64,000 bases of DNA from the NCBI GenBank assembly GCA_041661745.1, contig JBAZTR010000004.1, positions 12,961 to 76,960 on the forward strand. The letters are read 5' to 3'. The DNA comes from Patescibacteria group bacterium. GTDB lineage: Bacteria > Patescibacteriota > Patescibacteriia > UBA9934 > GWF2-40-263. This document shows, piece after piece, positions 1 to 64,000 of this stretch; position 1 is the first letter of the stretch, and each line of letters starts with the position of its first letter. Under the pieces are notes generated by a model, which saw only the letters and a list, made by a program, of their open reading frames with translations, was not told the origin of the DNA and ran no database searches. The translations under genes were made by a program, and so were the position numbers.

Positions 1-20
1 CTGGCCGAGCCGCTACGCCG

Positions 21-77
21 CGCGCTCGACCGACCCCACACTTTCATCACTGCGGTGGTGAGAGTATGGGGTTACAA
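21..77 (+). repeat. Hairpin-containing direct repeat, copy 1 (ccccacactttcatcac/gtggtgagagtatgggg stem-loop)
   Basis: About 55 nt is near-identical to 524..578. It contains an internal imperfect inverted repeat able to form a 16–17 bp hairpin. Confidence 0.7.
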
Positions 78-107
78 ATCCGAGCCCCCTCGTATGGAGA
101 TACTGCC

Positions 108-485
108 ATGACGACCCTTCAGAGAGTCTTGAATTCCCAGGAACAGGCCAATGAAGCCCGTCGAGAGTTGGCCGCGCAGATGATCGAGGACGTCCCTGCC
201 CGCCTCCGCCCCCTCCTCCAGGAGAGGTTGGGGCTCGAAGGACTCGAGAGCCGGCGATGGTTCCTCGGCCTGTTGGAAGGTGACGCACCGACCATGGGCG
301 TCAGTCTGTGCCAGGCCAAGCGGTTCGGCTGGGAGTCCCTCGCGGACCTCCGGACCGAGCTCCTCACCCTGAACCAGGCCTGGTACGAGGTCCTCGAGAT
401 CGAAGAGATCAAGATCTCGAGGCCGAACAACCCCAGGCGGAGCCACCTGAAGGTGATCTTCACGATCGCCCCCTGCCGCGACTAG
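108..485 (+). CDS. Hypothetical protein (GC-rich island gene); alternative start at 66 lies inside the hairpin repeat
   Basis: Six-frame ORF 66..485. The internal ATG at 108 is preceded by GGAG. GC is about 62%, far above the window background. There is a weak HhH-like stretch (SLCQAKRFGWESLADLRTELL). Confidence 0.45.
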   Translation: MTTLQRVLNSQEQANEARRELAAQMIEDVPARLRPLLQERLGLEGLESRRWFLGLLEGDAPTMGVSLCQAKRFGWESLADLRTELLTLNQAWYEVLEIEEIKISRPNNPRRSHLKVIFTIAPCRD

Positions 486-523
486 TTGTTCTCCGACCCT
501 CCTTCTCGGTCGAGCGCGCTCTG

Positions 524-578
524 TGCTCGACCGACCCCACACTTTCATCACTGCGGTGGTGAGAGTGTGGGGTTACAC
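524..578 (+). repeat. Hairpin-containing direct repeat, copy 2
   Basis: Near-identical to 21..77. The two copies bracket the GC-rich ORF that ends at 485. Confidence 0.7.
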
Positions 579-625
579 AATTTGTCCATTCCTTCCCCGG
601 AGTTCCAAGTGGAAACCATTCTCAA

Positions 626-971
626 TATGCTCGGCCAGCTGGTCGGTATGGTCCTCTGTGTAATGATCATGTCCGTGGGCTTCATGATGATCCTCGGCGT
701 GGCCCCGGCCAAGACCATCGCGTTCTGGAAAAGGCACGTATTCCGCCCCCTGTGGCGACTCGTGACCTGGCCGTTCCGCTGGCTCGCAAACGAGATCTGG
801 AAACAGACCAAACGCGGCGCCAAGGCCGGCGCCAACGCGACCGGCCGCGGTGCCTGGTGGGTCGTCCGCCAGGCGGCCATCCTGGTCGGCCGCGGCCTCG
901 CCTGGGCGTGGCGAGAGCTCGACTATCGAGCCCGCCGCGCCTATCATGGCCGCAACTACCACCGTCCTTAG
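626..971 (+). CDS. Small hydrophobic membrane protein (GC-rich island gene)
   Basis: ORF 486..971 begins inside the repeat. The first Met after the repeat is at 626 (MLGQLVGMVLCVMIMSVGFMMILGV…), giving one or two TM helices. It is GC-rich. Confidence 0.4.
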
Positions 972-1048
972 GCCGAACTCGCTTCTCGAGCTCGGCCGCC
1001 CATCCTCGCGCATAATTTATTTGTGCACGAAGAGGAGAAATAAAAAAT

Positions 1049-1070
1049 CGCCTTCGCCCGGCGGTTTTTT
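1049..1070 (+). terminator. Putative intrinsic terminator (cgcc-ttcgccc-ggcg + T6)
   Basis: Short GC stem followed by tttttt, directly downstream of ORF 626..971. Confidence 0.35.
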
Positions 1071-1097
1071 GTTTGTTGATTAGTGTTCTTACCTCAC

Positions 1098-1140
1098 CCC
1101 TTCTCCCCTCTCCTTCGTAAGGAGAGGGGTTGGGGGGATC
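1098..1140. repeat. C/G-tract palindromic element (PE-C family): cccctctcc-ttcgtaa-ggagagggg
   Basis: Perfect 9-bp inverted repeat flanked by cctcacccc / ggttgggggg. The same family recurs at least 12 more times in the window. Confidence 0.8.
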
Positions 1141-1912
1141 ATCTCTTCTCACTCATATATCCGTTTGATCCCTCCCACGCCACATTAAATAATTGTCTAA
1201 TGGTATTTGCGAGGTCCACACTGGTAATAACAATGCCGATCATCTTTTCTTGAAACGAATACATGAACACATTATTTCCACGCACCGAGATGTCACCCTT
1301 CAAAGGAAACTTGTCGGTTGGGATCAAACGAACCTCGCCGCCGGGCAAGCTTGGCACCTTAGAAAAATCAGGTTCGTTCATGACCGCTAAAACACGATAC
1401 GAAACTTTATGTTCGCGAAGTGAATCAAGATGCTTAGCGCGATACTGAAAAAAAGAACGCAGTTGATCAACTTCATCAATATTAACAACTTGGATAAACT
1501 CGCCTTCAGTTTCTTCAAAAACTTTCATAACCGAAGCCACACCTTCGAAACCCTCCAGGTATCTAATCTGTGGCTTGTCGCCTTCGATGTTGTGAATGGC
1601 TAAAAGTTTTGGCATGACGGCCGACAGCTCGCGTTCTTTTTCTTCCAATTCCCTTTTCTGCAGGCGAAGAAGTGATAATAATTTATCCGGCGATTCGGCG
1701 GCAAAACGATTGCGTCCATCTTTAATAAAAGAACTGATCAGCCCGCGCTTAATCAGTCCATTGATAATCAAATAAGTTGTCGCCCGATTGACGTTGGATT
1801 TTTCGGAAATGTCTTGAATCGACGACAGACCTAATTGCAACGCTGCCAAATAAACAGCTGCTTCTTTATCAGAAAACCCAAAGTTTATTAGCTCTTTGGC
1901 AGCATATTCCAT
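1139..1912 (-). CDS. TrmB-family transcriptional regulator (sugar-responsive wHTH)
   Basis: N-terminal wHTH motif EAAVYLAALQLGLSSIQDISEKSNVNRATTYLIINGLIKRGLI plus a TrmB-like C-terminal domain. 257 aa. Confidence 0.7.
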   Translation of the reverse strand: MEYAAKELINFGFSDKEAAVYLAALQLGLSSIQDISEKSNVNRATTYLIINGLIKRGLISSFIKDGRNRFAAESPDKLLSLLRLQKRELEEKERELSAVMPKLLAIHNIEGDKPQIRYLEGFEGVASVMKVFEETEGEFIQVVNIDEVDQLRSFFQYRAKHLDSLREHKVSYRVLAVMNEPDFSKVPSLPGGEVRLIPTDKFPLKGDISVRGNNVFMYSFQEKMIGIVITSVDLANTIRQLFNVAWEGSNGYMSEKR

Positions 1913-2985
1913 AAAGCTTCCCAGGTCTGTTTAACGGTTTTGTCCCATGAAAATTGTTTGACGCACGCCAGTCCCTTGGTTGAAAGATTGTCCAAGATGC
2001 CGGGCTCGCGAGCGGTGCGTGTTAGAGCGGCGGCCCACTGATCAGGGGCCATGGGTGGCACGAATTCCGCAGCCTCGCACATGACTTCGCGATGGGCCGG
2101 AATATTAGAGGCAATAACCGGCGTGCCCGAGGCAGCCGCTTCGAGTGGGGTTAAACCAAAACCTTCGTACCAACTTGGCGCCAGCAAAGCGCGAGCCCCG
2201 CCGACAAGAGCCGGCAAATCTTCGCGCGGCACAAAATCGAGCCACGAAATATAATCGGTATATGGCGATAGCGCCGCGGCTTTTTTAACTTCCTCACCGC
2301 GCCAACCAAGTCGACCGGCAAAAACTAAACGCATGGGATCGCCAAAACCCATGTTTTTTTTGAAGTCGTTAAAAGCCGGGACAAGCATGGCCGGATTTTT
2401 TTTAGCTTCAACACGGCCGACAAATAAAAAATAATTTTTGTATCCAAGACGATACTTATTTAAAACCGGCTCTAAGGCTTCCCGCCCGGCCTGGACAAAA
2501 AGTTTATCAGCCGCCAACGGAATGACAATTACTTTTTCCGGCTTGGCGTGAAAAAAATTAATGAGTTCGTTTTTGGTAAATTCACTCGGAGTAAAAATAA
2601 CATCAGCCCGTTTTACTGCCCGGCGCGTGGCGATATTTTGCCGACCAACCTCGGCATGGTGATACAAATCAGGACGGCTGCGAAAACCAACGTCGTGAAT
2701 AGTTGTGGCAACCTTAACTTTTTTTGGAATAAAAAACGGCAAACCTTGGCCAGGCACAAAAAATACGTTCGGCGGCCGGCGCCACAATTCCCAAGTAACC
2801 CGAAATTGCATCCAACCTCTTTTTAACGACCAACGAAGCGTGGAAAGATTATAAAGACGAAGTTCAACTTCGCCACCCATAATCGACAATTCCTTAAAAC
2901 CATCAACCATTTGCTTGGCGTATTCTTCCACGCCAGTGCGTTGTGGCTTTTCGGCTGATGATGAATCGATGGCGATTGTTATCAT
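1888..2985 (-). CDS. Glycosyltransferase family 4 (GT1-fold, group 1)
   Basis: C-terminal EGFGLTPLEAAASGTPVIAS motif typical of GT4 retaining glycosyltransferases. The track ORF extends to 3033, but the first 16 codons translate the upstream palindromic element. Met at 2985 (MITIAID…) is preferred. Confidence 0.75.
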   Translation of the reverse strand: MITIAIDSSSAEKPQRTGVEEYAKQMVDGFKELSIMGGEVELRLYNLSTLRWSLKRGWMQFRVTWELWRRPPNVFFVPGQGLPFFIPKKVKVATTIHDVGFRSRPDLYHHAEVGRQNIATRRAVKRADVIFTPSEFTKNELINFFHAKPEKVIVIPLAADKLFVQAGREALEPVLNKYRLGYKNYFLFVGRVEAKKNPAMLVPAFNDFKKNMGFGDPMRLVFAGRLGWRGEEVKKAAALSPYTDYISWLDFVPREDLPALVGGARALLAPSWYEGFGLTPLEAAASGTPVIASNIPAHREVMCEAAEFVPPMAPDQWAAALTRTAREPGILDNLSTKGLACVKQFSWDKTVKQTWEALWNMLPKS

Positions 2986-2993
2986 ATTTTTAG

Positions 2994-3072
2994 GTTTGAG
3001 TATGTAGTATGTAGTGGGTAGGCAATAGATCAAACTGAAACTTTTGCCTACATGCTACCTACTACATACTAC
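2994..3072. repeat. Palindromic element PE-Y (gtatgtagtatgtagtgggtaggcaatagatc … gcctacatgctacctactacatac)
   Basis: About 80-bp imperfect palindrome. Five copies in the window: 2994, 7645, 24395, 28241 and 34063. All lie immediately 5' of minus-strand gene starts. Confidence 0.85.
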
Positions 3073-3084
3073 CAACTACCGCCG

Positions 3085-4095
3085 CTAATTAGTAAAAATA
3101 CTTCGCTTGTAAGCCTCAAGGTTCTCCAAAGCTACACCAGTGCCCTTAGCCACACACAACTGCGGATCCTCGGCCACATAAACCGGCACGCCGGTGGCTT
3201 CGGAAATCAAACGATCTAAATTGCGAAGCTGGGCCGTACCACCGGAAAGGACAATACCCTTTTCCATAACATCGGCCGACAATTCCGGCGGGGTTTTGTG
3301 TAAAACCTCTTTTACCGTGGCTAAAATGCCTTCGAGTTCGTTTTGAATAGCTTCGGTTACGTCGTCGGAGGTGACCTCGATAATTTTAGGCAAGCCGGTT
3401 ACCATGTCGCGCCCTTTAATTTCCATGACTAATTTTTCTGGCAAATACATGGCTGAACCAATGCGGATTTTAATATCTTCCGAAGTTCGCTCACCAATAG
3501 CCAGACCATACTTACGGCGAACAAATTCAGAAATGGCCGCATCAAATTTAACCCCGCCAATTCTAATTGATTCGGATGAGACAATACCACCTAAGGATAA
3601 GACCGCCATTTCAGAAGTTCCGCCACCAATATCAATAATCATGTGACCAGATGGCGAACCAATGGGAATATTGGCACCAATGGCCGCGACAATCGGTTCC
3701 TTAATAACATAGGCGGCGCGGGCCCCGGCCGCCAAAGTGGCGTCAATAACCGCGCGACGTTCGACCGAAGTAATTCCCCCAGGCACGGCCACCATAACTT
3801 CAGGCCGAAAAATACGAACACCACCGACAGCTTTGTTAATAAAATAACGGAGCATGGCCTCGGTGGTGTGATAATCGGCGATAACGCCGTCCTTAAGCGG
3901 ACGACGAGCAATAATTGTGTCCGGCGTACGGCCAATCATTTCTTTAGCTTCACGACCAACCGCCAAAACTTTTTTATCGACTTTAGAAACTGCCACTACT
4001 GATGGCTCATTGATAATAACGCCTCGTTTAGGCAAGTAAACGAGGACAGTGGTGGTTCCAAGGTCAATTCCGATTTTCTTTATAAACATACTCAA
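3085..4095 (-). CDS. mreB: Rod shape-determining protein MreB (actin-like ATPase)
   Basis: IGIDLGTTTV… N-terminus and full-length actin/Hsp70 fold motifs (DIGGGTSE, GIVLSGGTAQL). 336 aa. Confidence 0.9.
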   Translation of the reverse strand: MSMFIKKIGIDLGTTTVLVYLPKRGVIINEPSVVAVSKVDKKVLAVGREAKEMIGRTPDTIIARRPLKDGVIADYHTTEAMLRYFINKAVGGVRIFRPEVMVAVPGGITSVERRAVIDATLAAGARAAYVIKEPIVAAIGANIPIGSPSGHMIIDIGGGTSEMAVLSLGGIVSSESIRIGGVKFDAAISEFVRRKYGLAIGERTSEDIKIRIGSAMYLPEKLVMEIKGRDMVTGLPKIIEVTSDDVTEAIQNELEGILATVKEVLHKTPPELSADVMEKGIVLSGGTAQLRNLDRLISEATGVPVYVAEDPQLCVAKGTGVALENLEAYKRSIFTN

Positions 4096-4154
4096 TCATT
4101 TCCCCCTTGTTACGCCGAAGTCGAGCTTAGCTCGACAAATCCAGCTAAGCTGGA

Positions 4155-6170
4155 TCAAAAACCGACTTCAATGTTCAAGTCTTTAGCCAAGCCAAACGCT
4201 CCAGTGTAATTATCGTCACCCCAAAAATCAGTCAGTTCAGCCGGCGTGGCAGACATCACCTTCTTATCAAAATCCAAGGTCGTGGTCAAACCGTATTCAG
4301 CCGCGCCCAGTTGTTTTACAACATTTAAAGAATAATGACCGGAAGCAACCATGGTTGTAATTGAATCAGGTAGATAATATTCAAAAGACAGGCGACCACT
4401 TTCGCCGGGTTCGATGGAAATAAACGCGCCAAAAACCGTTAAATCAAGTTCTTGACCAACATCAACCGCACCGGCCGCGCCGGAAGGATTTTTTAATTTA
4501 TCATTAGCTAGCATTCCTAAACCGCTAATGAATTGGCTGCCCTTAGGAACATAAACCCGAGTGTAGGTTCGATACCGCGTAGTTTTCCAATCAAAGACTC
4601 CTTGATGTTCGTACTTAATGGTTACCTTGCCGATAAAACGACCGTCGCCGCTTGGTTTAATCGAATAAGAAATATCACGCAATACTTCAGGATCGGTTTT
4701 TAACGCGGCCAAGTTGGCATCAATTACCATTAAGAAATCACCATCAGATTTTTCTACCACTCCGCCCCAGCCGGCGTTACGAATAATTTCTTCAGTCTCA
4801 AGGGAAGAATTGGAAAAAAGAGCAATTTGCTTGTCGGATAAATTTTTCTCAACAGCCGAAACCACCGGCCCCCAGGCAGAAAACGGTAAGTCAAAAATTT
4901 TACCTTTCATTTCATTAAACAACGAAGTGATAATATCCTTGCGCTGTGCGTACGGCACGCCTGATTCTTGAAAACCGATTTCCACTTGATATTCGAGAGT
5001 GTCGGTAATGTTATCGGCGGAAAAAGTTTGATTACCAACAACAATCGGACCGGTGATTTTAAGCAAATCAGCGACAAAAGTTGGGGTGATGCCAATAACC
5101 CCATCAAAAGAAATCGGTTCTTGCACGGCGTTTCTTTGTTCGGATGGAATGGATAAAACTTCGGCCGTAAACATGCTAATGGCATTTCTGGCGGAAACGG
5201 AAAAATCAGGCGACCAATTGCTGTCGCGGAAAAACCATTTATTAGCTCCCAAATATTTTTTAAGCGGGGTTGGCGGTTCAAGTGAATAATAGGGATTAGC
5301 CGCCTCGTCTAAAAGATAAGAATCTTTAAGTTCAAGTTCGCGAATTTCGCCATCCTCAACCCGCAAAATTCCGTAAGTCCCGATAAATCCGCCGGCCGGT
5401 CGCATTTCCGTATTGTTTTCAAGAAGTAAGAGGAAATTCTTTTCTTCGCCCAAACCGGTAAAAGCCGGAATAATTCGCGCGGCCGTGGCCGCTAAAAACA
5501 AACCGTCGTAAACCTGATCTAAAGTATTTTCGATTTTTCGAACAACCGTGCCCATGGGCTCCGGGACATCGCCCAAATCATCAATATTATTTTTAATCAA
5601 ACCGGCTTTTTCCGCGACCAAAGCTAAATCGGGGGCCGCGCCGTTAATTCGTTGTAAAACAATTCGTTTAACTGTCGGCGACATATCGTCGTACTGAAGC
5701 GGTAAAAATTCGCCAACCTCACCGGTGACATTTTCGGTTTCGCCAATGAGTCGGGTAATATCCGCCCCCAAATCGGCAATGTCATCAACTAAAGCAAAAA
5801 GATCTGATGATGAATCTAAAAGAGTTTCAGCAGCCACCACCTGCTCGCCAACCCATGGTAAAAATTTAAGCCAGGCAATACGTTTAAAAGAGCGGTCGGC
5901 TTTGACAAAAGCGATTTCGGCCGCATCAAGAGAAACTTTAGCCTCATCAAAAGAAAAAACCTCAACAGCATCCTTGGCTTCATACAAACGATCACGGCCG
6001 TCTAATAAAGATGTGACCACCAACCCGGCATTAACCGCTGTCCAAATCGCCGTTAAACCAATTAAAAGAGATAATAAAAATAAACCGACCTTAAAAAACC
6101 GGCGGCGCGTGATTTTCTTTTTTTCCAAAGGCGGAGCGTAATGCGCTAAAAATTCGGAATCATGACTCAT
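4155..6170 (-). CDS. Large N-terminally membrane-anchored extracytoplasmic protein (DUF4012-like)
   Basis: 671 aa with a single N-terminal TM helix after a basic stretch, then a long extracellular region. It sits in a cell-wall glycosylation neighbourhood (GT4, MreB, GT2). The family call is tentative. Confidence 0.4.
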   Translation of the reverse strand: MSHDSEFLAHYAPPLEKKKITRRRFFKVGLFLLSLLIGLTAIWTAVNAGLVVTSLLDGRDRLYEAKDAVEVFSFDEAKVSLDAAEIAFVKADRSFKRIAWLKFLPWVGEQVVAAETLLDSSSDLFALVDDIADLGADITRLIGETENVTGEVGEFLPLQYDDMSPTVKRIVLQRINGAAPDLALVAEKAGLIKNNIDDLGDVPEPMGTVVRKIENTLDQVYDGLFLAATAARIIPAFTGLGEEKNFLLLLENNTEMRPAGGFIGTYGILRVEDGEIRELELKDSYLLDEAANPYYSLEPPTPLKKYLGANKWFFRDSNWSPDFSVSARNAISMFTAEVLSIPSEQRNAVQEPISFDGVIGITPTFVADLLKITGPIVVGNQTFSADNITDTLEYQVEIGFQESGVPYAQRKDIITSLFNEMKGKIFDLPFSAWGPVVSAVEKNLSDKQIALFSNSSLETEEIIRNAGWGGVVEKSDGDFLMVIDANLAALKTDPEVLRDISYSIKPSGDGRFIGKVTIKYEHQGVFDWKTTRYRTYTRVYVPKGSQFISGLGMLANDKLKNPSGAAGAVDVGQELDLTVFGAFISIEPGESGRLSFEYYLPDSITTMVASGHYSLNVVKQLGAAEYGLTTTLDFDKKVMSATPAELTDFWGDDNYTGAFGLAKDLNIEVGF

Positions 6171-6196
6171 AATTCCCTACCTGACATCTTACCATT

Positions 6197-7246
6197 TTAC
6201 CTAAACCATTGGCTAATACTCCGACGCGGGACTTTGCGTCGCAACAAAATTTCCCGGCGCTTGCGCCACATTATTGGCAAGCCAGCAAAAAATTGCCAAA
6301 TAGCTCGAATGTTAGTGGGCTCAAAAAAACAAACGTAAACAAAGCGCAGCGCTTCGGCCGGCTTAATCCAGATCCCGGCCAAAAGCCAATCAACAAAACT
6401 CATGTTTTTGATGAGCAACCACCAGTGGTTGCGGGTGGAATAAAAACTGCGCATTTTGGATTTTCGCCGACGATTGCGAATGCGTTCAAAAAAGCTGGCC
6501 CGCTCCTTGCCATACATACCGCGAGCATGATGAGCCACGGCCTCGGGAACAAAACGCGCTTCCCAGCCAAGACTTTGAAAACGCCAGGCCAAATCAATAT
6601 CTTCTTTGTAAGCAAAAAAATCTTCGTCAAAATATTCGCTTTCGGACATTTTAACATCCTCCAAAGCCGAAGCTCGATAAAAACCAAAACCGGCACAAAC
6701 ACCAAAAACTTCACGAGCCGCGTCAAACTGCCCTTGGTCAAGTTCCCCGCCGCCGCGTTCGTAGAACCAGCGATACTTGTTGCCGCGAAGCCCGGTGGTG
6801 TCGATAACATCGGAATTAGTGTGTTCGCGTAAAACTTCGTCAGTACCGTTATCTTGAAACGAACGCAAAAGTTTTGGGGTAAAACTGGCGGCTTCGGGAT
6901 GAGCTTCGGCTTCTTTAATCAGTTCTTCTAAACAGTTTGGCCGAAAAACAATATCGGGATTAATGGTAACGCAATAACAGTGACTTAAATCTTCGCCCTC
7001 CCAATGCTTTATGGCGTACTTAATAGCCTGATTATGAGCCGCACCAAAACCGAGATTACGAACATTCCTAACGATCGTGACCGTGGGATATTTTTCACGC
7101 AACCATTTTTCCACGCCGTCACTTGAGCCGTTATCAACCACGCGTACGACAAAATCTTTGTAGGTTTGTTTTTCAATTGATTCAAAAAGATCCGGCAAAT
7201 CGGACATGCTGTTCCAGGCGACGATGTGAAGGGAGATTTTGGGCAT
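6197..7246 (-). CDS. Glycosyltransferase family 2
   Basis: N-terminal VVDNGSSDG / NLGFGAAHNQ GT-A fold (DXD-type) motifs. 349 aa. Confidence 0.75.
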   Translation of the reverse strand: MPKISLHIVAWNSMSDLPDLFESIEKQTYKDFVVRVVDNGSSDGVEKWLREKYPTVTIVRNVRNLGFGAAHNQAIKYAIKHWEGEDLSHCYCVTINPDIVFRPNCLEELIKEAEAHPEAASFTPKLLRSFQDNGTDEVLREHTNSDVIDTTGLRGNKYRWFYERGGGELDQGQFDAAREVFGVCAGFGFYRASALEDVKMSESEYFDEDFFAYKEDIDLAWRFQSLGWEARFVPEAVAHHARGMYGKERASFFERIRNRRRKSKMRSFYSTRNHWWLLIKNMSFVDWLLAGIWIKPAEALRFVYVCFFEPTNIRAIWQFFAGLPIMWRKRREILLRRKVPRRSISQWFR

Positions 7247-7308
7247 AATTGCCCTTTCACTTTAAAACAAAAACGGGGTTTATTCAACCCCGTTTATTCT
7301 TTATGTTT

Positions 7309-7638
7309 TTACCTAGAAAGTAACGCTACCATCAAAAACATCATAGCTCCAATTAAGACAAACCAGGCCACGGTCATACCCAAAAACCACAAGCCTTCCT
7401 TCTTTTTATTATCCAAATACAAAAGAATCGGTTTCAAGAAAAACAAAATACCCATCATTGCCGTCGAGAGAACAAGAATCATTAGAATAAAAGCCATCAT
7501 CAAAAAATCTGGGACCGAGACGCCAAAGTTGCCAAAAAAGTCTTCGCTGGAAAGCGTCAGGGTGAGGATAACGATATAAGCAACTGCCCCGGCGGCATGA
7601 TAAAACGGATAAAGGATATTTTTGTAGAAATTTTTCAT
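7309..7638 (-). CDS. Small integral membrane protein (3 TM)
   Basis: Hydrophobic 110-aa ORF. The first 6 codons of the track ORF (to 7656) translate the PE-Y element, so Met at 7638 is preferred. Confidence 0.5.
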   Translation of the reverse strand: MKNFYKNILYPFYHAAGAVAYIVILTLTLSSEDFFGNFGVSVPDFLMMAFILMILVLSTAMMGILFFLKPILLYLDNKKKEGLWFLGMTVAWFVLIGAMMFLMVALLSR

Positions 7639-7644
7639 ATTTTT

Positions 7645-7726
7645 GGGTTTGAGCATGTAGTAGGTAGTATGTAGGCAAAAGTTCCCGATTAGATCTATTG
7701 CCTACCCACTACATACTACATACTAA
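7645..7726. repeat. Palindromic element PE-Y (reverse orientation)
   Basis: Reverse complement of the 2994 copy: tagtaggtagtatgtaggcaaaagtt…gatctattgcctacccactacatactacatac. Confidence 0.85.
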
Positions 7727-7731
7727 GCAAA

Positions 7732-8208
7732 CTAGTTAATAATCCAAATAGTCCAGTTCAAAAACGCCGCAAAGCTAACCCAAAGAATGTAGGGGACAAG
7801 AAGGTATACGGCCGGACGCGAAACTTTCCAAAACACCACCATAGTCGCCACAATCGAAACCCACAAGGCAATGATTTCCAAAAAGGCCGCGCCGGGATTC
7901 TGTAGGCCAAAGAAAATAATTGACCACAAGACATTCAAAATCATTTGAGCCGCGAAAATCTTTAAGGCAAACTTTACATCTTTCTTTTTCCAACCCTTTT
8001 GCCACACCAAATACGCGGCAATACCCATAAGGGCAAAAAGAATCGTCCAAACCGGACCAAAAAGCCAATTGGGCGGTTGAAACCACGGCTTGTTTAATGT
8101 GGTGTACCAGGTAGTAATGGCCGGCGCAGTGAAAAACGAGCCAAGAATGCCGGCCGCTTCGACGGCAATAATGGCCAAAACGAGATGAAGAAAATTTTTT
8201 GTTTTCAT
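7732..8208 (-). CDS. tspO: TspO/MBR family tryptophan-rich sensory protein
   Basis: Conserved TspO signature (WYTTLNKPWFQPPNWLFGPVWTILFALMGIAAYLVW) across five TM helices. 158 aa. Confidence 0.8.
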   Translation of the reverse strand: MKTKNFLHLVLAIIAVEAAGILGSFFTAPAITTWYTTLNKPWFQPPNWLFGPVWTILFALMGIAAYLVWQKGWKKKDVKFALKIFAAQMILNVLWSIIFFGLQNPGAAFLEIIALWVSIVATMVVFWKVSRPAVYLLVPYILWVSFAAFLNWTIWIIN

Positions 8209-8837
8209 ATTTTTTTATTTTTATAGCTAACGGCTTGCCACAAAATTATTGTACTTAAAAGGGCGGCAAAGAAACACCATACCGAAGTTAAAGCTTCTCT
8301 AAATATTATAATCGTTACCAACAAACTTAAAAAGGCCAAACCGCCAAAGAGTTGAATTTTTTTGTGCGATGACATTAACAAACTGCCGCAGGTAACCAAA
8401 ACATAAATAACCAAACCATAATCCAAAAGAGGAATAGCTACTTGGTAAACAATTCTACTGTCATTCAAACAAACGGTAAGCGGCTCGGTGACCATAAAGA
8501 AAAGACCGTAAACCGCGGCCGCGGCGCCGAGCAAAGTGAAAAAACGCAAAGCTTGTTTTTTAAGTTTATCCGGTTCGATCCAGCCAACTAAAGCGGGAAT
8601 CGCCACTAACCAAAACAGGAAAGCGAAAAATAAAAAACCGTAACCCAAAATCATGCTCAGTTCGCTTGGTCTTGGCGTTAGCCACTGGAACCCTTCAATG
8701 GCTTGTTGAATGGAGAAAGCCAGGGGAATCGTGGCCAGCCAACGCATCTTTTTGTCTTTAGCTCTCATGACTGTGGCCACCCCGGTCACGGCCAATGCGG
8801 CACTCGCCGCAAAGCTTGCCTCTGGAGAAAAACACAT
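8205..8837 (-). CDS. Integral membrane protein (about 6 TM), unknown function
   Basis: Hydrophobicity pattern. It overlaps the tspO start by 4 nt, suggesting an operon. Confidence 0.5.
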   Translation of the reverse strand: MCFSPEASFAASAALAVTGVATVMRAKDKKMRWLATIPLAFSIQQAIEGFQWLTPRPSELSMILGYGFLFFAFLFWLVAIPALVGWIEPDKLKKQALRFFTLLGAAAAVYGLFFMVTEPLTVCLNDSRIVYQVAIPLLDYGLVIYVLVTCGSLLMSSHKKIQLFGGLAFLSLLVTIIIFREALTSVWCFFAALLSTIILWQAVSYKNKKI

Positions 8838-8839
8838 AA

Positions 8840-9793
8840 TTATAAATCAGGCTGATCGAAAACACTGAAACCATAAATAGTTGAACCTTCTGAAAAATCA
8901 GTAAGCATGAAGGAAAGATAGAAGGTGCTAGCTTGTTTTTCAAACCTTACCTGATATTCAACATAGTAAAAATCCATGACCTGACTAATCTTAGGCTCGC
9001 CAAAAGAAACCAAATTTCCCAAATCGGCTTTTTTATCAATCATGGGACTGACCGCGTTCATGGCCATCAAATCAGCCCCGCAATATTTACAAAAATTATC
9101 GTAATCATCGTTATTGTAGGCGGCAAACATTTCTTTTACTTTGGGATCAATGAAAGCAATGATTTCGGCCTCTTGTTTTTCCACCGGTGTATAAGTTTGG
9201 CCGGCAAACAACAAGGCACTAAGGATCAAAGCAATAATTGAAAGAACAACTCCCAAAATTCCGGTAATCTTCAAATTTCTCTTTTTGGTTCTAATCAAAT
9301 AAACGCTCAAGATAAAAAGAATTATCAGGAAGATTCGGGTATAAATAAAATTTTCCGAATAATTCGGCGAACTCATGCCAAAAACTAATAAAAAGAAAAC
9401 AGAAAAACCAGATAAAATAAAACCAACTAATCTTTTCCAACTTTGTTTTGTTTTACCCCAAAAAATTCCATTCACCAACACAAAAGACAAAATGATTGGG
9501 AAAACGATCATGAAAACTTTTTCCGCCTCAGCACTCAAAAAAATACCATTCTTTTGTTCGGCAGCTACGGCAAAAACCATGAAAGCTGTCAGAAGCATAG
9601 TGACAAACGACAAGACACTGAAAATCTTTACATCCTTCATGACGATGATCGTAAAAAGTAGCATGAATATTGGGAAGGCAATGAACGCCCCCAATAAATC
9701 TTTTTGAGAAAAATACATGGCAGCAAAACAGAACGCCAAAAGCCCGGCCAGGTAAACCCCTGCCCAAAGAATATTTTTTTGATAGGTTTTCAT
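8840..9793 (-). CDS. Integral membrane protein with C-terminal soluble domain, unknown function
   Basis: 317 aa. The N-terminal 200 aa are multi-TM and the C-terminal about 110 aa are hydrophilic. Confidence 0.5.
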   Translation of the reverse strand: MKTYQKNILWAGVYLAGLLAFCFAAMYFSQKDLLGAFIAFPIFMLLFTIIVMKDVKIFSVLSFVTMLLTAFMVFAVAAEQKNGIFLSAEAEKVFMIVFPIILSFVLVNGIFWGKTKQSWKRLVGFILSGFSVFFLLVFGMSSPNYSENFIYTRIFLIILFILSVYLIRTKKRNLKITGILGVVLSIIALILSALLFAGQTYTPVEKQEAEIIAFIDPKVKEMFAAYNNDDYDNFCKYCGADLMAMNAVSPMIDKKADLGNLVSFGEPKISQVMDFYYVEYQVRFEKQASTFYLSFMLTDFSEGSTIYGFSVFDQPDL

Positions 9794-9876
9794 ATTGTGT
9801 GTATTTTATCAAATTTAACCAAAATAAAAAAGACGGAGGGTTATCCGTCATTTTTATTAAAGGCTTTTATTTACTT

Positions 9877-10470
9877 TTAAATCTTTCCCACCAAATCAAG
9901 CCCGGGTTTTAAAGTGGCCGCCCCCGGTTTCCAGGAAGCCGGACAAACTTCACCGTTATGTTCACGGACAAAATTGGCGGCCTGAATTTTTCTTAACAAC
10001 TCGGCGGCGCTGCGACCAACACTGTTATCGTGTACTTCCATCACTTTTAGAAAACCGTCGGGATCAAAAACAAAAGTGCCACGCAAGGCCAAGCCTTCAT
10101 TGGGAATATAAACATTTAAAGCTCGAGCCAAAACCCCGGCCGGATCAGCCGCCATGGGAAAAGTTATCTTTTTAATGACCGGCGACTCGTCGTGCCAAGC
10201 CTTGTGAACAAAAACCGTATCCGTGCTAACACTGACAATTTCCGCATTGTTTTGCTTAAACGCTTCGTAATTATCGGCCAGTTCGGAAAGTTCGGTTGGA
10301 CAAACGAAAGTGAAATCAGCCGGATAAAAGAAGAGAACCAACCACCGTCCATGAAAATCCGAGATTTTCATTTTTTTGATTTTTTCATCTTGAAAAACTT
10401 CAAACTCAAAATCTTCCAATTTTGAATTAATTAAAGGCGTGTGATATTGAATATTTTGTATCTCGTTCAT
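9877..10470 (-). CDS. Peroxiredoxin (typical 2-Cys, AhpC/TSA family)
   Basis: Peroxidatic Cys motif FTFVCPTE and resolving Cys motif EVCPASW. 197 aa. Confidence 0.85.
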   Translation of the reverse strand: MNEIQNIQYHTPLINSKLEDFEFEVFQDEKIKKMKISDFHGRWLVLFFYPADFTFVCPTELSELADNYEAFKQNNAEIVSVSTDTVFVHKAWHDESPVIKKITFPMAADPAGVLARALNVYIPNEGLALRGTFVFDPDGFLKVMEVHDNSVGRSAAELLRKIQAANFVREHNGEVCPASWKPGAATLKPGLDLVGKI

Positions 10471-10502
10471 ATGAATATAAATTATTATTAACTTATTATA
10501 TT

Positions 10503-10600
10503 GTCTATTTTTCCTCTTCCCCTCTACCCCTGCCCTCTCCTTCCCAAGGAGAGGGAGATCTCGTGGGCGCTCGACGCGGGGCTGTTTGTTTTTCTTCTCT
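10503..10600. repeat. PE-C family element (cccctgccctctcc-ttcccaa-ggagagggag) plus conserved tail gctcgacgcggggctgtttgttttt
   Basis: Inverted repeat plus a tail shared with 11040 and 17860. Confidence 0.75.
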
Positions 10601-10946
10601 ATTTTCTAACAATCTCCGACTTAAAAAACTTTTCCTGAAAATTGGTCAGCTGCCTTATGTCATCATCACTTACTTTATTCCCTTCCGGCACAACAATCAA
10701 TTTGTCGTCGTCATCGTTTGTGCGGTGAATTACGGCGATGCAACGACCGGTAAAATCTTGCAACGTTTCGGTTACACCCAAAACATATACATCAATTTCT
10801 TCCCCATCCGGAGCTTTGGTGTCGGGCACGAAGCCGTAGTTTACCTCGTACACAAACCCATACTTGGGATGTAACGAACCAAGCGGACGATCAATTTTAA
10901 CTGTAACGGTTTGATTTAGATATTGAGTGTATAAATTGGCGAGCAT
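10599..10946 (-). CDS. Short family-I inorganic pyrophosphatase-like protein
   Basis: DRPLGSLHPKYGFVYEVNYGFVPDTKAPDGEEIDVYVLG matches the PPase active-site region (YPxNYGFIPxTxxxDGDPxDVLV). The track ORF to 11123 adds 59 codons that are a translated PE-C repeat, so Met at 10946 is preferred. Confidence 0.55.
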   Translation of the reverse strand: MLANLYTQYLNQTVTVKIDRPLGSLHPKYGFVYEVNYGFVPDTKAPDGEEIDVYVLGVTETLQDFTGRCIAVIHRTNDDDDKLIVVPEGNKVSDDDIRQLTNFQEKFFKSEIVRK

Positions 10947-10956
10947 ATTTTTAAAG

Positions 10957-11128
10957 TTATTTTCTTCCTCTCCCCCTCTATCCCCCTCTCCAAGTCCCTC
11001 TCCCCAACCCTCCCCCACTGCGGCAGTGAGGGAGGGAGATCTCGTAAGTGCTCGACGCGGGGCTATTTGTTTTTTAAAAAACCCTTCGTCCACTTCGTCC
11101 CCCTCAACCCCTTCGTCCCCCAAATCTT
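10957..11128. repeat. Compound PE-C element plus conserved 85-nt module
   Basis: cccctctccaagtccctctcccc…gggagggagatctcgt, then gtgctcgacgcggggctatttgttttttaaaaaacccttcgtccacttcgtccccctcaaccccttcgtcc. The second part recurs inverted at 17797..17885. Confidence 0.8.
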
Positions 11129-11952
11129 TTTCTTGGTTTATTAAATGCCAAAAAATTCTGTCCAGTCACAATACTTTTGCCGATTTTTTGTTCCAGTTCC
11201 CTTCTGGCGTTTTTGGCGATTCGCCCGCCTTTCTTGGCCGGAACCTTATTTTCCTCAAAACCCTTCGTTGCCTCGACCTCGGCAATCTGTCGCGTGGAAA
11301 GTTCGGCCAGAGCCGTGAAAACCAATTCCGCATCAGACATATGATCGCGCAAATTTTGCGTTTTAAGATTTTTTAATTTCTTATGATCTTTAACAGTTAG
11401 GTCACTCCATTCCTTATGAATAATGTTAGTTAAAATGGCGAATTCGTTTTGTTCCTTGACTTCATTATTTTTCCAATAGTCGGTCAGCTTATTTCGCACC
11501 TCTTGCCCCATCATTCGTTGTTGAATCCATTTATCACTCCGACCCATTCTTTGCCAATATTCTCTGGAACGGTTTAAAGCTTTCTCTGGATCAGATATTT
11601 CTTGAATCCTCTCGTAACCGACTTTGGCTAACCACAATTTAACCGGTTCGGCTTTTGGGCTGGGGATAGACTGAATAATTCTAAAAATTTGTTCCGGATT
11701 ACCAGCCAAGGTCTTTCTTTTTTTCCCTGTCTCGGTAATCATTTCTACCTGGGGACAGTTTGTCCCTAGGTAGTTTCCGAGTTCAACGTCCCTTTTTCTA
11801 AGTTTTTTAACATAATCAGTCGGATTATTACTTTCCGTAAGCACGGCCACAATATCAATCACGGAAAAAAACCAAGTTTCGGTTTTTTCATCATAATAAC
11901 GGCGGATTTTAAAATTTTCAAAAACAGCTAAAGATTTTTGGTTATTTGACAT
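11104..11952 (-). CDS. Bro-N domain protein (DinD / phage antirepressor-like)
   Basis: The N-terminus LAVFENFKIRRYYDEKTETWFFSVIDIVAVLTE fits the Bro-N fold. 282 aa. The 3' end runs into the repeat module. Confidence 0.55.
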   Translation of the reverse strand: MSNNQKSLAVFENFKIRRYYDEKTETWFFSVIDIVAVLTESNNPTDYVKKLRKRDVELGNYLGTNCPQVEMITETGKKRKTLAGNPEQIFRIIQSIPSPKAEPVKLWLAKVGYERIQEISDPEKALNRSREYWQRMGRSDKWIQQRMMGQEVRNKLTDYWKNNEVKEQNEFAILTNIIHKEWSDLTVKDHKKLKNLKTQNLRDHMSDAELVFTALAELSTRQIAEVEATKGFEENKVPAKKGGRIAKNARRELEQKIGKSIVTGQNFLAFNKPRKRFGGRRG

Positions 11953-12110
11953 AAAATATTTTTTATATGAACAAAAAACTTAACAAAACAACTCCCAAAC
12001 CAACGCCTGTCCCGCGCCATGTTTCTTTTGGAGTTGTCACAGAAAATATTAAATTGCTTGTTTCTATTATTGCAAAAATTTCTGTTTTTGTCAATCGTTC
12101 CTACCAACTT

Positions 12111-12215
12111 TTCTTTATTTTTTTAATCTTTCCTCCCCGCAAATCCCTCTCCCCTTACCCTCCCCCGTCGTGGCGACGAGGGAGGGAGAACTCACAGGAT
12201 CTCTGCTGATCCACC
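12111..12215. repeat. PE-C family element (ccctctcccc…cccgtcgtggcgacgagggagggaga)
   Basis: C/G-tract arms around a cgtcgtggcgacg palindrome. Confidence 0.7.
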
Positions 12216-12355
12216 CTTTAGTTCGCGCATGAGACCGTTGTTAGTAAACATGAAAAGGTAGCCGATTGCTTTATCCTCTTAATGTATCGTGCAAAGGCGA
12301 TGTTTAAGAGAGAAACAACAGGAGAAAAGAAAAGCTTGGGCGACGAACAAAGGGT

Positions 12356-12421
12356 GGTTTAAAAAAGCCCTTTCTTTCCCCACCTTTCTTTGGGCTAGCA
12401 AAGAAAGGTGGAAAGAGAAGA
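12356..12421. repeat. Standalone palindrome (ctttctttccccacctttctttgggctagcaaagaaaggtggaaagagaag)
   Basis: About 20-bp inverted arms. It sits directly downstream of the 12422..12784 gene on the minus strand and could act as a terminator. Confidence 0.5.
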
Positions 12422-12784
12422 TTAACAAGTTGTATGAAAGAGGGCGTTGATATGTTTTCCTTCAGATATTAGACGGTTGTAAACAACAAGCGCTTCTGGC
12501 GTTTTTTCTACCACCACCTCAACCCCGGCCGCGCGACAAGCAGCCAAAAAATCCTCATCAATCTCAAGTTTTCCATCCTGACCAGTACCAACAATAATCA
12601 CCTCTGGTTTATTCGACAAAAGTTTTTCTGTTTCCCACGGTCCAAGGCGATGAGAGGTGCCGAACAATTCTTTCAAGCGCGGATAATCGCGCTCTTCGAT
12701 TTGATCGCCAATAATCAAAACCTGATCGAATTTTTTGTTGTCGATGATTATAAAACCGAATTCGGTGGAATCAATATGAGGCAT
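12422..12784 (-). CDS. Mth938-like domain protein (DUF498)
   Basis: Length and motif pattern (IIVGTGQDGKL…EALVVYNRLISEGKHINALFHTTC). 120 aa. Confidence 0.6.
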   Translation of the reverse strand: MPHIDSTEFGFIIIDNKKFDQVLIIGDQIEERDYPRLKELFGTSHRLGPWETEKLLSNKPEVIIVGTGQDGKLEIDEDFLAACRAAGVEVVVEKTPEALVVYNRLISEGKHINALFHTTC

Positions 12785-12788
12785 AAAA

Positions 12789-14102
12789 TTATAAAGACTC
12801 TAAAAATTTCATTACCCGCTTATCCGGAATAAGATGCCGTAACTCCAATGGTGTACGAAGGAATATTCCCCCCAAACTGCGACAGCGACTTAGGGCCACA
12901 TAAACCTGGCCCGAAGCAAAAGCGCCATAACCCAAATCAATGGCCACGCGGTCGAAAGTTTTACCCTGACTTTTGTGAATGGTCACGGCCCAGGCCAAGC
13001 GCAGGGGCATTTGTTTAAAGCTGCCGATTTTTTCGCGTTCTAAACAGCGGGTTTTGTTGTCGTAAGCAAAGCGAAACAAATTCCAGGTGTACGCTTCGAC
13101 CACAACTTCGTCACCGTTGTCTAAGGTCACAACAATTTCCCGCTCACCAAGTCTTTTAACGGTGCCAAGCGAACCGTTAACCCAGCGATCCAAAGAATCG
13201 TTATTCAAAAACATGACGCGAGCGTTTACCTTCAAAGTCAAAGCTTCATCAGTCGGGGCGTCTTTGTCTTGAAACCGCCCCTGGGCTTCAGCTTTATATA
13301 TTTTAGCTTTTTCGGACAAAGATGACAGTCGACTAAAATTTATCCGATCAGCCAGCTTGTTGGTGGTGGTAAGGATAATGGCTTCGTCGATAACCTCCTC
13401 GTCTTCCATATCAACGCAACGCGAATTCAAGGTCTTTAAATGTTCATGCCCGGCCGAACAATTACGAACGGCGTTTAAGACTTCAATAAACTTTTTATCA
13501 CTTTGCCGATAAATCTTTTCCAGCTCAACAAATGACAGACCGTCGGTGTCCTCAAAAATTTCCTTCATGACCTTGGCCGAAAAAAAGTACGGGGTTTCAT
13601 AAACCTTGGCCAAAGCTTCGGCTTCATCATCACGCACCACCGGCGGCAGTTGGTACAAGTCGCCAATCATCACCATTTGCTTTCCGCCAAACGGTTCCTT
13701 GTTACCCATGACGGCTTTTAAAAAAACATCAATGGCATCAAAAAGATCAGCCCGGACCATGGAAATTTCATCAATGACAATGGTTTCCACTTCGCGATAA
13801 AGCTCGTTCTCGCGAGCCTGGCGGCCTTCCCTTTTGGCTTCCTTTAAAGTAATGCCCGGGCGAATCAAGAAAAACGAATGAATGGTCTGCCCCTCAACAT
13901 TCAACGCGGCCACCCCGGTGGGGGCCAAAATCACCGCTTTCTTTTTGGTGGTATCACGAAAATGCCGGAGCAGGGTTGATTTACCTGTCCCGGCGCGGCC
14001 GGTAATAAAAACCGGCCGTTTGGTGTTTTCCATTATATCCAACGCGTGGACGAAATGTTTGTTTATGTCGAGGCGAGGTTTCATGTCTGAATATTCTATC
14101 AC
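12789..14102 (-). CDS. PIF1/RecD-like superfamily-1 DNA helicase
   Basis: Walker A FITGRAGTGKST, Walker B VIDEISMV, and the C-terminal TIHKSQGKTFDRV motif typical of the PIF1/RecD family. 437 aa. Confidence 0.8.
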   Translation of the reverse strand: MIEYSDMKPRLDINKHFVHALDIMENTKRPVFITGRAGTGKSTLLRHFRDTTKKKAVILAPTGVAALNVEGQTIHSFFLIRPGITLKEAKREGRQARENELYREVETIVIDEISMVRADLFDAIDVFLKAVMGNKEPFGGKQMVMIGDLYQLPPVVRDDEAEALAKVYETPYFFSAKVMKEIFEDTDGLSFVELEKIYRQSDKKFIEVLNAVRNCSAGHEHLKTLNSRCVDMEDEEVIDEAIILTTTNKLADRINFSRLSSLSEKAKIYKAEAQGRFQDKDAPTDEALTLKVNARVMFLNNDSLDRWVNGSLGTVKRLGEREIVVTLDNGDEVVVEAYTWNLFRFAYDNKTRCLEREKIGSFKQMPLRLAWAVTIHKSQGKTFDRVAIDLGYGAFASGQVYVALSRCRSLGGIFLRTPLELRHLIPDKRVMKFLESL

Positions 14103-14210
14103 ATTTTTAAAACCCCTTTGTCACTTTATAAGATTAAGCCGAAGGAGATGAAATTGATGAGGGTTTTTAAAAAAAGACGGCTACTAAATTTTGTTAATCA
14201 AACAAAAAAA

Positions 14211-15125
14211 TTACTGTAAACAATGCTGCATGAATATCATTACTAAATTTAAAACTAACCGTGCAGTCTTTTCATTAGCATACTCTTTCTTAGGATGGGG
14301 GTCCCCTTTTGTTTGTCTTTCCTGCATTAAAATTGATTCAATATCTTTAAAAATTTTAACGGTAAAAGAATTATTAGGAATCAGCTCTTTTCTTTGAGCT
14401 TCTTTTATTAAAATCCCGAGATCACCCTTACCAATTTCTCCGTTAACAATTATTTGCATAAACCCCTGCAGAGCAGCGCAAGCCAAGGTGATTGAAGAAC
14501 TATAGCCTTCTTCTGTATTTTTCAAATACGCAGACGTTGCGTTTCTAAAATCACGACTAACCGGTTCCCATTTTTTATGTCCTAAACAATTTAGTACTGG
14601 CTCAAAAATTTCCTTTGTTATTTTTTCATCTTGCCGAAGGATAAAACCCTCTTTGTTTAATAAAACGTTCAAACCGAATTGATTAGAAATATCGTTAAAT
14701 AAATCTATAAAGTCGATTATACGTTCTTCTCTTAAAACACCGATATAATATGAAATTAACTCATAGAAAACATCCTGCGTTTCTTCGTGAAAAATATGGT
14801 CAAAGTCCCTCTGGGCGGCATCTGGACAACATGTTTCTATTGACTGCCAGCCGCCTTCATCTCTTAAATGTGGGCCGCCATGCTGCTGCAAATTATTACA
14901 AAATGACCTAGCTTTATTATCTTCGTTAAATTGATATATCGTTTGATGAATTCCTTTGTCAACACCGAACCAGCCTTTATTAATAAAACACAACCAAATA
15001 TTTTTTTTCTGGTTCCGGTCAATTTCATCCCAAGAACGTATGCCCAGGTTAGGACGTAAAACCTCTCGTGCGGTGGAATTAGAATGTGACCATTTATCAA
15101 ATGTCATACTTTTAATTTTTTTCAA
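14211..15125 (-). CDS. Hypothetical protein, low GC (about 38%); possible defense/abortive-infection-like
   Basis: 304-aa ORF with no motif I recognise. Compositionally AT-richer than neighbours and adjacent to the helicase. Confidence 0.35.
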   Translation of the reverse strand: MKKIKSMTFDKWSHSNSTAREVLRPNLGIRSWDEIDRNQKKNIWLCFINKGWFGVDKGIHQTIYQFNEDNKARSFCNNLQQHGGPHLRDEGGWQSIETCCPDAAQRDFDHIFHEETQDVFYELISYYIGVLREERIIDFIDLFNDISNQFGLNVLLNKEGFILRQDEKITKEIFEPVLNCLGHKKWEPVSRDFRNATSAYLKNTEEGYSSSITLACAALQGFMQIIVNGEIGKGDLGILIKEAQRKELIPNNSFTVKIFKDIESILMQERQTKGDPHPKKEYANEKTARLVLNLVMIFMQHCLQ

Positions 15126-15217
15126 TCTACTTCTTACAAATTTTTCCGTCTCCTTATCAACAAAATAAACATAACAAAACTTTTCTTAATCTATTTTCTC
15201 TCAAGATTCAGTGTAAT

Positions 15218-16162
15218 TTAAACTGCCGCCTCCGCCCGTTCTAACAACAAATTAATATCAAATCTAGCGCCGGGATCTCGCAAGTTATCATCGACCTCTC
15301 TGACTGCGTCGTAGGAAAGAAATTTAACCGCCTTATCAAGTCCTAAATATTCACTTGAAAAAGTCGGCCGTTTTAACTGTTCAAAAACTTTTATTTTTCT
15401 ATCCCTATCAGCAACGATAAAAAGTGGATAGTTAGAATTAGGGGCCAGTGTTCTTAAATCGGATAAACGCAGAATTCCGGAATAAATACTAGTTGAGTGC
15501 TCGATTTCAAAAGCCGACTTAATTGAGTTGCCAAGTTTCCAAACCGTGTCAATGTTTTTCACATAAGACGGAACATCGATCACATCGTGAAACTCCGGAA
15601 CAACAAAATCTCTAAAATTATTTCCCTCAAATGTTTTATTTTGATCGCCGGCCGGTACCCAAACATCAAAGTTTGACTTATTTCCCAGACGAATGAGGCG
15701 CCATTGAATTTCGCTGTGCTCGGTTGGGGCACGCTCGATCTTATCATCCAAAGACAGAAACGTGGAATTAAATTCCTCTGGGTTTATTTCGATTTCTTCT
15801 AATTTCTCTCCTTTCTCTAGCTTTTGAAGAAGAGAAACGAGGTCTCCATAACTAGATAGTAAATTGTTTACTTTCTTCTGGTCTATTCCCATGAAGCCCT
15901 GCGGGTGATAATTTTTTTCATACCCAAGATATTCATTCAGTTTTTCTATCTCAACATTAAACTCAACATCATTAATCATGAAGTAGATGTATTCCCAAGT
16001 TTGGCCGCCTTCATCTGTTTGCCAAAAATATTTTGCCAGCTCGTGGTTATGCACCTTCACGGCGATTTCCGCGGCTAAAATAATTTTCCCTTTTCTATAG
16101 ACCATTACATAGTCTCCTTCCTCCATTAAATCCCAATTTCTAATATTGCTTTTCCCAGGCAT
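15218..16162 (-). CDS. Hypothetical protein; C-terminal region with a possible PD-(D/E)xK-like nuclease signature
   Basis: 314 aa. The C-terminus DVIDVP…AFEIEHSTS resembles a D…ExK-type motif. This is weak. Confidence 0.3.
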   Translation of the reverse strand: MPGKSNIRNWDLMEEGDYVMVYRKGKIILAAEIAVKVHNHELAKYFWQTDEGGQTWEYIYFMINDVEFNVEIEKLNEYLGYEKNYHPQGFMGIDQKKVNNLLSSYGDLVSLLQKLEKGEKLEEIEINPEEFNSTFLSLDDKIERAPTEHSEIQWRLIRLGNKSNFDVWVPAGDQNKTFEGNNFRDFVVPEFHDVIDVPSYVKNIDTVWKLGNSIKSAFEIEHSTSIYSGILRLSDLRTLAPNSNYPLFIVADRDRKIKVFEQLKRPTFSSEYLGLDKAVKFLSYDAVREVDDNLRDPGARFDINLLLERAEAAV

Positions 16163-16347
16163 TGCCCCCCCCAGACAGCATAAGGTCGGCCGTGTGAGTA
16201 TTCCTTGAGCTTATCAACCTCATCGGGCGACAAAAACTTAGCAGCCTCCTCCACTGTTCTTTTATTTTTAATAGTTTCGTAATAGTGTCTATCAGTGTCG
16301 TGCCCACCGCCAGCCATTACGAAAAATATTTTTCTTGTTCTACTCAT
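16126..16347 (-). CDS. Small hypothetical protein (73 aa)
   Basis: ORF overlapping the start of 15218..16162 by 37 nt. There is no recognisable domain. Confidence 0.3.
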   Translation of the reverse strand: MSRTRKIFFVMAGGGHDTDRHYYETIKNKRTVEEAAKFLSPDEVDKLKEYSHGRPYAVWGGQCLGKAILEIGI

Positions 16348-16359
16348 AATTTTTCATTA

Positions 16360-16445
16360 ATTCCCCTCCATCCTCCCACTTTCAAACGAAAAGATCAACC
16401 CAATTTAAACCTCCTCCCACCTCACCCCTGCCCTACCAAAATATC
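16360..16445. repeat. PE-C-like C-tract element (ttcccctccatcctccc…cctcctcccacctcacccctgccctacc)
   Basis: C-tract words shared with the PE-C family. Confidence 0.5.
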
Positions 16446-16505
16446 CGCACCTCGCCGTCTGAAACAGAAAAATCCTGTGAAAAAATACGATTATATGCTT
16501 AAATA

Positions 16506-16856
16506 ATGAAAGATATGGAAAAGAAACTAACAATTGGTCTATTTGCTTCCGCTGTTTTAATAATGGGGTTTTTGTTTTTCCTCGCAAACAAAACAAACAT
16601 AGTCGAAAGTAACTCAGCTGAATGTTCTGAAAACCAAAAAACCCTAATAATCAATTCCACTAACACCCTACGTTTTCCAGCTCAATTTGGTTGGGAAGGC
16701 CACACGGTCTTAATTCGCAACCAAGCCGATCAACCAATTGACAGCATGTACCCAAATCAAATCTGCGATACCGACGAAGAAGGAATTTTAGAAAAAATAA
16801 CTTCGGTAAAATTCAACGGTTTAAAAATCATAGATGAAATCTGGATTAAGGAATAA
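16506..16856 (+). CDS. Small secreted/membrane-anchored protein
   Basis: N-terminal signal/TM (KLTIGLFASAVLIMGFLFFLA). 116 aa. Confidence 0.45.
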   Translation: MKDMEKKLTIGLFASAVLIMGFLFFLANKTNIVESNSAECSENQKTLIINSTNTLRFPAQFGWEGHTVLIRNQADQPIDSMYPNQICDTDEEGILEKITSVKFNGLKIIDEIWIKE

Positions 16857-16917
16857 ATATCTTTCACAAACCTTCCGAGAGACCGGGAGGTTTTTTAAAT
16901 TAACAAAAATCCAATCA

Positions 16918-16946
16918 TTGACAAAAACCAATTTCTCCCCTACTCT
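16918..16946 (+). promoter_or_regulatory. Sigma70-like promoter ttgaca-N17-tactct for the alpha-CTD-like gene
   Basis: ttgaca at 16918 and tactct after a 17-nt spacer. GGAGGA Shine-Dalgarno sits 4 nt before ATG 16977. Confidence 0.5.
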
Positions 16947-16976
16947 GCCCACATCAAACCGGGTTCTGGAGGAAAT

Positions 16977-17282
16977 ATGTCCGACCAGTTTTATGGACTC
17001 AACGACCGAGAGTTGGAACTTCTTCTGAAGAGCGTGGACGACTTCAAAATGTCGACCCGACTCAGAAACTGCTGCGAGCACGCTGGGGTGGGATGGGTGT
17101 GGCAGATGGTCAAGCTCAACAAAGCCGAGCTGCTCGCCGAAGAGCCGCGGCGCTTCGGTCCCAAGTCGATCAAGGAGATGGAGGAACTTCTCTTGCCTAT
17201 CGGTCTTTCCATGGGCCGCAACTTCACCAGGGAGCAGCTGACGTTCCTCAACGGCTGTTCCAATCCGGCCGGTACGGCCTAA
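16977..17282 (+). CDS. Stand-alone RNA polymerase alpha-subunit C-terminal-domain (alpha-CTD)-like HhH protein
   Basis: STRLRNCCEHAGVGWVWQMVKLNKAELLAE-PRRFGPKSIKEMEELLLPIGLSMG aligns to E. coli RpoA alpha-CTD [54 protein letters not shown]. GC-rich, 101 aa. Confidence 0.65.
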   Translation: MSDQFYGLNDRELELLLKSVDDFKMSTRLRNCCEHAGVGWVWQMVKLNKAELLAEEPRRFGPKSIKEMEELLLPIGLSMGRNFTREQLTFLNGCSNPAGTA

Positions 17283-17372
17283 CCACATCTCGCTCTCCAC
17301 TGTTTTCTGGTGGAGTTTTTTAAATCTCTCAAAAAAAAATAAAACCTCAGCAGTGCTGAGGCAGAAGTCAGT
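17283..17372. terminator. Bidirectional intrinsic terminators between convergent alpha-CTD-like genes
   Basis: ctccactgttttctggtggag+T6 for the plus gene. cctcagcagtgctgagg followed on the minus strand by ttttattttttttt for the minus gene. Confidence 0.7.
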
Positions 17373-17385
17373 GACGAACGGACGA

Positions 17386-17718
17386 TCAGGTCCGTCGGGC
17401 GTTGAGGGCATGCTCGAGGCCACGGAAGGCTCGGCTGAACTCGCGAGCCCCCTCGATGAGGCTCGGGTGGTCCAGGGCTTCCACCTTGGCGGCGATCTCA
17501 GGGTCGTCCGGGATCTGGGGCAGGCCGAGCCGGTTGAGCTGGCGGTTGATGCAGCGCCAGGTGTCTTGGCCGTAGCCGCGCCGGTGAGCGAGGTCGCGAC
17601 GGGTGAGCTGGGTCACATCGCCGGCCGTGCAGCAGTGGTGGCGCGCGGCGAGGTAGTTGACGAGGTTGCGATCGAAACCGGCTTCGACAAGCAAAAGCGA
17701 GGCGGAATCTTGACACAT
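17386..17718 (-). CDS. Stand-alone alpha-CTD-like HhH protein (paralog)
   Basis: NLVNYLAARHHCCTAGDVTQLTRRDLAHRRGYGQDTWRCINRQLNRLGLPQ follows the same alpha-CTD pattern, including a Cys pair. GC-rich, 110 aa. Confidence 0.6.
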   Translation of the reverse strand: MCQDSASLLLVEAGFDRNLVNYLAARHHCCTAGDVTQLTRRDLAHRRGYGQDTWRCINRQLNRLGLPQIPDDPEIAAKVEALDHPSLIEGAREFSRAFRGLEHALNARRT

Positions 17719-17796
17719 GTAATCTCCGGGGTTGGGGGCGACAAAAGGTTTGTATCAAAAAAAACAAAATTGATCAACTTGCTTGGGAGTTTTTTA

Positions 17797-17885
17797 ATTT
17801 AGAAAAGGACGAGGGGTTTGAGGGGGACGAAGAGGACGAAGTGTTTAAAAAACAAAAAGCCCCGCGTCGAGCACCGAAGGACAGC
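17797..17885. repeat. Conserved 85-nt module, inverted copy of 11040..11128
   Basis: Its reverse complement reads gtgctcgacgcggggctttttgttttttaaacacttcgtcctcttcgtccccctcaaacccctcgtcc. Confidence 0.8.
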
Positions 17886-18115
17886 CCGGCTGAAGCGGCC
17901 CTTACCTTCAGTTGGTCGGCGAGCTATGTTCGAGTGCAGCCCCGCAACTTGCTTGACTTAACAATCGAGCAAGGTGCAGGGGCCAGCGAGTTAGCGAGCC
18001 GTGGCCGCTGAAGGCGGTTAGCTGTCCGAGGAGCGGAGACAGGGGCAGTGTTTCTTTTGCTGTGTCCACCGAAGCTCGGCGAAGGAGGATAACTTTTCTT
18101 TGCGACAAAGAAAAG

Positions 18116-18760
18116 TTAATAAGAAGACTCCCTTAAACACTTTCGAAATTTTCTAAAATCAGGACAATGTAAAGCCACCAATTGCCAAAAAGCGCGCGAA
18201 TGATTTTTGTGCGGAATATGCGCCAGCTCGTGCACCACGACATAATCAACAACTTCCAGCGGTTGAAGAATTAATTTCCAACCAAAGTTAAGATGATTTT
18301 TGTGGCTGCACGAGCCCCAGCGTTTTTGGGCGCTGTTAATTTTTATCGAAGTAAAATTCACTCCCATTTGTTTAGCATACAAAGTGGCCCGTTCGGTAAT
18401 TATTTCTTTGGCTTCCTGTTTATACCAAGCAGCCATTTTAATTTTAGCTTTAGGCAAAAACTTTTGGGGAAAAAGTAAATCGCCTTTTAGCTCGATCTTT
18501 TTAACTTTAGAAATTTTTAAGGGATAACTTTCCCCCAAGTACCAAAACACTTCCCCGTCGACGAATTCTTTTGGTTGTGACTTGGGGCGATTTTTAACGG
18601 CGACAATTTTCTTTTGAATCCAGGACATTTTATCTTGCACTAATTTTTCAATATAAACTTCCGAAACTCGCTGGGGTGCCCGAATTATCAAAACCGCCTC
18701 GGGAGTTATCTCCAGGCTGATAGTGCGGCGGTTGGAACGGATGATTTTTGCGGTTTCCAT
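18116..18760 (-). CDS. M48-family / DUF45 (YgjP-like) zinc metallopeptidase
   Basis: HELAHIPHKNHS zinc-binding motif near the C-terminus. 214 aa. Confidence 0.7.
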   Translation of the reverse strand: METAKIIRSNRRTISLEITPEAVLIIRAPQRVSEVYIEKLVQDKMSWIQKKIVAVKNRPKSQPKEFVDGEVFWYLGESYPLKISKVKKIELKGDLLFPQKFLPKAKIKMAAWYKQEAKEIITERATLYAKQMGVNFTSIKINSAQKRWGSCSHKNHLNFGWKLILQPLEVVDYVVVHELAHIPHKNHSRAFWQLVALHCPDFRKFRKCLRESSY

Positions 18761-18779
18761 TTTGGCATTATAGCAAATA

Positions 18780-18960
18780 AATATATTTTATCCTCACCAG
18801 TGCCCCCCCCGTTTCCCCTCACCCTTACCCTCTCCCTGCCAAGATCAGATGGGAGAGGGGGTGGTGTTATTTCGTCACAGGGGATTCCCCTCCCCCATCT
18901 GCTTTTTTAGCAGGGGGAGGGGTTAGGGGAGAGGGGCCAACAACACGAACGGGGCGGCGC
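18780..18960. repeat. Compound PE-C palindromic module (inter-cassette element, copy 1)
   Basis: ccctctccctgccaagatcagatgggagaggggg … cccctcccccatctgcttttttagcagggggaggggttaggggagaggggcc. Near-identical modules at 19741..19900 and 21541..21750. Confidence 0.85.
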
Positions 18961-18968
18961 CGGCGGTC

Positions 18969-18997
18969 TGGACACAAATTCAAAGACATGCTAAAAA
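18969..18997 (+). promoter_or_regulatory. Conserved cassette promoter tggaca-N17-taaaaa
   Basis: tggaca at 18969..18974 and taaaaa at 18992..18997. The same motif with identical spacing recurs at 19903 and 20557. Confidence 0.6.
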
Positions 18998-19030
18998 AGT
19001 ATGCCCCCTTTTAGAAAAAGGAAAGAAACC

Positions 19031-19720
19031 ATGCAGGACACCATTAAGCATCTTCTCCTTATTGCCCGACTCACAGCACTGGCCAACAAGGTCAACGGAG
19101 TGATCACCGATAAAAGGCAGGAAAAGACGATCACAAAGCTGATCATGGGGGGATTGGTTCGCACTATCCTCTGGGGCGTGCTCTGGTACGTTCCACTCTG
19201 GCTTCTGGGGGACCCTTCGTTCCTTATGAAGCTCCTCTGGGCCAACCTGATCGTCAGCGCGATGCTCTTCGTTGTGCACGCAGTTGTTCCAAGCAACGTG
19301 ATCACTCGAAGGATGCAGCGGCAAAAGATTAAGACGAAAGGACCTATGGCGATCTTCGGTCTGTTCATTGTCATCTTCTTCATGCCCACAGCATTACTCT
19401 TCGCGGTGAAGGCGGGCGACCAGTACCAGGAGGTCTTGGCCGGCAAAATCCTGCGCGACGACCGGGCCACGCTCTTTTCGCGAAACGGACATCTGATCAA
19501 ACTCGTTGAGGAGTATTTTGTGAGGTCTGGAAAAGAGATGGACAAAACCGTCATGGATCAGGTCTGGGTGCTGGAGCAGGAGCTGCTCGACTTTTCCGAG
19601 CGAACTGGCGAGCTCGGCGAAAGCAACGAAATCACCTGGCCGGAGACCGAGCCTTTCCTCAGAAGAGTTGAGAGGCTGATCGACGAACTCACTGTCTTGA
19701 CTGGCAACACTTCCTCTTAA
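19031..19720 (+). CDS. GC-rich cassette gene 1: membrane protein (3–4 TM) with cytoplasmic C-terminal domain
   Basis: The track ORF starts at 19001, inside the promoter. Met at 19031 after AAGGAAAG is preferred. TM segments are LVRTILWGVLWYVPLWLL, LLWANLIVSAMLFVV and IFGLFIVIFFMPTALLFAV. GC is about 58%. Confidence 0.55.
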   Translation: MQDTIKHLLLIARLTALANKVNGVITDKRQEKTITKLIMGGLVRTILWGVLWYVPLWLLGDPSFLMKLLWANLIVSAMLFVVHAVVPSNVITRRMQRQKIKTKGPMAIFGLFIVIFFMPTALLFAVKAGDQYQEVLAGKILRDDRATLFSRNGHLIKLVEEYFVRSGKEMDKTVMDQVWVLEQELLDFSERTGELGESNEITWPETEPFLRRVERLIDELTVLTGNTSS

Positions 19721-19742
19721 CCCTCACCTGAGGGATTTTTTA
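19721..19742 (+). terminator. Cassette terminator cctcacctgagg + T-run
   Basis: Conserved hairpin (atcctca-cc-tgaggat) plus a T-tract after each of the three cassette genes, at 19721, 20484 and 21511. Confidence 0.6.
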
Positions 19743-19900
19743 TTCCCTCTCCTTCTGACGGCCATACCCCTCACCCCCTGCCCCTCTCCCTGCCAAGATC
19801 AGAGGGGAGAGGGGTTGTAAACTTTGTCACGAAAAGTTCCCCTCCCCCATCTGCTTTTTTAGCAGGGGGAGGGGTTAGGGGAGAGGGGCCAACACATGAG
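19741..19900. repeat. Compound PE-C palindromic module (inter-cassette element, copy 2)
   Basis: Near-identical to 18780..18960. Confidence 0.85.
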
Positions 19901-19902
19901 GG

Positions 19903-19931
19903 GAGGGCTTTCTGGACACAAACCAAAAACA
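19903..19931 (+). promoter_or_regulatory. Conserved cassette promoter tggaca-N17-taaaaa
   Basis: Same motif and spacing as at 18969. Confidence 0.6.
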
Positions 19932-19981
19932 ATGTTAAAAACACAAAAGTCGGCAAGCCTCTCGGCGGTGCGGAGGGAAAG

Positions 19982-20434
19982 ATGAAAATCGAACTAACCA
20001 CTCGTATGAGCGTACGTGTGGTCACGGGCGATCTGTCGGCAGACGTCCACCTCGAGGATCGTCGTTTGAAAGCACTGATTGCCCTCGCGTATAAATTCAA
20101 GGGTGAATGCGTCACCCTTGTCATCGATCCGATGATGGAAGAGGAAGCGACCTCGATCATCGACTCGATCGCGGGTCTCAACGGTGAGGGAGCCGACCAG
20201 ACAATCAACGGCCGACGCCTGGATGTGCACGAGCTCAGGGTTGATTGCGGAAACCAGCGCGGTATTGTCGTGAACCCCCACAACCCGAGATGCGATCTGC
20301 TTCTCCTCATGAGCATCGCAATCAAATCAGAACAGCTCACCGTCGAACTGCCGCCAACCGACACCATGGCCGAACTCGTCGACCGAATCTCGGTCTACCC
20401 CTTCCCGCACAAGGAAAGGGTCATGCCAGAATAA
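19982..20434 (+). CDS. GC-rich cassette gene 2: hypothetical soluble protein (150 aa)
   Basis: GGAGGG Shine-Dalgarno 5 nt upstream. GC about 60%. No domain recognised. Confidence 0.55.
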   Translation: MKIELTTRMSVRVVTGDLSADVHLEDRRLKALIALAYKFKGECVTLVIDPMMEEEATSIIDSIAGLNGEGADQTINGRRLDVHELRVDCGNQRGIVVNPHNPRCDLLLLMSIAIKSEQLTVELPPTDTMAELVDRISVYPFPHKERVMPE

Positions 20435-20483
20435 CTTAGCCACGCTGTAGCTCGCCACGAGCGAAGGCGGGACGCCACCCTCT

Positions 20484-20509
20484 CGATCCTCACCTGAGGA
20501 TCTTTTTAT
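20484..20509 (+). terminator. Cassette terminator (gatcctcacctgaggatc + T5)
   Basis: Conserved hairpin plus T-tract. Confidence 0.6.
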
Positions 20510-20550
20510 TTCTGGCTGGTCTCCTACTCTCCCAGCTTCCTAGTCTCCTA
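20505..20550. repeat. PE-T family fragment (ctcctactctcccagcttcctagtctcctaaca)
   Basis: Shares ctcctag/cctagtctcc words with the elements at 22166, 33533 and 41294. Confidence 0.5.
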
Positions 20551-20556
20551 ACACTC

Positions 20557-20585
20557 TGGACACAAATCCAAAACTATGATAAAAA
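20557..20585 (+). promoter_or_regulatory. Conserved cassette promoter tggaca-N17-taaaaa
   Basis: Same motif and spacing as the other two cassette promoters. Confidence 0.6.
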
Positions 20586-20622
20586 TCTGGGTCGCAAATT
20601 CCGCGCGACTCTGGAGGATTCC

Positions 20623-21492
20623 ATGAACGTAATCCATGATGGAGAAACCGGAGGCATCCGGGTGTTCTTCGGGGAAACCGTGATCGACATCGACCCCCGC
20701 GATCCGCGCTGTCATGGGCTGCTCAACGACCGGGGGTTCATGAAGATCGCCAACATCAAGTGCGGTTCGATCTTGATCGTCTTCGGCCGGAGCTTGAGGA
20801 CGAAGACGGCCCGCATGATGGGCGAGATCATGTTCGGCTGGACCCTCACCAATTCCTCGAACTCGCAAATCGTCGCCGAAAGAGGGGTGCGTGTGAGGAT
20901 CGGCGGCTGGAAGCCCATGCCCGTGCCGCACAACTGCGATATGTTCGAGCTCCTCGAACACGCGGACGCGCTGTACTTCGACACGATGGAGATCCGAACG
21001 AAGGCTTCGGAGGTGGCAGCCAGGGCCTTGGGGCCGTTCATCATGATCCCCTTCGTTCCGCCCGAGCCGACCCCGAGCGAACTGGCCATCGCCGAGTTCA
21101 GGAGAAGGACCGGCGTGGAGCCGACTTCGGTGCTGCTCGAAGCAGAGGCCGAGGATGCTCCCGAACCACCGGTGGCGGTTCCGGCTGGCGCCGAAGCGAA
21201 CTCCCCCATCCCCGGCCTCACGCCGGAGCAGGTCAAGAACCTGATCAGGCGATGCGACGAGCTGGGGTTCACCACTCGTGTGACGAACGGCCTCAGGACC
21301 GTCGGATGTGAATTCGTCTACCAGGTGGTGGAAAAAACCGGACCCGAGACGCTCGGGGCCAAGGGCCTCGGTCGCAGGTCCAATAATGAGCTCAGGGTGA
21401 TTCTCGCCGAACTCGGGCTCAGCTTCGGCATGAACTTCACCACCGAACAGCGAGCCGCTCTCGAGCGCCTGGCTCACCAGCTGCCGCGCTGA
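20623..21492 (+). CDS. GC-rich cassette gene 3: two-domain protein with C-terminal alpha-CTD-like HhH domain
   Basis: The C-terminus TTRVTNGLRTVGCEFVYQVVEKTGPETLGAKGLGRRSNNELRVILAELGLSFGMNFTTEQ parallels ORFs 16977 and 17386. The N-terminal 200 aa have no recognisable domain. GGAGGA Shine-Dalgarno. Confidence 0.6.
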   Translation: MNVIHDGETGGIRVFFGETVIDIDPRDPRCHGLLNDRGFMKIANIKCGSILIVFGRSLRTKTARMMGEIMFGWTLTNSSNSQIVAERGVRVRIGGWKPMPVPHNCDMFELLEHADALYFDTMEIRTKASEVAARALGPFIMIPFVPPEPTPSELAIAEFRRRTGVEPTSVLLEAEAEDAPEPPVAVPAGAEANSPIPGLTPEQVKNLIRRCDELGFTTRVTNGLRTVGCEFVYQVVEKTGPETLGAKGLGRRSNNELRVILAELGLSFGMNFTTEQRAALERLAHQLPR

Positions 21493-21510
21493 TCGCCCCC
21501 CCCTCCCCTT

Positions 21511-21537
21511 CGATCCTCACCTGAGGATCTTTTTTTA
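21511..21537 (+). terminator. Cassette terminator (gatcctcacctgaggatc + T7)
   Basis: Conserved hairpin plus T-tract. Confidence 0.6.
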
Positions 21538-21540
21538 ATT

Positions 21541-21750
21541 CCCTCTCCTTCTGAGCCGTTGTACCCCTCACCCATACCCCCGTGCCGATGTCACCCCCCC
21601 CCTCACCCCTGCCCCTCTCCCTGCCAAGATCAGAGGGGAGAGAGGTTGTAGACTTTGGCACAAAAAGTTCCCCTCCCCCATCTGCTTTTTTAGCAGGGGG
21701 AGGGGTTAGGGGAGAGGGGCCAACACGTGAGGGGAGGATTGAGGAGAGGG
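21541..21750. repeat. Compound PE-C palindromic module (copy 3, extended)
   Basis: Near-identical core to 18780 and 19741, with additional C-tract arms. Confidence 0.85.
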
Positions 21751-21953
21751 CCGACTGGACATCCTAATAGCATCTGGTAAACTAAAAATATTATGAAAGG
21801 CTTAACCGCCCAATTTGGCTTCTTTAGCTTCTGCTTTACCAAAGCGGGTGGTTTAGTTCTCTCTTAAAAGATAAATAAGAGGCCGCCCGCGTTCCCACGC
21901 GAGCGGTCTTTTGTTTTGTCCCTGATCCCGTAACCAGGCAAGGAGGAAAAGTC

Positions 21954-22115
21954 ATGGCCGCCACGAACCAAAACCGTGAAGATCCGCGTCGCTACACTGA
22001 AACGACCGACACTACCGGACAGCGTCTGGCCGTTGATCAGGACGGCAACAAGTTCCTTCTTCGGGCGGACCAGATCGTCTACAACGGTCAGGTCTACAAT
22101 CTCGGGGGCTTCTAG
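21954..22115 (+). CDS. Small GC-rich protein (53 aa), not in the ORF track
   Basis: AAGGAGGA Shine-Dalgarno 5 nt upstream of the ATG. A clean terminator follows at 22129..22157 (ggcagaa-aacac-ttctgcc + T7). Sequence: MAATNQNREDPRRYTETTDTTGQRLAVDQDGNKFLLRADQIVYNGQVYNLGGF. Confidence 0.45.
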   Translation: MAATNQNREDPRRYTETTDTTGQRLAVDQDGNKFLLRADQIVYNGQVYNLGGF

Positions 22116-22128
22116 TTCCCCACTCTCT

Positions 22129-22157
22129 CGGCAGAAAACACTTCTGCCGTTTTTTTA
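22129..22157 (+). terminator. Intrinsic terminator
   Basis: 7-bp perfect stem plus T7. Confidence 0.75.
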
Positions 22158-22165
22158 TTAAACAA

Positions 22166-22194
22166 GCTAGCCTCCTAGTCTCCTAGCATCCTAC
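22166..22194. repeat. PE-T family element (ctagcctcctagtctcctagcatcctacc)
   Basis: cctag-based tandem words shared with the elements at 33533, 41294 and 20505. Confidence 0.6.
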
Positions 22195-23666
22195 CGCACC
22201 TTCTTCGTCACATTAAATCCAAGATACTTCCCCAACATAAGGCGAGTCTGCGCATCAATGGCCGGTGCGGCTCCGAACACCGTAAAAGTAATGGGAAGAA
22301 GAAGCCACTGAAAAATCATGACAATCCAAGCGGTTGCTTTCACGGTCTTTGGTCGTGGTGGCAACATGGTTAAGGACAAGCCGGCGGTAATAAAGGCTCC
22401 ACCCATGGCTAGTCGCATAATCCATTCCAAAGTAAAAGGCGCGGCATGAATAATGGCCGAGCCACTGCCGGCCGCCACCCATAGCGGCAAATAACCAAGG
22501 GCAAAAATAAGAATCGGCGCCGTGGCCCAGGTGTACATGCCCTCAATATGATTGAAAAGATATTTAATTTTCTTGTTCAAGGGAATGAGCTTATCTTTTT
22601 TAAAGGCATCAACCATGACCGGAAAGTGTTCGACACCCCAAGCCCAGCGACGCTGCTGTTTGTACAAGGCTTTTAAACTCTCCCAATAGTTGGCGCCAAC
22701 GACCGTGTCCATGGAAACCGGCAAAAACATCGGTACCACGCGATAGTCGCCGTGGTATTTAAGGAAAGCTTGCAGAAAAATTCGCGAATCTTCCGAGACA
22801 ATATCTTTTTGCCAAAAATCAACATCAACTAACATTTTCCACGGCATGGAGTGCGAAGAAAAAGTCCAAAGTCGGTCCGAGCGAGCCAATTCCGTCAAAA
22901 GCCAAAAAACCGTACCAAAGGCGGCAATTCTAACCGGGGCGCGCGAGGTCCAAATATTATTGGAAAACAGGACAACTGGTTGATATGAGGCGTGCGTTGG
23001 ATTCGGCGAAGTTAAATACAAATACGAAAGGCAGGCGAAGTACGATGGGTGTACGACAGTGTCGACGTCAAACGAGGAAACAATAATATCTTCGGCTGGG
23101 ATATCAGAAAACTCACTGGCCAAAATCTTTTTAACTTCGTGGCCGGAATAATTAAGGTTGGAACCTTTACCGGGAATTTCGTCAGGCAGACCAACCGGAT
23201 GTTCGGTAACAATAATTTTTTTGAAGGTTTTGCTAAATTCCTGTGAAATAATCGCCGCGTTTTTTTGGAAACGCTCGTGATCACGTCCTTCACCGGCCAA
23301 GACAATAATCATTTTGTCCTTGGGGTAATGGGTCGCGGCAATGGAACGCAAGGTTTCACGAATAATTTCCGTGCTTTCTTTATAAGTCGGCAAGAAAATT
23401 AAATGATGCAGGCGCTGCCAATTATTTTGTTTTTGTAAGTCAGCAAACCAATCATACTTAATGGCGTGTTTGTATTCGCGCCAGGAAAGCAGCATGAAAA
23501 TGGCAAAATAAACAATTCTAAAAAACCAATAAAGGTCAAAAACAATAATAAAGACAACGGGAATAATTGGCGCGACAAACGACAAAACAATCGCCAAAAT
23601 TAAAGTCGTCCAGACCAAGGCGCCGGGGAAAATTTCCCAAATTCGATTTTTGCCATATGTCGACAT
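22191..23666 (-). CDS. Processive family-2 glycosyltransferase (CesA/chitin-synthase-like membrane GT2)
   Basis: N- and C-terminal multi-TM regions flank a GT-A domain carrying the QQRRW (QxxRW) motif of processive beta-glycosyltransferases. 491 aa. Confidence 0.75.
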   Translation of the reverse strand: MSTYGKNRIWEIFPGALVWTTLILAIVLSFVAPIIPVVFIIVFDLYWFFRIVYFAIFMLLSWREYKHAIKYDWFADLQKQNNWQRLHHLIFLPTYKESTEIIRETLRSIAATHYPKDKMIIVLAGEGRDHERFQKNAAIISQEFSKTFKKIIVTEHPVGLPDEIPGKGSNLNYSGHEVKKILASEFSDIPAEDIIVSSFDVDTVVHPSYFACLSYLYLTSPNPTHASYQPVVLFSNNIWTSRAPVRIAAFGTVFWLLTELARSDRLWTFSSHSMPWKMLVDVDFWQKDIVSEDSRIFLQAFLKYHGDYRVVPMFLPVSMDTVVGANYWESLKALYKQQRRWAWGVEHFPVMVDAFKKDKLIPLNKKIKYLFNHIEGMYTWATAPILIFALGYLPLWVAAGSGSAIIHAAPFTLEWIMRLAMGGAFITAGLSLTMLPPRPKTVKATAWIVMIFQWLLLPITFTVFGAAPAIDAQTRLMLGKYLGFNVTKKVR

Positions 23667-23720
23667 AGAAATTTCCCCTCCCCTTACGAAGGGGAGGGGT
23701 TAAGGGGTGAGGTTAGGACG
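23662..23720. repeat. PE-C element (cccctcccc-ttacgaa-ggggagggg-ttaaggggtgagg)
   Basis: Perfect 9-bp inverted repeat of the PE-C family. Confidence 0.8.
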
Positions 23721-24387
23721 AAATATCTTGTTTCAACTTATCCAAAACGCGCGCCGCGTGTTCGCGGCCACCAAGTCCAAAAGCCAAACCACCGGCCAAA
23801 GCCAGCATGGCCACAAAGCCGGTAAAAAGAACACTAATAAGATCCTCGGCAATTTGTAATTGAATCAAAGCGGCCATGAAGGTGAACACCAGAATTGCCC
23901 AGCGGGCCAAGCTGGCCAAAAAATCAGCCGAAGCAAGTTTGGCCGCGGCCACTGCCGACTTAACCAGCTTGTGTACAAAGTTAGCAAGGACAGTTCCAAA
24001 AAACAGCATGATCACGGCAATAATAACGTTTGGCAAATACAACACGATTTGTTTCAAATAATCAGTCACTTGGTCCCAACCAAGAATATCGGTCGCGGCA
24101 ATCAACGAAACAACAATCAAAAACCACTTAACAATCCAGCCCAACAGTTTGCTGATTTTAAAAGGCAAACCATAACGTTCAAATATCTGTGGCACTTCGA
24201 ACTTTTTGGCCAATAAATCGATCTTTAAAAGAACGATTATTTTTTCAACAACGCGTTGCAAGACCAATGCAAAAATTAAACCAACAATGAAAATAGCCAA
24301 CGCGCCAAAAAATTGCGGCAAAAAATCCAGGATGACTTTCCAAAGTTCTATTAGAGAACTCTGCGCCAAATCGAATGTTGTAGGCAT
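23713..24387 (-). CDS. Integral membrane protein (about 5 TM), unknown function
   Basis: Hydrophobicity pattern. 224 aa. Confidence 0.5.
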   Translation of the reverse strand: MPTTFDLAQSSLIELWKVILDFLPQFFGALAIFIVGLIFALVLQRVVEKIIVLLKIDLLAKKFEVPQIFERYGLPFKISKLLGWIVKWFLIVVSLIAATDILGWDQVTDYLKQIVLYLPNVIIAVIMLFFGTVLANFVHKLVKSAVAAAKLASADFLASLARWAILVFTFMAALIQLQIAEDLISVLFTGFVAMLALAGGLAFGLGGREHAARVLDKLKQDISS

Positions 24388-24394
24388 ATGTTTT

Positions 24395-24477
24395 TTAGTG
24401 GGTAGGTGTGTAGTAGGTAGTATGTAGGCAAAAGTTCCCGACTAGATCTATTGCCTACCCACTACATACTACATACT
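24395..24477. repeat. Palindromic element PE-Y
   Basis: Same orientation as the 7645 copy. Confidence 0.85.
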
Positions 24478-24881
24478 CAAACCTTTTTAATAGTAATATG
24501 AGGCGGCCGATCGTAAACCGGGGTAACAAAACCTTCGGTTTTTTGTTTTACCCAAATAGCGCCGGATGTTCGGATCATTTCTTCCCCACCCTGGCGGGCC
24601 GCGTTTTCTACACCAATCACTAAAAGTTTCTTGGCAAAGGCTAAAGCATTGGCAATGGTGACAATAATCCTGGTCGAGGTAAACGAACCTGGGCCGGAAA
24701 CCACCACAATCTTTTCCAGGGCTTCTGGCGAAACCAAGTGATCGTGCAAAAATTCGGCGGTCGTGGCCAAATAACCCTCGGGGGCAACGGTAAATTCCTG
24801 AAACGAAAGAAGACGACCTTCGCTATCAAGAAGGCCGGCTTCCATTCGAGTAATATCTTGAGCGGCCAAGAATAAAATCAT
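24477..24881 (-). CDS. tsaB: TsaB (YeaZ)-like protein, truncated ASKHA fold
   Basis: VVSGPGSFTSTRIIVTIANALAFA matches the TsaB/Kae1-family glycine-rich loop. 134 aa, shorter than canonical TsaB. Confidence 0.55.
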   Translation of the reverse strand: MILFLAAQDITRMEAGLLDSEGRLLSFQEFTVAPEGYLATTAEFLHDHLVSPEALEKIVVVSGPGSFTSTRIIVTIANALAFAKKLLVIGVENAARQGGEEMIRTSGAIWVKQKTEGFVTPVYDRPPHITIKKV

Positions 24882-25561
24882 GAATTTTTTTCAATTTTTT
24901 CGGCCACGGTCGGCTCGGCGACCACATGCAACTTATCGACCATGACAACTTTCTCGCCTTCCAGAATGGCAAAAAGGAAGCGATCGGTAATCTGCCGGCG
25001 ATAATTAAACTCCTCCCGCGGCATTAAAGTATAATTTATTTCGTAGCCCAGTTCAGCTTCAAACTCGCTCACTACTTTTTGCAAAGTTTTTTGATCAATA
25101 CTGCCAACAATCAAAATATCGGTTTGCACGTTGGTATTGTCGACAAAACGACCGGTAAAAATCAACAAGTCAACGTCACCGCGCGTTTTAATTTCTTGAA
25201 CAAGGTTTTGTTTCAAAAGAATTTGAATTTTTCTGAAGAGATTCCTAAGATCGTGAAAAAGCAAAAAATTGGTGTTCGCAGTATAAAACTTTTTTCGCTC
25301 CGAAAGAACCTTGGCCCGACCGGCAACGGCTCCGTGGTTTTCAATAACCAAACCAATCTCAATAAGGTTTTGTAATTCGCGTCGAACCGAATTAAGCTGG
25401 GCCGAAATCTTTCGCGTCAGTTCACGAACAAAATATGACTGTTCGGGGTTTTCCAAAAAGAGACCGAGGAGGCGCGCTCGTGTTTTTGAGCCAAACAACT
25501 GTTCGATTCGGAAATTAGGGGTAGCCATAAGGTAATTTACCGATCCTCCACTGGTGGACAA
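24878..25561 (-). CDS. Winged-helix DNA-binding protein with C-terminal uncharacterised domain
   Basis: N-terminal wHTH (RARLLGLFLENPEQSYFVRELTRKISAQLNSVRRELQNLIEIGLV). 227 aa. Confidence 0.45.
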   Translation of the reverse strand: MSTSGGSVNYLMATPNFRIEQLFGSKTRARLLGLFLENPEQSYFVRELTRKISAQLNSVRRELQNLIEIGLVIENHGAVAGRAKVLSERKKFYTANTNFLLFHDLRNLFRKIQILLKQNLVQEIKTRGDVDLLIFTGRFVDNTNVQTDILIVGSIDQKTLQKVVSEFEAELGYEINYTLMPREEFNYRRQITDRFLFAILEGEKVVMVDKLHVVAEPTVAEKIEKNS

Positions 25562-25644
25562 AACCCAGCTAGGCTAGGCGTTGCTATTGTTATTTCCTAA
25601 GGTATAATGTACACGAAAAGTATAGGAAAGAGCAACCTCTAAAT

Positions 25645-27786
25645 ATGGACGATGAAATTCTTCTCTTAAAAACCGCGGTAATTGAGGAAAACCGCGAAAA
25701 CGGCCGCGAAATAGCCATGGCCGTAACCTTGCCTGTGGAAAACCGCAACGGTTTTGTCTTTGGCGTGGCCGAAGCCAAAAGTCGTTCGGTTTTTGCCGAG
25801 GCAATCGCGCAAATTATCCACGATCGCCTAACCAAGTTGGCTGACACCCTGCAAGAAAGCATTAGTGTGCCCCGGCGCTTTGAACAAACTTTGGAAGCGA
25901 TCAACGAAGAAATCGCCGCTCGCGCCGCGGAAATGGAAACTTTTAATCCGGCTGACCTAAACGCCATTATTGGTTTGGCTGTTGATAAAACCTTGTATCT
26001 TTCCGGAACTGGCGAACTGCCGGCAATTTTTCTTCACAAATTGCCCGAGGGCAAATATCAGGTTTTCAATCTGGCCCGCAGTATTCAAACCGAACAAGCT
26101 TCCATAAGTTGGCAGAAAGTTTTTGTTGTGGTTTTGGATGGTGACTTAAATCCCGGTGATGTTTTCTGTGTCTGCAGTCGCGATTTGCAACGCGAAATGC
26201 CGCCCGAAGAATTACACTCGCTTTTGGCCACCCTGCCCCCGCAAAGCGCGGCCGTAAAGTTGCGTCAATATTTTCCTTTAGAAATCGACCTTTCCATGTT
26301 TATCTTGCGCGTCGGTGGTGACGAAGAACGCACACATATCTCCGCGCCAGCTTCTTTAAAGCAACTGCAGGCGTCGCGCGAACAAACAAAACGAGTGTTG
26401 TCCGATCAAAAACCAACTTTTTTCAAAACTCTTTTTGCCTGGGCTTTCACCTTATTAAAAGATCAGCGTGGTTTTGCTCGACTTCTTAAAAGTTTTATCC
26501 GAATTCTTATTAGCGCTGTCATAATTGTCTTTTCCATGCTGCACGATTTGGTAATGTGGCTGGTTCGTTTAGTTCGACGCCTAATTTCACCCGATAGAAA
26601 AGAAGTGTTTGCCGAAACCAAAGCGCGTTTTGATGGTGGCCGGCAGTTTGTTCGTGAAAAATTTCACCGCTTACCAAAAACCAGCCGATATCTTTTACTC
26701 GCAGCCGTAGCTTTGATTATTATTATCGTGGCCAGTATTTTCATGATCTCTCGTGGCCGGGTGGCCAGCGAAGAGCGCGCAGCTTTTGAAGCCTCCATCA
26801 CTCGCGTTGAATCACTGCACGACGCCGCGGAAAGCGCTTTAATTTATAAGGACGAAGCTAAAGCTAAATCCTTATTAACTCAAGCGGAAACAGCTTTGAA
26901 CGCCATTGTTACTGACGACAAGGAACAGCTGGCCCGCATTGCCGAAGTTAAAGCTGAAGTCTCGGGCACGGCCAACGAACTGCGCCGCGTGGTAGAAGTT
27001 GAAAATCCTGAAGTTATGGCCAGTGTGGCCGCCCCGTTAGTTTTGTCGGCCATGACCGCGGCTAACAACAACATTTATATTTTTGGTAATGATAAAAACG
27101 TTTACATCTTAAATTCCAACGACAAAAAATTGGATTACGCCGCGGGCATTGAATTTAGCGCGGCCGCGGGCGCGACGACTGATGGCAGCATGATGCTTTG
27201 GCTTGATGACAAATCGGTTATTAATCTTTTTGACACCGCCCCTAATGGAACACCGAAAGTTGGCACCAGTGCCCCGACCGGCGAAACCTGGGTTGATCTT
27301 TATGCTTATGGCGATCGGGTTTACGTTTTGTCGCCAGGCAGCGGTTTAACCTCGCAAGTTTACAAACTAATCCGCACTGGCACTGATCTTGGCGGAGCCA
27401 CGGCTTGGATTAAGTCACCTATCACCGAACTTTCCGACGCCGTTTCTTTGGCTGTCGATGGCACAGTCTTTATTCTCCGCTCCAATGGAAACGTTTTGCG
27501 CTTCGTAAGCGGTCGCGATGTTGCTTGGTCACAAGCGGCCATTGAACCGGCTCTAACTTCAGCCACCGACATCTGGACCTCGGCCGAAAGCTCGTATGTT
27601 TATGTTCTCGACCCCGCCGGCCAGCGCCTGGTGGTTTACGAAAAAGAAACCGGCCTCTTAATCGCACAATATCATTCCTCGACCTTCGCCAACCTCACCG
27701 ACTTCTCTGTTGACGAAGCGAATAAGACAATTTATCTCACGGGAACAAACAATGTTTACAAGATCAGTGCTACGCATATTAAATAA
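25645..27786 (+). CDS. Large hypothetical protein with central TM helix and C-terminal beta-rich (propeller-like) region
   Basis: 713 aa with a central hydrophobic helix (YLLLAAVALIIIIVASIFMI). The C-terminus has repeated Y/W-x-x-D/N beta-strand-like patterns. Confidence 0.4.
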   Translation: MDDEILLLKTAVIEENRENGREIAMAVTLPVENRNGFVFGVAEAKSRSVFAEAIAQIIHDRLTKLADTLQESISVPRRFEQTLEAINEEIAARAAEMETFNPADLNAIIGLAVDKTLYLSGTGELPAIFLHKLPEGKYQVFNLARSIQTEQASISWQKVFVVVLDGDLNPGDVFCVCSRDLQREMPPEELHSLLATLPPQSAAVKLRQYFPLEIDLSMFILRVGGDEERTHISAPASLKQLQASREQTKRVLSDQKPTFFKTLFAWAFTLLKDQRGFARLLKSFIRILISAVIIVFSMLHDLVMWLVRLVRRLISPDRKEVFAETKARFDGGRQFVREKFHRLPKTSRYLLLAAVALIIIIVASIFMISRGRVASEERAAFEASITRVESLHDAAESALIYKDEAKAKSLLTQAETALNAIVTDDKEQLARIAEVKAEVSGTANELRRVVEVENPEVMASVAAPLVLSAMTAANNNIYIFGNDKNVYILNSNDKKLDYAAGIEFSAAAGATTDGSMMLWLDDKSVINLFDTAPNGTPKVGTSAPTGETWVDLYAYGDRVYVLSPGSGLTSQVYKLIRTGTDLGGATAWIKSPITELSDAVSLAVDGTVFILRSNGNVLRFVSGRDVAWSQAAIEPALTSATDIWTSAESSYVYVLDPAGQRLVVYEKETGLLIAQYHSSTFANLTDFSVDEANKTIYLTGTNNVYKISATHIK

Positions 27787-27838
27787 TCCCAAAACAAAAA
27801 CCACCGGCCTAAACCGATGGTTTTTTGTTTGGTTGAAA

Positions 27839-28237
27839 TTATTTCAATTCAGCCTTACCGCCAGCTTCTTCGATTTTCTTTTTCATTTCTTCGGCAGCGG
27901 CTTTGTCAACGCCTTCTTTGATCATCTTCGGGGCGCCGTCGACCAAATCCTTGGCTTCTTTAAGTCCAAGACCGGTCACTTCACGGACGACTTTGATGAC
28001 GCCGATTTTGTTGTCACCAGTGGCCGTCAACTCGACGTTGAAAGAGGTTTTCTCTTCAGCGGCGGCAGCACCACCAGGCGCGGCGGCCATCATCATAGCT
28101 GGAGCCGAGGCGGAAACGCCGAACTTCTCTTCAAGGACCTTAACCAATTCGGCCAGGTCAAGAACGGACATTTTTTCGATTTCTTCGACCAAAGCTTTGA
28201 ACTTGGCCGGGACTTCGACAATTTTTTCGTCAGACAT
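27839..28237 (-). CDS. rplL: 50S ribosomal protein L7/L12
   Basis: Canonical L7/L12 with an Ala-rich hinge and the C-terminal [27 protein letters not shown] motif. Confidence 0.95.
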
Positions 28238-28240
28238 ATT

Positions 28241-28322
28241 TTTAGGTTCGAGTATGTAGTATGTAGTGGGTAGGCAATAGATTTAATGAAACTTTTGCCT
28301 ACATACTACCTACTACGTACTA
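28241..28322. repeat. Palindromic element PE-Y
   Basis: Lies between rplJ and rplL, immediately 5' of the rplL start. Confidence 0.85.
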
Positions 28323-28341
28323 AAAATCTTTAGTTATTTAA

Positions 28342-28866
28342 TTAAACCTTCTTTTCTTGCACCGCTTTAAGGACTGTCACCAGCCCGCGCAAGTTGCCGG
28401 CCAAGACATTAACGAATCCGGAGACTGGAGCATTGAGAGAACCGACCAATTTGGAAAGGAGTTCGATTTTGCTGGGCAAGGCTGCGAGTTTTTTGACCTC
28501 ACCGGCATCAACCAGTTTGCCCTCAAGCACGCCGCCCAAGATTTTTACCGTGTCCCTTGTTTTAACGAGGTTAGCCAAGACCTTGGCGGCCGAGACTTCA
28601 TCGTCGAAAGCAAAGGCGGAAAGAATACTGCCCTCAAAGCCGGAAGGATCAACGGCCTCTTGGCCGGCTTCCTTAGCCGCAATTTTGAGCAATGTCTTTT
28701 TTGATACCACGACTTCCACCCCGGCCTTGCGACCTTTGGTACGAAGATCATCGGCATCCTTCATGGTGAATCCGGAAATGGAGGCAAAGGCCGCCGCTTT
28801 CATGCGACGAAACTTGTCGGCCAAATCGGCCACCATGGCTTCTTTTTGTACGCGTGTTTTTGCCAT
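28342..28866 (-). CDS. rplJ: 50S ribosomal protein L10
   Basis: MAKTRVQKEAMVADLADKF… The track ORF extends 31 codons upstream to 28959, so the start is re-set to Met at 28866. Confidence 0.85.
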   Translation of the reverse strand: MAKTRVQKEAMVADLADKFRRMKAAAFASISGFTMKDADDLRTKGRKAGVEVVVSKKTLLKIAAKEAGQEAVDPSGFEGSILSAFAFDDEVSAAKVLANLVKTRDTVKILGGVLEGKLVDAGEVKKLAALPSKIELLSKLVGSLNAPVSGFVNVLAGNLRGLVTVLKAVQEKKV

Positions 28867-29109
28867 ATAGTATCGACCTTTAGAATTAAAATGTTTGATT
28901 TTGGATTCAGACATTTTAATTTTTAAATAAAAACTGCGGAATAAAGCCGCAGGAAACAATCTATCTGGAAGATCCAGATTTTTTGCCTCGACGAGACTTA
29001 TGCCTTTTGGGCGACTCGTGTTCTACGGCTATCTTTAGTTCGAAAACAGTATAAATCAAAAAGAAAAAGGCGTCAAGAGGACGCCAGGAAGCAAGGAGCA
29101 CGAAGCCGA

Positions 29110-29391
29110 TCAGGCAGTACTCGGATCTTGAAGAACAAAATCGTAGAAGACAAACCAGTTCCCGTGCGCCTTGAGGATATCGGCGATCTCCTGACCGGTC
29201 AGAGCTTCCCCGCGGAAATCCATGACTTCCCGCATGTGCCGATCGAGGCTACCTGAGCCCGGGGTGATGGCCTCGGGCTCAGGGTCTTCCTCTGTGGGGT
29301 AGACCGCGAAGTAGCCGGTGAAGAAGAGGTTGTCAGGAAGGTTCTCGAGAACCTCGACGGGAAGATGCGCATTGAGCGGAGGAAACGACAT
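29110..29391 (-). CDS. GC-rich hypothetical protein (93 aa), moron-like unit
   Basis: AAAGGAGG Shine-Dalgarno 6 nt before the ATG. About 60% GC. Confidence 0.45.
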   Translation of the reverse strand: MSFPPLNAHLPVEVLENLPDNLFFTGYFAVYPTEEDPEPEAITPGSGSLDRHMREVMDFRGEALTGQEIADILKAHGNWFVFYDFVLQDPSTA

Positions 29392-29458
29392 GAGGCACCT
29401 CCTTTTCGTGCGGTCATACTTTAGTCAAACAAAAAAGGGGCGTCAAGCCCCTTGCCTT

Positions 29459-30346
29459 TTAAATCTTCTGGCACTTGGGGCAGTAGGCACTGCCCCGCCC
29501 GCCGACTTTAATTTTTTTTAAAATAGTTTTACAACGCCGGCATGACTGCCCTTCCCGACCATAAACTTTTAATTGTTTTTGAAAAGTTCCTTCTTTTCCA
29601 AAAGCATCGATGTAAGCGTCGGCCGAAGTGCCGTGTGCGGCAACGGCTTTTTTTAAAACAGAAACCGTGCCTTGATAAAGTTTTTTCATTTGCTCGTCGG
29701 AAATCTTGCCAACCAAGGTCATGGGGTGAATTCCGGCAAACCACAAAGCTTCAGAGGCGTAAATGTTGCCAATGCCGGCAATGCAGGTTTGATCCAAAAG
29801 ATGGGGTTTAATTTTTTTCTTGGGGGCCGAACGCAAACACATGGCCATTTTTTGCCAAGTAAAACTTTTGTCGAGCGGCTCGGGCCCGTAAGCTTGGGCC
29901 TCAAGATATTCTTCCAAACCTTTCTTATCAACCAATTTCAAAAAACCGAATTTACGAAAATCATTCCAATGCATTTCCTTGCCGCCAGACAATTTGAAAA
30001 TGACGTGTGTATGTTTGTCGACTCCACTTTCCCCTCCCACTTCTTGTCCCGCCGAAGCCCGGCGAAGGAGGATGGGGGAGGGGTTAGGGGTGAGGGATCT
30101 AACCAAAAATCGACCCGACATTTTTAAATGTGCCAAAATAAAATAATCACCGGAAAGTTTAAAAATCAAAAGCTTGGCTCGGCGTTCAACGCCGATAAAC
30201 TTTTTTCCTTTAAGAAGTTGAACAAATTTTTTGGGTGGCAAATTAAGCCGTCCGGAAAAATTGACGACAACATCTTTTATAGTCGCACCAACAATTGCTT
30301 GAGAGAGCTGACGACGAACGGTTTCGACTTCTGGTAATTCTGGCAT
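29459..30346 (-). CDS. mutM: Formamidopyrimidine-DNA glycosylase (Fpg/MutM) carrying an in-frame PE-C insertion
   Basis: N-terminal MPELPEVETVRR and C-terminal zinc finger CRRCKTILKKIKVGGRGSAYCPKC. About 27 extra residues (SLTPNPSPILLRRASAGQEVGGESGVD) are encoded by PE-C repeat sequence at 30017..30100. Confidence 0.85.
   Translation of the reverse strand: MPELPEVETVRRQLSQAIVGATIKDVVVNFSGRLNLPPKKFVQLLKGKKFIGVERRAKLLIFKLSGDYFILAHLKMSGRFLVRSLTPNPSPILLRRASAGQEVGGESGVDKHTHVIFKLSGGKEMHWNDFRKFGFLKLVDKKGLEEYLEAQAYGPEPLDKSFTWQKMAMCLRSAPKKKIKPHLLDQTCIAGIGNIYASEALWFAGIHPMTLVGKISDEQMKKLYQGTVSVLKKAVAAHGTSADAYIDAFGKEGTFQKQLKVYGREGQSCRRCKTILKKIKVGGRGSAYCPKCQKI
30017..30100. repeat. PE-C element inserted in-frame within mutM
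   Basis: …cccctcccacttcttgtcccgccgaagcccggcgaaggaggatgggggaggggttaggggtgaggg… lies inside the mutM reading frame. Confidence 0.8.
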
Positions 30347-30382
30347 ACAGTGCCACGCCGGAGCCTGAAAGGCGAAGGCAGG

Positions 30383-30733
30383 TTATTTTTCCGAGGCCTG
30401 TTTTATGAAGTGGCTAGTCACCACGCCCACTGCCCAAAGGAAGATGGCTGCCAAAACGGCCGGCCAAAAACCTTCGATGGTAATTCCCTTCACCATCGTG
30501 CTCATGAACCAAAGCATACCGGCATTGATCACAAAGATAAACAAGCCAAGTGTAACTATCGTAATCGGTAAAGTCAGAATCAAAAGAATTGGACGAACCA
30601 AAGCGTTGATTAAACCGAGTACCAATGCGGCGATAAGTGCGGCATAAAACGATTCGACGTGGAAGCCGGGGATAATCATGGCCGCTGCCAGTAGGGCGAG
30701 GGCGTTGATTACCCATCTTAAAATAATGGTCAT
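30383..30733 (-). CDS. Small 4-TM membrane protein (YvlD / phage-holin-4-like family)
   Basis: 116 aa, four hydrophobic helices. The family call is tentative. Confidence 0.4.
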   Translation of the reverse strand: MTIILRWVINALALLAAAMIIPGFHVESFYAALIAALVLGLINALVRPILLILTLPITIVTLGLFIFVINAGMLWFMSTMVKGITIEGFWPAVLAAIFLWAVGVVTSHFIKQASEK

Positions 30734-30734
30734 A

Positions 30735-30835
30735 GTTTTTTGTTCAATTGTTCAAGTTGTTCAAGTTGTTCACTTTTGGTTTTAAAACCGATCCGATAGT
30801 GAACATTTTGAACATATGAACAATTTGAACGGATT
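30735..30835. repeat. Palindromic element (ttgttcaattgttcaagttgttcaagttgttca … tgaacattttgaacatatgaacaatttgaac)
   Basis: Tandem ttgttcaa units on the left arm and tgaaca units on the right arm. Single copy in this window. Confidence 0.6.
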
Positions 30836-30838
30836 AAA

Positions 30839-31042
30839 TTATTCTTCAAACTTCTTCTTCAACTCCTTAATTTTATTTTCAACTTCGGAAAGTTTGCCTT
30901 TACAAACTTTCGCGAGCTCAAGTCCGCGTTCAAACTTAGCCAGACCTTCATCAAGGTCGGCTTCGCCTTTTTCGAACCACTCGGTGATTTGTTCGAGCTC
31001 TTCAAAAGCTTTGGAAAAATTTACAGTTGTTTTTTTGGTCAT
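30839..31042 (-). CDS. xseB: Exodeoxyribonuclease VII small subunit
   Basis: 67-aa coiled-coil FEELEQITEWFEKGEADLDEGLAKFERGLELAK. Overlaps the xseA stop by 4 nt. Confidence 0.85.
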   Translation of the reverse strand: MTKKTTVNFSKAFEELEQITEWFEKGEADLDEGLAKFERGLELAKVCKGKLSEVENKIKELKKKFEE

Positions 31043-32247
31043 ATAAGTTTTAGTTTTCCTTTTCCATTAACTCGCAACACTTCGGCCCCAAGCGAACCTT
31101 CAGCTAATTGTACCCCGATTTCCGCGCCAATCTCAAGCGCAGCCGCGTCTTTGATTACCTTCCCTCTGGCTGTAACAATACTGTAGCCGCGGGCCAGAAC
31201 GCGTTTAGGATCAAGATTGGCCAGAACGCGGAACGAAGCAGCTAAACGATCTTTGAAACGCGGCAGCCAATTGTTAACACGATCAAACAAATTGTTGGTG
31301 AGATGTGATAATTTTTCTTTTTGACGATCAGCCGCGGAAAAAATAAGTTGAGTGGCGCGATCAATTAACATTTGCTTCTCGCCTAAAACATCACTTAAAC
31401 GATTTTCTAAATGTCGGGTCATGGTTTCAATTTCATAAAGAACCTCCTGGCGATTTGGGACAACTCGTTCAGCTGCGTTGGACGGTGTGGAAGCACGGAC
31501 ATCGGCGACAAAATCGCAGAGCGATTCGTCACGCTCGTGGCCAACGCCGCAAACCACGGGAATTTTGGAACCAAAAACCGCGCGGGTAACTTGTTCGTCG
31601 TTGAAGGCATGAAGATCTTCCAAGCTGCCGCCGCCGCGAGTTAGTACTAAAACTTCCGGCCGCTTATCATCGGGCAAAGAATTAAATTTTTCGAAAGCCT
31701 CAAGAATTTCCGGCACGGCTTCCCGCCCCTGCACATGCACGTGTGAGAATAAAACCTCAACCCCGCCCCAGCGATTATTTAAAATTCTGATAAAGTCGCC
31801 GTAAGCCGCGGCATCACGCGAAGTGATTAAACCAATCCGTTCGGGAAATCTTGGCAAGCGGCGTTTGCGCGAAATCTCAAATAAACCTTCGTCGGTTAAT
31901 TTCTTTTTTAAAAGTTCGTAAGCTTTTTTTAAAGCCCCGTCGCCAACAGCTTCCATTTTTTGCACTTCAATTTGAAAACCGCTCCACTTATTAATGGCCG
32001 GCGGTCCCCAAACTTTTACTTTCATGCCGTCCTCAAATACTCCGCTCACTTTAAAAGTCGTGGCAAAACAACCGACTTTGGCCGAGGGATCGTTTTCATC
32101 TTTCAGCGAAAACATTATCCACTTGCCGTCTTTTATTTTGTAATCAAAAATCTCGCCTTCCACGGCAAAAGAATAGCCATCAATGTTTAATTTCAAAACT
32201 TGGTTGGCTAATTTCAGGTATTCCGAAACTTGTAGGACAGGTTCCAT
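31039..32247 (-). CDS. xseA: Exodeoxyribonuclease VII large subunit
   Basis: N-terminal OB fold plus the ExoVII-large catalytic region. 402 aa. Operon with xseB. Confidence 0.85.
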   Translation of the reverse strand: MEPVLQVSEYLKLANQVLKLNIDGYSFAVEGEIFDYKIKDGKWIMFSLKDENDPSAKVGCFATTFKVSGVFEDGMKVKVWGPPAINKWSGFQIEVQKMEAVGDGALKKAYELLKKKLTDEGLFEISRKRRLPRFPERIGLITSRDAAAYGDFIRILNNRWGGVEVLFSHVHVQGREAVPEILEAFEKFNSLPDDKRPEVLVLTRGGGSLEDLHAFNDEQVTRAVFGSKIPVVCGVGHERDESLCDFVADVRASTPSNAAERVVPNRQEVLYEIETMTRHLENRLSDVLGEKQMLIDRATQLIFSAADRQKEKLSHLTNNLFDRVNNWLPRFKDRLAASFRVLANLDPKRVLARGYSIVTARGKVIKDAAALEIGAEIGVQLAEGSLGAEVLRVNGKGKLKLI

Positions 32248-32305
32248 AACCCAGCTATTTTACCAGAAAAATAAAAAACCCGCCTATCTGGGTGATGGCG
32301 GGCGG

Positions 32306-33472
32306 TCAGGCCGAGTACGAAGCGTCGAGGATCCCTTCCCAGTCGAGGTCGGGGTCGAAGGGGTCGATCACCGCGTTCCGGAAAGCCGAGAAGACGTCGG
32401 AGACCGAAAGTTCGTTGAGAAGCATCTCCTTGATCGTCGGCGTCGGACGCGAACGGAGTTGGTCGGCGATGGCGGCCAAGTCCTCATCACACAAAAGGGC
32501 GAACAAAGCCGTGGTGTTCACCTCTGGCATAATTTCGGCCAGGGCGTCGTAGACCGCTCCGAAGATGGCGTGGCCATGATCGGAAGGGTTGTTGATCGGG
32601 TAGAACTTGTACATGTGCCGACGTGCTTCTTCGAAGAGTCCGAAGGTCGGACCACGGCTGAAGGAAACTGCTCCAACTTCGGCCGACTCGCGAACCAGGG
32701 CGACGATGCAACGGGCGACTCGCTCACGCTGGCTTGCCCCCAACTTGTGCATAGCCTTGTGGATTTCCGCCATCTCGCTTTCTTCGAGACAGATCCAGCA
32801 ACCACCCTTCTGTATACGAATGACATCGTTGTAGTCGGCGAAGAGGTAGGCGATCTTGTCAGCGAACATGACGATCGCTTCCTCGAGCGAGAGGATGCCG
32901 GTAGTGAGATCTTTGGCCCCGCGCGAATGGCGATGCATGACTTGGAGCGTCTGCTTGGTCAGGTTAAGACCATGACCGGAACGCTCAATGTGCTGGGCCA
33001 CGACCAGTCCAAAAACCTCGTGACGGAAAGATCGGCCGGTTTTCTTGGCCAGAAACATTTCACCGGTATGGCCGAGCGGCGTGTGACCGATGTCGTGGCC
33101 AAGGGCCCCGGCCAAACAGAGCCACGGGTTGGCCCCAAGGGCAAAGGCCAGGGCGACGGCGATCGAGCAGACCTCGTCAGTGTGCGAACGCCTGGTACGA
33201 ATATGGAGATTGGTCGGGTCGGGCACAACCTGGGTGTGCCTGGCCGAACGACGCAGACCACGGCTTTGCATAAGCTTCAACGCCGCGTCAATCATGTATG
33301 GATCGATGCCCGGCTGACCGATGAAGATCCCATCGCCATCGTTGTCACGGTGAATGCGCCGGACCGCGACCTCGGGACCAGTGGCCAGGTGTTTAAGGCA
33401 GCCAATGAACGGCCGGAGCTCGTTGCGGAGGAGTCGAACATCTTCAGGGGAAATGATGGAGAGCAGGTTCAT
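32306..33472 (-). CDS. HD-domain dGTPase-family (Dgt-like) triphosphohydrolase, GC-rich
   Basis: RSHTDEVCSIAVALA…GALGHDIGHTPLGHTGE matches the dGTP triphosphohydrolase family H…HD…D signature. GC is about 60%, against about 44% background. Confidence 0.65.
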   Translation of the reverse strand: MNLLSIISPEDVRLLRNELRPFIGCLKHLATGPEVAVRRIHRDNDGDGIFIGQPGIDPYMIDAALKLMQSRGLRRSARHTQVVPDPTNLHIRTRRSHTDEVCSIAVALAFALGANPWLCLAGALGHDIGHTPLGHTGEMFLAKKTGRSFRHEVFGLVVAQHIERSGHGLNLTKQTLQVMHRHSRGAKDLTTGILSLEEAIVMFADKIAYLFADYNDVIRIQKGGCWICLEESEMAEIHKAMHKLGASQRERVARCIVALVRESAEVGAVSFSRGPTFGLFEEARRHMYKFYPINNPSDHGHAIFGAVYDALAEIMPEVNTTALFALLCDEDLAAIADQLRSRPTPTIKEMLLNELSVSDVFSAFRNAVIDPFDPDLDWEGILDASYSA

Positions 33473-33532
33473 AGTGGACTCCGATGAAAAGGAACAGTGG
33501 AGGAGTATCTAAACAAAAAAAGAACCGACTGT

Positions 33533-33582
33533 CTAGTCGATTCTGCCTAGTCTCCTAGCTTCCTACCCTCCTAGCCTCCTAA
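33533..33582. repeat. PE-T family element (cctagtctcctagcttcctaccctcctagcctcct)
   Basis: Identical 35-mer to the reverse complement of 41297..41331. Confidence 0.75.
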
Positions 33583-34043
33583 AAATAAACCGGCTGAAAA
33601 ACCGGCACCGCCAACCAAAATATAAAAGCAATAAGAAGAAGCGAAACCAAAACTTCGAGCCAAACGGTTTTCCCTTCCTTACGCCCCAACCAACCAAAAC
33701 CAAAAAGCGGGAAAAAAATAAAATCAAAAACCAACCAAACCAAACCAGTAAAAAACAAAAGGGTCAACGGCCCGTACGGTTGGCCGACAAAATCAAGCCA
33801 GCCTTTATCAGCAACAAAAGGGTAGGTGCTGCCAAAGACCATCCCCATCAAAATATGTAACAGAAGGCCGGTGGCAAAAGCTGCTAATTGCGACAGGCGC
33901 AAATCAAAAAAAGATTTTACATCAACCACTAGCGGCAAATTTTTAACCTTGCCGCGGCGAACAACTTCCGTGATTATCGCCGGCATGGAAACAAGGAAAG
34001 CCGCCAGGCCACCGACTGAAGCGCCTAAAATAATGTCGTTCAT
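33579..34043 (-). CDS. Integral membrane protein (4–5 TM)
   Basis: Hydrophobicity. 154 aa. Confidence 0.45.
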   Translation of the reverse strand: MNDIILGASVGGLAAFLVSMPAIITEVVRRGKVKNLPLVVDVKSFFDLRLSQLAAFATGLLLHILMGMVFGSTYPFVADKGWLDFVGQPYGPLTLLFFTGLVWLVFDFIFFPLFGFGWLGRKEGKTVWLEVLVSLLLIAFIFWLAVPVFQPVYF

Positions 34044-34062
34044 ATTTGTTTTTTTTGGACAC

Positions 34063-34150
34063 GAGTATGTAGTAAGTAGTGGGTAGGCAATAGATCTAAT
34101 TGGGAACTTTTGCCTACATACTACCTACTACTTACTACAATACTACATAC
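34063..34150. repeat. Palindromic element PE-Y
   Basis: Same orientation as the 2994 copy. Confidence 0.85.
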
Positions 34151-34155
34151 CCTGA

Positions 34156-35016
34156 TCAATTGTTCGGATAAATCACCACGACCACTTTCGCTCCATTCAA
34201 GACATCCCCACCATTCCAATCATGCATCGCCTCCATGATGGTATCAAAAGAATATTGGTAATCGGCGCCAAGCCGTGTTCCCGGATCATTGGTAACAAAA
34301 GTAGTTTTGGTATAACCCTTCAAAACCAAAGCATGATAAAGCGGGCCTTCACCAGTAAAATTTGGGTTACCAAGCATGCGCCCAGCCGCCAGAATAATTA
34401 CCGGCCGACCGGCCACCAAATGTGCTTTCAAATCTTCAACAGTTGGATCTTCGATAACTTCAACTCTCTCGTAACCATACATCTGCTCGGCCAACACGGC
34501 TGTTTGCGCAGCCGTAGTGCTTTCAAAAAAACCAAACAACGCTTTTTCGTAATCAACAATTTTCAAAAGGTCGATGTCGGCCTGATTGGGGTCAATTTTT
34601 CCAGCCGGCCAGCCTTCGTAAAAAGCATTAACCATGTAAATAGCTGCTTCTTCACAAGCATCTTCGTGCACAACATCCCAGTTAGCCAACGGAGCTTGTG
34701 AGGTAAACGGTACAGCTAGGTTAAATTCAACCGGCATGGGTGTGGTAACCAGAACCGGAATTTCTTCCTCAGGTTCCTCTTCGACCACCGGGTCTGGTGT
34801 TGGCTCTTCAATTTCCTCAACAATTGGTGGTTCGACTACAGGGACAACAACCTCGCTCCCGACAACTTCTTCAAAGGTTTGCGGTGCTGGTGCCGCGGCC
34901 ATTCTTTGGGCGTCGCTCCAAAAATCTGTAATGTTGTCTTTTTGCCAAAACAAAATTCCAAAAATCAGAATTGGTCCTAACAGTATGGCAATAAAATAAA
35001 CGAAAATTTTTCTCAT
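34156..35016 (-). CDS. Membrane-anchored peptidase C39-like (papain-fold) domain protein
   Basis: N-terminal TM, a Pro/Glu-rich linker, then catalytic Cys (VHEDACEEAAIYM) and His (LYHALVLKGY) of the Peptidase_C39_2 type. 286 aa. Confidence 0.6.
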   Translation of the reverse strand: MRKIFVYFIAILLGPILIFGILFWQKDNITDFWSDAQRMAAAPAPQTFEEVVGSEVVVPVVEPPIVEEIEEPTPDPVVEEEPEEEIPVLVTTPMPVEFNLAVPFTSQAPLANWDVVHEDACEEAAIYMVNAFYEGWPAGKIDPNQADIDLLKIVDYEKALFGFFESTTAAQTAVLAEQMYGYERVEVIEDPTVEDLKAHLVAGRPVIILAAGRMLGNPNFTGEGPLYHALVLKGYTKTTFVTNDPGTRLGADYQYSFDTIMEAMHDWNGGDVLNGAKVVVVIYPNN

Positions 35017-35017
35017 A

Positions 35018-36412
35018 TTAAGAAAATTGTTTAGCCACCCAGTCCTTTAAGAGCCAGGTAGCCTTAACATCATCTTTATTATACGTCAATATTTTTTCCA
35101 AAGTTTGTTTATCACCGTTTTTTAAATATTCCTCAAACCAACGCACCGCCTGCACTCCCGAAGCATCTTCGGCTTGCCATTTATAACCAACGTACGCGCC
35201 AAGATCTTTTAGTGAATAAAACGAAAGAGGAAAAATCACCGCCGGACGAAGAAGAAATAACAGGTCATGCATTCGCCCCTCGATTTGCGAACGAAGTTCG
35301 TCAGGTAAAAAATACTTGGCGGCAAAACGACGAAAAACTTCCATCTCAAACCACCCATAATGATAAATCGGCGCGTCTTCCCTTTTTAAAACAAACTCAA
35401 TAAATTTTCGCCACATTTCACCTTCGTCTTCTGGTTTTTCAGCCAGGAATGGATAGTAGTGACTTTTGCCGCTCTTAACTTCAAGAACACCAAAAAGGAA
35501 ATCCAAATCCCGAAGTGGATCGCTTTCAATATCAAAATAAAGTTCGGTCGTAGCCTCGGGAAATTCTGGTTCAGACAAAAGAATGTGACGATTCTCGACA
35601 ATTGCTTCGGCCTGGCGGCGCAACAAATCAAGGCGATCATAACGCACGGCCGGGGCTAATTTTTCCAAATCAGATAAAGAAATTTTTGCTAAATCCTCCA
35701 AAGTCTTAATACCAATTTTTTGTAGAGCAGCCACCTCTTCGCGCCAAACACGATTCAAAACCGAAAGATCGCGACAGTTTTCCGATTCCAATCGACATGC
35801 TCCATACCACGGCGATTGCTTGCAACCGGCTGTTAAAAAGTGAGCCGGTTTTTCCCCAGCCACAACGCGCTCGATTTCCGACAGCGACAAATGGAAATAC
35901 GCTTCAAACTCTTCAATTAAATATCCGACAATCTTCTTATCTGGTGTGATGATATAACCCTGAAATGGTTTTGCCCCCTGCAAGCGCGACAAAAGCTCGG
36001 CATAAAAACAACCTTGAAACTTGTAAGCATCGCGAACATCGCGCGATCTCTTTACATCGGCCGCTACATAATAATAATTACCAAAAATCGAATGACCCTC
36101 CACCTTGGCCAAAATGTCGGGATTACCAACCCAATGTCCGTGTACTAAAACACCTTTATAAATAGTTTCCCGACCCTCACGCATGAAATCAAGTGTCTGG
36201 TGAAAAGCGTCGTCAGGATCTTCGGCTGTGACTTCAACCAAATCAGGGCGATCGTTAATCAGCTCACGCTCTTTTTCCGGCAACAAGCCATCATCAAGCA
36301 AACGCGAAAGCAGCGGATCAACGGCCGCTTCAGCCTCATGGACATCGCGATACACCCAGCTGGGGCACTTAAGGTATTTGTAGAAAGTTTTTTCGGTAAT
36401 TTGTTTGGCCAT
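35018..36412 (-). CDS. RecB-family (Cas4-like PD-(D/E)xK) nuclease-like protein, TM0106-type
   Basis: N-terminal YKYLKCPSWVY Cas4/RecB-like motif, with cysteines near the C-terminal region. 464 aa. The family call is tentative. Confidence 0.45.
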   Translation of the reverse strand: MAKQITEKTFYKYLKCPSWVYRDVHEAEAAVDPLLSRLLDDGLLPEKERELINDRPDLVEVTAEDPDDAFHQTLDFMREGRETIYKGVLVHGHWVGNPDILAKVEGHSIFGNYYYVAADVKRSRDVRDAYKFQGCFYAELLSRLQGAKPFQGYIITPDKKIVGYLIEEFEAYFHLSLSEIERVVAGEKPAHFLTAGCKQSPWYGACRLESENCRDLSVLNRVWREEVAALQKIGIKTLEDLAKISLSDLEKLAPAVRYDRLDLLRRQAEAIVENRHILLSEPEFPEATTELYFDIESDPLRDLDFLFGVLEVKSGKSHYYPFLAEKPEDEGEMWRKFIEFVLKREDAPIYHYGWFEMEVFRRFAAKYFLPDELRSQIEGRMHDLLFLLRPAVIFPLSFYSLKDLGAYVGYKWQAEDASGVQAVRWFEEYLKNGDKQTLEKILTYNKDDVKATWLLKDWVAKQFS

Positions 36413-36509
36413 GCTTTTATATTATAGCAGTAAAAACACAAAAAATGTAAAAGTTGCCTTCTTTTAAAAAATAAGATAAAAAGGACTCAGTAACCCCGGG
36501 GAGTCAATC

Positions 36510-36953
36510 ATGGGAACGTTCTTCACCATCATCGTTTGGCTGGTCACCATCGTCTTCGCCGTTATTCTCGGCGCCGTGGCCATTGTGTGGCTCATCGTGG
36601 TGGGCTTTCTCATCTGGATGGCTGTCGCTGCCATCTTTAGATTCTTCGACAAGGTCTCCCGTCCGACCATCCAGGGTGTCGGCCAGGTCATCGGCAGGCA
36701 CTTCATGCCGGAGCACGAAGAGGAATACACCCAAATGATCGGCGAGGACACGTTCAACAGAACCAGAACCGTCCCTGACTGCTGGACGGTCAAGGTCAGG
36801 CTGTTCGGCTGCGATGGCACGCTCGAGGTGGATCAGGACACCTACAACAAGCTCCGGGTCGACGACCAGGTCGCCGTCGATTATCGCCTCGGCCGTTTCA
36901 GCGGCCAGCCCCACATGTACGACGTCAGACCTCTCCTCTCCGCAGTGGCGTAG
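36510..36953 (+). CDS. GC-rich small membrane protein (2 TM) with soluble C-terminal domain, moron-like unit
   Basis: About 60% GC. GGGGAG Shine-Dalgarno. Bidirectional terminator at 36977..37008. Confidence 0.5.
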   Translation: MGTFFTIIVWLVTIVFAVILGAVAIVWLIVVGFLIWMAVAAIFRFFDKVSRPTIQGVGQVIGRHFMPEHEEEYTQMIGEDTFNRTRTVPDCWTVKVRLFGCDGTLEVDQDTYNKLRVDDQVAVDYRLGRFSGQPHMYDVRPLLSAVA

Positions 36954-36976
36954 CTTGCGCCGCTGTTTTTTATAAA

Positions 36977-37008
36977 CAAAAACCACCGAGATAATCTTGG
37001 TGGTTTTT
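36977..37008. terminator. Bidirectional intrinsic terminator (aaaaaccaccgagataatcttggtggttttt)
   Basis: Hairpin flanked by A-run and T-run, lying between convergent genes. Confidence 0.7.
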
Positions 37009-37022
37009 ATTTTTACAAAATT

Positions 37023-37646
37023 TTACTTTTTATCTTCCACGGTCACTTTAACCATTTCATCACCAATTTTTATTTGATCAACAACCTCCAAACCTTCGGT
37101 TACTCGACCAAAGATGGTGTATTTCTTGGGCAGTGGGGTATCGGCCAACATGATAAAGAATTGCGAACCGTTGGTGTTGCTACCGGCGTTAGCCATGGCC
37201 ACTATGCCGCGTTCATAAGTATAATCGTCGCTTAATTCATCATTAAATCTATAACCAGGACCACCGCGACCAGTGCCGAGCGGGTCACCACCTTGAATTA
37301 CAAAACCTTCATCACGACGATGAAAAATCAAACCATCGTAATAACCCTCATTGGTTAAATAAACAAAGTTGGAAACCGCCATTGGCGCAGTTTCATTATA
37401 AAGTTCAAAAACAATATCACCTTTGGCCGTGGTAATACGGACCTGTTTGTTTTGGATTTGGTCGTTCGTTAAAACGCCGGGGAAAGTATAAATTTTTACA
37501 GGATTCACAGCGGTTGAAGTAGTAACCGACGAATTAATATTAGTTGGAGTTGTTGAATTTGCCGCTGACTGCGTGTCGGTATTACCGCAACCGCTAAGCA
37601 AAAGCAAAGACAGCGCCAGAAGCGCTACTGATTTATTTAACTTCAT
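37023..37646 (-). CDS. Cyclophilin-type peptidyl-prolyl cis-trans isomerase, lipoprotein
   Basis: Lipobox LLLLSGC at the N-terminus. Cyclophilin motifs FHRRDEGFVIQGGDP and GIVAMANAGSNTNGSQFFI. Confidence 0.85.
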   Translation of the reverse strand: MKLNKSVALLALSLLLLSGCGNTDTQSAANSTTPTNINSSVTTSTAVNPVKIYTFPGVLTNDQIQNKQVRITTAKGDIVFELYNETAPMAVSNFVYLTNEGYYDGLIFHRRDEGFVIQGGDPLGTGRGGPGYRFNDELSDDYTYERGIVAMANAGSNTNGSQFFIMLADTPLPKKYTIFGRVTEGLEVVDQIKIGDEMVKVTVEDKK

Positions 37647-37892
37647 AGTTTTAAATCATTGTTTGAAGCAGAAAGAACGAAAGAGCAACAACTAATCCAC
37701 CAAAAATTATGTGAACGACCGATTCGATTTCACCGGTCTGGCCACAGCAATTGCCGCAGCAACATTTTTCCTTGGCCGCCATTTTTTTGGCGGAAACTTT
37801 TTTTGGCATATCCCCCTAGTGATTATTTTGTTTTAATTATTGACTTGGGTTATTATACCAGAGGAGCTAAAAAAATAAAATGTGGAAAAATT

Positions 37893-38456
37893 ATGACATA
37901 CGAAGCTAAAAATTTCGAACACTTAATAGGTTTGCCGGGGATTAGCGAGGTTTTGTTAAAAAACCATTTCACGTTATACCAGGGTTACGTGACAAATGTG
38001 AATAAACTGGCCGAAAAATCCGGGACAATTGAAATCGGTTCATTGGAATATGCCGAACTCAAACGTCGTTTTGGTTGGGAATGGAACGGAATGTATTTGC
38101 ACGAACTTTATTTTGGTAACTTAACCAAAGACTTCAAGCCTTTGAATCCGGAAAGTGATTTGTATAAAAAAATAACCGAAAGATTCGGTTCTTACGAAAA
38201 CTGGGAAAAAGATTTTCGAGCCACGGCGGCCATGCGCGGCATTGGTTGGGTAATTCTGGCCGCTGACAAAACCGAAGGAAGACTTTTTAATGTCTGGATT
38301 GGCGAACATGATGTTGGGCATCTCGCCGGCACCACACCACTTTTGGTTATGGATGTTTTTGAACACGCTTTTATGCTTGACTATGGCACCAAGCGCGCCG
38401 ATTACATCGAAGTTTTTATGAAAAATATTGATTGGTCAGCAGTGGAAAAAAGATAA
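37893..38456 (+). CDS. sodA: Fe/Mn superoxide dismutase
   Basis: GWEWNG…WVILA…DVFEHAF metal-binding signature. The track ORF starts at 37659, so Met at 37893 is preferred. Confidence 0.8.
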   Translation: MTYEAKNFEHLIGLPGISEVLLKNHFTLYQGYVTNVNKLAEKSGTIEIGSLEYAELKRRFGWEWNGMYLHELYFGNLTKDFKPLNPESDLYKKITERFGSYENWEKDFRATAAMRGIGWVILAADKTEGRLFNVWIGEHDVGHLAGTTPLLVMDVFEHAFMLDYGTKRADYIEVFMKNIDWSAVEKR

Positions 38457-39500
38457 TTATTCCCACGGCAAACCTTCTCGCCCAAACTGTCCGTAAACGG
38501 AAACCGCGCGATACCGCGGTTTCTTTAAATCCATTTTTTCGACAATGTCGTCAAGGTTAAAATTATAATTTTGTTTAACGTATTCCAAAAGAGTTCCCCC
38601 TCCCTCACTGGGGGAGGGCTGGGGAGAGGGATTTGAAGATTTGACGTCAATCATTACCGGTTCGGAACGTCCCAGAGTGTAAGTCAAAGAAACAACAGCC
38701 GAATCAGCCTTCCCTTCCTTAACCAATTGCTTGGCAACATATCTGGCCATGTAAGCTCCGGCCCGTTCGGCTCGCTGAGGATCCTTGCCAATAGGCGAAG
38801 AATCGCCGTGCGGTACCAGCCCGCCATAAAAATCCGCGGCCGCGCGTCGACCACTTACCCCAGCCTCGGACTGAAAACCTTGGGTAGAAAATTGCCCAAT
38901 GGGATTTATAAAAATTTGCGCTTGCTCGCCGCCAATAATCGGGGCTACCACACGCTCCAACAAACGGGCTTGAACATCAATCGGAGCAACGTCTGCCGCG
39001 TGACTGGCTAAAAGGGTTACGGCCGAAACTTTTTTCCCTTCCATTACCACTTGTGCTTTACCATCAGCTCCCAGCCAGTGAAACGAAGGGTCGAGTCGGC
39101 GCAAATCATCAAGACGACGAACCAAACCTTGGGCCAGAACCATAGGAAGTGGAAGAAACTCACGCGTCTCGCGGGTGGCGTAACCGTTCACGACAACCGT
39201 GTCGTACGAACCGTGTATTTTTTTTATTTCCTCGGAAGAACTTTCGATATTTACAAAAACTTCAATTTCATCAGAATAACCAATTTCGTGATACATTTGT
39301 TTGGCCAACGAGGCCACGTCAAAATCGGCCGTGGAATTAACTTCCCCGCCAACCATAACCATGCCGTGTGAACCCAAAACTTTAATGTCCAAACGGCTGT
39401 CCGGATCGCGCCGCAAATATTCATCAACAATACCGTCGGCGATTTGATCGCAGATTTTATCAGAATGTCCGGCACAAAGTGCTTCAACGGTTTTCGACAT
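38457..39500 (-). CDS. metK: S-adenosylmethionine synthetase (bacterial type) with in-frame PE-C insertion
   Basis: GHSDKICDQIADGIVDEYL N-terminus. About 14 extra residues (SNPSPQPSPSEGGG) are encoded by the PE-C repeat at 38593..38640. Confidence 0.8.
   Translation of the reverse strand: MSKTVEALCAGHSDKICDQIADGIVDEYLRRDPDSRLDIKVLGSHGMVMVGGEVNSTADFDVASLAKQMYHEIGYSDEIEVFVNIESSSEEIKKIHGSYDTVVVNGYATRETREFLPLPMVLAQGLVRRLDDLRRLDPSFHWLGADGKAQVVMEGKKVSAVTLLASHAADVAPIDVQARLLERVVAPIIGGEQAQIFINPIGQFSTQGFQSEAGVSGRRAAADFYGGLVPHGDSSPIGKDPQRAERAGAYMARYVAKQLVKEGKADSAVVSLTYTLGRSEPVMIDVKSSNPSPQPSPSEGGGTLLEYVKQNYNFNLDDIVEKMDLKKPRYRAVSVYGQFGREGLPWE
38593..38640. repeat. PE-C element inserted in-frame within metK
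   Basis: ccccctccctcactgggggagggctggggagaggg lies inside the metK reading frame. Confidence 0.75.
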
Positions 39501-39609
39501 ATAGCGGCCTTAGGTTAACAACTTTTTCTGGTAAAAGCAACCCTACCTTTAAGGAGTTACTGTTTCCTGTTAAGATAAAATCGAACAATAACTATTAATA
39601 AATTTTATA

Positions 39610-39783
39610 TGGAATTATCTGAAGTCGCCTCGATCTTAGAAAGTCTAAGAGAAAAGGTCGGGAGTATGGAAACAAAAGTTCGAGATATTGAAAGTTACAT
39701 GGTTAAAAAAGACCACCTTGACGGAAGAATCACTGAAATTAAAGATGAACTTTCCGACATAAAAGCCGCGTGCGCAAAATAAA
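39610..39783 (+). CDS. Small coiled-coil protein (57 aa), not in the ORF track
   Basis: ATG 39610 … TAA 39781–39783, giving MELSEVASILESLREKVGSMETKVRDIESYMVKKDHLDGRITEIKDELSDIKAACAK. A PE-C palindrome and terminator follow. Confidence 0.35.
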
Positions 39784-39866
39784 TCTGCTTCCCCTCTCCT
39801 TACGAAGGAGAGGGGTGTAGGGGTGAGGTAAACAAAAAACCATCCTTTCTTAGGGTGGTTTTTTGT
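39783..39866. repeat. PE-C element (cccctctcc-ttacgaa-ggagagggg-tgtaggggtgagg) plus terminator hairpin
   Basis: Perfect 9-bp inverted repeat, then aaccatcctttcttagggtggtttttt. Confidence 0.8.
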
Positions 39867-41290
39867 TCCGTATCAACTCAACAGTTCCGCGTGCATCCCT
39901 TTTGACGAGACGCTTAGCGAGAGAGCGATAAACTCCCCGCCAAATTTAATGAACATGATTCTGTCGAGCTGGTATAGCGAATCGTCTGTCTGGAACAGAC
40001 GATTCGAGATTTGTGAGTGCGAACGTCGGGTGTTAATTGAGAAGGAGGAGTGGGCGGCCGCTGGAGGGTGTGCGGCCGCCCTTTTAGTTGATCAGTGTAG
40101 CGCCTTTTTTCACGACCGAAGTCGTGGCCCGGAGAGCTTTTTTACTCCCGAGCAATAACGGCGCACATGGTCACCTCCTCTTTTTCTCTACTAAATCTCC
40201 GAGCAACTCAGAAACTTGGTGGAGTGGGGGAAAACGGAGTGCGTGTCCCCCGAGACTCCTGTCACAACTTCCTTGCGACAGAGTAGGAACAGTTCGCTTA
40301 ACCGGCGTCTCGCGACTCCGGAGGGCCAACTGAAAAGCCCTTTTGTGTTCTGCTATTTCTAGCCCCAGAACTGTTGGGCCGAGGTTGTGTTAGGTCGCGA
40401 GCCTAACGGCGTCACTTGTTTTTCGCAATACTTGATCAACACGCATTCGTACTAGTGTTTGGAATTGCTCGTCAACGGTCCGTGAACGGACTCGTCCGCT
40501 TACCAAATCCCCTATCGAATTACCATGTCTTTCAAGAATCACTACTCGCAAGCCGCGAACTCTGTCCTGCGTCTCCGCAGACCACCTACATTCAGTACTC
40601 CACTGTTGCAGCTTTCGCTGATCAGTCAGTGTTTCCCTTTCGAGTGGCGAGATTCGCGCTACCAACGCCGGCTAGTCCTGATATTTTGGTCGGATGGGCG
40701 ACCAGCTTATTCCCATCCGTTGCCCTACATCGTCTCCACTCAATCTCCTTCACCAACAGTTTCGCTTCGTTGGCGCGCCGGTTCTTGGGAGACACCGGAA
40801 CAGAGTTTCTTTGCCGCACTATCCGCCTTGTGCAGCCAACGCTGGGGGTGGTTTCCGGACCCCAGGCAGGTTTCCTCTCTAGGCCCTAAGGCGACGAGGA
40901 TTTCGCGCAACCTGCAGCGCGCCGTTCATCCCGCCCACACCATGTGAGCGGGACCGGAGGAGAAATTCTTCTGATTAACCAAACTGCGAGTCGAACATCG
41001 CAGTCTCCTTGGTTGGGGGGGGGGGAACGACCCTTCTCTTGAGGACATGAGCCAGTCAGTCCTCCAACTGTGTCCAACCCAATGGGAGGGACAACCACCT
41101 CTTTCGAAGTGGTGCAGCGGGGTGCAGCCGACGTCCGACCGAAGTCGGACAATGAGCACAGGCGGCCTAGCACCCCCACAATCCGCGACTTTGTAGTCGT
41201 GAACTTTGGGGGTGACAGGAAAATTAGGAGAGTAAATATACCACATTTTGGCCACTTTGTCAAGATTAAATGGCCGTATTTTGGCTTATT
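39867..41290. other. GC-rich (about 58–60%) 1.4-kb island without credible ORF; candidate structured non-coding RNA or decayed foreign DNA
   Basis: Only short, mutually overlapping ORFs in several frames. A promoter-like ttgacg-N17-gataaa lies near 39900. Stable tetraloop hairpins cacgac-cgaa-gtcgtg and tccgac-cgaa-gtcgga are present. Confidence 0.4.
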
Positions 41291-41293
41291 TTA

Positions 41294-41400
41294 GCTAAGG
41301 AGGCTAGGAGGGTAGGAAGCTAGGAGACTAGGCAGATGCGAGTTAAAGACTAGATTCCTAGCCTCCTAGCATCCTAGCCTCCTAAAAGTCTCCTAAAAGT
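41294..41400. repeat. PE-T compound element (inverted pair)
   Basis: aggaggctaggagggtaggaagctaggagactagg … cctagcctcctagcatcctagcctcctaaaagtctcctaaaag. Confidence 0.75.
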
Positions 41401-41464
41401 TGACAAGAAATAAAAAAACCACTAGTTTTAGTGGCCGCGACTTAAAACCTTAGCCAATTGGCTT

Positions 41465-41878
41465 TTGGGAGACAACGTGGAAGAGAACCTCTCTACTGAC
41501 AGCTATTTCGGCGATACTTTTGTTAACATCGCCCTCAGGTGTGCAGCTCGCGATGGCCTCGACGCCGGGAATCGTCTCCTCGCCTTCAGATTGATGAAGA
41601 CTGCTGATTCTGGAGACAAGCTGGCTGAAAAGTGCTGCCAGCTCCGCCTCACCTTCCAGATCGTGCCGGCCACAGCCGAATGCAAGGCTCATGTCGAGAC
41701 CTGGGAAGAGGTCGCTCTGAGGATGCTCACGGACAAGCTCCGTCGAGAAGGCCCGGGCGAAGCCCTCGAGTTCATGAGGCAGTTCTCCGAGCTCGGAAAG
41801 ACCGATCCCGCCTTCACCGACGAAATGAGGGAACAGGTCAGCGAATACATCAGGAACACGGTTCCGCGACAGACCTAG
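41465..41878 (+). CDS. GC-rich hypothetical protein (137 aa), moron-like unit
   Basis: About 60% GC. Terminator at 41895..41916 (ccagcc-aacc-ggctgg + T6). Confidence 0.45.
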   Translation: MGDNVEENLSTDSYFGDTFVNIALRCAARDGLDAGNRLLAFRLMKTADSGDKLAEKCCQLRLTFQIVPATAECKAHVETWEEVALRMLTDKLRREGPGEALEFMRQFSELGKTDPAFTDEMREQVSEYIRNTVPRQT

Positions 41879-41894
41879 TTCCCTCTCCGCTCCG

Positions 41895-41916
41895 CCAGCC
41901 AACCGGCTGGTTTTTT
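41895..41916 (+). terminator. Intrinsic terminator
   Basis: 6-bp GC stem plus T6. Confidence 0.7.
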
Positions 41917-42976
41917 AATAAATAAACATCGCATCACCAAAAGAATAAAAACGATATTTTTCTTTTATCGCTTCTTCGTACGCTCGCAAAATATTTTCTC
42001 GACCAGCCAAGGCTGAAACCAAAACCAACAACGTTGATTTTGGTAAATGAAAATTAGTAATGAGTCCGTCAATAACATTAAATTTGAAACCCGGGGTGAT
42101 AAAAATATTTACTTCACCTAAAAAACCGTTTTCCGGAAGTTGGTCGTTATTCATTTTAGCTACTCCTTCAAGAGCGCGGGTGGTCGTTGTCCCCACAGCG
42201 ATAATTCTTCGTCCTTCCTTTTTTGCGGCATTAATTTTTTGGGCCACCTCGGCTTTTACTTCCACCAACTCTGAATGCATTTCGTGTTCTTCAAGAGTTT
42301 CAGTTTTCACCGGGCGAAAAGTCCCGAGCCCCACGTGTAATGTCACAAATTCAATCTCAATTCCCTTCTCTTTTATTTTTTGTAATAATTCTTTTGTAAA
42401 GTGAAACCCGGCTGTGGGCGCGGCCACTGATCCGGTTTCGCGAGCATAAACCGTTTGATATGTTTCCAATTTTTCCGGAATCTTTTTTACATAAGGCGGC
42501 ACGGGAATCTCACCATGTTTGTCGGTAAAATCTAAGACCTCGGCGGCCGAAACGGAAAACTGCAATTCGGCCGTGCCATCTTCGGCTTTACTTAAAACTT
42601 TTGCTTTTAATTCACCAAAATAAATTTCATCGCCAATTTTCACTTTTCGCCCCGGTTTCAACAAAGCCTGCCACACCTCTTCCGCCGAACGCAACAAAAA
42701 CACTTCTATTTCGTTTTCCCTTACCCTGCCCCGTAATCGCGCTTTAAAAACCTTGGTGTCGTTCATAACCAGAATGTCACCCGGACGAAGATATTCGATA
42801 ATTTCAAAAAAATGCCGATGTTCAAGGAAAGGCTCCTCAGCCCTTCCCAGCCCTTCAAGACCCTTCCCAGCCCTTTCCAACACCAAAAGCCGCGATGAAT
42901 CGCGCGGTTCGACCGGAGTTTGGGCAATCAGCTCAACTGGCAAATTGTAGTCAAAAAGGGAAATCGGGGTGGTCAT
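41915..42976 (-). CDS. queA: S-adenosylmethionine:tRNA ribosyltransferase-isomerase
   Basis: N-terminal LFDYNLPVELIAQTPVEPRDSSRLLVL and the C-terminal GTTTTRALE region. Carries an in-frame low-complexity tandem-repeat insertion (GKGLEGLGRAEEP). Confidence 0.85.
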   Translation of the reverse strand: MTTPISLFDYNLPVELIAQTPVEPRDSSRLLVLERAGKGLEGLGRAEEPFLEHRHFFEIIEYLRPGDILVMNDTKVFKARLRGRVRENEIEVFLLRSAEEVWQALLKPGRKVKIGDEIYFGELKAKVLSKAEDGTAELQFSVSAAEVLDFTDKHGEIPVPPYVKKIPEKLETYQTVYARETGSVAAPTAGFHFTKELLQKIKEKGIEIEFVTLHVGLGTFRPVKTETLEEHEMHSELVEVKAEVAQKINAAKKEGRRIIAVGTTTTRALEGVAKMNNDQLPENGFLGEVNIFITPGFKFNVIDGLITNFHLPKSTLLVLVSALAGRENILRAYEEAIKEKYRFYSFGDAMFIY

Positions 42977-43041
42977 AATATGGATATAATGCCAGAGGTT
43001 GACAGAAAATCCAACAATTGATATATTTTGCCCGTTACAAT

Positions 43042-43377
43042 ATGAGAAAAGAAATTCATCCGAAATACTTTAAAGACGCCAAAATCACCTGTGCCTGTGG
43101 CGCAGTACACAATATTGGCTCGACTATCGAAGACATTCAAGTTGAACTTTGTTCAAAGTGTCATCCTTTTTATACTGGTGAAAAATCCAAGATGTTAGAC
43201 ACGGCTCGTCGCGTTGAAAAGTTTACGGAACGTGCCTCCAAAAAGACTGAAAAGGTCACTGGTAAAAAGGTTAAAAAGATAAAGCGCGCTGCCCAAAAGG
43301 CGGCCAAGGGTCCAAAGTTTGAGGAAGAAAAAGGTATTGTTATAAAAAAGCTTAAGACCAAGAAAAAATCCGCGTAG
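43042..43377 (+). CDS. rpmE: 50S ribosomal protein L31 with Lys-rich C-terminal extension
   Basis: MRKEIHPKY…CxC…C..CHPFYTG zinc ribbon. The track ORF starts at 43018, so Met at 43042 is preferred. Confidence 0.85.
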   Translation: MRKEIHPKYFKDAKITCACGAVHNIGSTIEDIQVELCSKCHPFYTGEKSKMLDTARRVEKFTERASKKTEKVTGKKVKKIKRAAQKAAKGPKFEEEKGIVIKKLKTKKKSA

Positions 43378-43432
43378 CTAATAAAAGCGTCTTTGGGTAT
43401 AATTAACCAGGACGCTTTTTGATTACATAAAT

Positions 43433-44518
43433 ATGGATTTACACAAATCGTTGCAAGACAAAAGACAGGAACAAAAAACCCTCGAAAACAAATTAATTGA
43501 TTCGAACACTCTTGGCGATCCTAAAAAATTACGGGAAATCAACGAAGCTTTTGCCGCGATTTCAGAAATTGTCGAACTGGGCGAGGCTTGGGAAAAAATC
43601 GTTACCGAACTTGAGGGGGCAAAAGCAACTTTGTCCGAAGCAAATGATTTGGAACTCCGGGCCATGGCCGAACAAGAAATTACAAAACTCGAGGCAGATT
43701 TACCGAAACTTGAAGAAGCTTTCACTTTGGCTCTGGTACCACCCGATCCGCTCGACAAAAAAAATATTGTCGTGGAAATTCGCGCCGGGGCTGGGGGTGA
43801 CGAATCAGCTTTATTTGCCTCGGAACTTTTTCGCATGTATTCACGCTACGCCGAACGACAGAGTTGGAAAACAAGTATTGTTTCACAATCGCAAAACGAT
43901 CTTGGTGGTTTTAAAGAAATTATCTTTGAAATCGTCGGTAAAAACGTTTTCAGTAAATTGAAATATGAAAGTGGTGTGCATCGCGTCCAGCGTGTGCCGG
44001 AAACAGAAAAGGCCGGTCGCGTTCACACCTCAACTGTAACTGTCGCGGTTCTGCCCGAAGCCGAAGAAGTTGATTTATACATTGATCCAAAAGACTTGCG
44101 AATCGATACCATGACCGCCGGCGGCCATGGCGGACAAAGCGTTAACACTACTTATTCGGCCGTGCGCTTGGTACATATTCCGACTGGTTTAATTGTTCAG
44201 TGTCAGGACGAACGCAGCCAATCGCAAAACAAAGAAAAGGCCATGGCGGTTTTACGCTCAAGATTGTTCGCAATAAAACAAGAGGAAGAAAAGGCTAAAC
44301 GCGAATCCGCCCGTCGCGGCCAAATCGGCACTGGCGGCCGCAGTGAGAAAATTCGCACCTATAACTTCCCTCAAGACCGCGTTACTGATCATCGCATTCG
44401 CCAAAGCTACCACAGCTTACCCGGTATCATGGACGGCGACATTGAAAAGATTATCTCTGACCTAAAAACTGCGGAATTGAATAATGCCTTCGTAGAAAAC
44501 ACCGACGACGAGGAATAA
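43433..44518 (+). CDS. prfA: Peptide chain release factor 1
   Basis: GGQSVNTT (GGQ motif), RVPETEK (PxT tripeptide region). 361 aa. Confidence 0.9.
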
Positions 44519-45492
44519 AGGCCCAACAAACTCCCCCTCTTGACAAAGATGGGGTGTTTTATTAATCTTTTCCTTGCCCTTGTCGAAAAGCAGCTTCGCT
44601 GTCAAAGACCTTGGGCACATCCCACACGAGCCGTTCTTCTATGGAGGAAGCCGCGAATCCCGTGAAGCGCCTTCGCAGGGCCACGATACGAGCAACGTCG
44701 CGTTAGCGACACCACTCGTCCCTCGTACGGGAAAACCTAACTCATCGGCCCGACCACCGCTTCCTGCGCGCCGTCTCCTCACAGAGACGAGCGCGCCTTT
44801 TTTATTTATCCACAGTTATCCGCATCTAGCCATTGACGCCTTTTAAAGCAAAGAGTATTCTAGACAATACCGTCGCAGAAAGGCACGGAACGAAAAAGCT
44901 CAAGGCTTAAATGCCAACCATGTCGCATCTTCGGATGCGCCCACGGCGAGCCAATCGTCCATGACCTCACACGCGACAGTGTCCCTGTTCGCTTTCGAGC
45001 TCCGTTGGGGCTCACTCAGTGGTGAAATATCGGCCATAAGGTCCTCGGACCGATCTGGCGAACCCTCTACCAAGAGGTGGAAAGCACCGCTAAGCGATCA
45101 GCCTGTCCAAAAACATGATCCGATGCTCGATCGATAAGATCACTTCAAATCGACACATGCCGAAAAGGGCAACGTGAGGGAGACCTTACCAAACCCAAAT
45201 CGTGCATAACGAGCTAAGAAAGATGGGTGGTACATAACCAAAACCACCAAGAAGACAGGAGAGAAAAACGGGGTTGCGCGACGAATGCGATCAAAAACCA
45301 AGAACGAAAAGTTCCGAGATCAAAAACAGATTACTCCCAAAACGACTTCGGTCGTTCTAAGAGAACACCTGGACGAAATCTCGCCACTAATCACTTGGCC
45401 AAGATTGCCTCTTCGCCGCGCACCCCCGTCCTCTGGACCTTCTCTCCGCGACCTCAGGGTACTCCCCGAGGTCGTTATTTTTATAAGTAATC

Positions 45493-45521
45493 TTGACAGA
45501 AAGTCGCGGCTTGTATAGAAT
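45493..45521 (+). promoter_or_regulatory. Strong sigma70-like promoter ttgaca-N17-tagaat driving the tRNA-like gene
   Basis: ttgaca at 45493..45498 and tagaat at 45516..45521, about 10 nt upstream of the tRNA-like 5' end. Confidence 0.6.
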
Positions 45522-45531
45522 GCGGCCGTGA

Positions 45532-45628
45532 GGAGGCTTAGCTCAGTGGTAGAGCACGAGCTGATAGGAATCAGGGCCCTTGCCTGGTTACTAGCCCGTG
45601 GCCACAGGTTCGATTCCTGTAGCCCCCA
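45532..45628 (+). tRNA. Atypical tRNA-like gene (97 nt); anticodon region about 25 nt too long (possible intron or pseudo-tRNA)
   Basis: Acceptor GGAGGCT / AGCCCCC (one A·C mismatch). Canonical D-arm GCTCAGTGGTAGAGC. Canonical T-arm ACAGG-TTCGATT-CCTGT and a 5-nt variable loop. The anticodon stem CGAGC/GCCCG encloses 32 nt instead of 7. Confidence 0.4.
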
Positions 45629-46105
45629 CTCTTTAAAACACAGCGCCCAACGTCGCCCTGCAACCACCGGGCGGGAAACAAGACGACGTTGTCGAGAATT
45701 GGTTCGGTGGCTCTCACCCTCCCTCCGAAGAGCCACCCAAAGCCAGGGTTCTCGAAAAGAACGACCACGCTGAAGGGCCGCCGGCGAAATCGTTCTTGGC
45801 GCAACCTCTCGCTCGCTTGGGTGAGCGGATAATGGAAGGCTTTTCTTGGAGAAGCGCTGTCTCAGTACAGTGTCACACCGACACCCGCTTCTCTGTCTTC
45901 CTGTCTGTTCACCCGAGCGGTGCTTATTGCGCTGTCAGCAATGTTCAGCGCAGCCCGTGTGGCCGCCCGAAATAGGAAAACGGGTGTTGGGACACTCCCG
46001 TCCCCAAGTTCCAACACTCTCCCCCCGCCTGCTTCGGGCGACCCGCTTCCCGCACCTCACCTCTCGTGGCGTGCGGTTTTTATTTATGATAATGTTAGGC
46101 AAGAT

Positions 46106-47017
46106 ATGACAGTAGTCGAGGTCTTAAAATGGGCCAGCGAAAAATTAAAGAACGAAGTTAAAGACGCGTCTGATTCATCCATGCTCGACGCGCAGGTTTT
46201 GTTGGCCGCGGTTTTAGATGTCCCCACCTCGTGGCTGTTCACTCATTTTGATAAAACTTTGGAAGAAAAAGATTTGGATATTTTTAGGCAAATGATTAAG
46301 CGGCGGTTGGCTAACGAACCGATTGCTTACATTACCGGCGAAAAAGAATTTTATAAAAGAAATTTCTTTGTTAATTCTTCTACGCTGATTCCCCGCCCGG
46401 CCACAGAGACTTTGGTGGAAGCGGCAATAAAAATTGCTCACGAAGAAACCGGCCAAGTTTTGTTTGCCGATATTGGCACGGGCAGCGGAGCGATTGCCAT
46501 TACCTTGGCCGCGGAAACCGGTTTACCGGTCATTGCTTCAGACATAAGTTCACCAGCCCTGTTGGTGGCGCAAAAAAACGCCGAAGCTAACAAGGTGGCT
46601 GAACTGGTTGATTTACGCCAAGGCGACTTATTGGAACCGCTTGTAAAAATCTTCCAAGCCGTCAAAAAAACTAATCCTGAACCGATTTGCGAACATTTAA
46701 TTGTTTGTGCCAATCTTCCCTATCTTACAGCCAAACAGTGGGCTAACACGGCGCTTGATGTGCGCGAATACGAACCAAAATCAGCCCTAGAGGCCGGGGT
46801 TGATGGACTTGATTTGTATTGGCGTTTAATTCGTGAAATAAAACAGCGCCGCGACCTCTTCCCTGTTCGACTCACTCTTTTATTAGAAATTGATCCTGAT
46901 CAAAAACAAAAAATCGCGTCTTTAATTAAACGCGATTTTCCGCTTTCTAATATTATTGTTTTACGCGATTTGGATGATTTTGATCGAATAGCCGTAGCCA
47001 ACCTTAATGCCCTTTAG
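46106..47017 (+). CDS. prmC: Release-factor glutamine N5-methyltransferase PrmC/HemK
   Basis: SAM-binding DIGTGSGAIAI and catalytic NLPY (NPPY-type) motif. The track ORF 45920..47017 is extended upstream into the island, so Met at 46106 is preferred. Confidence 0.8.
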   Translation: MTVVEVLKWASEKLKNEVKDASDSSMLDAQVLLAAVLDVPTSWLFTHFDKTLEEKDLDIFRQMIKRRLANEPIAYITGEKEFYKRNFFVNSSTLIPRPATETLVEAAIKIAHEETGQVLFADIGTGSGAIAITLAAETGLPVIASDISSPALLVAQKNAEANKVAELVDLRQGDLLEPLVKIFQAVKKTNPEPICEHLIVCANLPYLTAKQWANTALDVREYEPKSALEAGVDGLDLYWRLIREIKQRRDLFPVRLTLLLEIDPDQKQKIASLIKRDFPLSNIIVLRDLDDFDRIAVANLNAL

Positions 47018-48078
47018 CGCCCGGATGCCACTGTCGAAACCACTTCAATCCACGTCTTCCCAGTATTCCAACCAATTTCCTTTCCATCCTCGGCATAGAA
47101 CCGCAGACGCTCGTCGGCGGATTCTTTTTTCCAAACCGCATTGATTTTTCGACCGTCTTGTACAATTACCGCCTCGCCCTGGCCAACGGTTTCTAGTTCC
47201 AAACGTCCGATACTATCAACAACGGAAACCGGAGTGTAAACCACAGCGACGTTATCAGCCAAAATAGAATCACCGTCTTCAGACTTTACCTCTGCCCCGC
47301 TCTGCCAACGGATATAATTGTTGGTGGTCGCGTCGTAACGCCACTCGGTTTTATAAGTCAAACCATTTTCAATAATCAAATCAGAATCAGCAGGAGTTTC
47401 GACCGGACTATCATCTTTAAAATTCCAAAGGCTGTAAGTTGGCGCGTAAATTTCTCGAGTGGCCGTGGTTGAAACCGCGGCCGAAGTTAACAATTCGGTG
47501 GAGGTGTAAACATTGTGCGGCGCGTATCGGCTAGGCGAACGCCAAAAATATTTTCCATTCCAAAACTCATTTAAGTCCAAAAGGTCGCCGGCACTAAGTA
47601 ATTCAAGAGCCGCGGGCGAACCGCCGCAGTGGGCGTAAAGTGCGTCTAATTCAGCGGCCCAATCCAAATAATACGGACGAGCCGAACGAACCGGGCCGAT
47701 TTTTTCTGCTGTCTGACCATCGTAAAAGAAAGTAATCAAACGAGGAATATTGGCCTCAACCGGTGCCTCGATTACCAAAAAGGCGTCTTCCACGCCAGAA
47801 AGTGGCCAAGCATCGGCCGAATTTTCCACCATAACTCCAAACACTTGCGGCCGGACTGTTTCGCCTTCAGTTTTTTCGCCGGTCAATGGATGGCGAAACA
47901 AAAGATTTTCCACCACTTGTTCAGGACTTTTTTCCGGCAGCCACATTACTCTAAAAGCATAAGCAATAAGCAGAAGACACAGAAAAAATACTCCCAACGT
48001 ATATTGCCACCAATATTTTTGCCAATGTTTGTTGGTTTTTAAAAGTAATTCTTTAACTTTTTTAATTTTTTCGTTCAT
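47014..48078 (-). CDS. DUF3048 domain-containing protein (YerB-like), membrane-anchored
   Basis: N-terminal TM, then RPQVFGVMVENSADAWPLSGVEDAFLVIEAPVEANIPRLITFF, which matches the DUF3048 N-domain signature. 354 aa. Confidence 0.6.
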   Translation of the reverse strand: MNEKIKKVKELLLKTNKHWQKYWWQYTLGVFFLCLLLIAYAFRVMWLPEKSPEQVVENLLFRHPLTGEKTEGETVRPQVFGVMVENSADAWPLSGVEDAFLVIEAPVEANIPRLITFFYDGQTAEKIGPVRSARPYYLDWAAELDALYAHCGGSPAALELLSAGDLLDLNEFWNGKYFWRSPSRYAPHNVYTSTELLTSAAVSTTATREIYAPTYSLWNFKDDSPVETPADSDLIIENGLTYKTEWRYDATTNNYIRWQSGAEVKSEDGDSILADNVAVVYTPVSVVDSIGRLELETVGQGEAVIVQDGRKINAVWKKESADERLRFYAEDGKEIGWNTGKTWIEVVSTVASGR

Positions 48079-48135
48079 AACTGCCTTATTATATCACAAA
48101 AGCGGAGACCGTGCTCCGCTTTGTTTTTTGAATAA

Positions 48136-48855
48136 TTACTTCTTTTCGTTGGTCTTCTTTTCACCAGCTTTCTTTTCTTCGGCTGGAGCAGCCGCTTCCT
48201 CACCTTCAGCTTCATCGCCTTCCTTCTTCTCCTTCTTTTCAACCTCAACCGCGGTAACATCGCCTTCAACCGCCTTATCCAACTCAGCCAATTCAGCTTC
48301 AGAGCGCGGCGGAGCCACGACAGCAATAGTGTCGTTTAGGTCATCAACCAAGGTAATACCGGCCGGCAGAATCAAATCAGAAATTTTAACGGCGTCCTCG
48401 AAGGTTTTTAATTTGGTGACATCAACATCAATACTGTGAACCAAAGCGGTTGGCAAAGCGCGAACCTCGATTTCCACAAGAGCGTGGACCATAGTTCCGC
48501 CAAGTTCCTTAACAGCCGGAGCCTCGCCAATAAAGTTGAGTTTAATGTTGGCAGTAATTTCCTTGGTTAAGTCCACGGCGCGAAAATCGACGTGAATGGT
48601 TTCCAAGGTTAAAGGATCAAATTGAAGATCTTGAATAAGAACCTTTACTGGTTGATCACCATTTACGGTTAAATCAACCAAAGTGCTTTCACCGGCTTCG
48701 TTAAAAGCCACAGTCAAGGCGCGACGGTCAACGGCAACATTTTTTGGTTGGATGTTGGAACCATAAACCACGGCCGGAACTAAACCAGCGGCGCGATTCT
48801 TCCAATTATCTCGACCAATAGCTTCTCTTTTTTCGGCGGAAAGGGTAATAGGCAT
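48136..48855 (-). CDS. rplY: 50S ribosomal protein L25 / general stress protein Ctc form with acidic/Lys-rich tail
   Basis: MPITLSAEKREAIGRDNWKNRAAGLVPAVVYG… L25 N-domain plus beta-barrel C-domain. The track ORF start at 48912 is re-set to 48855. Confidence 0.8.
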   Translation of the reverse strand: MPITLSAEKREAIGRDNWKNRAAGLVPAVVYGSNIQPKNVAVDRRALTVAFNEAGESTLVDLTVNGDQPVKVLIQDLQFDPLTLETIHVDFRAVDLTKEITANIKLNFIGEAPAVKELGGTMVHALVEIEVRALPTALVHSIDVDVTKLKTFEDAVKISDLILPAGITLVDDLNDTIAVVAPPRSEAELAELDKAVEGDVTAVEVEKKEKKEGDEAEGEEAAAPAEEKKAGEKKTNEKK

Positions 48856-48908
48856 AAACGATGAATCTAAACTTAACGGCAGTATTGTGCAAAATAAACG
48901 GACAATTG

Positions 48909-50045
48909 TCAAGTTTTGCCGCGGTCCTTACCTAAGATTTGGGTTTTGACAGTGACATCATGAACCGTGGCACTCTCAGCAAGCCCCAGTAAAACCAAGG
49001 AAACAATCAAAGCACTTCCACCATAACTCACAAAAGGCAAGGCAATGCCGGTCACCGGCATTATACCAAGGTTCATTCCAACGTTGACCAAAAAGGAAAG
49101 CAAAAACAAAGCAGCCGTGCCAATAAACAAAAAGGCCGTAAAATCATCACGAGTCAATGAGGCGCTTCTAAAAAGACGGCGGATCAATACAAAAAAGGCC
49201 CCGAACAGTAAAAGAGTCCCAAAAAAACCAAACTCTTCGGCAATAACGGCGTAAATGAAATCAGTCTGGCTTTCCGGGACAAAACGCAATTGACTTTGCG
49301 AACCAAAACCCAAACCACGGCCAAACAGACCGCCGGAGCCAATGGCAATAATCGCTTGTCGAACATTATAACCTTCGCCCATTGGATCAAGGGCGGGGTT
49401 TAAAAAAGAAATCAGTCGAGCTTTTTGATAATCGGCAAAAACGAAAAACCAAGCTAACGAAGAGGTTAAACCGGCCGCAATACTCAGCACTAAAAAATGT
49501 TTGAATCTTAAACCGGCAAAAAATAACATAATTGCCCAAGCGCCGAGCAAAAGCAAAGCCGAACCCAAATCGGGTTGAAGTAAAACCAAAAAAACCGGAA
49601 AGCCAACAATCGCCGCACTGAAAAAAAGATGTCGCCAAGTAAAATCACCGTGTCGATAATCGGAAAAATATCTGGCCAAAGCCACGATTACCCCAAGTTT
49701 GGCTAATTCAACCGGTTGAAAATGAAAACCAAAAACAGAAAACCAGCCGGTCGTACCGCGAATGGTTTCACCAAAAAAAAGAACAAGCAGTAGCAGCCCG
49801 CACGAACCCAAATAAAGCGGCAAAGAAAAACTTTTGGCCCAACGGTAATTAGACCGAATAATTAAGAAGACTAAAACTAAACCGATTAACAAAGCTACGA
49901 GTTGTTTTTTAATTAACAAAAAACCCGAATCACCCTGTGACCAGGCCATGGAATAAAGCGCGGAAAAACCAAAAGCAATTAAAATAAGAGCGGCCGAAAA
50001 TCTGGGCCAATCAATCCTCCCTACGGCCGCGAAAAAGTGGCGCAT
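48909..50045 (-). CDS. SEDS-family peptidoglycan polymerase (RodA/FtsW)
   Basis: 10-TM protein with C-terminal GIMPVTGIALPFVSYGGSALI, the SEDS signature. 378 aa. Confidence 0.85.
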   Translation of the reverse strand: MRHFFAAVGRIDWPRFSAALILIAFGFSALYSMAWSQGDSGFLLIKKQLVALLIGLVLVFLIIRSNYRWAKSFSLPLYLGSCGLLLLVLFFGETIRGTTGWFSVFGFHFQPVELAKLGVIVALARYFSDYRHGDFTWRHLFFSAAIVGFPVFLVLLQPDLGSALLLLGAWAIMLFFAGLRFKHFLVLSIAAGLTSSLAWFFVFADYQKARLISFLNPALDPMGEGYNVRQAIIAIGSGGLFGRGLGFGSQSQLRFVPESQTDFIYAVIAEEFGFFGTLLLFGAFFVLIRRLFRSASLTRDDFTAFLFIGTAALFLLSFLVNVGMNLGIMPVTGIALPFVSYGGSALIVSLVLLGLAESATVHDVTVKTQILGKDRGKT

Positions 50046-50050
50046 AAGAA

Positions 50051-50980
50051 TTACCGAGTTTCTATTTCTGTTCTAACATCACCGGATTGAATGCCTTTAA
50101 GGGAAGAATAAACTTGGGGATCGAAAAAATTTGTTTCCTGGACCACCTCAACTTGGGAAACGGCCGGTACTGCACCAATCCAACGGCCAGACAAAGTTCT
50201 TTCTTCGCCACTCGCTAAACCAGAAGTGGTTATTCGCATTAAACCACCAAGCGTACTGCCACGCCACAACATGACTAAAAAACTTGGTTGCCAATAACTA
50301 TAAGCCGTGTTGTTTTTAACTGAAAAAGAAACTGTTGGCGAGGTTACGTCATCACCGCGGTTAAAAGTCTGGTCGTTTATTTGTATAGCATGCTCAGATA
50401 GCCAGGCCGGGTAATCGGCAACACTACGGGAATCAACACGGTGCCATTCAATCTGCCGTAAAACCAAATCAGCCGCGGCTGGCCGCGTTCCAGAGGCTTT
50501 AAAGGTAATAAGCGGCCGCGACTCGCCGGGCAAAACAAAACCTTCGGCTTCGGCTGTTTCCCCACCTTGAAATTTAAAAGCGTATTTAAAAGTCGCGTAC
50601 CAATCGGAATTATTATTGGTTACTTTGGCATACAAATCGTAATTCTTGTCATCACCCGAAGCAACGGCCACCGCCTCGCTGACCGATAATGGATCAGCGG
50701 CCACGGAAAGAGAAAAATTTCTGAGTTCGGTTTGTCCCGAAACCGCCAGGGCGGCCACGGCTTGGCTTTCTTCGGCGCGCGAAATAACGTAAGCATCCAA
50801 AAAAAGCCAACCGGCAAAACAAATTAAAACCGCGTCAAAGGCCATAAACAACCCCAGCCCAATTTTTTTTAACAAAACCTCGTGCTCGAGCCACCAAACC
50901 TCGCGCTTATAAAATGTTTGAAATTGTTTTTCCTCTGGTTTTAAAAAACCTTGATTGTTTCCATTGTCCATAGCCGTCAT
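50051..50980 (-). CDS. Membrane-anchored hypothetical protein
   Basis: Single N-terminal TM. 309 aa. No recognisable domain. Confidence 0.4.
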   Translation of the reverse strand: MTAMDNGNNQGFLKPEEKQFQTFYKREVWWLEHEVLLKKIGLGLFMAFDAVLICFAGWLFLDAYVISRAEESQAVAALAVSGQTELRNFSLSVAADPLSVSEAVAVASGDDKNYDLYAKVTNNNSDWYATFKYAFKFQGGETAEAEGFVLPGESRPLITFKASGTRPAAADLVLRQIEWHRVDSRSVADYPAWLSEHAIQINDQTFNRGDDVTSPTVSFSVKNNTAYSYWQPSFLVMLWRGSTLGGLMRITTSGLASGEERTLSGRWIGAVPAVSQVEVVQETNFFDPQVYSSLKGIQSGDVRTEIETR

Positions 50981-51094
50981 AAAGTATAGCAGAAATAAGC
51001 CAAAAAAAGGAGTGGAAAAGTCATTATTTCCCCCTTCCCTTTTGGGGGTAAATATGCTATTCTATTGGCATCGTTTTGAGTCTTATTTTTATTT

Positions 51095-53146
51095 ATGGCA
51101 TCAGCAAAAGAAGAGAAAAAATCCGAGTATGGGGCGAAACAGATCACGGTTTTGGAAGGTCTTGAACCGGTCCGAAAACGCCCGGGCATGTACATTGGTT
51201 CCACTGGTCCGTCCGGTTTACACCACCTTATTTGGGAGGTCATGGACAACTCGTTCGACGAAGCCATGGCCGGCTTTGGTGATCGGATTGTCTTAACCTT
51301 AAATCCCGATGGCTCGATTTCTGTTGAAGATAACGGTCGTGGTATTCCAGTTGACATTCACCCACAATATAAAAAATCAGCTTTGGAGTTGGTTTTAACC
51401 AAACTGCACGCCGGCGGTAAATTCGGCGGTGGCGGTTATAAAGTTTCCGGCGGTTTGCACGGCGTTGGTGTTTCCGTAGTCAATGCCCTTTCTGATGATT
51501 TAAAGGCCGAGGTTAAACGCGATGGCAAACTTTGGATGCAAGAATATTCGCACGGCATTCCCCGCAACAAAGTTCAGTCTATTGGTTCAGCCCGCGGCAC
51601 TGGCACCACCATAACTTTTAAACCAGATCCGACAATTTTTGAAACCGTTGAATTCAATTTCAAAACCATTATCGACCACCTGCGACAACAGGCTTATTTA
51701 ACAAAAGGCATTCACCTGGTTCTGCATGACAAGCGTAAAAAAGGGGCCGAGACTTCATTCGCTTTTTATTTCGAAGGTGGTGTTGCCTCTTACGTCGCTC
51801 ATATCAACCACGGTAAAACCACCAAACATCCAAACATTTTTTATGTTTCTAAACACAGCGAGGAAAACGATTTGGATGTCGAGGTCTCTGTACAATACAC
51901 CGAGGAATACCACGAATCGGTTTTCTGTTTTGCCAACAACATTTATAACCCAGAAGGCGGCATGCACTTGGTTGGTTTTCGCTCGGCTCTAACTCGCGAA
52001 CTAAACAACTACGCCCGTAGCAAGGGTTTTATTAAAGAAAAAGATACCAATTTAACCGGCGACGACGTCCGTGAAGGTTTAACCTCGGTTATTAGTATTA
52101 AATTGCGTGATCCGCAGTTTGAGGGCCAAACCAAGGCCAAACTCGGCAACCCTGAGGCTCGTACGGCGGTTGAGGCTATTTTTGGCGAAGCTTTCCGTAT
52201 TTATTTGGAAGAACATCCAGCCGACGCTGAAGCAATCATTGGCAAATGCGTTTTGTCAGCCCAGGCCCGCGCTGCCGCTCGCGCCGCCCGTGAAACCGTG
52301 TTGCGTAAGGGTGTTCTCGAAGGCTTAACCTTACCGGGCAAATTGTCCGACTGCTCATCTAAAGATCCGGATCGTTCTGAAATATTTATTGTTGAGGGCG
52401 ACTCAGCCGGCGGCAGCGCCAAGCAAGGTCGTGATCGCGAAACACAAGCTATTCTGCCTTTACGCGGAAAAATCTTAAACGTGGAACGCGCCCGGCTCGA
52501 CAAGATGTTGGTTAATAACGAAATCAAATCATTAATCATTGCTCTTGGCACCAACATTGGCGAAGCTTTTGACATCTCGTCTCTTCGTTACAAACGTATT
52601 ATCATCATGACTGATGCTGACGTTGACGGCGCCCATATTCGCACTCTACTTTTAACTTTATTCTATCGCCACTTCCCCGAATTGGTTAAACAAGGTCATG
52701 TTTATATTGCCAAACCACCGCTCTTCCGCGTTCAAGTTGGTAAAAATGTTAAATGGGCTTTTACTGAAGAAGAAAAAGTAGCGGCCGTCAAAGAAATGGC
52801 CGGTGGCAAAGAGGCGGTGATTGAGGAAACTGATTTGGAAAAAGATGAGGTGGTTGAAGAGGCTGGAGATACTGAAGGGACTGAGGAGACTGGAGAGACT
52901 GAGGCAGAAACCAAAACAAAAGGCCCGCGAGTTATTATTCAGCGCTACAAAGGTCTTGGTGAAATGAACCCAGAGCAACTTTGGGAAACTACCATGGACC
53001 CGGAAACTCGGGTTATGAAACAAATCACTATTGAAGACGCCGAGCAAGCCGATGAAATGTTCGATGTCTTGATGGGCTCGGATGTTGCTCCACGCAAACG
53101 CTTTATTCAGACACACGCCAAGAATGTTCAGAACTTGGATATCTAA
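51095..53146 (+). CDS. gyrB: DNA gyrase subunit B
   Basis: GHKL ATPase N-domain (GLHHLIWEVMDNSFDE), Toprim EGDSAGG, and the C-terminal QRYKGLGEM motif. 683 aa. Confidence 0.95.
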   Translation: MASAKEEKKSEYGAKQITVLEGLEPVRKRPGMYIGSTGPSGLHHLIWEVMDNSFDEAMAGFGDRIVLTLNPDGSISVEDNGRGIPVDIHPQYKKSALELVLTKLHAGGKFGGGGYKVSGGLHGVGVSVVNALSDDLKAEVKRDGKLWMQEYSHGIPRNKVQSIGSARGTGTTITFKPDPTIFETVEFNFKTIIDHLRQQAYLTKGIHLVLHDKRKKGAETSFAFYFEGGVASYVAHINHGKTTKHPNIFYVSKHSEENDLDVEVSVQYTEEYHESVFCFANNIYNPEGGMHLVGFRSALTRELNNYARSKGFIKEKDTNLTGDDVREGLTSVISIKLRDPQFEGQTKAKLGNPEARTAVEAIFGEAFRIYLEEHPADAEAIIGKCVLSAQARAAARAARETVLRKGVLEGLTLPGKLSDCSSKDPDRSEIFIVEGDSAGGSAKQGRDRETQAILPLRGKILNVERARLDKMLVNNEIKSLIIALGTNIGEAFDISSLRYKRIIIMTDADVDGAHIRTLLLTLFYRHFPELVKQGHVYIAKPPLFRVQVGKNVKWAFTEEEKVAAVKEMAGGKEAVIEETDLEKDEVVEEAGDTEGTEETGETEAETKTKGPRVIIQRYKGLGEMNPEQLWETTMDPETRVMKQITIEDAEQADEMFDVLMGSDVAPRKRFIQTHAKNVQNLDI

Positions 53147-53246
53147 TTGAAAATAAAAAACGGTCGCAACCAGCGGCCGTTTTTTTAAATTAAATTTTAT
53201 CTTCTGTAAGCACGTGATTAATTTCTTCAACATCTGTCATATTGTA

Positions 53247-55481
53247 TCAAGACAAAGATTTGGTTCCCTCTTTTTTTACCATACCTTTGAGAGGCAGAAC
53301 CACGGTAAAAGTCGTGCCTTTGTTTTCTTCTGACTTAAATTCGATCGTGCCGCCCGACTGATCTAAAATCGCTTTAACAATATAAAGCCCAAGGCCAGTG
53401 CCTTCGGTATCGGTTTCCCGAACGTTGTCGGCTCGGAAGAGCTTGGAAAAAATCTTATCTTGTTGAGTCTTCGGAATACCAAGACCTGAATCGATCACTA
53501 AAATTTCCAGATTCTTGCCTTTAACTTTTATTTCTAACTTAATGCTTCCCTCTTCCTGTGTGTATTTAACGGCATTAGAAAGAAGATTTTGAAAAACTAT
53601 TCGAATCAGTTTTTCATCAAGCAGCATAATTGGCGTGGCCGGATCGTATTCTTTGACAAAAATTTGTCGCCTGGTATCAATCTGTGGCTTAAGTTCATCA
53701 ATAACACTATCGGCAATTTCGGTAATTCGGCAATCTTTTGGTTCGATCGTGAAAGTTCCTAATTCCAAACGTGACACATTTAGTAAAGCATTGACCAGAC
53801 CAACCATGCGTTTACTGCTTTTATAAACTACGTCCAAATATTGTTTTTGTTCAATATTCAAAGCTCCGGCGTAACCAGATGTAAGCATTTCCACGTACCA
53901 ATTAATAGCCGTAAGCGGCGTACGCAATTGATGCGAAGCTAGTGAAACAAATTCAGTTTTGGCACGATCGACTTCTTTTTCTTTAGTAATATCACGTTCG
54001 ATCCCGACAAAGAAAGCCACCTCACCGTTATGATTGAGGATCGGCGAAACACTGATCTTGGCGTCGTAAATTTCTCCGGTTTTCCGGCGGTTTTGAATAT
54101 CTCCGACAAAATTTTTTTTCTTGACTTTAATTGTATCCCAAAACTTTTTGTAATAATCTTCAGACATTGGCAGTCTCCAGAGAACAGCCGCTTTCTTACC
54201 CATGGATTCGGCCGCGGTATAACCGGTTATTTTCTCCATGGCTGCATTACTATACAATACGATTCCTTCGGCGTCAGTTATAACAATGTGATCAGAGACG
54301 TTATCGACAGCTAATTTAAATTTTTCTAACTCGGCGGCCAAATTTTCACTCCGCTTCTTTTCTTCCTCAACGTCTTCCAAAATGTTCAAAACCGCCTTCT
54401 GGATTTTGGTCGCTTCCTCGGCCCGTTGTTTAATCTGTTCGTTATTCCGGCGGGACTCATCAACGTCGCGAAGCAAACCCTGTATTTCAAAAACCTGACC
54501 CTCACGTGTCAAGGTAGACAAATAGACATCAACAAATTTAAATTCACCGGTCGCCCTAACTGCAGTAAATGGCAAAACGCGATTTTTGATTGTCCCGGTT
54601 CGTAATTCATTCAGGGTTTGACGAAAAATTTCCTGCTCGCCGGAAGAGAAAAAACCGGCTAAATTTTTGCCAACCAAGGTGGTTGGATTATAACCAGACA
54701 AGCCGTTCATGACTTGAGAAACATAGATTATCTTCCCCAAAGGATCAAGCCGAAAAACAACGTCGGGAATTGTTTCAATAATCGAACGTAGTTGCCCTTC
54801 ACTTTCCCTAATTTTTGTTTCAAATCTTTTACGACGATAAAAATAAAAAAGAAAAAGAAATTCTATAAAAACAATCAAAAGAAAGACGGCCGTTGCCCCA
54901 AGACGCCAGGCCGTCACGGTCCTCTTCCAATACTCATACGGAGCATCGGCTCCTAAAACTGCCACTGGTTGTCCGGTCTTTTTGTCGCTGAGCGAAACAA
55001 AAGAAGAAATAAAAGTTCCCCAGCGATCGGTGTATGGACCCGCTGAAACCGAACCGCTGGTTGAAAAAAGGCTCAACAGTTCGGTTGGGGCATCAGAATA
55101 TTCCACACTGGGCGGTGCGTATTCGGACGAACCGGTTTCGGCGGCGTCAATTTCAATGTAAATCTGTCCATTTTTTTCCAACATTAAATAAAGCGGGTGA
55201 AGATTATCCACAGCCACGGCTTGGCTAACAAAACGCAGCTGCTCCGATAATCGTTTATAATCAGCGGTATTTTGGTCAGAGCCACCGGGTGTAAGTGACG
55301 CAACACGATCGGGATTAACCGCCGCGGCCGCGGCCTCAATCGCCACAAGCCAGCGACTGCGCAAATCTTTATCAGCCTGAATTTCAACATATTTTACAAC
55401 AAAAAAACCACCTAAAACTGTTAGCAGTACTACAACCGACCAAATGACAACAACACGATTTATCTTGAAACGAAATTTCAT
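53247..55481 (-). CDS. Sensor histidine kinase with periplasmic/TM region and PAS domains
   Basis: HisKA H-box SHQLRTPLTAI and the HATPase_c N/G boxes (NLLSNAVKYT, GTGLGLYIVK). 744 aa. Confidence 0.85.
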   Translation of the reverse strand: MKFRFKINRVVVIWSVVVLLTVLGGFFVVKYVEIQADKDLRSRWLVAIEAAAAAVNPDRVASLTPGGSDQNTADYKRLSEQLRFVSQAVAVDNLHPLYLMLEKNGQIYIEIDAAETGSSEYAPPSVEYSDAPTELLSLFSTSGSVSAGPYTDRWGTFISSFVSLSDKKTGQPVAVLGADAPYEYWKRTVTAWRLGATAVFLLIVFIEFLFLFYFYRRKRFETKIRESEGQLRSIIETIPDVVFRLDPLGKIIYVSQVMNGLSGYNPTTLVGKNLAGFFSSGEQEIFRQTLNELRTGTIKNRVLPFTAVRATGEFKFVDVYLSTLTREGQVFEIQGLLRDVDESRRNNEQIKQRAEEATKIQKAVLNILEDVEEEKKRSENLAAELEKFKLAVDNVSDHIVITDAEGIVLYSNAAMEKITGYTAAESMGKKAAVLWRLPMSEDYYKKFWDTIKVKKKNFVGDIQNRRKTGEIYDAKISVSPILNHNGEVAFFVGIERDITKEKEVDRAKTEFVSLASHQLRTPLTAINWYVEMLTSGYAGALNIEQKQYLDVVYKSSKRMVGLVNALLNVSRLELGTFTIEPKDCRITEIADSVIDELKPQIDTRRQIFVKEYDPATPIMLLDEKLIRIVFQNLLSNAVKYTQEEGSIKLEIKVKGKNLEILVIDSGLGIPKTQQDKIFSKLFRADNVRETDTEGTGLGLYIVKAILDQSGGTIEFKSEENKGTTFTVVLPLKGMVKKEGTKSLS

Positions 55482-55491
55482 AAAAACGCCA

Positions 55492-57009
55492 CTATCCCTT
55501 GTTACCTTTTAATCTTTCGATTTCTTCTTTGAGTTCAACCATCTTAAGTTCTCGACCAACCATATTTTTGTTTAGGCGCTCCAGTTCCTCACCGCGTAAA
55601 CGCAATTCTTCGTCGTGTTTTTTTCGTTCGGAAATATCACGAGCAATACTCAAAATAGCCGGCCGACCCTGATAATTGATAATCGAGCTATTGATTTCCA
55701 CGGGGATTCTTTCGCCGTTCTTATTAAGATGAACACTTTCAAAAGTCGCTTTACCGATTTCTTGTAATTTGGCAATTCTTTGCGGAACTTGAGCAGCAAA
55801 TTCCGGAGCATCAACCTTTGCCAGAGTAAAGTTTAAAAATTCCGCCTTGGAATAACCCAAACGTTGACAAGCGGCTTTGTTAACCATTAAAAATTGCCCC
55901 TCTAAATTATGAATAAAAACCGCATCGGTTAAATCCTCAAAAAGCAAACGAAACTTAATTTCACTGTCACGCAAATTTTTAGTCATCGCTTCGGCTAAAC
56001 GAATTGCCTTGATTTGGGCGCCAAACGAAATTCTAAAAACAATAAAAAGCAGAAGACCTAGCAGAACTATTCCTAGAGCGGCCACCCATGGTGTCCAAAT
56101 CTCCTGGACGGTCAAGTTATAATCAGACGACGCGTAAAAACGAAGTTTCCATTGTCGTCCGGCCACCGCGAGCGGGATATCTTTTTCTAAAACACTACCT
56201 TGATTGACGAGCTGATCGTTTCCAGGAGAAAAGTTATAAAGCAGGGTCTCACCATTAGTTTCATCATAAATGTGCACGTCTAAAAAATCGGCCGAAGCAG
56301 ACATTCCGCTAAACAACTGGGGAAAAAAAATATCGGCTTTCAACCCAACTAAAAGAAAACCCTGAAGCTCCCCGGTGTTGGCTGTTGTTTGATTATAAAA
56401 AATTGGTAAGGCAATCATGAGAAGGTCGCCGTCGTTAATAAGGGAGGGGATCACTGGACTTAACATCGCCTGTTTTTTTTCTGCAACCTGCCGCAGTGTT
56501 GGCCAGCGTGTTTCATCGGTTAAATAATCAAAACCTAAAACCGAAGTGAATTTTGCCTCGGGCGAGGCAAATTTTAAAGCAAAATATTCGGGACGTTCGC
56601 CGGCCGGAGTTATATTAAAATCAGGATAACCGTTAGGATTATATGAAGTATCTTGGCGTACACTCTCGATAAAGGGTTCTTTATTTTCGGCTGTCACTTT
56701 TTCGACATAACCAATGGAATAAACACCAGGGTAGGTTTCTGATAAGTTTAAAGCATCAATAAAAGAGTTAAATTCGTCCCGCTCTACCACATCGCTGGCC
56801 ACAAATAAACCGCGCAGCGAGCCGAGCAAATAAACATCACGTTGGGTTTTTAAATGCAGTGTGTCCGACACTTCATCAGCCTGTTGGCCAAAGTCATTAG
56901 CGGCTTTATTGATTTGGACGTCGGACAAAATTTTCCAAAGCAAGCCGGCCAAAACCAATGAAACCACCAAGATAAACCAAGGAAAAAAACGAGAAAAAGT
57001 TCTTTTCAT
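55492..57009 (-). CDS. CHASE-domain/PAS sensor protein without kinase domain
   Basis: N-terminal TM, a CHASE-like extracellular region, a second TM, a PAS domain and a C-terminal coiled coil. 505 aa. Confidence 0.55.
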   Translation of the reverse strand: MKRTFSRFFPWFILVVSLVLAGLLWKILSDVQINKAANDFGQQADEVSDTLHLKTQRDVYLLGSLRGLFVASDVVERDEFNSFIDALNLSETYPGVYSIGYVEKVTAENKEPFIESVRQDTSYNPNGYPDFNITPAGERPEYFALKFASPEAKFTSVLGFDYLTDETRWPTLRQVAEKKQAMLSPVIPSLINDGDLLMIALPIFYNQTTANTGELQGFLLVGLKADIFFPQLFSGMSASADFLDVHIYDETNGETLLYNFSPGNDQLVNQGSVLEKDIPLAVAGRQWKLRFYASSDYNLTVQEIWTPWVAALGIVLLGLLLFIVFRISFGAQIKAIRLAEAMTKNLRDSEIKFRLLFEDLTDAVFIHNLEGQFLMVNKAACQRLGYSKAEFLNFTLAKVDAPEFAAQVPQRIAKLQEIGKATFESVHLNKNGERIPVEINSSIINYQGRPAILSIARDISERKKHDEELRLRGEELERLNKNMVGRELKMVELKEEIERLKGNKG

Positions 57010-57072
57010 ATTTTTTTTAAAAAATCAACAACATTCTACCAAGCTGCCCCACCTTCCCCCCCTAGACATATT

Positions 57073-57441
57073 TTATTTGACGATATTTTTAACTTTTACC
57101 ACAACCTCATCCAGAGGTGTCTCGGATTTTATAAGACAATCCACTGCTCCTAAACTTTTCGCCAAGGCCATGTCTGTTTCTTGGCTCAAGTTTGTTAAAA
57201 CAATAATAGGTGTTGTAATCTTTTTCTCCTTAGCCGCTTTTAGGACATCAAAACCGTCATCTTTTGGCATAACTAAGTCCAGCATAATCGCATTAAAATC
57301 GCCATCCAAGGCGGCAATTGCGGCCGCGCCGTCGTTTACAACAGTCACGACAAAACCTTCTTTCTCTAATTTTAATTGTAAAACTTTGGCTAAAGGTTTT
57401 TCATCTTCGGCCACGAGAATCTTTTTTTGTTTGTTGGCCAT
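57073..57441 (-). CDS. Single-domain response regulator (CheY-like receiver)
   Basis: KILVAEDE…MLDLVMP receiver motifs with a phospho-acceptor Asp. 122 aa. Confidence 0.85.
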   Translation of the reverse strand: MANKQKKILVAEDEKPLAKVLQLKLEKEGFVVTVVNDGAAAIAALDGDFNAIMLDLVMPKDDGFDVLKAAKEKKITTPIIVLTNLSQETDMALAKSLGAVDCLIKSETPLDEVVVKVKNIVK

Positions 57442-57477
57442 AAGTAAAAAATTAGACTAAACTAAGTATATCACACC

Positions 57478-58263
57478 TTGTCTAACTTTTATGTGTATAT
57501 GGTTACAAGCCTATTTCTTATAATTATTGGCTGTTGTCTCGGCAGTTTTATCTCGGCTTTGGCGCAAAGAACTGCTTCTGGAACCTCAAATTGGTCTGGC
57601 CGATCACGCTGCGAAAATTGTCATAAATCTCTCTCTTTTACCGATTTGATTCCCATAATCAGTTTCTTGTTTCGTAATGGACGTTGCCGTTTTTGTGGCA
57701 GTGCCATTGGTTGGCACGAACCGGCTACCGAACTTATAACAGGTTTTGTATTTGCCCTTGTTGGCCTGGCCCACAATAACAATGTTGATATTCTTCTTAT
57801 CCGCGACCTAATTTTCTCCGTTTTTTTAATTTTGTTATTTTTGACCGATGTTTACGCCGGTTTACTGCCTCATCGTTTCACGATCACGGCCGTAATTATA
57901 GCTCTGGCTTTTAATTTTGGCATGAGTGAAGAAACCAAAAATATTCTATCGTTTCAGCCATTAATCGGGCCTGCCGTTTGCGGCGGTTTCTTTTACCTAC
58001 AATATTTGATATCGCGCGGGGCCTGGGTTGGCGGTGGTGATATTGGCATGGGGGCTTTTTTGGGAGCAATACTTGGGTGGCAATTTGGTATCTTTGCCAT
58101 TGGCTTGGCTTATATTATTGGAGCAACCTACGCCGCAGTTCTTCTTATAAAAAAAGAAGTCGGCTTGAGCAGTCGCCTCCCTTTTGGTCCGTTTTTAGCC
58201 GTGGCCGGTTGGTTGGTTCTGATTTACGGCAATACTTTTCTTGATTTATTATTCTTTCACTAA
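57478..58263 (+). CDS. pilD: Prepilin peptidase (A24 family)
   Basis: N-terminal Cys-x-x-Cys…Cys-x-x-Cys zinc motif (CENCHKSL…CRFCGSAI) plus multi-TM aspartyl peptidase core. 261 aa. Confidence 0.8.
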   Translation: MSNFYVYMVTSLFLIIIGCCLGSFISALAQRTASGTSNWSGRSRCENCHKSLSFTDLIPIISFLFRNGRCRFCGSAIGWHEPATELITGFVFALVGLAHNNNVDILLIRDLIFSVFLILLFLTDVYAGLLPHRFTITAVIIALAFNFGMSEETKNILSFQPLIGPAVCGGFFYLQYLISRGAWVGGGDIGMGAFLGAILGWQFGIFAIGLAYIIGATYAAVLLIKKEVGLSSRLPFGPFLAVAGWLVLIYGNTFLDLLFFH

Positions 58264-58274
58264 TTAGATCAGGG

Positions 58275-58679
58275 TTATAAACTGGGTTCGATAATTTTTA
58301 TAATCGTTACCACCCCTTCACTAACTTCAACCGTGGCCGTCAAATGCCGTGTAACATCATTAACCTCAGCCGTAAAAATAGCTTGTTTTTGTTCAGCCTC
58401 GGGATCGAGTACAGTCAAATCACACGAAACATCTAGCAAGTTTATACTGGCTGGAGCGTAAGTGGAATTATTTGGCAGATGCACTAAGTATTCATCAAGG
58501 CAGGCGAACAATTGACCTCTGGCTGTGCTGGAATCGGCCGAGGAACCGATATTGCTCAAGGAAACAACCACTCCGGCCGCCAATGTTAAAAAAACAGCAA
58601 TTCCGATAAAGCCAATCAAAAGAACTGGCAAAAGAATGGACATGCCTTGCTCGGAAAAATTTAAATAACCTTTGTTCAT
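58275..58679 (-). CDS. Minor pilin / pilus-assembly protein (PilX-like), single N-terminal TM
   Basis: N-terminal hydrophobic helix. Sits in an operon with pseudopilins. Confidence 0.4.
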   Translation of the reverse strand: MNKGYLNFSEQGMSILLPVLLIGFIGIAVFLTLAAGVVVSLSNIGSSADSSTARGQLFACLDEYLVHLPNNSTYAPASINLLDVSCDLTVLDPEAEQKQAIFTAEVNDVTRHLTATVEVSEGVVTIIKIIEPSL

Positions 58680-59251
58680 AATTCGGAAACTGAACTGGGA
58701 ATAGCAATGGTCATGATCAAACTGGATTCGGCGTCCTTATATGGGGCGTCTTCTTTATTTAAGACGGAAAAGGTAACGGTAATATTTATACCAGATAATC
58801 TGCTTGAACCATCGCGTGCCACCTGGGCTATCCAAGTCGTGACGTTGATGTCGGAATCGGTGAGGAATTGTGTTTCGACCCCGCGAGTCCAACGCAAACG
58901 CTTAACAGTTTGATCGCCGCCTGGCAAGGTAATGGTATCATCAATACAATCAATCGTAATGGTTTCCCCGTCGTCATCCACAAAAGAAAACGAACTGGGG
59001 TTGACTCCCCAAGTTGAACCGGAGACATTAAAAGATTGAGCTGAAGCCAACTCGCTCGACAATTCTGAATAGGTTAAAGCCAGGCCGGAATCAAGACGTT
59101 GGCGAACATTAAAAAAACTTGATTCGCGGGCCAGTCGCGTAAAAGCAAAAGCCATCACCGGCAAAAGAATTGCCAGCATGGCAATGGCCATCATGGTTTC
59201 GATAAGAGTTATGCCTCGCTGATCTTTCTTCAGGCACATAATAGAAAACAT
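58676..59251 (-). CDS. Type IV pilin-like / pseudopilin (prepilin N-terminus GITLIE)
   Basis: RGITLIETMMAIAMLAILL class-III signal peptide. 191 aa. Confidence 0.7.
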   Translation of the reverse strand: MFSIMCLKKDQRGITLIETMMAIAMLAILLPVMAFAFTRLARESSFFNVRQRLDSGLALTYSELSSELASAQSFNVSGSTWGVNPSSFSFVDDDGETITIDCIDDTITLPGGDQTVKRLRWTRGVETQFLTDSDINVTTWIAQVARDGSSRLSGINITVTFSVLNKEDAPYKDAESSLIMTIAIPSSVSEL

Positions 59252-59254
59252 AAA

Positions 59255-60709
59255 TTAAGGAACTGTGCCACAAATTTGTATGCCGGTAACAGCCTCTGCT
59301 GAGTTCGAAAGAGTGTAATAGGTTCCTTTTATTAGCTGAATGAGGGTTGAGAAACGTAAAGTAAAAGACACGGGGCTACTGGAAAAAAGATCAGTGGACA
59401 ACGCTTGAGACCAAGTAAAACTACCAGTATCTGGATGACTGGTGCCAAGCGAGGCCAGAGTCAAACCGGCGCCATCCTTAAGAATAAAGGCCTCAGCGCC
59501 GGTTGCCTTTCTGGTCCCAGAGGTAAAAGTTATTGTGTGCAGATCCAAGTCTGAAAAAGTCAGATAAATTATTGGATCCAAAATATCGGACGAAATTCCA
59601 CTAAAAGAAGCTCCGATGTTAAGATAACCGCTTGAAGTTGGCGATGAGGTTCTAACAGTAACGCTGTCTGGGGTCGTACCCATGGTTGGGTAATCACCAG
59701 AAGTACTGGTCTTAAACGGAATGTAAAAGTTTAAATCACTGCTTGTAAAACAAGTCAGGGTTCCAGTTCCCGATCCGCTATACGATGGAATAAACGGATC
59801 AGAAACGAAAATCGAACCATCAGTAAATTCAATCGTTAAAGTGAGGGTTGTTGCACTCATGGCCGAATCAAACTGGGTTTTGTTCATATCAAAAATTTCC
59901 CCAGGATTAATTGTGGCGTCAGTAATATCCAAACGGGTGCCGCTCGGTTGAAGGCCGCTTGGTGTACCTGGACCCGAGGAAGACCAAAGTTTGTTTGAAT
60001 CCATGAAAATTTGTTGGATATTGGCTGAATTATCCCAGGTAAAAGTCATGTGGCTTATGGTAAACGGGTCACTGCCGCCGTTTTCCAAATAAAGTTCACG
60101 CAATTGTTTACCGCCATACCACAAAGTTGTTTCAATGTGAAAAATCAAATTGTTGGCGGCTGCTGGCATAAAACAATCACCTTGCGGATCATTCCAACGT
60201 GTCATTAAACCGCTTAATGTTGTTGTATGCTCTCGCCCGGCCAGGTCAGACCATGTAACTTCGCTGGAAACCATTTTACTGTCAGGATCAACGGTGCCAC
60301 CAGAAGCAACAACATTGCAATCTCCGTCGCGCTGGACTTCGGAAATACTAACCGTACGAGTAAAATCACCGATGGTTTCAGAACCGTCAACTATGGTCCA
60401 GTTTGGACTGGAAAAAACCAAATGAGCCGGATCTTTAACAGTCAGGTCATCGAAAGCCAAGGTGCGCAGAGCCTGCAACCCGCTTTCAGCCACGGCTTGA
60501 GCTTGTTCAAACTGATGTACCCGGGCCGAGCCATTAATGTTTAGGGTAAAAAGCGTGCCTAAACCGCCTAAAAAAATAATCACCAAACCGGTCGCCAGTA
60601 AGGCCTCAAGCATGACAAAACCGTGATTTTTAGAAAAGTTGATCATAGGGGCTCCGAAACCACGATCCCTGAGGTTGAAATGGAAATAAGCATCGAATTT
60701 TCGTAACAA
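59255..60709 (-). CDS. Large type IV pseudopilin-like protein (484 aa)
   Basis: Prepilin-type N-terminus GFVMLEALLATGLVIIF, followed by a Ser/Thr-rich extracellular domain. Confidence 0.6.
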   Translation of the reverse strand: MLRKFDAYFHFNLRDRGFGAPMINFSKNHGFVMLEALLATGLVIIFLGGLGTLFTLNINGSARVHQFEQAQAVAESGLQALRTLAFDDLTVKDPAHLVFSSPNWTIVDGSETIGDFTRTVSISEVQRDGDCNVVASGGTVDPDSKMVSSEVTWSDLAGREHTTTLSGLMTRWNDPQGDCFMPAAANNLIFHIETTLWYGGKQLRELYLENGGSDPFTISHMTFTWDNSANIQQIFMDSNKLWSSSGPGTPSGLQPSGTRLDITDATINPGEIFDMNKTQFDSAMSATTLTLTIEFTDGSIFVSDPFIPSYSGSGTGTLTCFTSSDLNFYIPFKTSTSGDYPTMGTTPDSVTVRTSSPTSSGYLNIGASFSGISSDILDPIIYLTFSDLDLHTITFTSGTRKATGAEAFILKDGAGLTLASLGTSHPDTGSFTWSQALSTDLFSSSPVSFTLRFSTLIQLIKGTYYTLSNSAEAVTGIQICGTVP

Positions 60710-61134
60710 TCAACAGTAATCGAAGCGGGCGCAACCACCTCGCCGCTTAAGGCATAAAATAAAATCTCATGATCGTTTCCGGCTGAAACCGGATCGCTTT
60801 TAAAAGAAACGAATTCTATATCACGACTAATTGGATAGTTTATATCACGAGCAGCATCACGAGTATCATAACTGTTACCGGAAAAAATAATCACTTCATC
60901 AGTCCGTCGTGAAGTTTCATCATAAGGCACATAAACGCCCCAAGCTGTGCCCGACCGCCCCTCGCGAGCCATTCTGGCCGCGGTTTGAAAAACCATTTCC
61001 ATGGCCCGGACGCTTTGTTTTGACATCGCCTGTTGAAACGAGGAAACCACTTCCAATCCAAGAAAAAAAACAATGGCCAAAACCCCAATAACCACGATAA
61101 TCTCGACAAGAGTAAAGCCGGCGGCTTTTTTCAT
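60643..61134 (-). CDS. Type IV pilin-like protein (GFTLVE prepilin N-terminus)
   Basis: AGFTLVEIIVVIGVLAIV class-III signal. 163 aa. Confidence 0.75.
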   Translation of the reverse strand: MKKAAGFTLVEIIVVIGVLAIVFFLGLEVVSSFQQAMSKQSVRAMEMVFQTAARMAREGRSGTAWGVYVPYDETSRRTDEVIIFSGNSYDTRDAARDINYPISRDIEFVSFKSDPVSAGNDHEILFYALSGEVVAPASITVDCYENSMLISISTSGIVVSEPL

Positions 61135-61138
61135 AAAA

Positions 61139-62212
61139 TCAAATATTGCCGACCACTGTGTAAATTGGCATTAAAATCGAGACGGCTAAATAACCAATAG
61201 CAAAACCAATAAAAACAACCATGATTGGTTCGAGAAGCGAAGTTAAATTTTTGGTCGATTCATTTATTTCAGCCTCGTAAAACTCCGCCAAATACATAAG
61301 CATTTCGGCCAAAGTTCCGGTTTCCTCACCCACCAAAATCAGACGCATGGCAATGGGTGGAATTAATCTGGGATATTTTTCCAAGACCGAGGTTATAGTA
61401 TTGCCGTGCGACACGCCTTCCTTAACCGCGTTAAGCATGTCGTAATATCTAATATTCCGCATTACCTGCATGGTAATTTCGATTGATTCGTTAATTGGCA
61501 GACCGCTTTTAAAAAGTGTTCCCATTAAACGGAAACTGCGAGCCAAATTTATTTCACGGGCGAGTTTACCGGTAATCGGGACAAACAGAAAAAAACTGTG
61601 AAAAAGCGGTTTAATAAATTTAATACGATAGGTGACGTTGATAGCGATAAGCAGAGCGACACCACCAACCAAAAGCCACATCCACTGAAATCTAATCACG
61701 TCGGAAATCCAAAAAATAATTTTAGTGGTGAAAGGCAATTCAATATCCAACGATTTAAACAAACCGGTAATTTGCGGCAAAATGAAAACCACTATTATTG
61801 TGCCAATTACCAACCCCACCATCATGATCACCGATGGATACATCATGGCCCCACGAATTTTTTGTTTAAGTTCGTGGTCTTTTTCCATTTGTATTACCAA
61901 CTGATCAAGGTCATCTTGCAGGGTACCCGAGGCTTCACCGGCGCGGATCATGTTAATGTATACCGGCGAAAAAGTGTGGGGATATTGGGCCAGACCATCG
62001 GCCAAGGTTTTACCAGTTCTAACTAAACTGGTTAAACTGGTTAAAATTTGGGGCAAAGCGCCTTTTTTATTTTTTGACTGACGATTTAAAATATCCAACG
62101 ATTCGTCGAGCGGCAACCCGGAACGCAACAGAACCGCCAAATACTTGGTAAACAAAAGAAGCTCCACGTGCTTCAGGCGCGGCTGCTGTTTGAAGAGTTT
62201 CTTAAAATCCAT
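61139..62212 (-). CDS. pilC: Type IV pilus assembly platform protein PilC / GspF family
   Basis: Two GspF repeats and three TM segments. 357 aa. Confidence 0.8.
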   Translation of the reverse strand: MDFKKLFKQQPRLKHVELLLFTKYLAVLLRSGLPLDESLDILNRQSKNKKGALPQILTSLTSLVRTGKTLADGLAQYPHTFSPVYINMIRAGEASGTLQDDLDQLVIQMEKDHELKQKIRGAMMYPSVIMMVGLVIGTIIVVFILPQITGLFKSLDIELPFTTKIIFWISDVIRFQWMWLLVGGVALLIAINVTYRIKFIKPLFHSFFLFVPITGKLAREINLARSFRLMGTLFKSGLPINESIEITMQVMRNIRYYDMLNAVKEGVSHGNTITSVLEKYPRLIPPIAMRLILVGEETGTLAEMLMYLAEFYEAEINESTKNLTSLLEPIMVVFIGFAIGYLAVSILMPIYTVVGNI

Positions 62213-62214
62213 AA

Positions 62215-63624
62215 TTATTCTTGCATGACGCGGACCAGTTCCTCAACCGTTGTTTGAAAAGTTAAAATCTTTCTAACTCCGTCTTCGGCAATGGTTGTCA
62301 TGCCATCTTTTTTTGCTTGTTCTTGAATTTCGGTACTGGAAGCGTGTTTAACGACCATAGATTGAATGGTTGGGGAGTTTTCCAGAACTTCATAAATACC
62401 AATACGGCCATGATAGCCGGTTTGGGCGCACTGTTCGCACCCCTTAACCGCCGCCACTTGAATTTTATCTTTATTACCAAAAAGCTTGCTGATAATGTCC
62501 GGGCCCAAAATTTGTAAGCCTTCTTTTTTAGTAAAATCTTTTTTACCAACGCAATTTGAACAAACCCGACGCACCAAACGTTGCGCCACAATACAAAGCA
62601 AAGTTGAGGCCACCAAAAACGGTTCAACCCCCATATCAATTAAACGCGGCATGGTGGTGGCGGCATCGTTGGTGTGAAGAGTCGAAAGCAGTTTGTGGCC
62701 GGTCATGGCCGCGTTAACGGCAATTTTGGCTGTTTCATGGTCACGAATTTCGCCAACCATGACGATGTCAGGATCTTGGCGAAGTAAAGAACGCAAACCA
62801 GTGGCAAAAGTTAATTTTGCCACGTGGTCAACCTGACTTTGGTTAACCCCGACAATTTCAAATTCAACCGGATCTTCAATTGTAACAATATTAACTTCGC
62901 GTTTGTTTAAAATTTCAAGAACAGCGTAAACCGTCGTGGTTTTACCGGAACCGGTTGGACCGGTGGCTAAAATCATGCCCCACGGTTTACTTACAGCTCG
63001 TTGTACCCGTGCCAAATCCTCTGGAGAAAAACCCAACTGCTCCAAAGTTAATTTATGCGACTGACTGGAAAGCAAACGCAACACGGCTTTTTCACCAAAC
63101 GAGGTGGGAATAACCGAAGCCCGCACATCAACGTCGCCAAGCGGACTAATAAATTTAAATCGACCATCCTGCGGGGCGCGATGCTCGTCGGTACGCATCT
63201 TGGTCAAAATTTTAAGGCGAGCAATCAACTGTAAATAAATAGCCGAGTCGAGTTGAAATTCGTCGCGCAAAATACCATCAATACGAATACGAGCCAGGCC
63301 GTTCTCTTTCCACGGTTCCAAGTGCAAATCAGAAGAGCGGCACAAGTGTGCGTAAATCATTAACTGATCAAAAAGTTTAACTACGGCGTCCTTACTCTCC
63401 CCGGCATTGGCTTGACGCAAACAGTCTTCAACGGCTTTTTTATCGGCCTTTACCGTTGGTTTTGGTTTAACCGAAGTAATAACCGCCTTGGCTTTTGCGA
63501 TTAAGCCCGGTTTGTTTTTGACTGGAGCCGGTACAGACGCCTGAATCGGTTTAGTCGGCACGGTGGCAACTGTTTTTATTTTGGTTTTTGCAACCGGCGT
63601 TTGTTTCCCCCTTAAGATTGGCAT
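62215..63624 (-). CDS. pilB: Type IV pilus assembly ATPase PilB / GspE family
   Basis: Walker A GPTGSGKTTT, Asp box, Walker B and His box. Tetracysteine motif CSNC…CEQC. The N-terminal about 90 aa are low-complexity. Confidence 0.9.
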   Translation of the reverse strand: MPILRGKQTPVAKTKIKTVATVPTKPIQASVPAPVKNKPGLIAKAKAVITSVKPKPTVKADKKAVEDCLRQANAGESKDAVVKLFDQLMIYAHLCRSSDLHLEPWKENGLARIRIDGILRDEFQLDSAIYLQLIARLKILTKMRTDEHRAPQDGRFKFISPLGDVDVRASVIPTSFGEKAVLRLLSSQSHKLTLEQLGFSPEDLARVQRAVSKPWGMILATGPTGSGKTTTVYAVLEILNKREVNIVTIEDPVEFEIVGVNQSQVDHVAKLTFATGLRSLLRQDPDIVMVGEIRDHETAKIAVNAAMTGHKLLSTLHTNDAATTMPRLIDMGVEPFLVASTLLCIVAQRLVRRVCSNCVGKKDFTKKEGLQILGPDIISKLFGNKDKIQVAAVKGCEQCAQTGYHGRIGIYEVLENSPTIQSMVVKHASSTEIQEQAKKDGMTTIAEDGVRKILTFQTTVEELVRVMQE

Positions 63625-63772
63625 AGTTAAAATTATTATAGCAGAAAAATGACAAATTTAAAATCAAAAATAAGTTATCCACACAAAAAAACAAATAAAA
63701 TAGATAAAGAAGTCAAAATGTACTAAAATATAAACAACCTTCCTAAATCAATAATTAAGAACTCACACACAT

Positions 63773-64000
63773 ATGCGCAAGAGTGAACGGGGCTTTACAC
63801 TTATCGAGCTCCTTATCGTTATCGCCATTATCGCGGTGTTAGCCGCCGTGGTATTCGTGGCTTTAAATCCGGCTCAACGTTTCCAACAGGCTCGTGATGC
63901 CCGCCGACAAAGCGACATCGAAAACGTCGCTGCGGCTTTGAAGATGTACCAATTGGATAACGACGGCGATTATCCGACTGGAGTGGCCGCCCTGACCGAT
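63773..64000 (+). CDS. Type IV major pilin-like protein (partial, runs off the window end)
   Basis: [31 protein letters not shown], a canonical class-III prepilin signal. Confidence 0.75.

Follow-up and report, generated by a model that had tools for sequence, protein, structure and literature searches.

A duplicated intergenic hairpin in an apparently foreign GC-rich gene cluster of a Patescibacteria group bacterium

Introduction

The stretch of DNA analysed here (the window, 64 kb of a Patescibacteria group bacterium) opens with two near-identical palindromic sequences, one on each side of a GC-rich gene. This arrangement raises the question of what such a repeat does between genes, that is, whether it hides a start codon, ends transcription, marks a place of gene exchange, or acts on the messenger RNA. 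Taken alone, the element is of little consequence, as intergenic hairpins and short local duplications are common and it is known in two copies from one uncultured genome. Its value lies in the context: the element is of an ordinary kind, a duplicated hairpin spacer, and it marks an unusual GC-rich operon of apparently foreign orphan genes, beside a conserved unannotated small RNA and among host genes that mostly lack a Shine-Dalgarno site.

Results and discussion

The repeat and its hairpin

A repeat search over the 64-kb window detected a direct repeat of 53 nt at positions 24-76 and 525-577 on the + strand, with an identity of 52/53 (98%) and a period of 501 nt. The hairpin repeat that the original prediction had placed at 21-77 and 524-578 is therefore real, with slightly refined edges. 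The sole difference between the copies is A66 in copy 1 against G567 in copy 2. The repeat is far beyond chance, the 40-nt core pattern having two exact matches in the 64 kb versus 0.00 expected from shuffles.

Each 53-nt copy contains an inverted repeat with 18-nt arms and a 4-nt loop. Folded as + strand RNA, the core forms a stem of 19 bp capped by a UGCG loop, at 32-73 in copy 1 (hairpin B1) and at 533-574 in copy 2 (hairpin B2). In hairpin B2, 19 pairs follow one another without interruption, two of them G.U, and the stem is closed by a G.U; hairpin B1 contains a C39.A66 mismatch. Both imperfections of the palindrome are T.G wobbles on the + strand, and full pairing is possible only as + strand RNA. 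Folding, which had been suggested as a check, bore out the hairpin and gave it a direction. The 71-nt stretches around copies 1 and 2 fold with -33.7 and -38.3 kcal/mol on the + strand (z = -4.5 and -7.2), and with -30.3 and -27.1 kcal/mol on the - strand (z = -2.5 and -2.9), where the folds are weaker because of these T.G positions. Among all 46-nt segments of both strands in a sliding fold of the whole window, copy 2 ranks first in stability and copy 1 only sixth, the latter because A66 makes the C.A mismatch; segments over the hairpins reach -29 to -35 kcal/mol. The repeat stems are also the longest uninterrupted GC-rich stems in the window, according to a scan for uninterrupted stems.

The search for further copies gave a single match to the hairpin pattern among 241 million records of metagenome contigs, which is the same locus (contig Ga0172379_10041333, 4213 nt). 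The exact pattern had no match in viral contigs or in genome contigs, and half-hairpin scans of the viral contigs had none either, apart from one chance 19-mer without a partner arm. A covariance model of the core (19 pairs, filters off) retrieved only the two copies of the window, and none more in the extended contig or in six related loci. The comparison with Rfam yielded nothing at the hairpins at the gathering threshold or at E up to 10, in the window and the extended contig. Thus, no further copies were found, and the hairpin is not conserved at the homologous locus described below, the two outcomes that the original prediction had named as speaking against it.

Two equal spacers

The matching metagenome contig, turned to the orientation of the window, is referred to as L002; subtracting 1256 from an L002 position gives the window position. 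Over 2957 nt it has the same sequence as the window, and a further 1256 nt extend it in the upstream direction. This extension beyond the window edge, which had also been proposed as a check, revealed a further gene, ORF0, and the whole of spacer 1, which begins 16 nt before the window start (L002 1241). Both repeat copies are thereby seen to lie in intergenic spacers of exactly 123 nt, at L002 1241-1363 and window 486-608. The two copies are in sense orientation, between co-oriented genes, and at the same spacer offset, with the hairpin core at spacer positions 49-88 and its end 36 nt before the next start codon. In both spacers the TAG stop codon is followed by about 20 nt, a hairpin A of 8-11 bp, hairpin B with its 19 bp and UGCG loop, another 23-26 nt, GGAG, 6-8 nt, and the start codon. 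The first 10 nt of the 53-nt repeat form the 3' arm of hairpin A, which hairpin B adjoins, and the 156-nt stretches that hold hairpins A and B adopt the same two-hairpin fold (z = -5.5 and -6.7).

Outside the repeat the two spacers have diverged. The degenerate 5' part of spacer 1 within the window (1-23, + strand) carries the small hairpin A1 at about 6-28, and that of spacer 2 (486-524, + strand) contributes loop and 5' arm to hairpin A2 (507-533), whose 3' arm is in the repeat. The 39 nt from stop codon to core are similar between the spacers, with indels (shuffle p = 0.0055), and no similarity was found between the two in the 31 nt 3' of the core. The 501-nt register is seen again around the stop codons, at L002 1228/1729 (repeat family D6). 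Judging from this pattern, gene conversion or recent copying, perhaps with some selection as well, would best account for a near-identical core beside diverged flanks. The repeats themselves are best explained as what has stayed conserved of a 123-nt spacer that was duplicated within a three-gene operon. The original prediction had the second copy begin an ORF at 486; this is a mechanical frame opening after the TAG at 483-485, which runs through the spacer.

A duplicated spacer need not have a function. The boundaries of identity are sharp, there is no conservation elsewhere, and the host is rich in other palindromic intergenic repeat families, all of which would suit a local duplication without function, or a very small selfish palindrome of the REP or MITE type that came to lie in both spacers by chance. 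Nevertheless, the element occurs in two copies only, in one operon, with the same orientation, the same offset and equal spacer lengths; there are no target-site duplications at its edges and no dispersed copies in the window, and its composition is that of the foreign cluster, not that of the host repeats. We therefore regard a functionless origin as improbable.

Genes of the cluster

The spacers separate three + strand genes. ORF0 (L002 1118-1240), just upstream of the window, encodes a hydrophobic protein of 40 aa, with GC1/GC2/GC3 of 0.59/0.44/0.80. ORF1 (108-485; NCBI MFA6132164.1, WC702_03875) encodes 125 aa, ends in TAG and has values of 0.63/0.42/0.87; with 64% GC, the gene between the copies is GC-rich as predicted. 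ORF2 (609-971) encodes 120 aa, also ends in TAG and has values of 0.62/0.50/0.83; its product has one N-terminal hydrophobic helix and a Trp/Arg-rich tail. The NCBI locus tags at the locus are WC702_03875 and WC702_03880. The codon-position GC pattern of ORF0, ORF1 and ORF2 is that of real genes of GC-rich DNA.

The search for relatives of ORF1 and ORF2 among 5.8 billion clustered proteins returned self matches only, as did a HMMER search with ORF1 over 1.84 billion representative proteins. ORF1 and ORF2 had no match in Pfam and PHROGs, and the comparison of ORF0, ORF1 and ORF2 with PADLOC and NCBIfam gave nothing meaningful. The AlphaFold model of ORF1, computed from the single sequence, has low confidence (pLDDT 64), and the Foldseek search with it against the PDB found nothing below E = 3. 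Blastn of the whole GC-rich segment against phage and plasmid collections also found no match. Tandem gene duplication was ruled out as the source of the arrangement, ORF0, ORF1 and ORF2 being mutually dissimilar.

Start codons and the frame through the spacers

According to the original prediction, the first copy contains an ATG at 66, and the hairpin could be a riboregulator that sequesters a start codon. The ATG is present, although only by virtue of the single A66/G567 mismatch. ATG 66 and its counterpart GTG 567 are in frame with the downstream genes, the spacers are multiples of three without an in-frame stop, and TAG ends all three genes, so that sequestration of these codons, or translation of the spacers by amber read-through, could be considered. 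The other evidence runs against both. GGAG(A) is located 4-7 nt before the start codon in all three genes; read in the sequence, the Shine-Dalgarno site of ORF1 is GGAGA at 96-100, 7 nt before ATG 108, and that of ORF2 is GGAG at 599-602, 6 nt before GTG 609, both on the + strand, and these canonical sites precede 108 and 609, not 66 and 567. Functional starts and GGAG sites lie 23-36 nt downstream of the stem, outside the helix. Gene callers place the start of ORF1 at 108 and that of ORF2 at 609 or 582, never at 66 or 567, and the JGI gene call on the 4.2-kb contig starts ORF2 at 609.

The composition of the spacers points in the same direction. Their GC by codon position is 0.61/0.66/0.54 and 0.56/0.56/0.59, versus about 0.62/0.45/0.85 in the genes; third-position GC is thus flat in both and, by our estimate, about 5 SD under the gene level. 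The 14 codons of 66-107 have GC1/2/3 of 0.57/0.57/0.50, with no third-position bias (GC3 of ORF1 is 0.87). Because of this flat codon-position GC, the true starts are ATG 108 and GTG 609, and ATG 66 is an accident of one mismatch found in one copy only. A sequestered start codon or a translated spacer is hardly credible on this evidence, and a single fused ORF with amber read-through was rejected on the flat spacer GC3.

One frame is common to ORF0, ORF1 and ORF2, from L002 1118 to window 1043. Neither TAA nor TGA interrupts this frame in the 123-nt spacers or in the 69 nt that follow ORF2, and it closes at TAA 1041-1043, directly before the terminator described below. The flat spacer GC3 argues that this shared open frame is due to chance.

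Promoters and terminators

The promoter scan called no sigma-70-like promoter adjoining either copy, and the terminator scan called no intrinsic terminator at either. ORF0, ORF1 and ORF2 are therefore probably co-transcribed as a three-gene operon of the + strand. The sole strong promoter is far upstream, at L002 351-379 (TTGACA-17-TATTAT, 11/12 matches, TG before the -10 box). The cluster is closed at 1038-1074 (+ strand) by a host-type terminator made of an A-tract, a 15-pair stem and a T-tract, which belongs to repeat family D10, the family of other host terminators too.

The proposal that the two copies are a terminator or attenuator pair was not supported. The sequences that follow the stems, UUACAAAUCC and UUACACAAUUUG (UUACA...), contain no U-tract, and neither hairpin is called as a terminator. 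A broader form of this idea is that hairpins of pausing, attenuation or termination lower expression stepwise along the operon, for which the very stable GC-rich stem directly after each gene would be suitable. For GC-rich bacteria, terminators that lack a U-tract have been proposed. Yet the terminators of this host all have T-tracts (families D7, D10), no alternative anti-terminator fold was found, and with termination at the hairpins ORF2 would have no promoter of its own. Taken with the missing U-tract and the negative scans, this makes stepwise lowering of expression very unlikely.

Origin of the GC-rich cluster

The first 1 kb or so of the window has 63.5% GC and the remainder 37-48%, the GC-rich composition ending near 1010; the operon has about 63% GC versus about 44% for the host. 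The cluster lies in a Patescibacteria (Uhrbacteria-like) chromosome, with a small structured RNA gene on one side and a trmB-like gene on the other. A scan of species-representative genomes with the trmB-like protein led to the closest related genome, a Candidatus Uhrbacteria MAG (locus L003), in which this protein is 71% identical. The gene order there is mreB, glycosyltransferase, trmB-like gene, an intergenic region of 378 nt, and holB. The GC-rich segment is absent from this syntenic site, and so are the hairpins. The 378-nt intergenic region of L003 comprises the same promoter, then a structured RNA of about 170 nt, then a terminator. The promoter (L002 349-377) and the RNA (L002 821-1005) are kept in the present genome, but 440 nt of GC-rich sequence set them apart, and the three-gene cluster follows the terminator of the RNA.

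Compared with this nearest relative, the hairpins lie inside an insertion and not at its ends. The original prediction had also considered them the ends of an inserted unit at the window edge; they are inside the GC-rich insertion, but as internal gene spacers, not as its ends. The three-gene cluster looks foreign to this genome. An assembly chimera was rejected as a cause, as host sequence is present on both flanks of the cluster and the homologue of the host small RNA lies between two GC-rich segments. Host genes in the window have GC3 of 0.36-0.52, and many are without a Shine-Dalgarno site. ORF1, ORF2 and the further GC-rich genes with a checked ATG, at 16977-17282, 17386-17718 (-), 19982-20434 and 20623-21492, have GC3 of 0.68-0.87 and a GGAG(G) site.

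The insertion is also relevant to the main rival explanation, in which the repeats act at the DNA level as homology for the entry of ORF1 into, or its exit from, the ORF0-ORF2 operon, by Campbell-type recombination of a circular cassette of ORF plus spacer, as in the PeSL shuffling of T4-type phages. PeSL (promoter-early stem-loops) are composites of a sigma-70 promoter and a terminator stem-loop that are present in many copies in hyperplastic regions (PMC2839356, PMC4122927), and such motifs flank orphan genes and recombine to mini-circles (PMC2839356). At the present locus, direct repeats with a 501-nt period exactly bracket one orphan gene, and the 52/53 core with an unrelated 3' flank and a diverged 5' flank looks like a recent exchange. 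The three genes are not paralogues, so that a diverged tandem gene duplication does not account for the repeats, and relative to the nearest genome the cluster as a whole is inserted. On the other hand, a single bracketed gene and two copies are all that is known, nothing nearby was seen to encode a recombinase, and no contig variant without ORF1 was found. The similarity of the 5' flanks and the equal 123-nt spacers suggest an older duplication of a whole spacer and not a clean cassette junction. Such recombination would be compatible with a role of the RNA. Overall, we consider a recombination patch possible, but unlikely.

The small structured RNA and the insert before it

The structured RNA of about 170 nt is located at L002 826-1000 (+), shortly before the window start, and its homologue at L003 6836-7006 (-); holB lies on one side of it and the trmB-like gene on the other. 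A sigma-70 promoter and a terminator of its own accompany it in L003. The helix that closes the RNA consists of AAACCUGGAGG/CCUCCAGAUUU. For the two sequences, RNAalifold predicted 47 pairs, 12 of them with compensatory double changes. The comparison with Rfam showed no family match for this RNA, which may be an undescribed small RNA of Patescibacteria.

The 440-nt GC-rich insert between the promoter and the conserved RNA (L002 386-825, +) folds with -176 kcal/mol (z = -6.6). It possesses no long ORF, but two mini-ORFs of 10 and 17 codons are present behind very strong Shine-Dalgarno sites, one of which, AAGGAGGTGATCC, is a 13-nt complement of the 3' end of 16S rRNA.

Other features of the window

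Further GC-rich small genes (GC3 0.68-0.82) are present in the lower-GC host sequence. These comprise the four listed above together with 19001-19720 and about 21945-22115, and most of them have a GGAG(G) site; the gene at 19001-19720 (GC3 0.70) has no GGAG in the 25 nt upstream. Two of these further GC-rich genes contain an RNA polymerase alpha C-terminal domain (PF03118), and the comparison with PHROG gave no match for any. Repeated modules lie between the genes at 18.8-21.8 kb: promoter-like CTGGACACAAA...TAAAAA (family D11), a terminator CCTCACCTGAGGATCTTTTT (family D7), and a 132-nt repeat (family D1) found in three copies, at 18823, 19775 and 21606. As the window holds at least five additional GC-rich orphan cassettes, with promoter and terminator modules that recur, the import of genes in cassettes is conceivable as a general trait of this genome, in line with a speculative reading discussed below.

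Several host genes without a Shine-Dalgarno site have a TATAAT-like box 5-9 nt before the ATG, such as those at 18116-18760 (-), 31039-32247 (-), 35018-36412 (-) and 41915-42976 (-), which suggests that their mRNAs may be leaderless; most of the GC-rich genes differ in having a GGAG(G) site. The host also possesses different families of repeats. Hairpins of the type CCCCTCTCCTT-loop-AAGGAGAGGGG were found at 1104-1137, 10531-10564, 23674-23707, 38594-38627 and 39790-39823, and long TAGTATGTAGTGGGTAGGCAA palindromes at 2983-3071, 7636-7725, 24389-24478, 28235-28322 and 34048-34137. Tandem tracts of an 8-nt unit of the CTAGNCTC type are located at 20516-20561, 22159-22212, 33547-33584 and 41342-41395. 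Two Logan contigs with an identical trmB-like gene end in the palindrome at window 1108, which has no bearing on the presence or absence of the cluster; these ends lie in a hairpin of the CCCCTCTCCTT-loop-AAGGAGAGGGG kind. At 45532-45628 (+), Rfam detected a tRNA of 97 nt with 50.6 bits, and ARAGORN called no tRNA anywhere in the window; the element may be a tRNA with an insertion or intron.

Predicted role of the hairpins in the mRNA

The repeat is predicted, tentatively and with somewhat less than even confidence, to be a duplicated intergenic RNA stem-loop that stabilises the mRNA or directs its processing. This role is favoured because of the anatomy and the strand asymmetry of the stem. 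It is further supported by the one promoter and one terminator common to the genes, and by the fixed distance from the hairpin to the next ribosome-binding site.

The hairpins would form on the polycistronic mRNA between the cistrons, where, as the best-supported mechanism, they could block 3'-to-5' exonucleases and so protect the upstream cistron. In addition, a double-strand-specific nuclease such as RNase III may find a substrate in the helix of about 20 bp, in which case the 5' end of each downstream cistron would be structured and its ribosome-binding site exposed. Under either mechanism, the next ribosome-binding site would be in an unstructured stretch. A helix of about 20 bp is in the size class of RNase III substrates. 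The helix of about two turns that is a feature of RNase III sites was found here, with 19 pairs and the closing G.U in copy 2, and with one C.A mismatch in copy 1. The search for an RNase III signature (ERLEFLGD-like) found none in the 64-kb window, a result that is not informative for the whole genome.

Some observations count against a role in the mRNA. The A66/G567 difference breaks a pair and does not compensate, and as the only two copies are near-identical and give no covariation, the RNA structure lacks evolutionary support. Every nucleotide of the core is kept, including the loop and the unpaired flanks, which is not expected of purely structural selection and agrees better with gene conversion or recent copying. 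In addition, the element is absent from the sole homologous locus.

Comparison with known systems

The element shares with integron attC sites, which are imperfect palindromes of 50-140 nt, the position after small promoterless orphan genes of the same orientation. The GTTRRRY box at the 3' edge is partly present, as GTTACAA in copy 1 (5/7) and GTTACAC in copy 2 (6/7). At the 5' edge (GCTCGACCGACCCC), the search for the RYYYAAC box found no AAC box. Extrahelical bases and bulges are absent, as is the two-box (R/L) arrangement in which the central spacer is unpaired, and no integrase was seen among the flanking genes. The many dispersed copies of REP/BIME elements were not found, the covariance model having detected two copies in 64 kb and no others. 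The element has the palindrome of MITEs, but its flanking bases (gc/aa, gt/ca) show no duplication and its copies number only two. Membership in attC, REP and MITE was rejected on these defining features. Of the two parts of an intrinsic terminator, the element has the GC-rich stem-loop and lacks the U-rich tract 3' of the stem.

Similar to PeSL, the element is a repeated intergenic G/C-rich stem-loop that flanks small orphan genes and could serve as short homology for the insertion or excision of a single gene (PMC2839356, PMC4122927). The flanking of orphan genes is evident from the self matches of ORF1 and ORF2, whereas the joined sigma-70 promoter of PeSL is missing. The present element also differs in having no terminator tail, in its two copies and in its location on a bacterial chromosome. 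The layout of the genes at 18.8-21.8 kb is closer to PeSL cassettes than the hairpins reviewed here are. A more speculative reading combines recombination patch and RNA processing site: the hairpin module would be a portable junction that strings foreign, GC-rich, Shine-Dalgarno-led orphan genes into operons, which we hold to be rather far-fetched. By analogy, such a junction would be a promoter-less counterpart of phage PeSL cassettes, an equivalence that we likewise give little credence. Hairpins that were cassette junctions or dedicated processing sites would bear on the uptake and expression of foreign genes in reduced genomes.

The preferred reading, a stem-loop acting in the mRNA, has its closest tested examples in the intercistronic mRNA stem-loops of the RNase III sites of T7, the malE-malF REP of E. 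coli, and puf of Rhodobacter. The stabilisation of upstream mRNA by intercistronic hairpins is well established for the RNase III sites of the T7 early region and for the malE-malF REP. The T7 sites differ from the present element in having internal loops and in being experimentally tested, the element described here being known from its sequence. REPs differ in that a genome has hundreds of them, along with a RAYT transposase, and in having a consensus of their own; the present element occurs in two copies in one orphan operon. The likeness to these stem-loops consists in a stable sense hairpin between co-transcribed genes, with a helix of about 20 bp, located after the stop codon and before the next ribosome-binding site, and repeated within one transcription unit.

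Follow-up and report, generated by a model that had tools for sequence, protein, structure and literature searches.

The PE-C repeats of the window (the whole 64,000-nt stretch of DNA analyzed) constituted one family of dispersed palindromic C/G-tract elements, present in simple and compound forms. Their host was an Uhrbacteria-like Patescibacteria MAG, a CPR bacterium with a tiny genome. On sequence grounds, PE-C was assigned to the G/C-rich class II intrastrand triplex motif known in Escherichia coli as BoxC, PIT, or TMECO, and its copies were probably units of this type, behaving as selfish or neutral interspersed repeats in a Patescibacteria genome. BoxC-type repeats, short bacterial sequences whose DNA can fold into a three-stranded hairpin, form a class that is known but lacks an explanation, and BoxC/PIT were reportedly described by Bachellier et al. 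in the 1990s and Hoyne et al. in 2000. New here were (i) the two copies lying in frame in fpg and in metK, sites that were empty in close relatives, (ii) an unusually high density for this motif, 22 units per 100 kb, in a CPR genome, (iii) long, structured first loops, (iv) the several different insertions in one Fpg loop among relatives, and (v) further in-frame copies in genes of other phyla.

In the whole window, CCCCTCTCC occurred 12 times (0.27 expected), GGTTAGGGGTGAGG with up to 2 mismatches allowed also 12 times (0.20 expected), and raw C-arm/G-arm hairpins 18 times (0.34 in composition-matched shuffles). A stricter search, in which Y arm, loop, and R arm had to be followed by a spacer of 1-6 nt and then by a third block with mirror symmetry, yielded 14 complete units in the window and 0 in 30 shuffles; six of the 14 formed three inverted pairs, and there was one additional remnant. 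The units displayed the layout 5'-CCCYCYCC (pyrimidine arm), loop, GGRGRGGG (complementary purine arm), 2-4 nt, and GGGG[T/A]GRGG, a second purine block (R*) that was the mirror of the purine arm. In all 14 window units Y was followed by R and then by R*, with no more than one mismatch each in the hairpin and in the mirror block; the search for the opposite topology (R*, R, Y) gave 0 copies, and neither motif counts nor the strict search gave copies past 39.9 kb of the window. Upon folding, the Y and R arms formed a hairpin of 9-13 bp (-12 to -13 kcal/mol, z -3 to -4.5) while R* stayed unpaired, and the first loops, 5-37 nt long, often lengthened the hairpin. Unit density was 21.9 per 100 kb in the window and patchy elsewhere (0 in the syntenic relative L208 and 0.49 per 100 kb across 80 unrelated contigs). 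The copies and the two host genes were as follows.

1092-1129 (strict unit 1093-1129), minus strand: simple unit, CCCCTCTCC-ttacgaa-GGAGAGGGG-agaa-GGGGTGAGG, intergenic
10503-10555 (strict unit 10521-10555), minus strand: unit with extra G/A tract, CCCTCTCC-ttgggaa-GGAGAGGG-cagg-GGTAGAGG
10957-11036 (strict unit 10997-11036), minus strand: extended-hairpin unit, CCCTCCC-ccactg-cgg-cagtga-GGGAGGG, then several G/A blocks
12122-12186 (strict unit 12146-12186), minus strand: unit with loop cgtcgccacgacg, between DUF498 and Bro-N genes
16360-16440, unstranded: degenerate remnant, C tracts including cctcacccctgccct, without intact hairpin
18808-18936, unstranded: compound unit 1, inverted pair of 18817-18859 (minus) and 18887-18933 (plus)
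19766-19888, unstranded: compound unit 2, inverted pair of 19770-19814 (minus) and 19839-19885 (plus)
21566-21719, unstranded: compound unit 3, inverted pair of 21601-21644 (minus) and 21670-21716 (plus)
23675-23712 (strict unit 23675-23711), plus strand: simple unit, CCCCTCCCC-ttacgaa-GGGGAGGGG-ttaa-GGGGTGAGG
29459-30346, minus strand: host gene fpg (formamidopyrimidine-DNA glycosylase)
30031-30095 (strict unit 30031-30094), plus strand: unit with 37-nt structured first loop, in frame in fpg
38457-39500, minus strand: host gene metK (S-adenosylmethionine synthetase)
38598-38630 (strict unit 38598-38629), plus strand: unit in frame in metK
39791-39828 (strict unit 39791-39827), plus strand: simple unit, CCCCTCTCC-ttacgaa-GGAGAGGGG-tgta-GGGGTGAGG, upstream of metK

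The initial annotation had reported this family at 13 or more sites, and the 14 complete units plus one remnant bore this out: every site listed was real, with 16360 reduced to a truncated C-tract remnant that had no hairpin and was not recovered by the strict search. Its description of simple units as a perfect 9-bp inverted repeat around a ttacgaa/ttcgtaa loop with a G-tract tail held for 1092-1129, 23675-23712, and 39791-39828; the tail itself was present, not as an appendage but as the third block mirroring the purine arm, the signature of a triplex motif. Compound forms, described as concatenated hairpins, were likewise real, each consisting of two oppositely oriented units separated by about 27 nt, with a core of about 110 nt near-identical in all three; compound unit 3 had an additional partial C-tract block upstream. 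Siting at gene boundaries was confirmed for most copies, the two copies in frame inside genes having been missed.

Unit 1092-1129 lay 10 nt past the stop of a TrmB-like gene (1139-1912, minus strand), with a terminator-like hairpin plus T-run (1046-1075) directly beyond it; a terminator-like hairpin cctcacctgagg plus T-run preceded compound unit 2, and a bidirectional terminator-like hairpin (39831-39867) directly followed unit 39791-39828. Unit 10521-10555 sat between ahpC and a pyrophosphatase-like gene, and shared a 40-nt flank with 10997-11036. The automatic call of the pyrophosphatase-like ORF covered the latter unit, which is probably 5' UTR rather than coding because the Pfam domain of this ORF begins only after an internal Met. 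Compound unit 1 was flanked by a divergent ygjP gene and a 229-aa ORF, and unit 23675-23712 filled the 46-nt spacer from the MS-channel gene stop to the GT2 gene start, a syntenic spacer that had no intact unit in L206 and L208. The window also harbored a separate GTAG-rich palindrome family, more REP-like in look.

The sequence comparison was applied to the E. coli motif. The published TMECO pattern is CCCTCNCCC-N3-6-GGGNGAGGG-N3-GGGNGAGGG, with second loop TTA in type A, and inverted pairs of unlike subtypes, in-vitro triplex formation, and a link to genomic instability are described for it (Holder 2015, PMC4666352). The window units and E. coli BoxC/PIT/TMECO shared (i) the succession of blocks, in which a loop separates Y arm from R arm and a second loop leads to the mirror R block, (ii) the arms CCCTCTCCC / GGGAGAGGG / GGGTGAGGG, exact at 18816-18859, where the minus-strand member of compound unit 1 read CCCTCTCCC-N14-GGGAGAGGG-taa-GGGTGAGGG, (iii) a TTA/TAA second loop, (iv) multi-copy dispersal without strand bias, (v) inverted pairs joining two unlike subtypes, and (vi) a tie to differences between related genomes. 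Arms and inverted-pair layout were those of an E. coli BoxC pair, the lldD-trmL pair reading cccctcaccctaaCCCTCTCCC...GGGAGAGGG and window 18808-18859 cccctcacccttaCCCTCTCCC...GGGAGAGGG. Differences were also found: most window copies were in the shifted register CCCCTCYCC; first loops measured 5-37 nt and often extended the hairpin, versus 3-6 nt; 0 window copies fitted the strict TMECO pattern with its first loop of 3-6 nt, and one fitted the loop-relaxed pattern; the density of 22 per 100 kb stood against 23 copies per 4.64 Mb in E. coli K-12 (about 40x); and the host was a CPR bacterium in which two copies lay in frame in genes, in contrast to the "always intergenic" location reported for E. 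coli (Holder 2015, PMC4666352).

Among the matches listed, the same motif was present in species genomes of many phyla and also in viral contigs. The 143 copies compared, again among the matches listed, came from about 120 species genomes in many phyla; 92 of the 94 copies with arm GGAGAGGGG had the third block ...GAGG, and 34 of the 37 with arm GGGGAGGGG had ...GGGG (Fisher P = 1e-26), a covariation of essentially two haplotypes that shared descent of two subfamilies could mimic. The near-identity of the arms across phyla exceeded what purely structural constraint explains. Nostoc, Oscillatoria, Rivularia, and Aerosakkonema were among the matches listed, and the moderate-GC genomes of Microcystis, Nostoc, and Anabaena are known to contain many copies of G/C-rich class II motifs, as does the window; that report gives counts only, with coding-region copies and insertion polymorphisms not described there (Holder 2015, PMC4666352).

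The two in-frame copies were compared with empty sites. Window Fpg had 295 aa versus 275-276 aa in empty-site relatives (L004 and L005, proteins 76-81% identical), and copy 30031-30095 encoded ...LTPNPSPILLRRASAGQEVGGES...; in the structure model (mean pLDDT 88.5), values fell below 50 at residues 87-107 between two strands, so the added peptide is predicted to be a disordered loop. The window, L206, L207, L333, and L334 carried five different forms at this site, with both orientations represented, and across relatives this same loop appears to have received three or more different insertions, again in both orientations; the loop subfamily of copy 12146-12186, (c/t)gtcgccacgacg, recurred in the fpg copies of L207 and L334. 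Window MetK had 347 aa versus 336-341 aa in empty-site relatives; copy 38598-38630 encoded NPSPQPSPSEGGG, 39 nt standing in place of 9 nt of the L210 empty site, and the site was empty in P0126-P0129 and L210, occupied in the window, and filled by a decayed copy in L211. Other in-frame copies were found in dus (Cand. Nomurabacteria), purA (Planctomycetota MAG), a pseudouridine-synthase ORF (locus L101), and an N-demethylase-like ORF (betaproteobacterium). No target-site duplication, terminal inverted repeat, or mobilising enzyme was found, and the fpg and metK junctions resembled replacement of 9-24 nt rather than clean insertion, so that only the presence/absence comparisons point to mobility.

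Rickettsia palindromic elements (RPE) were reportedly found by Ogata et al. in 2000 both between genes and in frame in conserved genes. RPEs are 100-150 bp long, AT-rich, and confined to Rickettsia. Like the window units, they are short palindromes of intergenic as well as in-frame location, the in-frame copies giving the protein an extra surface peptide and leaving it intact, but they have no triplex-type third block and no sequence relationship to the units; RPEs are alluded to in PMC2267715.

As triplex-motif units, the copies would act in the single-stranded state, the Y/R hairpin leaving R* free to fold back on the purine arm via reverse-Hoogsteen G*G:C and A/T*A:T triads. Such a triplex is suggested by the mirror symmetry, the cross-phylum covariation, and, by analogy, published CD/NMR work on the E. 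coli motif, for which in-vivo DMS footprinting and double-stranded CD/NMR gave no stable triplex (Holder 2015, PMC4666352). The units would behave as short, non-coding repeats, selfish or neutral, that enter new positions by copying of an entire block of 32-64 nt, in both orientations, and would persist where harm is small, namely terminator-adjacent spacers and disordered surface loops of proteins whose frame stays open. The copying step may be host replication/repair acting on the folded single strand, with fork stalling or template switching plus patch insertion replacing a few target bases as a candidate route; a dedicated transposase seems less likely. By-products would be turnover of the local sequence and protein loops of varying length.

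It is unlikely that the copies were instead REP/REPIN- or MITE-type non-autonomous transposons moved in trans by a RAYT/Y1 HUH-like transposase. Like REPs, which are extragenic palindromes of 20-40 nt that lie beside terminators and frequently form inverted doublets, the units were multi-copy and palindromic with REPIN-like doublets, they differed in presence between relatives, and a Y1_Tnp gene was found in L207; however, that gene was flanked by its own unrelated hairpins (CGCAGC-tnt-GCTGCG) and not by units, no RAYT was found here, and the Pfam matches for genes of window 8-40 kb included no transposase domain. The units also lacked a GTAG-type 5' tetranucleotide, and apart from the hairpin itself they showed neither terminal inverted repeats nor a target-site duplication. 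REPs are lineage-specific and co-vary with lineage-specific RAYT, whereas the same window-type arms recurred in many phyla among the matches listed.

The proposal of the initial annotation, that the elements delimit nearly every GC-rich island and serve as boundary or recombination sites mobilising them, proved improbable. Three compound units did bracket ORFs of the GC-rich stretch 18980-22096, copy 1092-1129 abutted an island ending at 1069, and TMECO motifs are linked to local genomic variability (PMC4666352); but of the 23 scorable borders of 12 islands, only 4 had an element at a distance of 300 nt or less, which was not significant by permutation (P = 0.20 when borders were scored, 0.12 when elements were), and at least seven islands had no element nearby. 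The 20.8 kb of L208 contained no element, yet its alpha-CTD-like and HD genes (syntenic, with homology shown) and a 227-aa ORF in the neighboring position (no sequence similarity detected) had GC of 0.54-0.59 versus 0.45 overall, as GC-rich as in the window. Since island genes were equally GC-rich and syntenic in this element-free relative, the islands are native and not element-bounded cargo. Gene-content differences among the window, L206, and L208 (AA_kinase and the 149/503-aa ORFs) did not coincide with elements. A looser tie of elements to local sequence turnover does hold, with presence/absence of copies among relatives at fpg, metK, and the MS-channel/GT2 spacer, in agreement with the published association of the motif with instability.

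That each copy is maintained by selection as a functional cis-acting RNA/DNA signal (a terminator, a 3' hairpin stabilising the mRNA, or a regulatory site) has very little probability: most did lie in gene-end spacers, often beside terminator-like hairpins, and their hairpins were stable, but they had no uniform orientation relative to transcription (4 sense and 4 antisense copies besides the 3 inverted pairs), the units themselves had no T-run, two copies were translated within genes, and syntenic spacers of relatives had no units. Purine-motif triplexes do not form in RNA, and PIT elements in E. coli are without promoter or terminator activity as relayed by a paper citing Hoyne & Maher 2002. 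G-quadruplexes built from four G tracts of the R arm plus R* are scarcely credible, for although GGGGAGGGG-tta-GGGGTGAGGG-type copies held four runs of at least 3 G, GGAGAGGGG-type copies (1093, 39791, and 10521) had only two such runs, a competing Y arm was always present, and the mirror-type covariation was that expected of triads, not tetrads.

The palindromic repeat family described in the initial annotation was real, its motif counts and hairpin scan being far above expectation: in the window, CCCCTCTCC occurred 12 times (0.27 expected), the tail GGTTAGGGGTGAGG with ≤2 mismatches occurred 12 times (0.20 expected), and hairpins with a C/T-only 5' arm and a G/A-only 3' arm numbered 18 (raw), compared to 0.34 in shuffles preserving local composition. 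Each site listed in that annotation, when read directly, displayed a short hairpin with a C/T-only 5' arm and a G/A-only 3' arm, followed by more G tracts; all these sites were genuine, but the one at 16360 was a truncated remnant. Because the first loop was variable and the third block was non-Watson-Crick, a three-block search was preferred to a covariance model, and it was composed of pyrimidine (Y) arm, 3-40 nt loop, complementary purine (R) arm, 1-6 nt spacer, and mirror block (R*), with ≤1 mismatch per part. This search identified 14 units in the window and 0 in 30 shuffles; the opposite block order yielded 0 copies in the window, and neither the motif counts nor the three-block search, both applied to the whole window, found units past 39.9 kb. 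No Rfam family lay over the elements of the window at gathering and E-value thresholds, and a weak match to mir-1759 at 19787-19868 was a chance match to the palindrome.

All 14 units shared the Y arm, the complementary R arm, and an R block with the mirror symmetry expected of G*G:C and A/T*A:T triads, with ≤1 mismatch per part. The 'tail' was, in each unit, the mirror of the purine arm with A matched by A or T, as in GGAGAGGGG, 4 nt, then GGGGTGAGG. The units were G/C-tract based and 32-64 nt in length, with first loops of 5-37 nt and second loops of 2-4 nt, and the first loop often lengthened the stem (e.g., ccactg-cgg-cagtga and ctgct-tttt-agcag). The Y and R arms formed a stable hairpin as single-stranded DNA (-12 to -13 kcal/mol; z -3 to -4.5), the third block being left unpaired in this folding computation, which used Watson-Crick pairing only. 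The units were dispersed in both orientations: (i) four single units on the (-) strand, (ii) four single units on the (+) strand, and (iii) six units in three inverted pairs, each composed of one GGGAGAGGG-type and one GGGGGAGGGG-type unit. These three inverted pairs are the compound units of the initial annotation.

Compound units and genes with in-frame units in the window
18808-18936, compound unit (inverted pair)
19766-19888, compound unit (inverted pair)
21566-21719, compound unit (inverted pair)
29459-30346 (-), fpg, with in-frame unit at 30031-30094
38457-39500 (-), metK, with in-frame unit at 38598-38629

A core of ~110 nt was near-identical across the three compound units; no paralogy was found among the ORFs located between them, and thus the compound units were not simply the ends of tandem gene duplications. 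The copies starting at 10521 and 10997, which bracketed a short pyrophosphatase-like ORF, had an additional 40-nt flank in common (10556-10598 and 11037-11078), reading gagatctcgt..gctcgacgcggggct.tttgttttt with the T-run at the end; these two copies and their flank may be parts of a bigger composite repeat or have arisen by duplication at this locus.

The window belonged to a metagenome contig of 128 kb in ENA. Among named organisms, those closest in Fpg and MetK to the window were Candidatus Uhrbacteria (Patescibacteria; CPR). Twelve units were located in short spacers, several of them beside terminator-like hairpins, while two were found in frame within fpg and metK, with LTPNPSPILLR and SSNPSPQPSPSEGGG as predicted peptides. 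An automatic call of a pyrophosphatase-like ORF spanned the 10997 copy, but the Pfam domain started downstream of an internal Met, and this copy was therefore regarded as probably 5' UTR.

BoxC, an Escherichia coli repeat known from the 1990s, displayed the motif 5'-CCCTCNCCC-N3-6-GGGNGAGGG-N3-GGGNGAGGG (Holder 2015, PMC4666352). According to that paper, Hoyne et al. (2000) came upon BoxC again and called it the 'potential intrastrand triplex' (PIT) element, TMECO being the name given to it afterwards; the repeat had no promoter/terminator activity, and the loop criteria were 3-6 nt (first) and 3 nt (second) for TMECO and 0-10 nt for the PIT of Hoyne (PMC4666352). In vitro, the isolated TMECO strand folded into a class II triplex of the purine-motif type (PMC4666352), and polymerase blockage in vitro has been reported; TMECO occurred 3610 times in 262 proteobacterial genomes, its 23 copies in E. 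coli K-12 were all intergenic and five times arranged as inverted pairs of unlike subtypes, and its loci had raised local variability between strains (PMC4666352).

The arm consensus CCCTCNCCC / GGGNGAGGG / GGGNGAGGG was present exactly at 18816-18859 after loop relaxation, and the other window copies (CCCCTCYCC / GGRGAGGGG / GGGG[TA]GRGG) contained the same words with a one-base shift. The strict published TMECO pattern had 0 matches among the window copies and the pattern with a relaxed first loop had one, so the window family was taken as a TMECO variant whose arm register was shifted and whose first loops were structured and of greater length. As a set, the window loops fell outside the TMECO/PIT loop criteria, while the simple units (7-nt loop and 9-bp arms) fitted the looser PIT criteria. 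The E. coli lldD-trmL pair (cccctcaccctaaCCCTCTCCCtcaGGGAGAGGG ... CCCTCGCCCCtccGGGGAGAGGGccgGGGTGAGGGG) and the compound unit at 18808-18936 had essentially the same arms and the same layout. Like TMECO, the window units were dispersed, over-represented, found in both orientations, and arranged in inverted pairs of unlike subtypes, and the loci carrying them (fpg, metK, and the MS-channel/GT2 spacer) differed between close relatives, with 0 copies in the syntenic locus L208; in contrast to the strictly intergenic copies of E. coli K-12, two window copies were in frame in fpg and metK. The family is identified with high confidence as BoxC/PIT/TMECO, a kind already known, here as a variant and in a host new to it; noteworthy beyond this are the copies lying in frame and the loops that were hit more than once.

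Rickettsia palindromic elements (RPEs) resembled the window units in the in-frame insertion into conserved protein-coding genes, but RPEs have a consensus of 100-150 bp and belong to the genus Rickettsia, whereas the window units were 32-64 nt, G/C-tract based, and from a Patescibacteria MAG; a literature search on palindromic in-frame elements of CPR found nothing relevant. As for REP elements, no GTAG-type tetranucleotide at the hairpin 5' foot was found in the flanks of the 14 units, and no RAYT (Y1 transposase) flanked by the repeats was present among the Pfam hits of window 1-40 kb. As for MITEs, comparison of occupied and empty sites at fpg and metK displayed no terminal inverted repeats together with target-site duplication. 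Four runs of ≥3 G, the G-quadruplex motif, were present only in copies of the GGGGAGGGG type; those of the GGAGAGGGG type had two runs. The unit hairpin was followed by a purine third block and not, as in an intrinsic terminator, by a T-run; the terminator-like hairpins adjoining several copies were separate from the units. The Y1 transposase of the related locus L207 was rejected as mobiliser, having its own unrelated subterminal hairpins. This IS200/IS605-type gene (L207 5412-5858) was flanked by CGCAGC-tnt-GCTGCG hairpins, occupied the place of the HD gene of the window, and adjoined an NmeDI-like endonuclease gene.

Orthologous sites in relatives of the window displayed presence/absence and alternative forms of the unit. 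Fpg was 295 aa in the window and typically 275 aa in CPR, with the extra residues between HLKMSGRFLV and KHTH, and an empty site (...TTSGASVD...) was present in two close relatives (76-81% identity). The same fpg loop harbored (i) a 34-nt unit in the window orientation in L206, (ii) a unit in the opposite orientation with first loop tgtcgccacgacg in L207 and L334, and (iii) a unit in the opposite orientation with first loop ggcg in L333. The loop (c/t)gtcgccacgacg of fpg in L207/L334 was also found in the intergenic copy 12146 of the window, and such loop subfamilies, common to sites and genomes, favour copying from master copies over local de novo origin. No target duplication was found at the fpg junctions, where 15-24 nt of the original loop had been replaced; for the fpg and metK junctions together, the replaced target bases amounted to 9-24 nt. 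MetK of the window carried the insert, as did the four relatives closest to it, and the next four (81-83% identity) lacked it; the insert comprised 39 nt of DNA in place of 9 nt, and a decayed orthologous copy was found in metK of L211. The MS-channel/GT2 spacer contained a unit (23675) in the window, and neither L206 nor L208 had an intact one there. In this spacer, a different, perfect 24-bp palindrome (GGGGTGGGGCGAATTACAAATTTG / CAAATTTGTAATTCGCCCCACCCC) was present at L208 17165-17230, and a half-unit GGAGGGGTTACGAA beside GTAG-type repeats was present in L206.

The AlphaFold model of the window Fpg had an overall pLDDT of 88.5, while the element-encoded residues 87-107 had pLDDT <50 and were placed as a loop between two strands; the element is thus tolerated in a predicted disordered loop of the protein. 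A scan with the Fpg alignment over metagenomes gave, among the matches listed, distant homologues only (33-44% identity), and these 80 loci were reused as background for element density: the window had 21.9 units per 100 kb and the 80 unrelated metagenome contigs had 0.49 per 100 kb, while the 20.8 kb of L208 that are syntenic had none. The sole carrier among these 80 fpg-bearing contigs was L176 (four units in 8.4 kb; GC 0.38), possibly a further CPR-like genome into which the family has spread.

A pattern scan with one genome per species gave matches, among those listed, from many phyla and groups: Planctomycetota, Chloroflexota, Cyanobacteria, Alpha-, Beta- and Gammaproteobacteria, Ignavibacteria, Acidobacteria, Actinomycetota, Candidatus Nomurabacteria, and others. 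Among the matches listed, 143 copies displayed covariation of the third block with the purine arm in its unconstrained part (Fisher P = 1e-26): arm GGAGAGGGG was accompanied by ...GAGG in 92/94 and arm GGGGAGGGG by ...GGGG in 34/37. This mirror covariation across phyla would indirectly support triplex folding of the window units. Since a spanning-ORF test for coding copies was unreliable at high GC, only copies supported by a Pfam domain or set in an unambiguous ORF were retained: (i) an in-frame copy carrying SPPTPLLDKERGAKGEV in dus of Candidatus Nomurabacteria (L077) and (ii) one or two in-frame copies in Pfam-supported ORFs, namely purA of Planctomycetota (L033), a pseudouridine-synthase ORF (L101), and a betaproteobacterial N-demethylase-like (HODM-like) ORF (L011). 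IMG/VR viral contigs (L213-L292 among the matches listed) harbored the same triplex-motif pattern, and a single contig of 43.5 kb had at least 11 copies; phages or prophages may carry or accumulate such elements. In the accessible papers, no literature report of coding-region copies or of phage association was found.

Viral examples
L224, L230, and L273, triplex-motif copies from UViG_3300020057_000061

The units would be short repeats, selfish or neutral, each copied to a new site as one block, with the survivors restricted by selection to spacers and permissive loops. Copying would probably be the work of host replication/repair and not of a transposase, with stalling, template switching, and patch insertion at the single strand in its folded state; this route is favoured because no TSD or TIR was seen, no transposase was present among the Pfam hits of window 1-40 kb, and target bases were replaced, and our confidence in it is low to moderate. 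A broader and decidedly tentative proposal is that BoxC-type motifs might be mobile, cross-phylum selfish elements of ~35 nt whose three-block fold would serve as the insertion substrate, and that they might insert recurrently, in either orientation, into the same protein loops where these are permissive (Fpg, MetK, Dus, PurA, and pseudouridine-synthase and N-demethylase-like ORFs). If true, in-frame insertions in the loops of bacterial proteins would have here a general source that has so far gone unrecognised, and the elements would possibly be phage-borne between lineages. BoxC/PIT has been known since the 1990s; its E. coli copies are few, intergenic, and hard to study. The present lineage offers very high copy density, clean occupied/empty sites in conserved genes with junctions pinned by the frame, one codon position hit independently several times and in both orientations, and loop subfamilies common to genomes, making element mobility and target directly testable. 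Odd Pro/Ser- or Gly/Glu-rich peptides (e.g., PNPSP...GEG) in MAG-derived proteins are explained as repeat-derived, and annotation of such segments, as well as of ORFs called over intergenic copies, calls for caution on the same account.

The initial annotation had further proposed that the elements delimit nearly every GC-rich island, and this did not hold. With islands defined as GC ≥0.53 in 400-nt windows (12 islands and 23 borders), 4/23 borders lay within 300 nt of an element, compared to a mean of 2.3 under random placement, a difference without statistical significance (borders, P = 0.20; elements, P = 0.12). In the element-free L208, the corresponding genes were equally rich in GC: the alpha-CTD-like gene, the HD gene, and a 227-aa ORF at the neighbouring position had GC 0.54-0.59 versus 0.45 overall, with no similarity detected between this ORF and the 229-aa ORF of the window. 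The ORFs of the largest island were not foreign cargo: the 289-aa alpha-CTD-like protein had a homologue beside the GT2 gene, at the same position, in L208 and L209. The HD gene was 67-80% identical in L208 and L206. Gene-content differences among the window, L206, and L208 did not coincide with elements. The islands are native to the lineage, and the elements do not mark their limits; what stands of the earlier interpretation is a real palindromic family linked to local turnover.

Several further features were observed. The GC-rich genes at 16821-17800, 19031-21492, and 32306-33472 (GC 0.53-0.63 versus 0.46 overall) were syntenic in relatives, where their GC was likewise high; the 289-aa protein contained an RNA-polymerase alpha-CTD-like domain and had a partial paralogue at 16995-17237. 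An amino-acid-kinase-family gene was located between the holin-like gene and fpg in L206 (9227-9919) and L208 (9172-9876) and was absent at window 30347-30382, and the ORFs between xseA and xseB were also variable among the window, L206, and L208. A tRNA at 45532-45628 (+), located in a GC-rich island (Rfam 50.6 bits; no call by ARAGORN), had 31 nt inserted in the region of its anticodon loop, presumably as an intron. Upstream of rplJ, at 28919-29046 (-), lay a structure resembling the ribosomal protein L10 leader, with 41.7 bits versus the Rfam gathering score of 44. A second, unrelated palindromic family of ~70 nt was GTAG-rich (AGTATGTAGTAGGTAGTATGTAGGCAAAAGTTC plus inverted partner), with all copies in spacers, and its GTAG words made it a better REP/RAYT-type candidate than the triplex-motif units.

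Copies of the GTAG-rich family
2999-3070, spacer copy
7652-7724, spacer copy
24406-24476, spacer copy
28251-28321, spacer copy
34064-34136, spacer copy

Follow-up and report, generated by a model that had tools for sequence, protein, structure and literature searches.

Why does one palindromic repeat stand immediately 5' of five unrelated genes in a single stretch of a reduced bacterial genome? The stretch (the window) comprises 64,000 nt from an uncultured Candidatus Uhrbacteria (Patescibacteria/CPR) metagenome-assembled genome, and the survey of the repeat, PE-Y, covers ~75 kb of that genome plus fragments. An initial annotation offered either a promoter or 5' UTR function or an insertion preference for gene 5' ends. 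PE-Y looks like a new family of a well-known type of repeat, the small mobile palindromes, and not like a promoter. It is probably one of several clade-wide families of non-autonomous foldback- or MITE-like palindromes, with turnover in the intercistronic spacers and co-transcription in the form of stem-loops.

Sequence and Structure of PE-Y

PE-Y is an imperfect palindrome of ~85 nt with a stem of ~30 bp, three fixed mismatches, and an asymmetric loop of ~20 nt. Its arms consist of 3–7 tandem heptamers of the form GTAG-NNN, and its outer stem reads GGTTYGAG/CTCRAACC. Five copies lie in the window (Table 1), three on the + strand and two on the − strand, so that both orientations are represented as described earlier. 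A sixth copy is found on the same contig, just beyond the window, in the nusG/rplK spacer. The core identity of the six copies, spread over 74.8 kb, is 88–95%. The 24-mer arm GTATGTAGTATGTAGTGGGTAGGC occurs at 3000(+), 7700(−), 24453(−), 28252(+), and 34065(+, 1 mismatch), with no match in 100 shuffles and 0 copies expected by chance; these matches, together with the alignments, establish the reported family as real at all five positions. Whichever way they are oriented, the copies share three identical arm mismatches and one asymmetric loop.

Copy boundaries were set by a covariance model, which detected no further or partial copies in the window beyond these five. The model span of copy 5 is 34056-34144(+), and the distal arm of this copy is longer by extra GTAG-type heptamer units at 34137-34150. 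The motif AGGTTYGAG is found only at PE-Y ends. Independent assemblies of the same strain (L022 and L029) break inside PE-Y.

Table 1. Positions of PE-Y copies and of the adjoining pre-ATG stretches in the window
Feature	Position	Strand	Context
PE-Y copy 1	2991..3078	+	99-nt spacer between mreB stop (3085) and GT4 ATG (2985); antisense to genes
PE-Y copy 2	7644..7732	−	93-nt spacer between TspO stop (7732) and ATG of 109-aa membrane ORF (7638); sense
PE-Y copy 3	24397..24485	−	between tsaB-like gene and MscS-like gene (ATG 24387)
PE-Y copy 4	28243..28329	+	104-nt rplJ/rplL intercistronic spacer; rplJ stop 28342, rplL ATG 28237
PE-Y copy 5	34056..34150	+	between C39-like peptidase stop (34156) and ATG of 154-aa membrane ORF (34043)
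A-rich Shine-Dalgarno-less pre-ATG stretch TAAAAAT	2986..2992	−	between copy 1 and GT4 start
Equivalent A-rich pre-ATG stretches	7639-7645, 24388-24397, 28238-28244, 34044-34056		one per other window copy

The hairpin expected from the palindrome is borne out by RNA folding, with energies of −29 to −42 kcal/mol (z = −4.7 to −7.5). When related copies on other contigs are included, 6 of the 14 are sense and 8 antisense to the genes, showing no strand preference. Sense and antisense folding energies reveal no bias, and no sense-strand G-U bias is present. Covariation in the stem does not exceed that of shuffles; 13 of the 30 pairs are invariant, and two show double changes. In an Rfam scan of the window, a tRNA is the sole gathering-level match and PE-Y is not among the matches; by E-value, it draws only generic miRNA-hairpin matches of 20–27 bits against thresholds of 60–195.

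Placement between Genes

All copies on the contig fill short spacers between co-directional genes. In the window, the upstream stop lies 0–19 nt from PE-Y and the downstream ATG 7–20 nt from it. The genes that end just before copies 1–5 are mreB, TspO, tsaB, rplJ, and a C39-like peptidase gene, respectively, with the tsaB stop TGA (24477-24479) falling inside the copy 3 outer stem, AGGTTTGAG. As originally noted, all five copies are upstream of minus-strand ATGs: the outer stem stops 7 nt short of the ATG in copies 1, 2, and 4, and the conserved core 13–20 nt short in all five. The flanking gene pairs are unrelated to one another (mreB/GT4, TspO/ORF, tsaB/mscS, rplJ/rplL, C39/ORF, and nusG/rplK); they are syntenic housekeeping genes conserved across relatives. 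Eight related copies on other metagenome contigs (neighbors priA/def, subtilase/epimerase, MBL/ndk, VirD4-like/ORF, ABC-3 permease, and metK) are again next to start codons and just 3' of a co-directional gene.

The downstream flank is strikingly uniform, measuring 9–20 nt in 13 of the 14 copies. Copy 6 abuts the nusG stop, with the rplK ATG 64–70 nt away and an intervening rplK leader that has its own GGGAGG. The proposed association with gene 5' ends is thus genuine in 13 of 14 copies, including the eight from other contigs, but it does not extend to the nusG/rplK copy and is matched by an equal proximity to the 3' end of the upstream gene. Since 64 of the 83 spacers on this contig are co-directional, the placement of all six copies in co-directional spacers is unremarkable (p about 0.2). 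Relatives with 58–65% RplJ identity have empty spacers and few long inverted repeats; because these spacers measure only 9–35 nt, any insert would lie near both a stop and an ATG. Closeness to the ATG probably reflects mostly the scarcity of non-coding DNA. In relatives, palindromes of the same class also occupy a convergent spacer at a gene 3' end (L094 1040-1170).

Public gene calls read into PE-Y, starting GT4 from TTG 3033 (381 aa) and the small ORF from 7656 (115 aa), while the orthologues start at the ATG after the element (MFIIAIDSSS and MSKNFSK, respectively); the false N-terminal extensions suspected at the outset are therefore real. The A-rich pre-ATG stretch is kept beside different elements and in the empty spacers of rplL and mscS orthologues. 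At these two sites, comparison of orthologues identifies it as native gene flank lying outside the element. A Shine-Dalgarno-like motif precedes only 22 of the 84 genes. The TAAAAAT-ATG context occurs upstream of several genes, including secE, which has no PE-Y.

Turnover and Sharing among Relatives

In relatives with 66–86% protein identity, the mreB/GT4, tsaB/mscS, and rplJ/rplL spacers each hold a different palindrome with short-period arms. At mreB/GT4, PE-Y in the window corresponds to palindromes of the GGAGT type in L100, the CGTAAAA type in L102, and the TTACGAA type in L103; at tsaB/mscS and rplJ/rplL, a different palindrome is found in each of 4–6 genomes. Several families coexist per clade genome, namely the GTAG, TTACGAA, GGAGT, GGGG/CCCC, CTAGGAGG, and GTTCAA types. 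Families are also shared between genomes at non-orthologous spacers: the TTACGAA-type copies at rplK/rplA on this contig and at rplJ/rplL in L094 have about 90% identity, and a GGAGT-type arm is common to the L094 rplJ 5' end and the L096 mscS/GT2 spacer.

Copy 2, in the TspO/ORF spacer, is the only window copy with an orthologous PE-Y in L100, a ~80% relative. This copy shows vertical retention, from which it follows that PE-Y at the remaining sites in the window represents later gains or replacements. The aligned arm segments of the two orthologous copies are almost identical, while divergence is seen in the loop and flanks; identity of the flanking proteins is 79% and 48%. The near-identical arms suggest either sequence-level constraint (function or a binding factor) or ongoing homogenization, and they are not predicted by a purely neutral parasite. 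In the window, no element occupies the rplJ 5' end (AAAGGTCGA-TACTAT-ATG), which is filled in L031, L032, L033, L094, and L097, with inserts 3–14 nt from the ATG in the measured relatives. In L094 and L096, an element overlaps the last codons of a gene, and at tsaB the native gene end AAGGTYTGA and the outer stem of the element coincide.

Proposed Mode of Spread

Neither a transposase nor a target-site duplication nor a defined motif for terminal cleavage was found for PE-Y, and the flanks diverge outside the outer stem; duplications were sought by visual inspection of aligned flanks for a direct repeat of constant length. The ~75 kb, with 84 called genes, contain no PF01797-type (Y1 transposase) gene. 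The sole insertion sequence seen is a DDE_5/DDE_Tnp_1 gene in L103, whose terminal hairpin (AGTGTTAATGAGATA...) is unrelated to PE-Y. As no empty/filled PE-Y site pair is available in a very close relative, insertion is deduced from the distribution of families.

It is proposed that PE-Y, a small non-coding repeat, behaves like REP elements, has recently multiplied in this Uhrbacteria genome, and is moved in trans by an enzyme. Copies would land in either orientation in very short AT-rich co-directional spacers, or would survive only there, leaving about 7–20 nt of native A-rich, Shine-Dalgarno-less initiation region before the next ATG. Because PE-Y sits in co-directional spacers, it would be transcribed as stable intercistronic stem-loops, and its predicted membership in intercistronic or 5' UTR RNA is likely; rplJ/rplL and nusG/rplK are classical operon-internal junctions. 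Over evolutionary time, one family takes the place of another at the same spacers. The closeness to the ATG would arise mainly from tiny spacers and from selection against occluding the start region.

Comparison with Known Palindromic Repeats

GTAG REPs are extragenic, multi-copy, hairpin-forming repeats between unidirectional genes, without target-site duplication and in genome-specific families (PMC3733652). PE-Y resembles the REPs, BIMEs, and REPINs of that account as a short extragenic hairpin, mostly between unidirectional genes and probably transcribed, with species-specific families, several per genome, no target-site duplication, and a GTAG motif (PMC3733652). Its distribution also agrees with that of REPs, which are high-copy and extragenic and lie between unidirectional or convergent genes: PE-Y has six copies per 74.8 kb, all in co-directional spacers. 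However, REP has a single unpaired tag, whereas PE-Y carries GTAG every 7 nt, base-paired in one ~30 bp stem; no RAYT gene was seen in the surveyed genes, and the sister families of PE-Y have unrelated repeat units. A GTAG-type REPIN unit, composed of two inverted 20-40-bp imperfect palindromes, does not describe the element: the isolated arms fold with −3.0 and 0.0 kcal/mol, and only the whole 85-nt unit folds. Nor does an unpaired GTAG/CGTC end tag, as GTAG occurs at least three times per arm, always paired with CTAC, and the ends are GGTTYGAG/CTCRAACC.

Correia repeat-enclosed elements (CREE) are bounded by defined 26-bp terminal inverted repeats, duplicate a TA at the target, contain an IHF site, and can give rise to −10/−35 boxes. 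In contrast, PE-Y shows no 26-bp terminal inverted repeats or −10/−35 boxes, its flanks contain no consistent TA duplication, and copies 3–5 contain no promoter consensus. The likeness to the CREE/NEMIS of Neisseria (PMC2649163) is to palindromic units of ~100-150 nt that are inserted beside genes and are themselves co-transcribed; these units affect neighboring gene expression, and their RNA hairpins can be RNase III substrates. A classical MITE, with terminal inverted repeats and a fixed-length target-site duplication, is not recognized either, for the flanks show no constant-length direct repeat by eye. Integron attC sites, which lie between mobile promoterless cassettes beside an intI gene and have GTTRRRY core sites, do not match PE-Y: the flanking genes are syntenic housekeeping genes, no integrase is nearby, and the end GTTTGAG misfits GTTRRRY.

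The foldback (FB) transposons of Drosophila and other eukaryotes have long inverted arms of short tandem repeats; many copies are non-coding, and the arm length varies with the number of repeats. PE-Y shares the inverted arms of short tandem repeats, but FB elements are kilobase-scale and eukaryotic, while PE-Y is ~85 nt, bacterial, and intercistronic. Rickettsia palindromic elements are ~100 nt repeats in a small host-dependent genome that typically insert in frame inside genes. Elements of the PE-Y class likewise overlap some coding ends (the tsaB stop and the last codons in L094 and L096), although PE-Y is essentially intergenic. Cyanobacterial STRRs are direct tandem arrays of heptamers, and mycobacterial MIRUs are intercistronic direct arrays with small ORFs for translational coupling. 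PE-Y is similar to the former in its heptamer units and to the latter in its location within operons near stop and start codons, but it forms a single inverted hairpin instead of a direct tandem array.

Alternative Explanations

PE-Y could be a host-selected intercistronic RNA element that serves as an RNase III-type processing, stability, or insulation signal, a possible but unlikely reading. The hairpin would set the cistrons apart and provide the following gene with a short A-rich leader free of structure, and mobility would only distribute the signals. A stem of about 30 bp is sufficient for an RNase III substrate, and PE-Y attains this length. An A-rich flank of about 7–20 nt is always kept before the ATG, a Shine-Dalgarno-like motif is present in only 22/84 genes, and leaderless mRNAs may be common. 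Some hairpin occupies the same spacers in every close relative, and the orthologous copies agree in their aligned arm segments while differing in the loop. In addition, rplL needs more output than rplJ, which would make a 5' stabilizer plausible there. However, the stem lacks covariation above shuffles and a sense-strand G-U bias, and orientation is random. Moreover, more distant Uhrbacteria have the same junctions with empty 9–35 nt spacers, and this genome has no insert at the rplJ 5' site.

Site-specific insertion aimed just upstream of start codons is rather improbable. It would account for the tight downstream flank (9–20 nt and never below about 7–9 nt), for the frequent recurrence of (C)TCRAACC-TAAAAAT-ATG whichever element end faces the gene, and for the rplJ 5' inserts, which lie 3–14 nt from the ATG despite an available leader of >100 nt. 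The coincidence of the outer stem with the native tsaB end AAGGTYTGA likewise hints at target homology. Yet the upstream flanks in the window are equally short (0–19 nt), one copy lies 64–70 nt from the ATG, and a same-class element occupies the convergent L094 spacer (1040-1170) at a 3' end. AGGTTYGAG occurs only at PE-Y ends, and hence there is no pool of free targets; the TAAAAAT-ATG context stands before several genes and also before secE, which has no PE-Y. Leader function itself limits where inserts survive.

A broader conjecture, put forward very tentatively, sees PE-Y and the other periodic-arm palindromes as intercistronic punctuation that works genome-wide and is specific to one Uhrbacteria clade, in which few genes have a Shine-Dalgarno-like motif and leaderless mRNAs may be common. 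If so, a sequence-reading trans factor would recognize each hairpin, which would explain both the invariant GTAG every 7 nt and the conserved arms of orthologous copies. Cleavage or binding of the hairpin would provide the downstream cistron with a short A-rich 5' end translatable without a Shine-Dalgarno sequence. Co-evolution of the families with this factor, and replacement of one family by another, would account for spacers that are always occupied, yet by different sequences.

That PE-Y is a REP/REPIN family mobilized by a RAYT (TnpA-REP) tyrosine transposase is very doubtful. The GTAG tetranucleotide is invariant and repeated, and the inner core GTAGGC resembles the start of E. coli REPs. 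The GTAG REP traits given in PMC3733652 (extragenic, multi-copy, hairpin, no target-site duplication) are shared as well. However, single arms are not palindromes (MFE −3.0 and 0.0 kcal/mol), and hence PE-Y is not made of two joined REP hairpins; the GTAG of PE-Y pairs within the stem and is not an unpaired tag, sister families in the clade have no GTAG at all, and inspection of ~75 kb revealed no Y1 transposase gene.

It is highly unlikely that PE-Y copies are ancient local hairpins that evolved in place by slippage of arm units and homogenization by gene conversion, without transposition. The arms are indeed tandem 7-9-nt units of variable number (copy 5, L006), all close relatives have these spacers filled, and orthologous arms of the window and L100 are nearly identical. 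Nevertheless, the ~90% identity between copies at unrelated loci, in both orientations, spans the entire element with its asymmetric loop; gene conversion from one unrelated family to another would find no homologous flanks to act on, and the same site is empty in some genomes and filled in others.

The initially suggested promoter or 5' UTR module, with an outward-facing promoter in PE-Y driving the downstream gene, can be given hardly any credence: PE-Y adjoins an ATG in 13/14 copies, a weak −10-like CATACT is present 13 nt upstream of the ATG, and Correia elements in Neisseria are known to create promoters at their ends (PMC2649163), but only 15 nt separate CATACT from the nearest −35-like TTGCCT, PE-Y has no counterpart of the TGnTATAAT box that about ten genes carry 6–10 nt before the ATG (boxes read by eye from printed upstream sequences, without a motif search), a sigma-70 consensus scan of 23000-36000 found no promoter inside copies 3–5, orientation is random, two sites are operon-internal (rplJ/rplL and nusG/rplK), and the nusG/rplK copy lies 64–70 nt upstream of rplK, before a leader with its own GGGAGG. 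PE-Y does not resemble an intrinsic terminator, as it has no T-tract and is followed by the A-rich CAAACCTAAAAAT, and the terminator scan reported none at PE-Y. Canonical terminators are present elsewhere in the window, for example at 27792-27830.

Copies and Architecture of PE-Y

The 24-mer arm of PE-Y, GTATGTAGTATGTAGTGGGTAGGC, occurs at five positions in the window, three on the plus strand and two on the minus strand, in agreement with the initial annotation of a palindrome at five sites in both orientations; it is absent from shuffled controls (n = 100 shuffles). Sequence reading and alignment of the copies define the unit as an imperfect palindrome of ~85 nt with an outer stem, GGTTYGAG/CTCRAACC, and arms of tandem GTAG-NNN heptamers. 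Arm self-identity peaks at lag 7 (0.67-0.75); the other lags from 3 to 10 give at most 0.44, and lag 11 gives at most 0.50. Three arm mismatches are fixed across copies, and the loop is asymmetric (GCAATAGATCTAATCGGGAACTTTTGC).

The window corresponds to bases 13000-76999 of an ENA metagenome contig of 128 kb. A sixth copy lies on the same contig just beyond the window, and core identity among the six is 88-95%. No additional or partial copies were found in the window by HMM and covariance model search, and an Rfam search of the window gave no match to PE-Y. In the folding energy check proposed earlier, RNA folds of the PE-Y spacers range from -29 to -42 kcal/mol (z -4.7 to -7.5). Covariation among 14 homologues was not above that of shuffles, the family being too conserved for this analysis to be informative.

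Positions of PE-Y copies and other features (window positions unless a locus is named)
Feature	Position	Strand	Context
PE-Y, copy 1	2991-3078 (arm 3000)	+	between mreB and GT4
PE-Y, copy 2	7644-7732 (arm 7700)	-	between TspO and 109-aa ORF
PE-Y, copy 3	24397-24485 (arm 24453)	-	between tsaB and mscS-like
PE-Y, copy 4	28243-28329 (arm 28252)	+	between rplJ and rplL
PE-Y, copy 5	34056-34150 (arm 34065, one mismatch)	+	between C39-like and 154-aa ORF
PE-Y, copy 6	L026 8332-8420		between nusG and rplK
TTACGAA-type palindrome	L026 7750-7836 (window-equivalent about 65789-65875, outside window)		between rplK and rplA
metK, window	38457-39500		
metK, L094	L094 3595-4683		palindrome directly 5' of ATG
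IS4/IS5-like DDE transposase gene	L103 1400-2368		in place of TspO
Four tandem paralogues	L006 3645-10756		~580 aa each
secE	L026 9188-9375 (window-equivalent 64250-64437)		
L10 leader (RF00557) match	28919-29046	-	upstream of rplJ
Genes with TGnTATAAT or TGnTAAAAT boxes upstream	35018-36412, 62215-63624, 47014-48078, 18116-18760, 8840-9793, 31039-32247		
Periodic-arm palindrome, different family	30742-30830	-	8 nt before ATG of holin-like gene 30383-30733
Octamer-periodic family	33547-33584, 41291-41390, 20516-20561, 22159-22212		full palindrome only at 41298-41383
G/C-run hairpins	1103-1143, 23673-23713, 39789-39829, 10518-10593, 10999-11074, 18761-19030, 19721-19981		partly nested
132-nt direct repeat	18823-18954, 19775-19906, 21606-21737		66-96% identity
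Probable defence or mobile island	~11100-16350		GC 36-41%
tRNA match	45532-45628	+	50.6 bits

Gene Context and Distance from Start Codons

All six contig copies occupy spacers of 89-150 nt flanked by co-directional genes, a class comprising 64 of the 83 spacers on the contig (p ~0.2 for six of six). Relative to the genes, six of 14 copies are in sense and eight in antisense orientation. In the window, the conserved core stops 13-20 nt short of the ATG and the outer stem ~7 nt short. The adjacency to start codons that had been described is thus real for the window copies, but it is not particular to the 5' end: the stop codon of the upstream gene is equally close (about -1 to 19 nt), with the tsaB stop codon inside the outer stem, and the sixth copy adjoins the nusG stop, leaving the rplK ATG 64-70 nt away, past a GGGAGG-bearing leader.

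Empty spacers in relatives measure only 9-35 nt, so any insert necessarily lies near both stop and ATG. Directly before the start codon, relatives retain AAATAAAAT-ATG at rplL and TAAAAAT-ATG at mscS whatever element adjoins and also in empty spacers; the 7-20 nt between PE-Y and ATG therefore belong to the native initiation region, not to the element. A search of the window for free AGGTTYGAG target sites returned three occurrences, all of them PE-Y ends themselves. The false N-terminal extensions noted in the initial annotation are borne out, as public gene calls run through two copies while orthologues begin at the ATG past the element (GT4, 381 aa versus 365 true; the small ORF, 115 aa versus 109).

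Turnover of Palindromes at Syntenic Spacers

The organism belongs to Candidatus Uhrbacteria (CPR) and has type IV pilus genes. Its RplJ is 82% and 79% identical to that of two Uhrbacteria MAGs, and syntenic loci were compared among relatives with 66-86% protein identity. Between mreB and GT4, PE-Y in the window is replaced by a GGAGT-type palindrome in L100, a CGTAAAA type in L102, and a TTACGAA type in L103. In the tsaB-mscS spacer, five genomes have five different periodic-arm palindromes (TsaB 74-86% identical), and the rplJ-rplL spacer contains a distinct palindrome in the window, L031, L032, L033, L094, and L097. In ten element-less relatives (L034-L041, L043, and L044; RplJ 53-65% identity), which have few long inverted repeats, this spacer of 9-35 nt is empty. 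The 5' end of rplJ is empty in the window (AAAGGTCGA-TACTAT-ATG) and carries an insert 3-14 nt from the ATG in L031, L032, L033, L094, and L097.

Families common to several genomes occur at non-orthologous sites. The TTACGAA-type palindrome between rplK and rplA is ~90% identical to the rplJ-rplL element of L094, and a GGAGT-type arm is common to the rplJ 5' end of L094 and the mscS-GT2 spacer of L096. The TspO-ORF copy of PE-Y is orthologous in the window and L100: its aligned arms are near-identical and its loop has diverged, with 79% and 48% identity for the flanking proteins. PE-Y is accompanied in this genome by at least four sister families, and essentially every permissive spacer of the clade contains some hairpin. 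Same-class palindromes in L094 also occupy one convergent and one divergent spacer, and some are nested in one another; nesting is also exemplified by L098 10028-10132 and 9173-9562.

The DDE transposase gene that L103 has in place of the TspO of the window and L100 was considered as an autonomous partner and rejected, its terminal hairpin being unrelated to PE-Y. Between the window and its ~80% relative L094, metK identity is only 39%, which implies that sister genomes carry distinct paralogues or xenologues of this gene. This low identity defeated the use of metK as a marker to place the metagenomic contig L005 phylogenetically; the metK of L005, like that of L094, has a palindrome directly 5' of its ATG.

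PE-Y beyond the Contig

PE-Y was not found in 185,579 species-representative genomes scanned with an exact 20-mer, nor in a scan of viral contigs, so the family is narrow and absent from GTDB representatives. When JGI metagenomes were scanned with a degenerate 20-mer, 19 loci were returned, 12 of which (L002-L004 and L011-L020 other than L017) have no relation to PE-Y: a gut tandem repeat accounts for ten, and the other two represent a chance match, single-copy and in a different gene context. Eight more copies, 78-92% identical to those of the window, were recovered on seven JGI contigs (L005, L006 with two, L007, L008, L009, L010, and L017). All eight are flanked by co-directional genes and stop 9-18 nt short of an ATG, and the neighbors are unrelated (priA and def, subtilase and epimerase, MBL and ndk, VirD4-like and an ORF, an ABC-3 permease, and metK). 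One JGI-sample contig, L028, is identical to the window, and the L022 and L029 assemblies terminate inside PE-Y. The organism is present in samples ERZ27249449, SRR18595301, SRR6484324, and JGI 3300014208. No Pfam family matches the four tandem paralogues of L006. A PE-Y-type copy precedes both the second and the third paralogue, and a degenerate copy precedes the fourth, which argues that the element was duplicated along with the gene.

Nature of the Element

Judged from sequence comparison, the pattern is characteristic of small mobile palindromes, non-autonomous and subject to turnover, and not of a promoter or conserved regulatory RNA. This reading follows from the coexisting families, their sharing at different loci, the occurrence of both orientations, and the empty, filled, and differently filled states of the spacers. 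That PE-Y itself inserts is inferred from how the families are distributed over the ~75 kb of genome and the fragments read. The architecture is closest to that of miniature foldback elements.

A role as a signal for RNA processing or insulation, in a genome where SD-like motifs are few, is unlikely, though kept alive by the strongly conserved arms of the orthologous copies and by the near-universal occupancy of permissive spacers; a stronger version, involving a dedicated sequence-reading factor, is less probable still. The promoter function initially suggested is not supported, as a consensus scan covering PE-Y copies 3-5 found neither promoter nor terminator consensus and the pattern is not that of a promoter; tests for an integron attC site, a terminator, and a promoter were each negative. 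PE-Y does not fit the structural definition of a REP/REPIN, because single arms do not fold and GTAG is paired instead of forming an unpaired tag, nor that of a classical MITE or CREE, because no target-site duplication was seen. Assignment to the TIGR-Tas arrays (PMC12045711) was rejected: PE-Y copies are lone hairpins between housekeeping genes and do not form tandem arrays beside a Tas gene.

CPR/Patescibacteria are considered to have highly streamlined genomes, and the literature searched contained no account of interspersed palindromic repeats in these bacteria. At ~1 copy per 12 kb, PE-Y together with its sister families fills a large share of the scarce intercistronic spacers, including ribosomal-protein operon junctions, and the occupants change between genomes that share as much as 70-85% protein identity. 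Repeats of this kind fragment metagenome assemblies, mislead gene callers into adding N-terminal extensions, and could be used as strain-typing markers. They offer a tractable case for studying the persistence of selfish hairpins in genomes of minimal size and raise the question of hairpin co-option for mRNA processing where SD-like motifs are scarce.

Start Signals

A script count on upstream sequences found an SD-like motif in only 22 of 84 genes. Inspection of these sequences by eye, not a motif search, showed TGnTATAAT or TGnTAAAAT boxes that end only 6-10 nt short of the ATG in about ten genes, and many start contexts give the visual impression of being A/T-rich, of the AAAAAT-ATG type. 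The boxes close to the ATG and the scarcity of SD-like motifs suggest that leaderless mRNAs or SD-independent translation may be widespread in this Uhrbacteria genome. Upstream of secE, a small unrelated hairpin (TGACCCTTCGACTCAACTCAGGGTCA) is followed by AACCTAAAAAT-ATG, as after PE-Y copies 1 and 4. The ribosomal protein L10 leader upstream of rplJ scores 41.7 bits, just below the 44-bit gathering threshold, and a similar leader is conserved in L031-L033, L094, and L097.

Other Repeats and Islands

The palindrome near the holin-like gene, of the same class as PE-Y, has the arms GTTCAAATTGTTCATATGTTCAAAATGTTCAC / GTGAACAACTTGAACAACTTGAACAATTGAAC. The octamer-periodic family (CTAGNNTC/GANNCTAG, with repeated TAGGAGG) is present mostly as half copies, and the PE-Y covariance model matches its 41291-41390 copy weakly (27 bits). 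Among the G/C-run hairpin families (CCCCTCTCC...GGAGAGGGG), one hairpin (23675-23699) stops 8 nt short of the start codon of GT2, and its 3' arm, which is GGAGG-like, lies at SD spacing from it. The three copies of the 132-nt repeat lie in a GC-rich region, reaching 58% GC, with small ORFs and RNA_pol_A_CTD-like genes. The island encodes Bro-N, DUF498, PIF1-like helicase, Abi_C-like, and NmeDI_C-like endonuclease proteins. The Rfam tRNA match, not called by ARAGORN, has an anticodon loop of 31 nt versus 6 in the model, an insertion of ~25 nt, and may represent a tRNA interrupted by an intron or in some other way.
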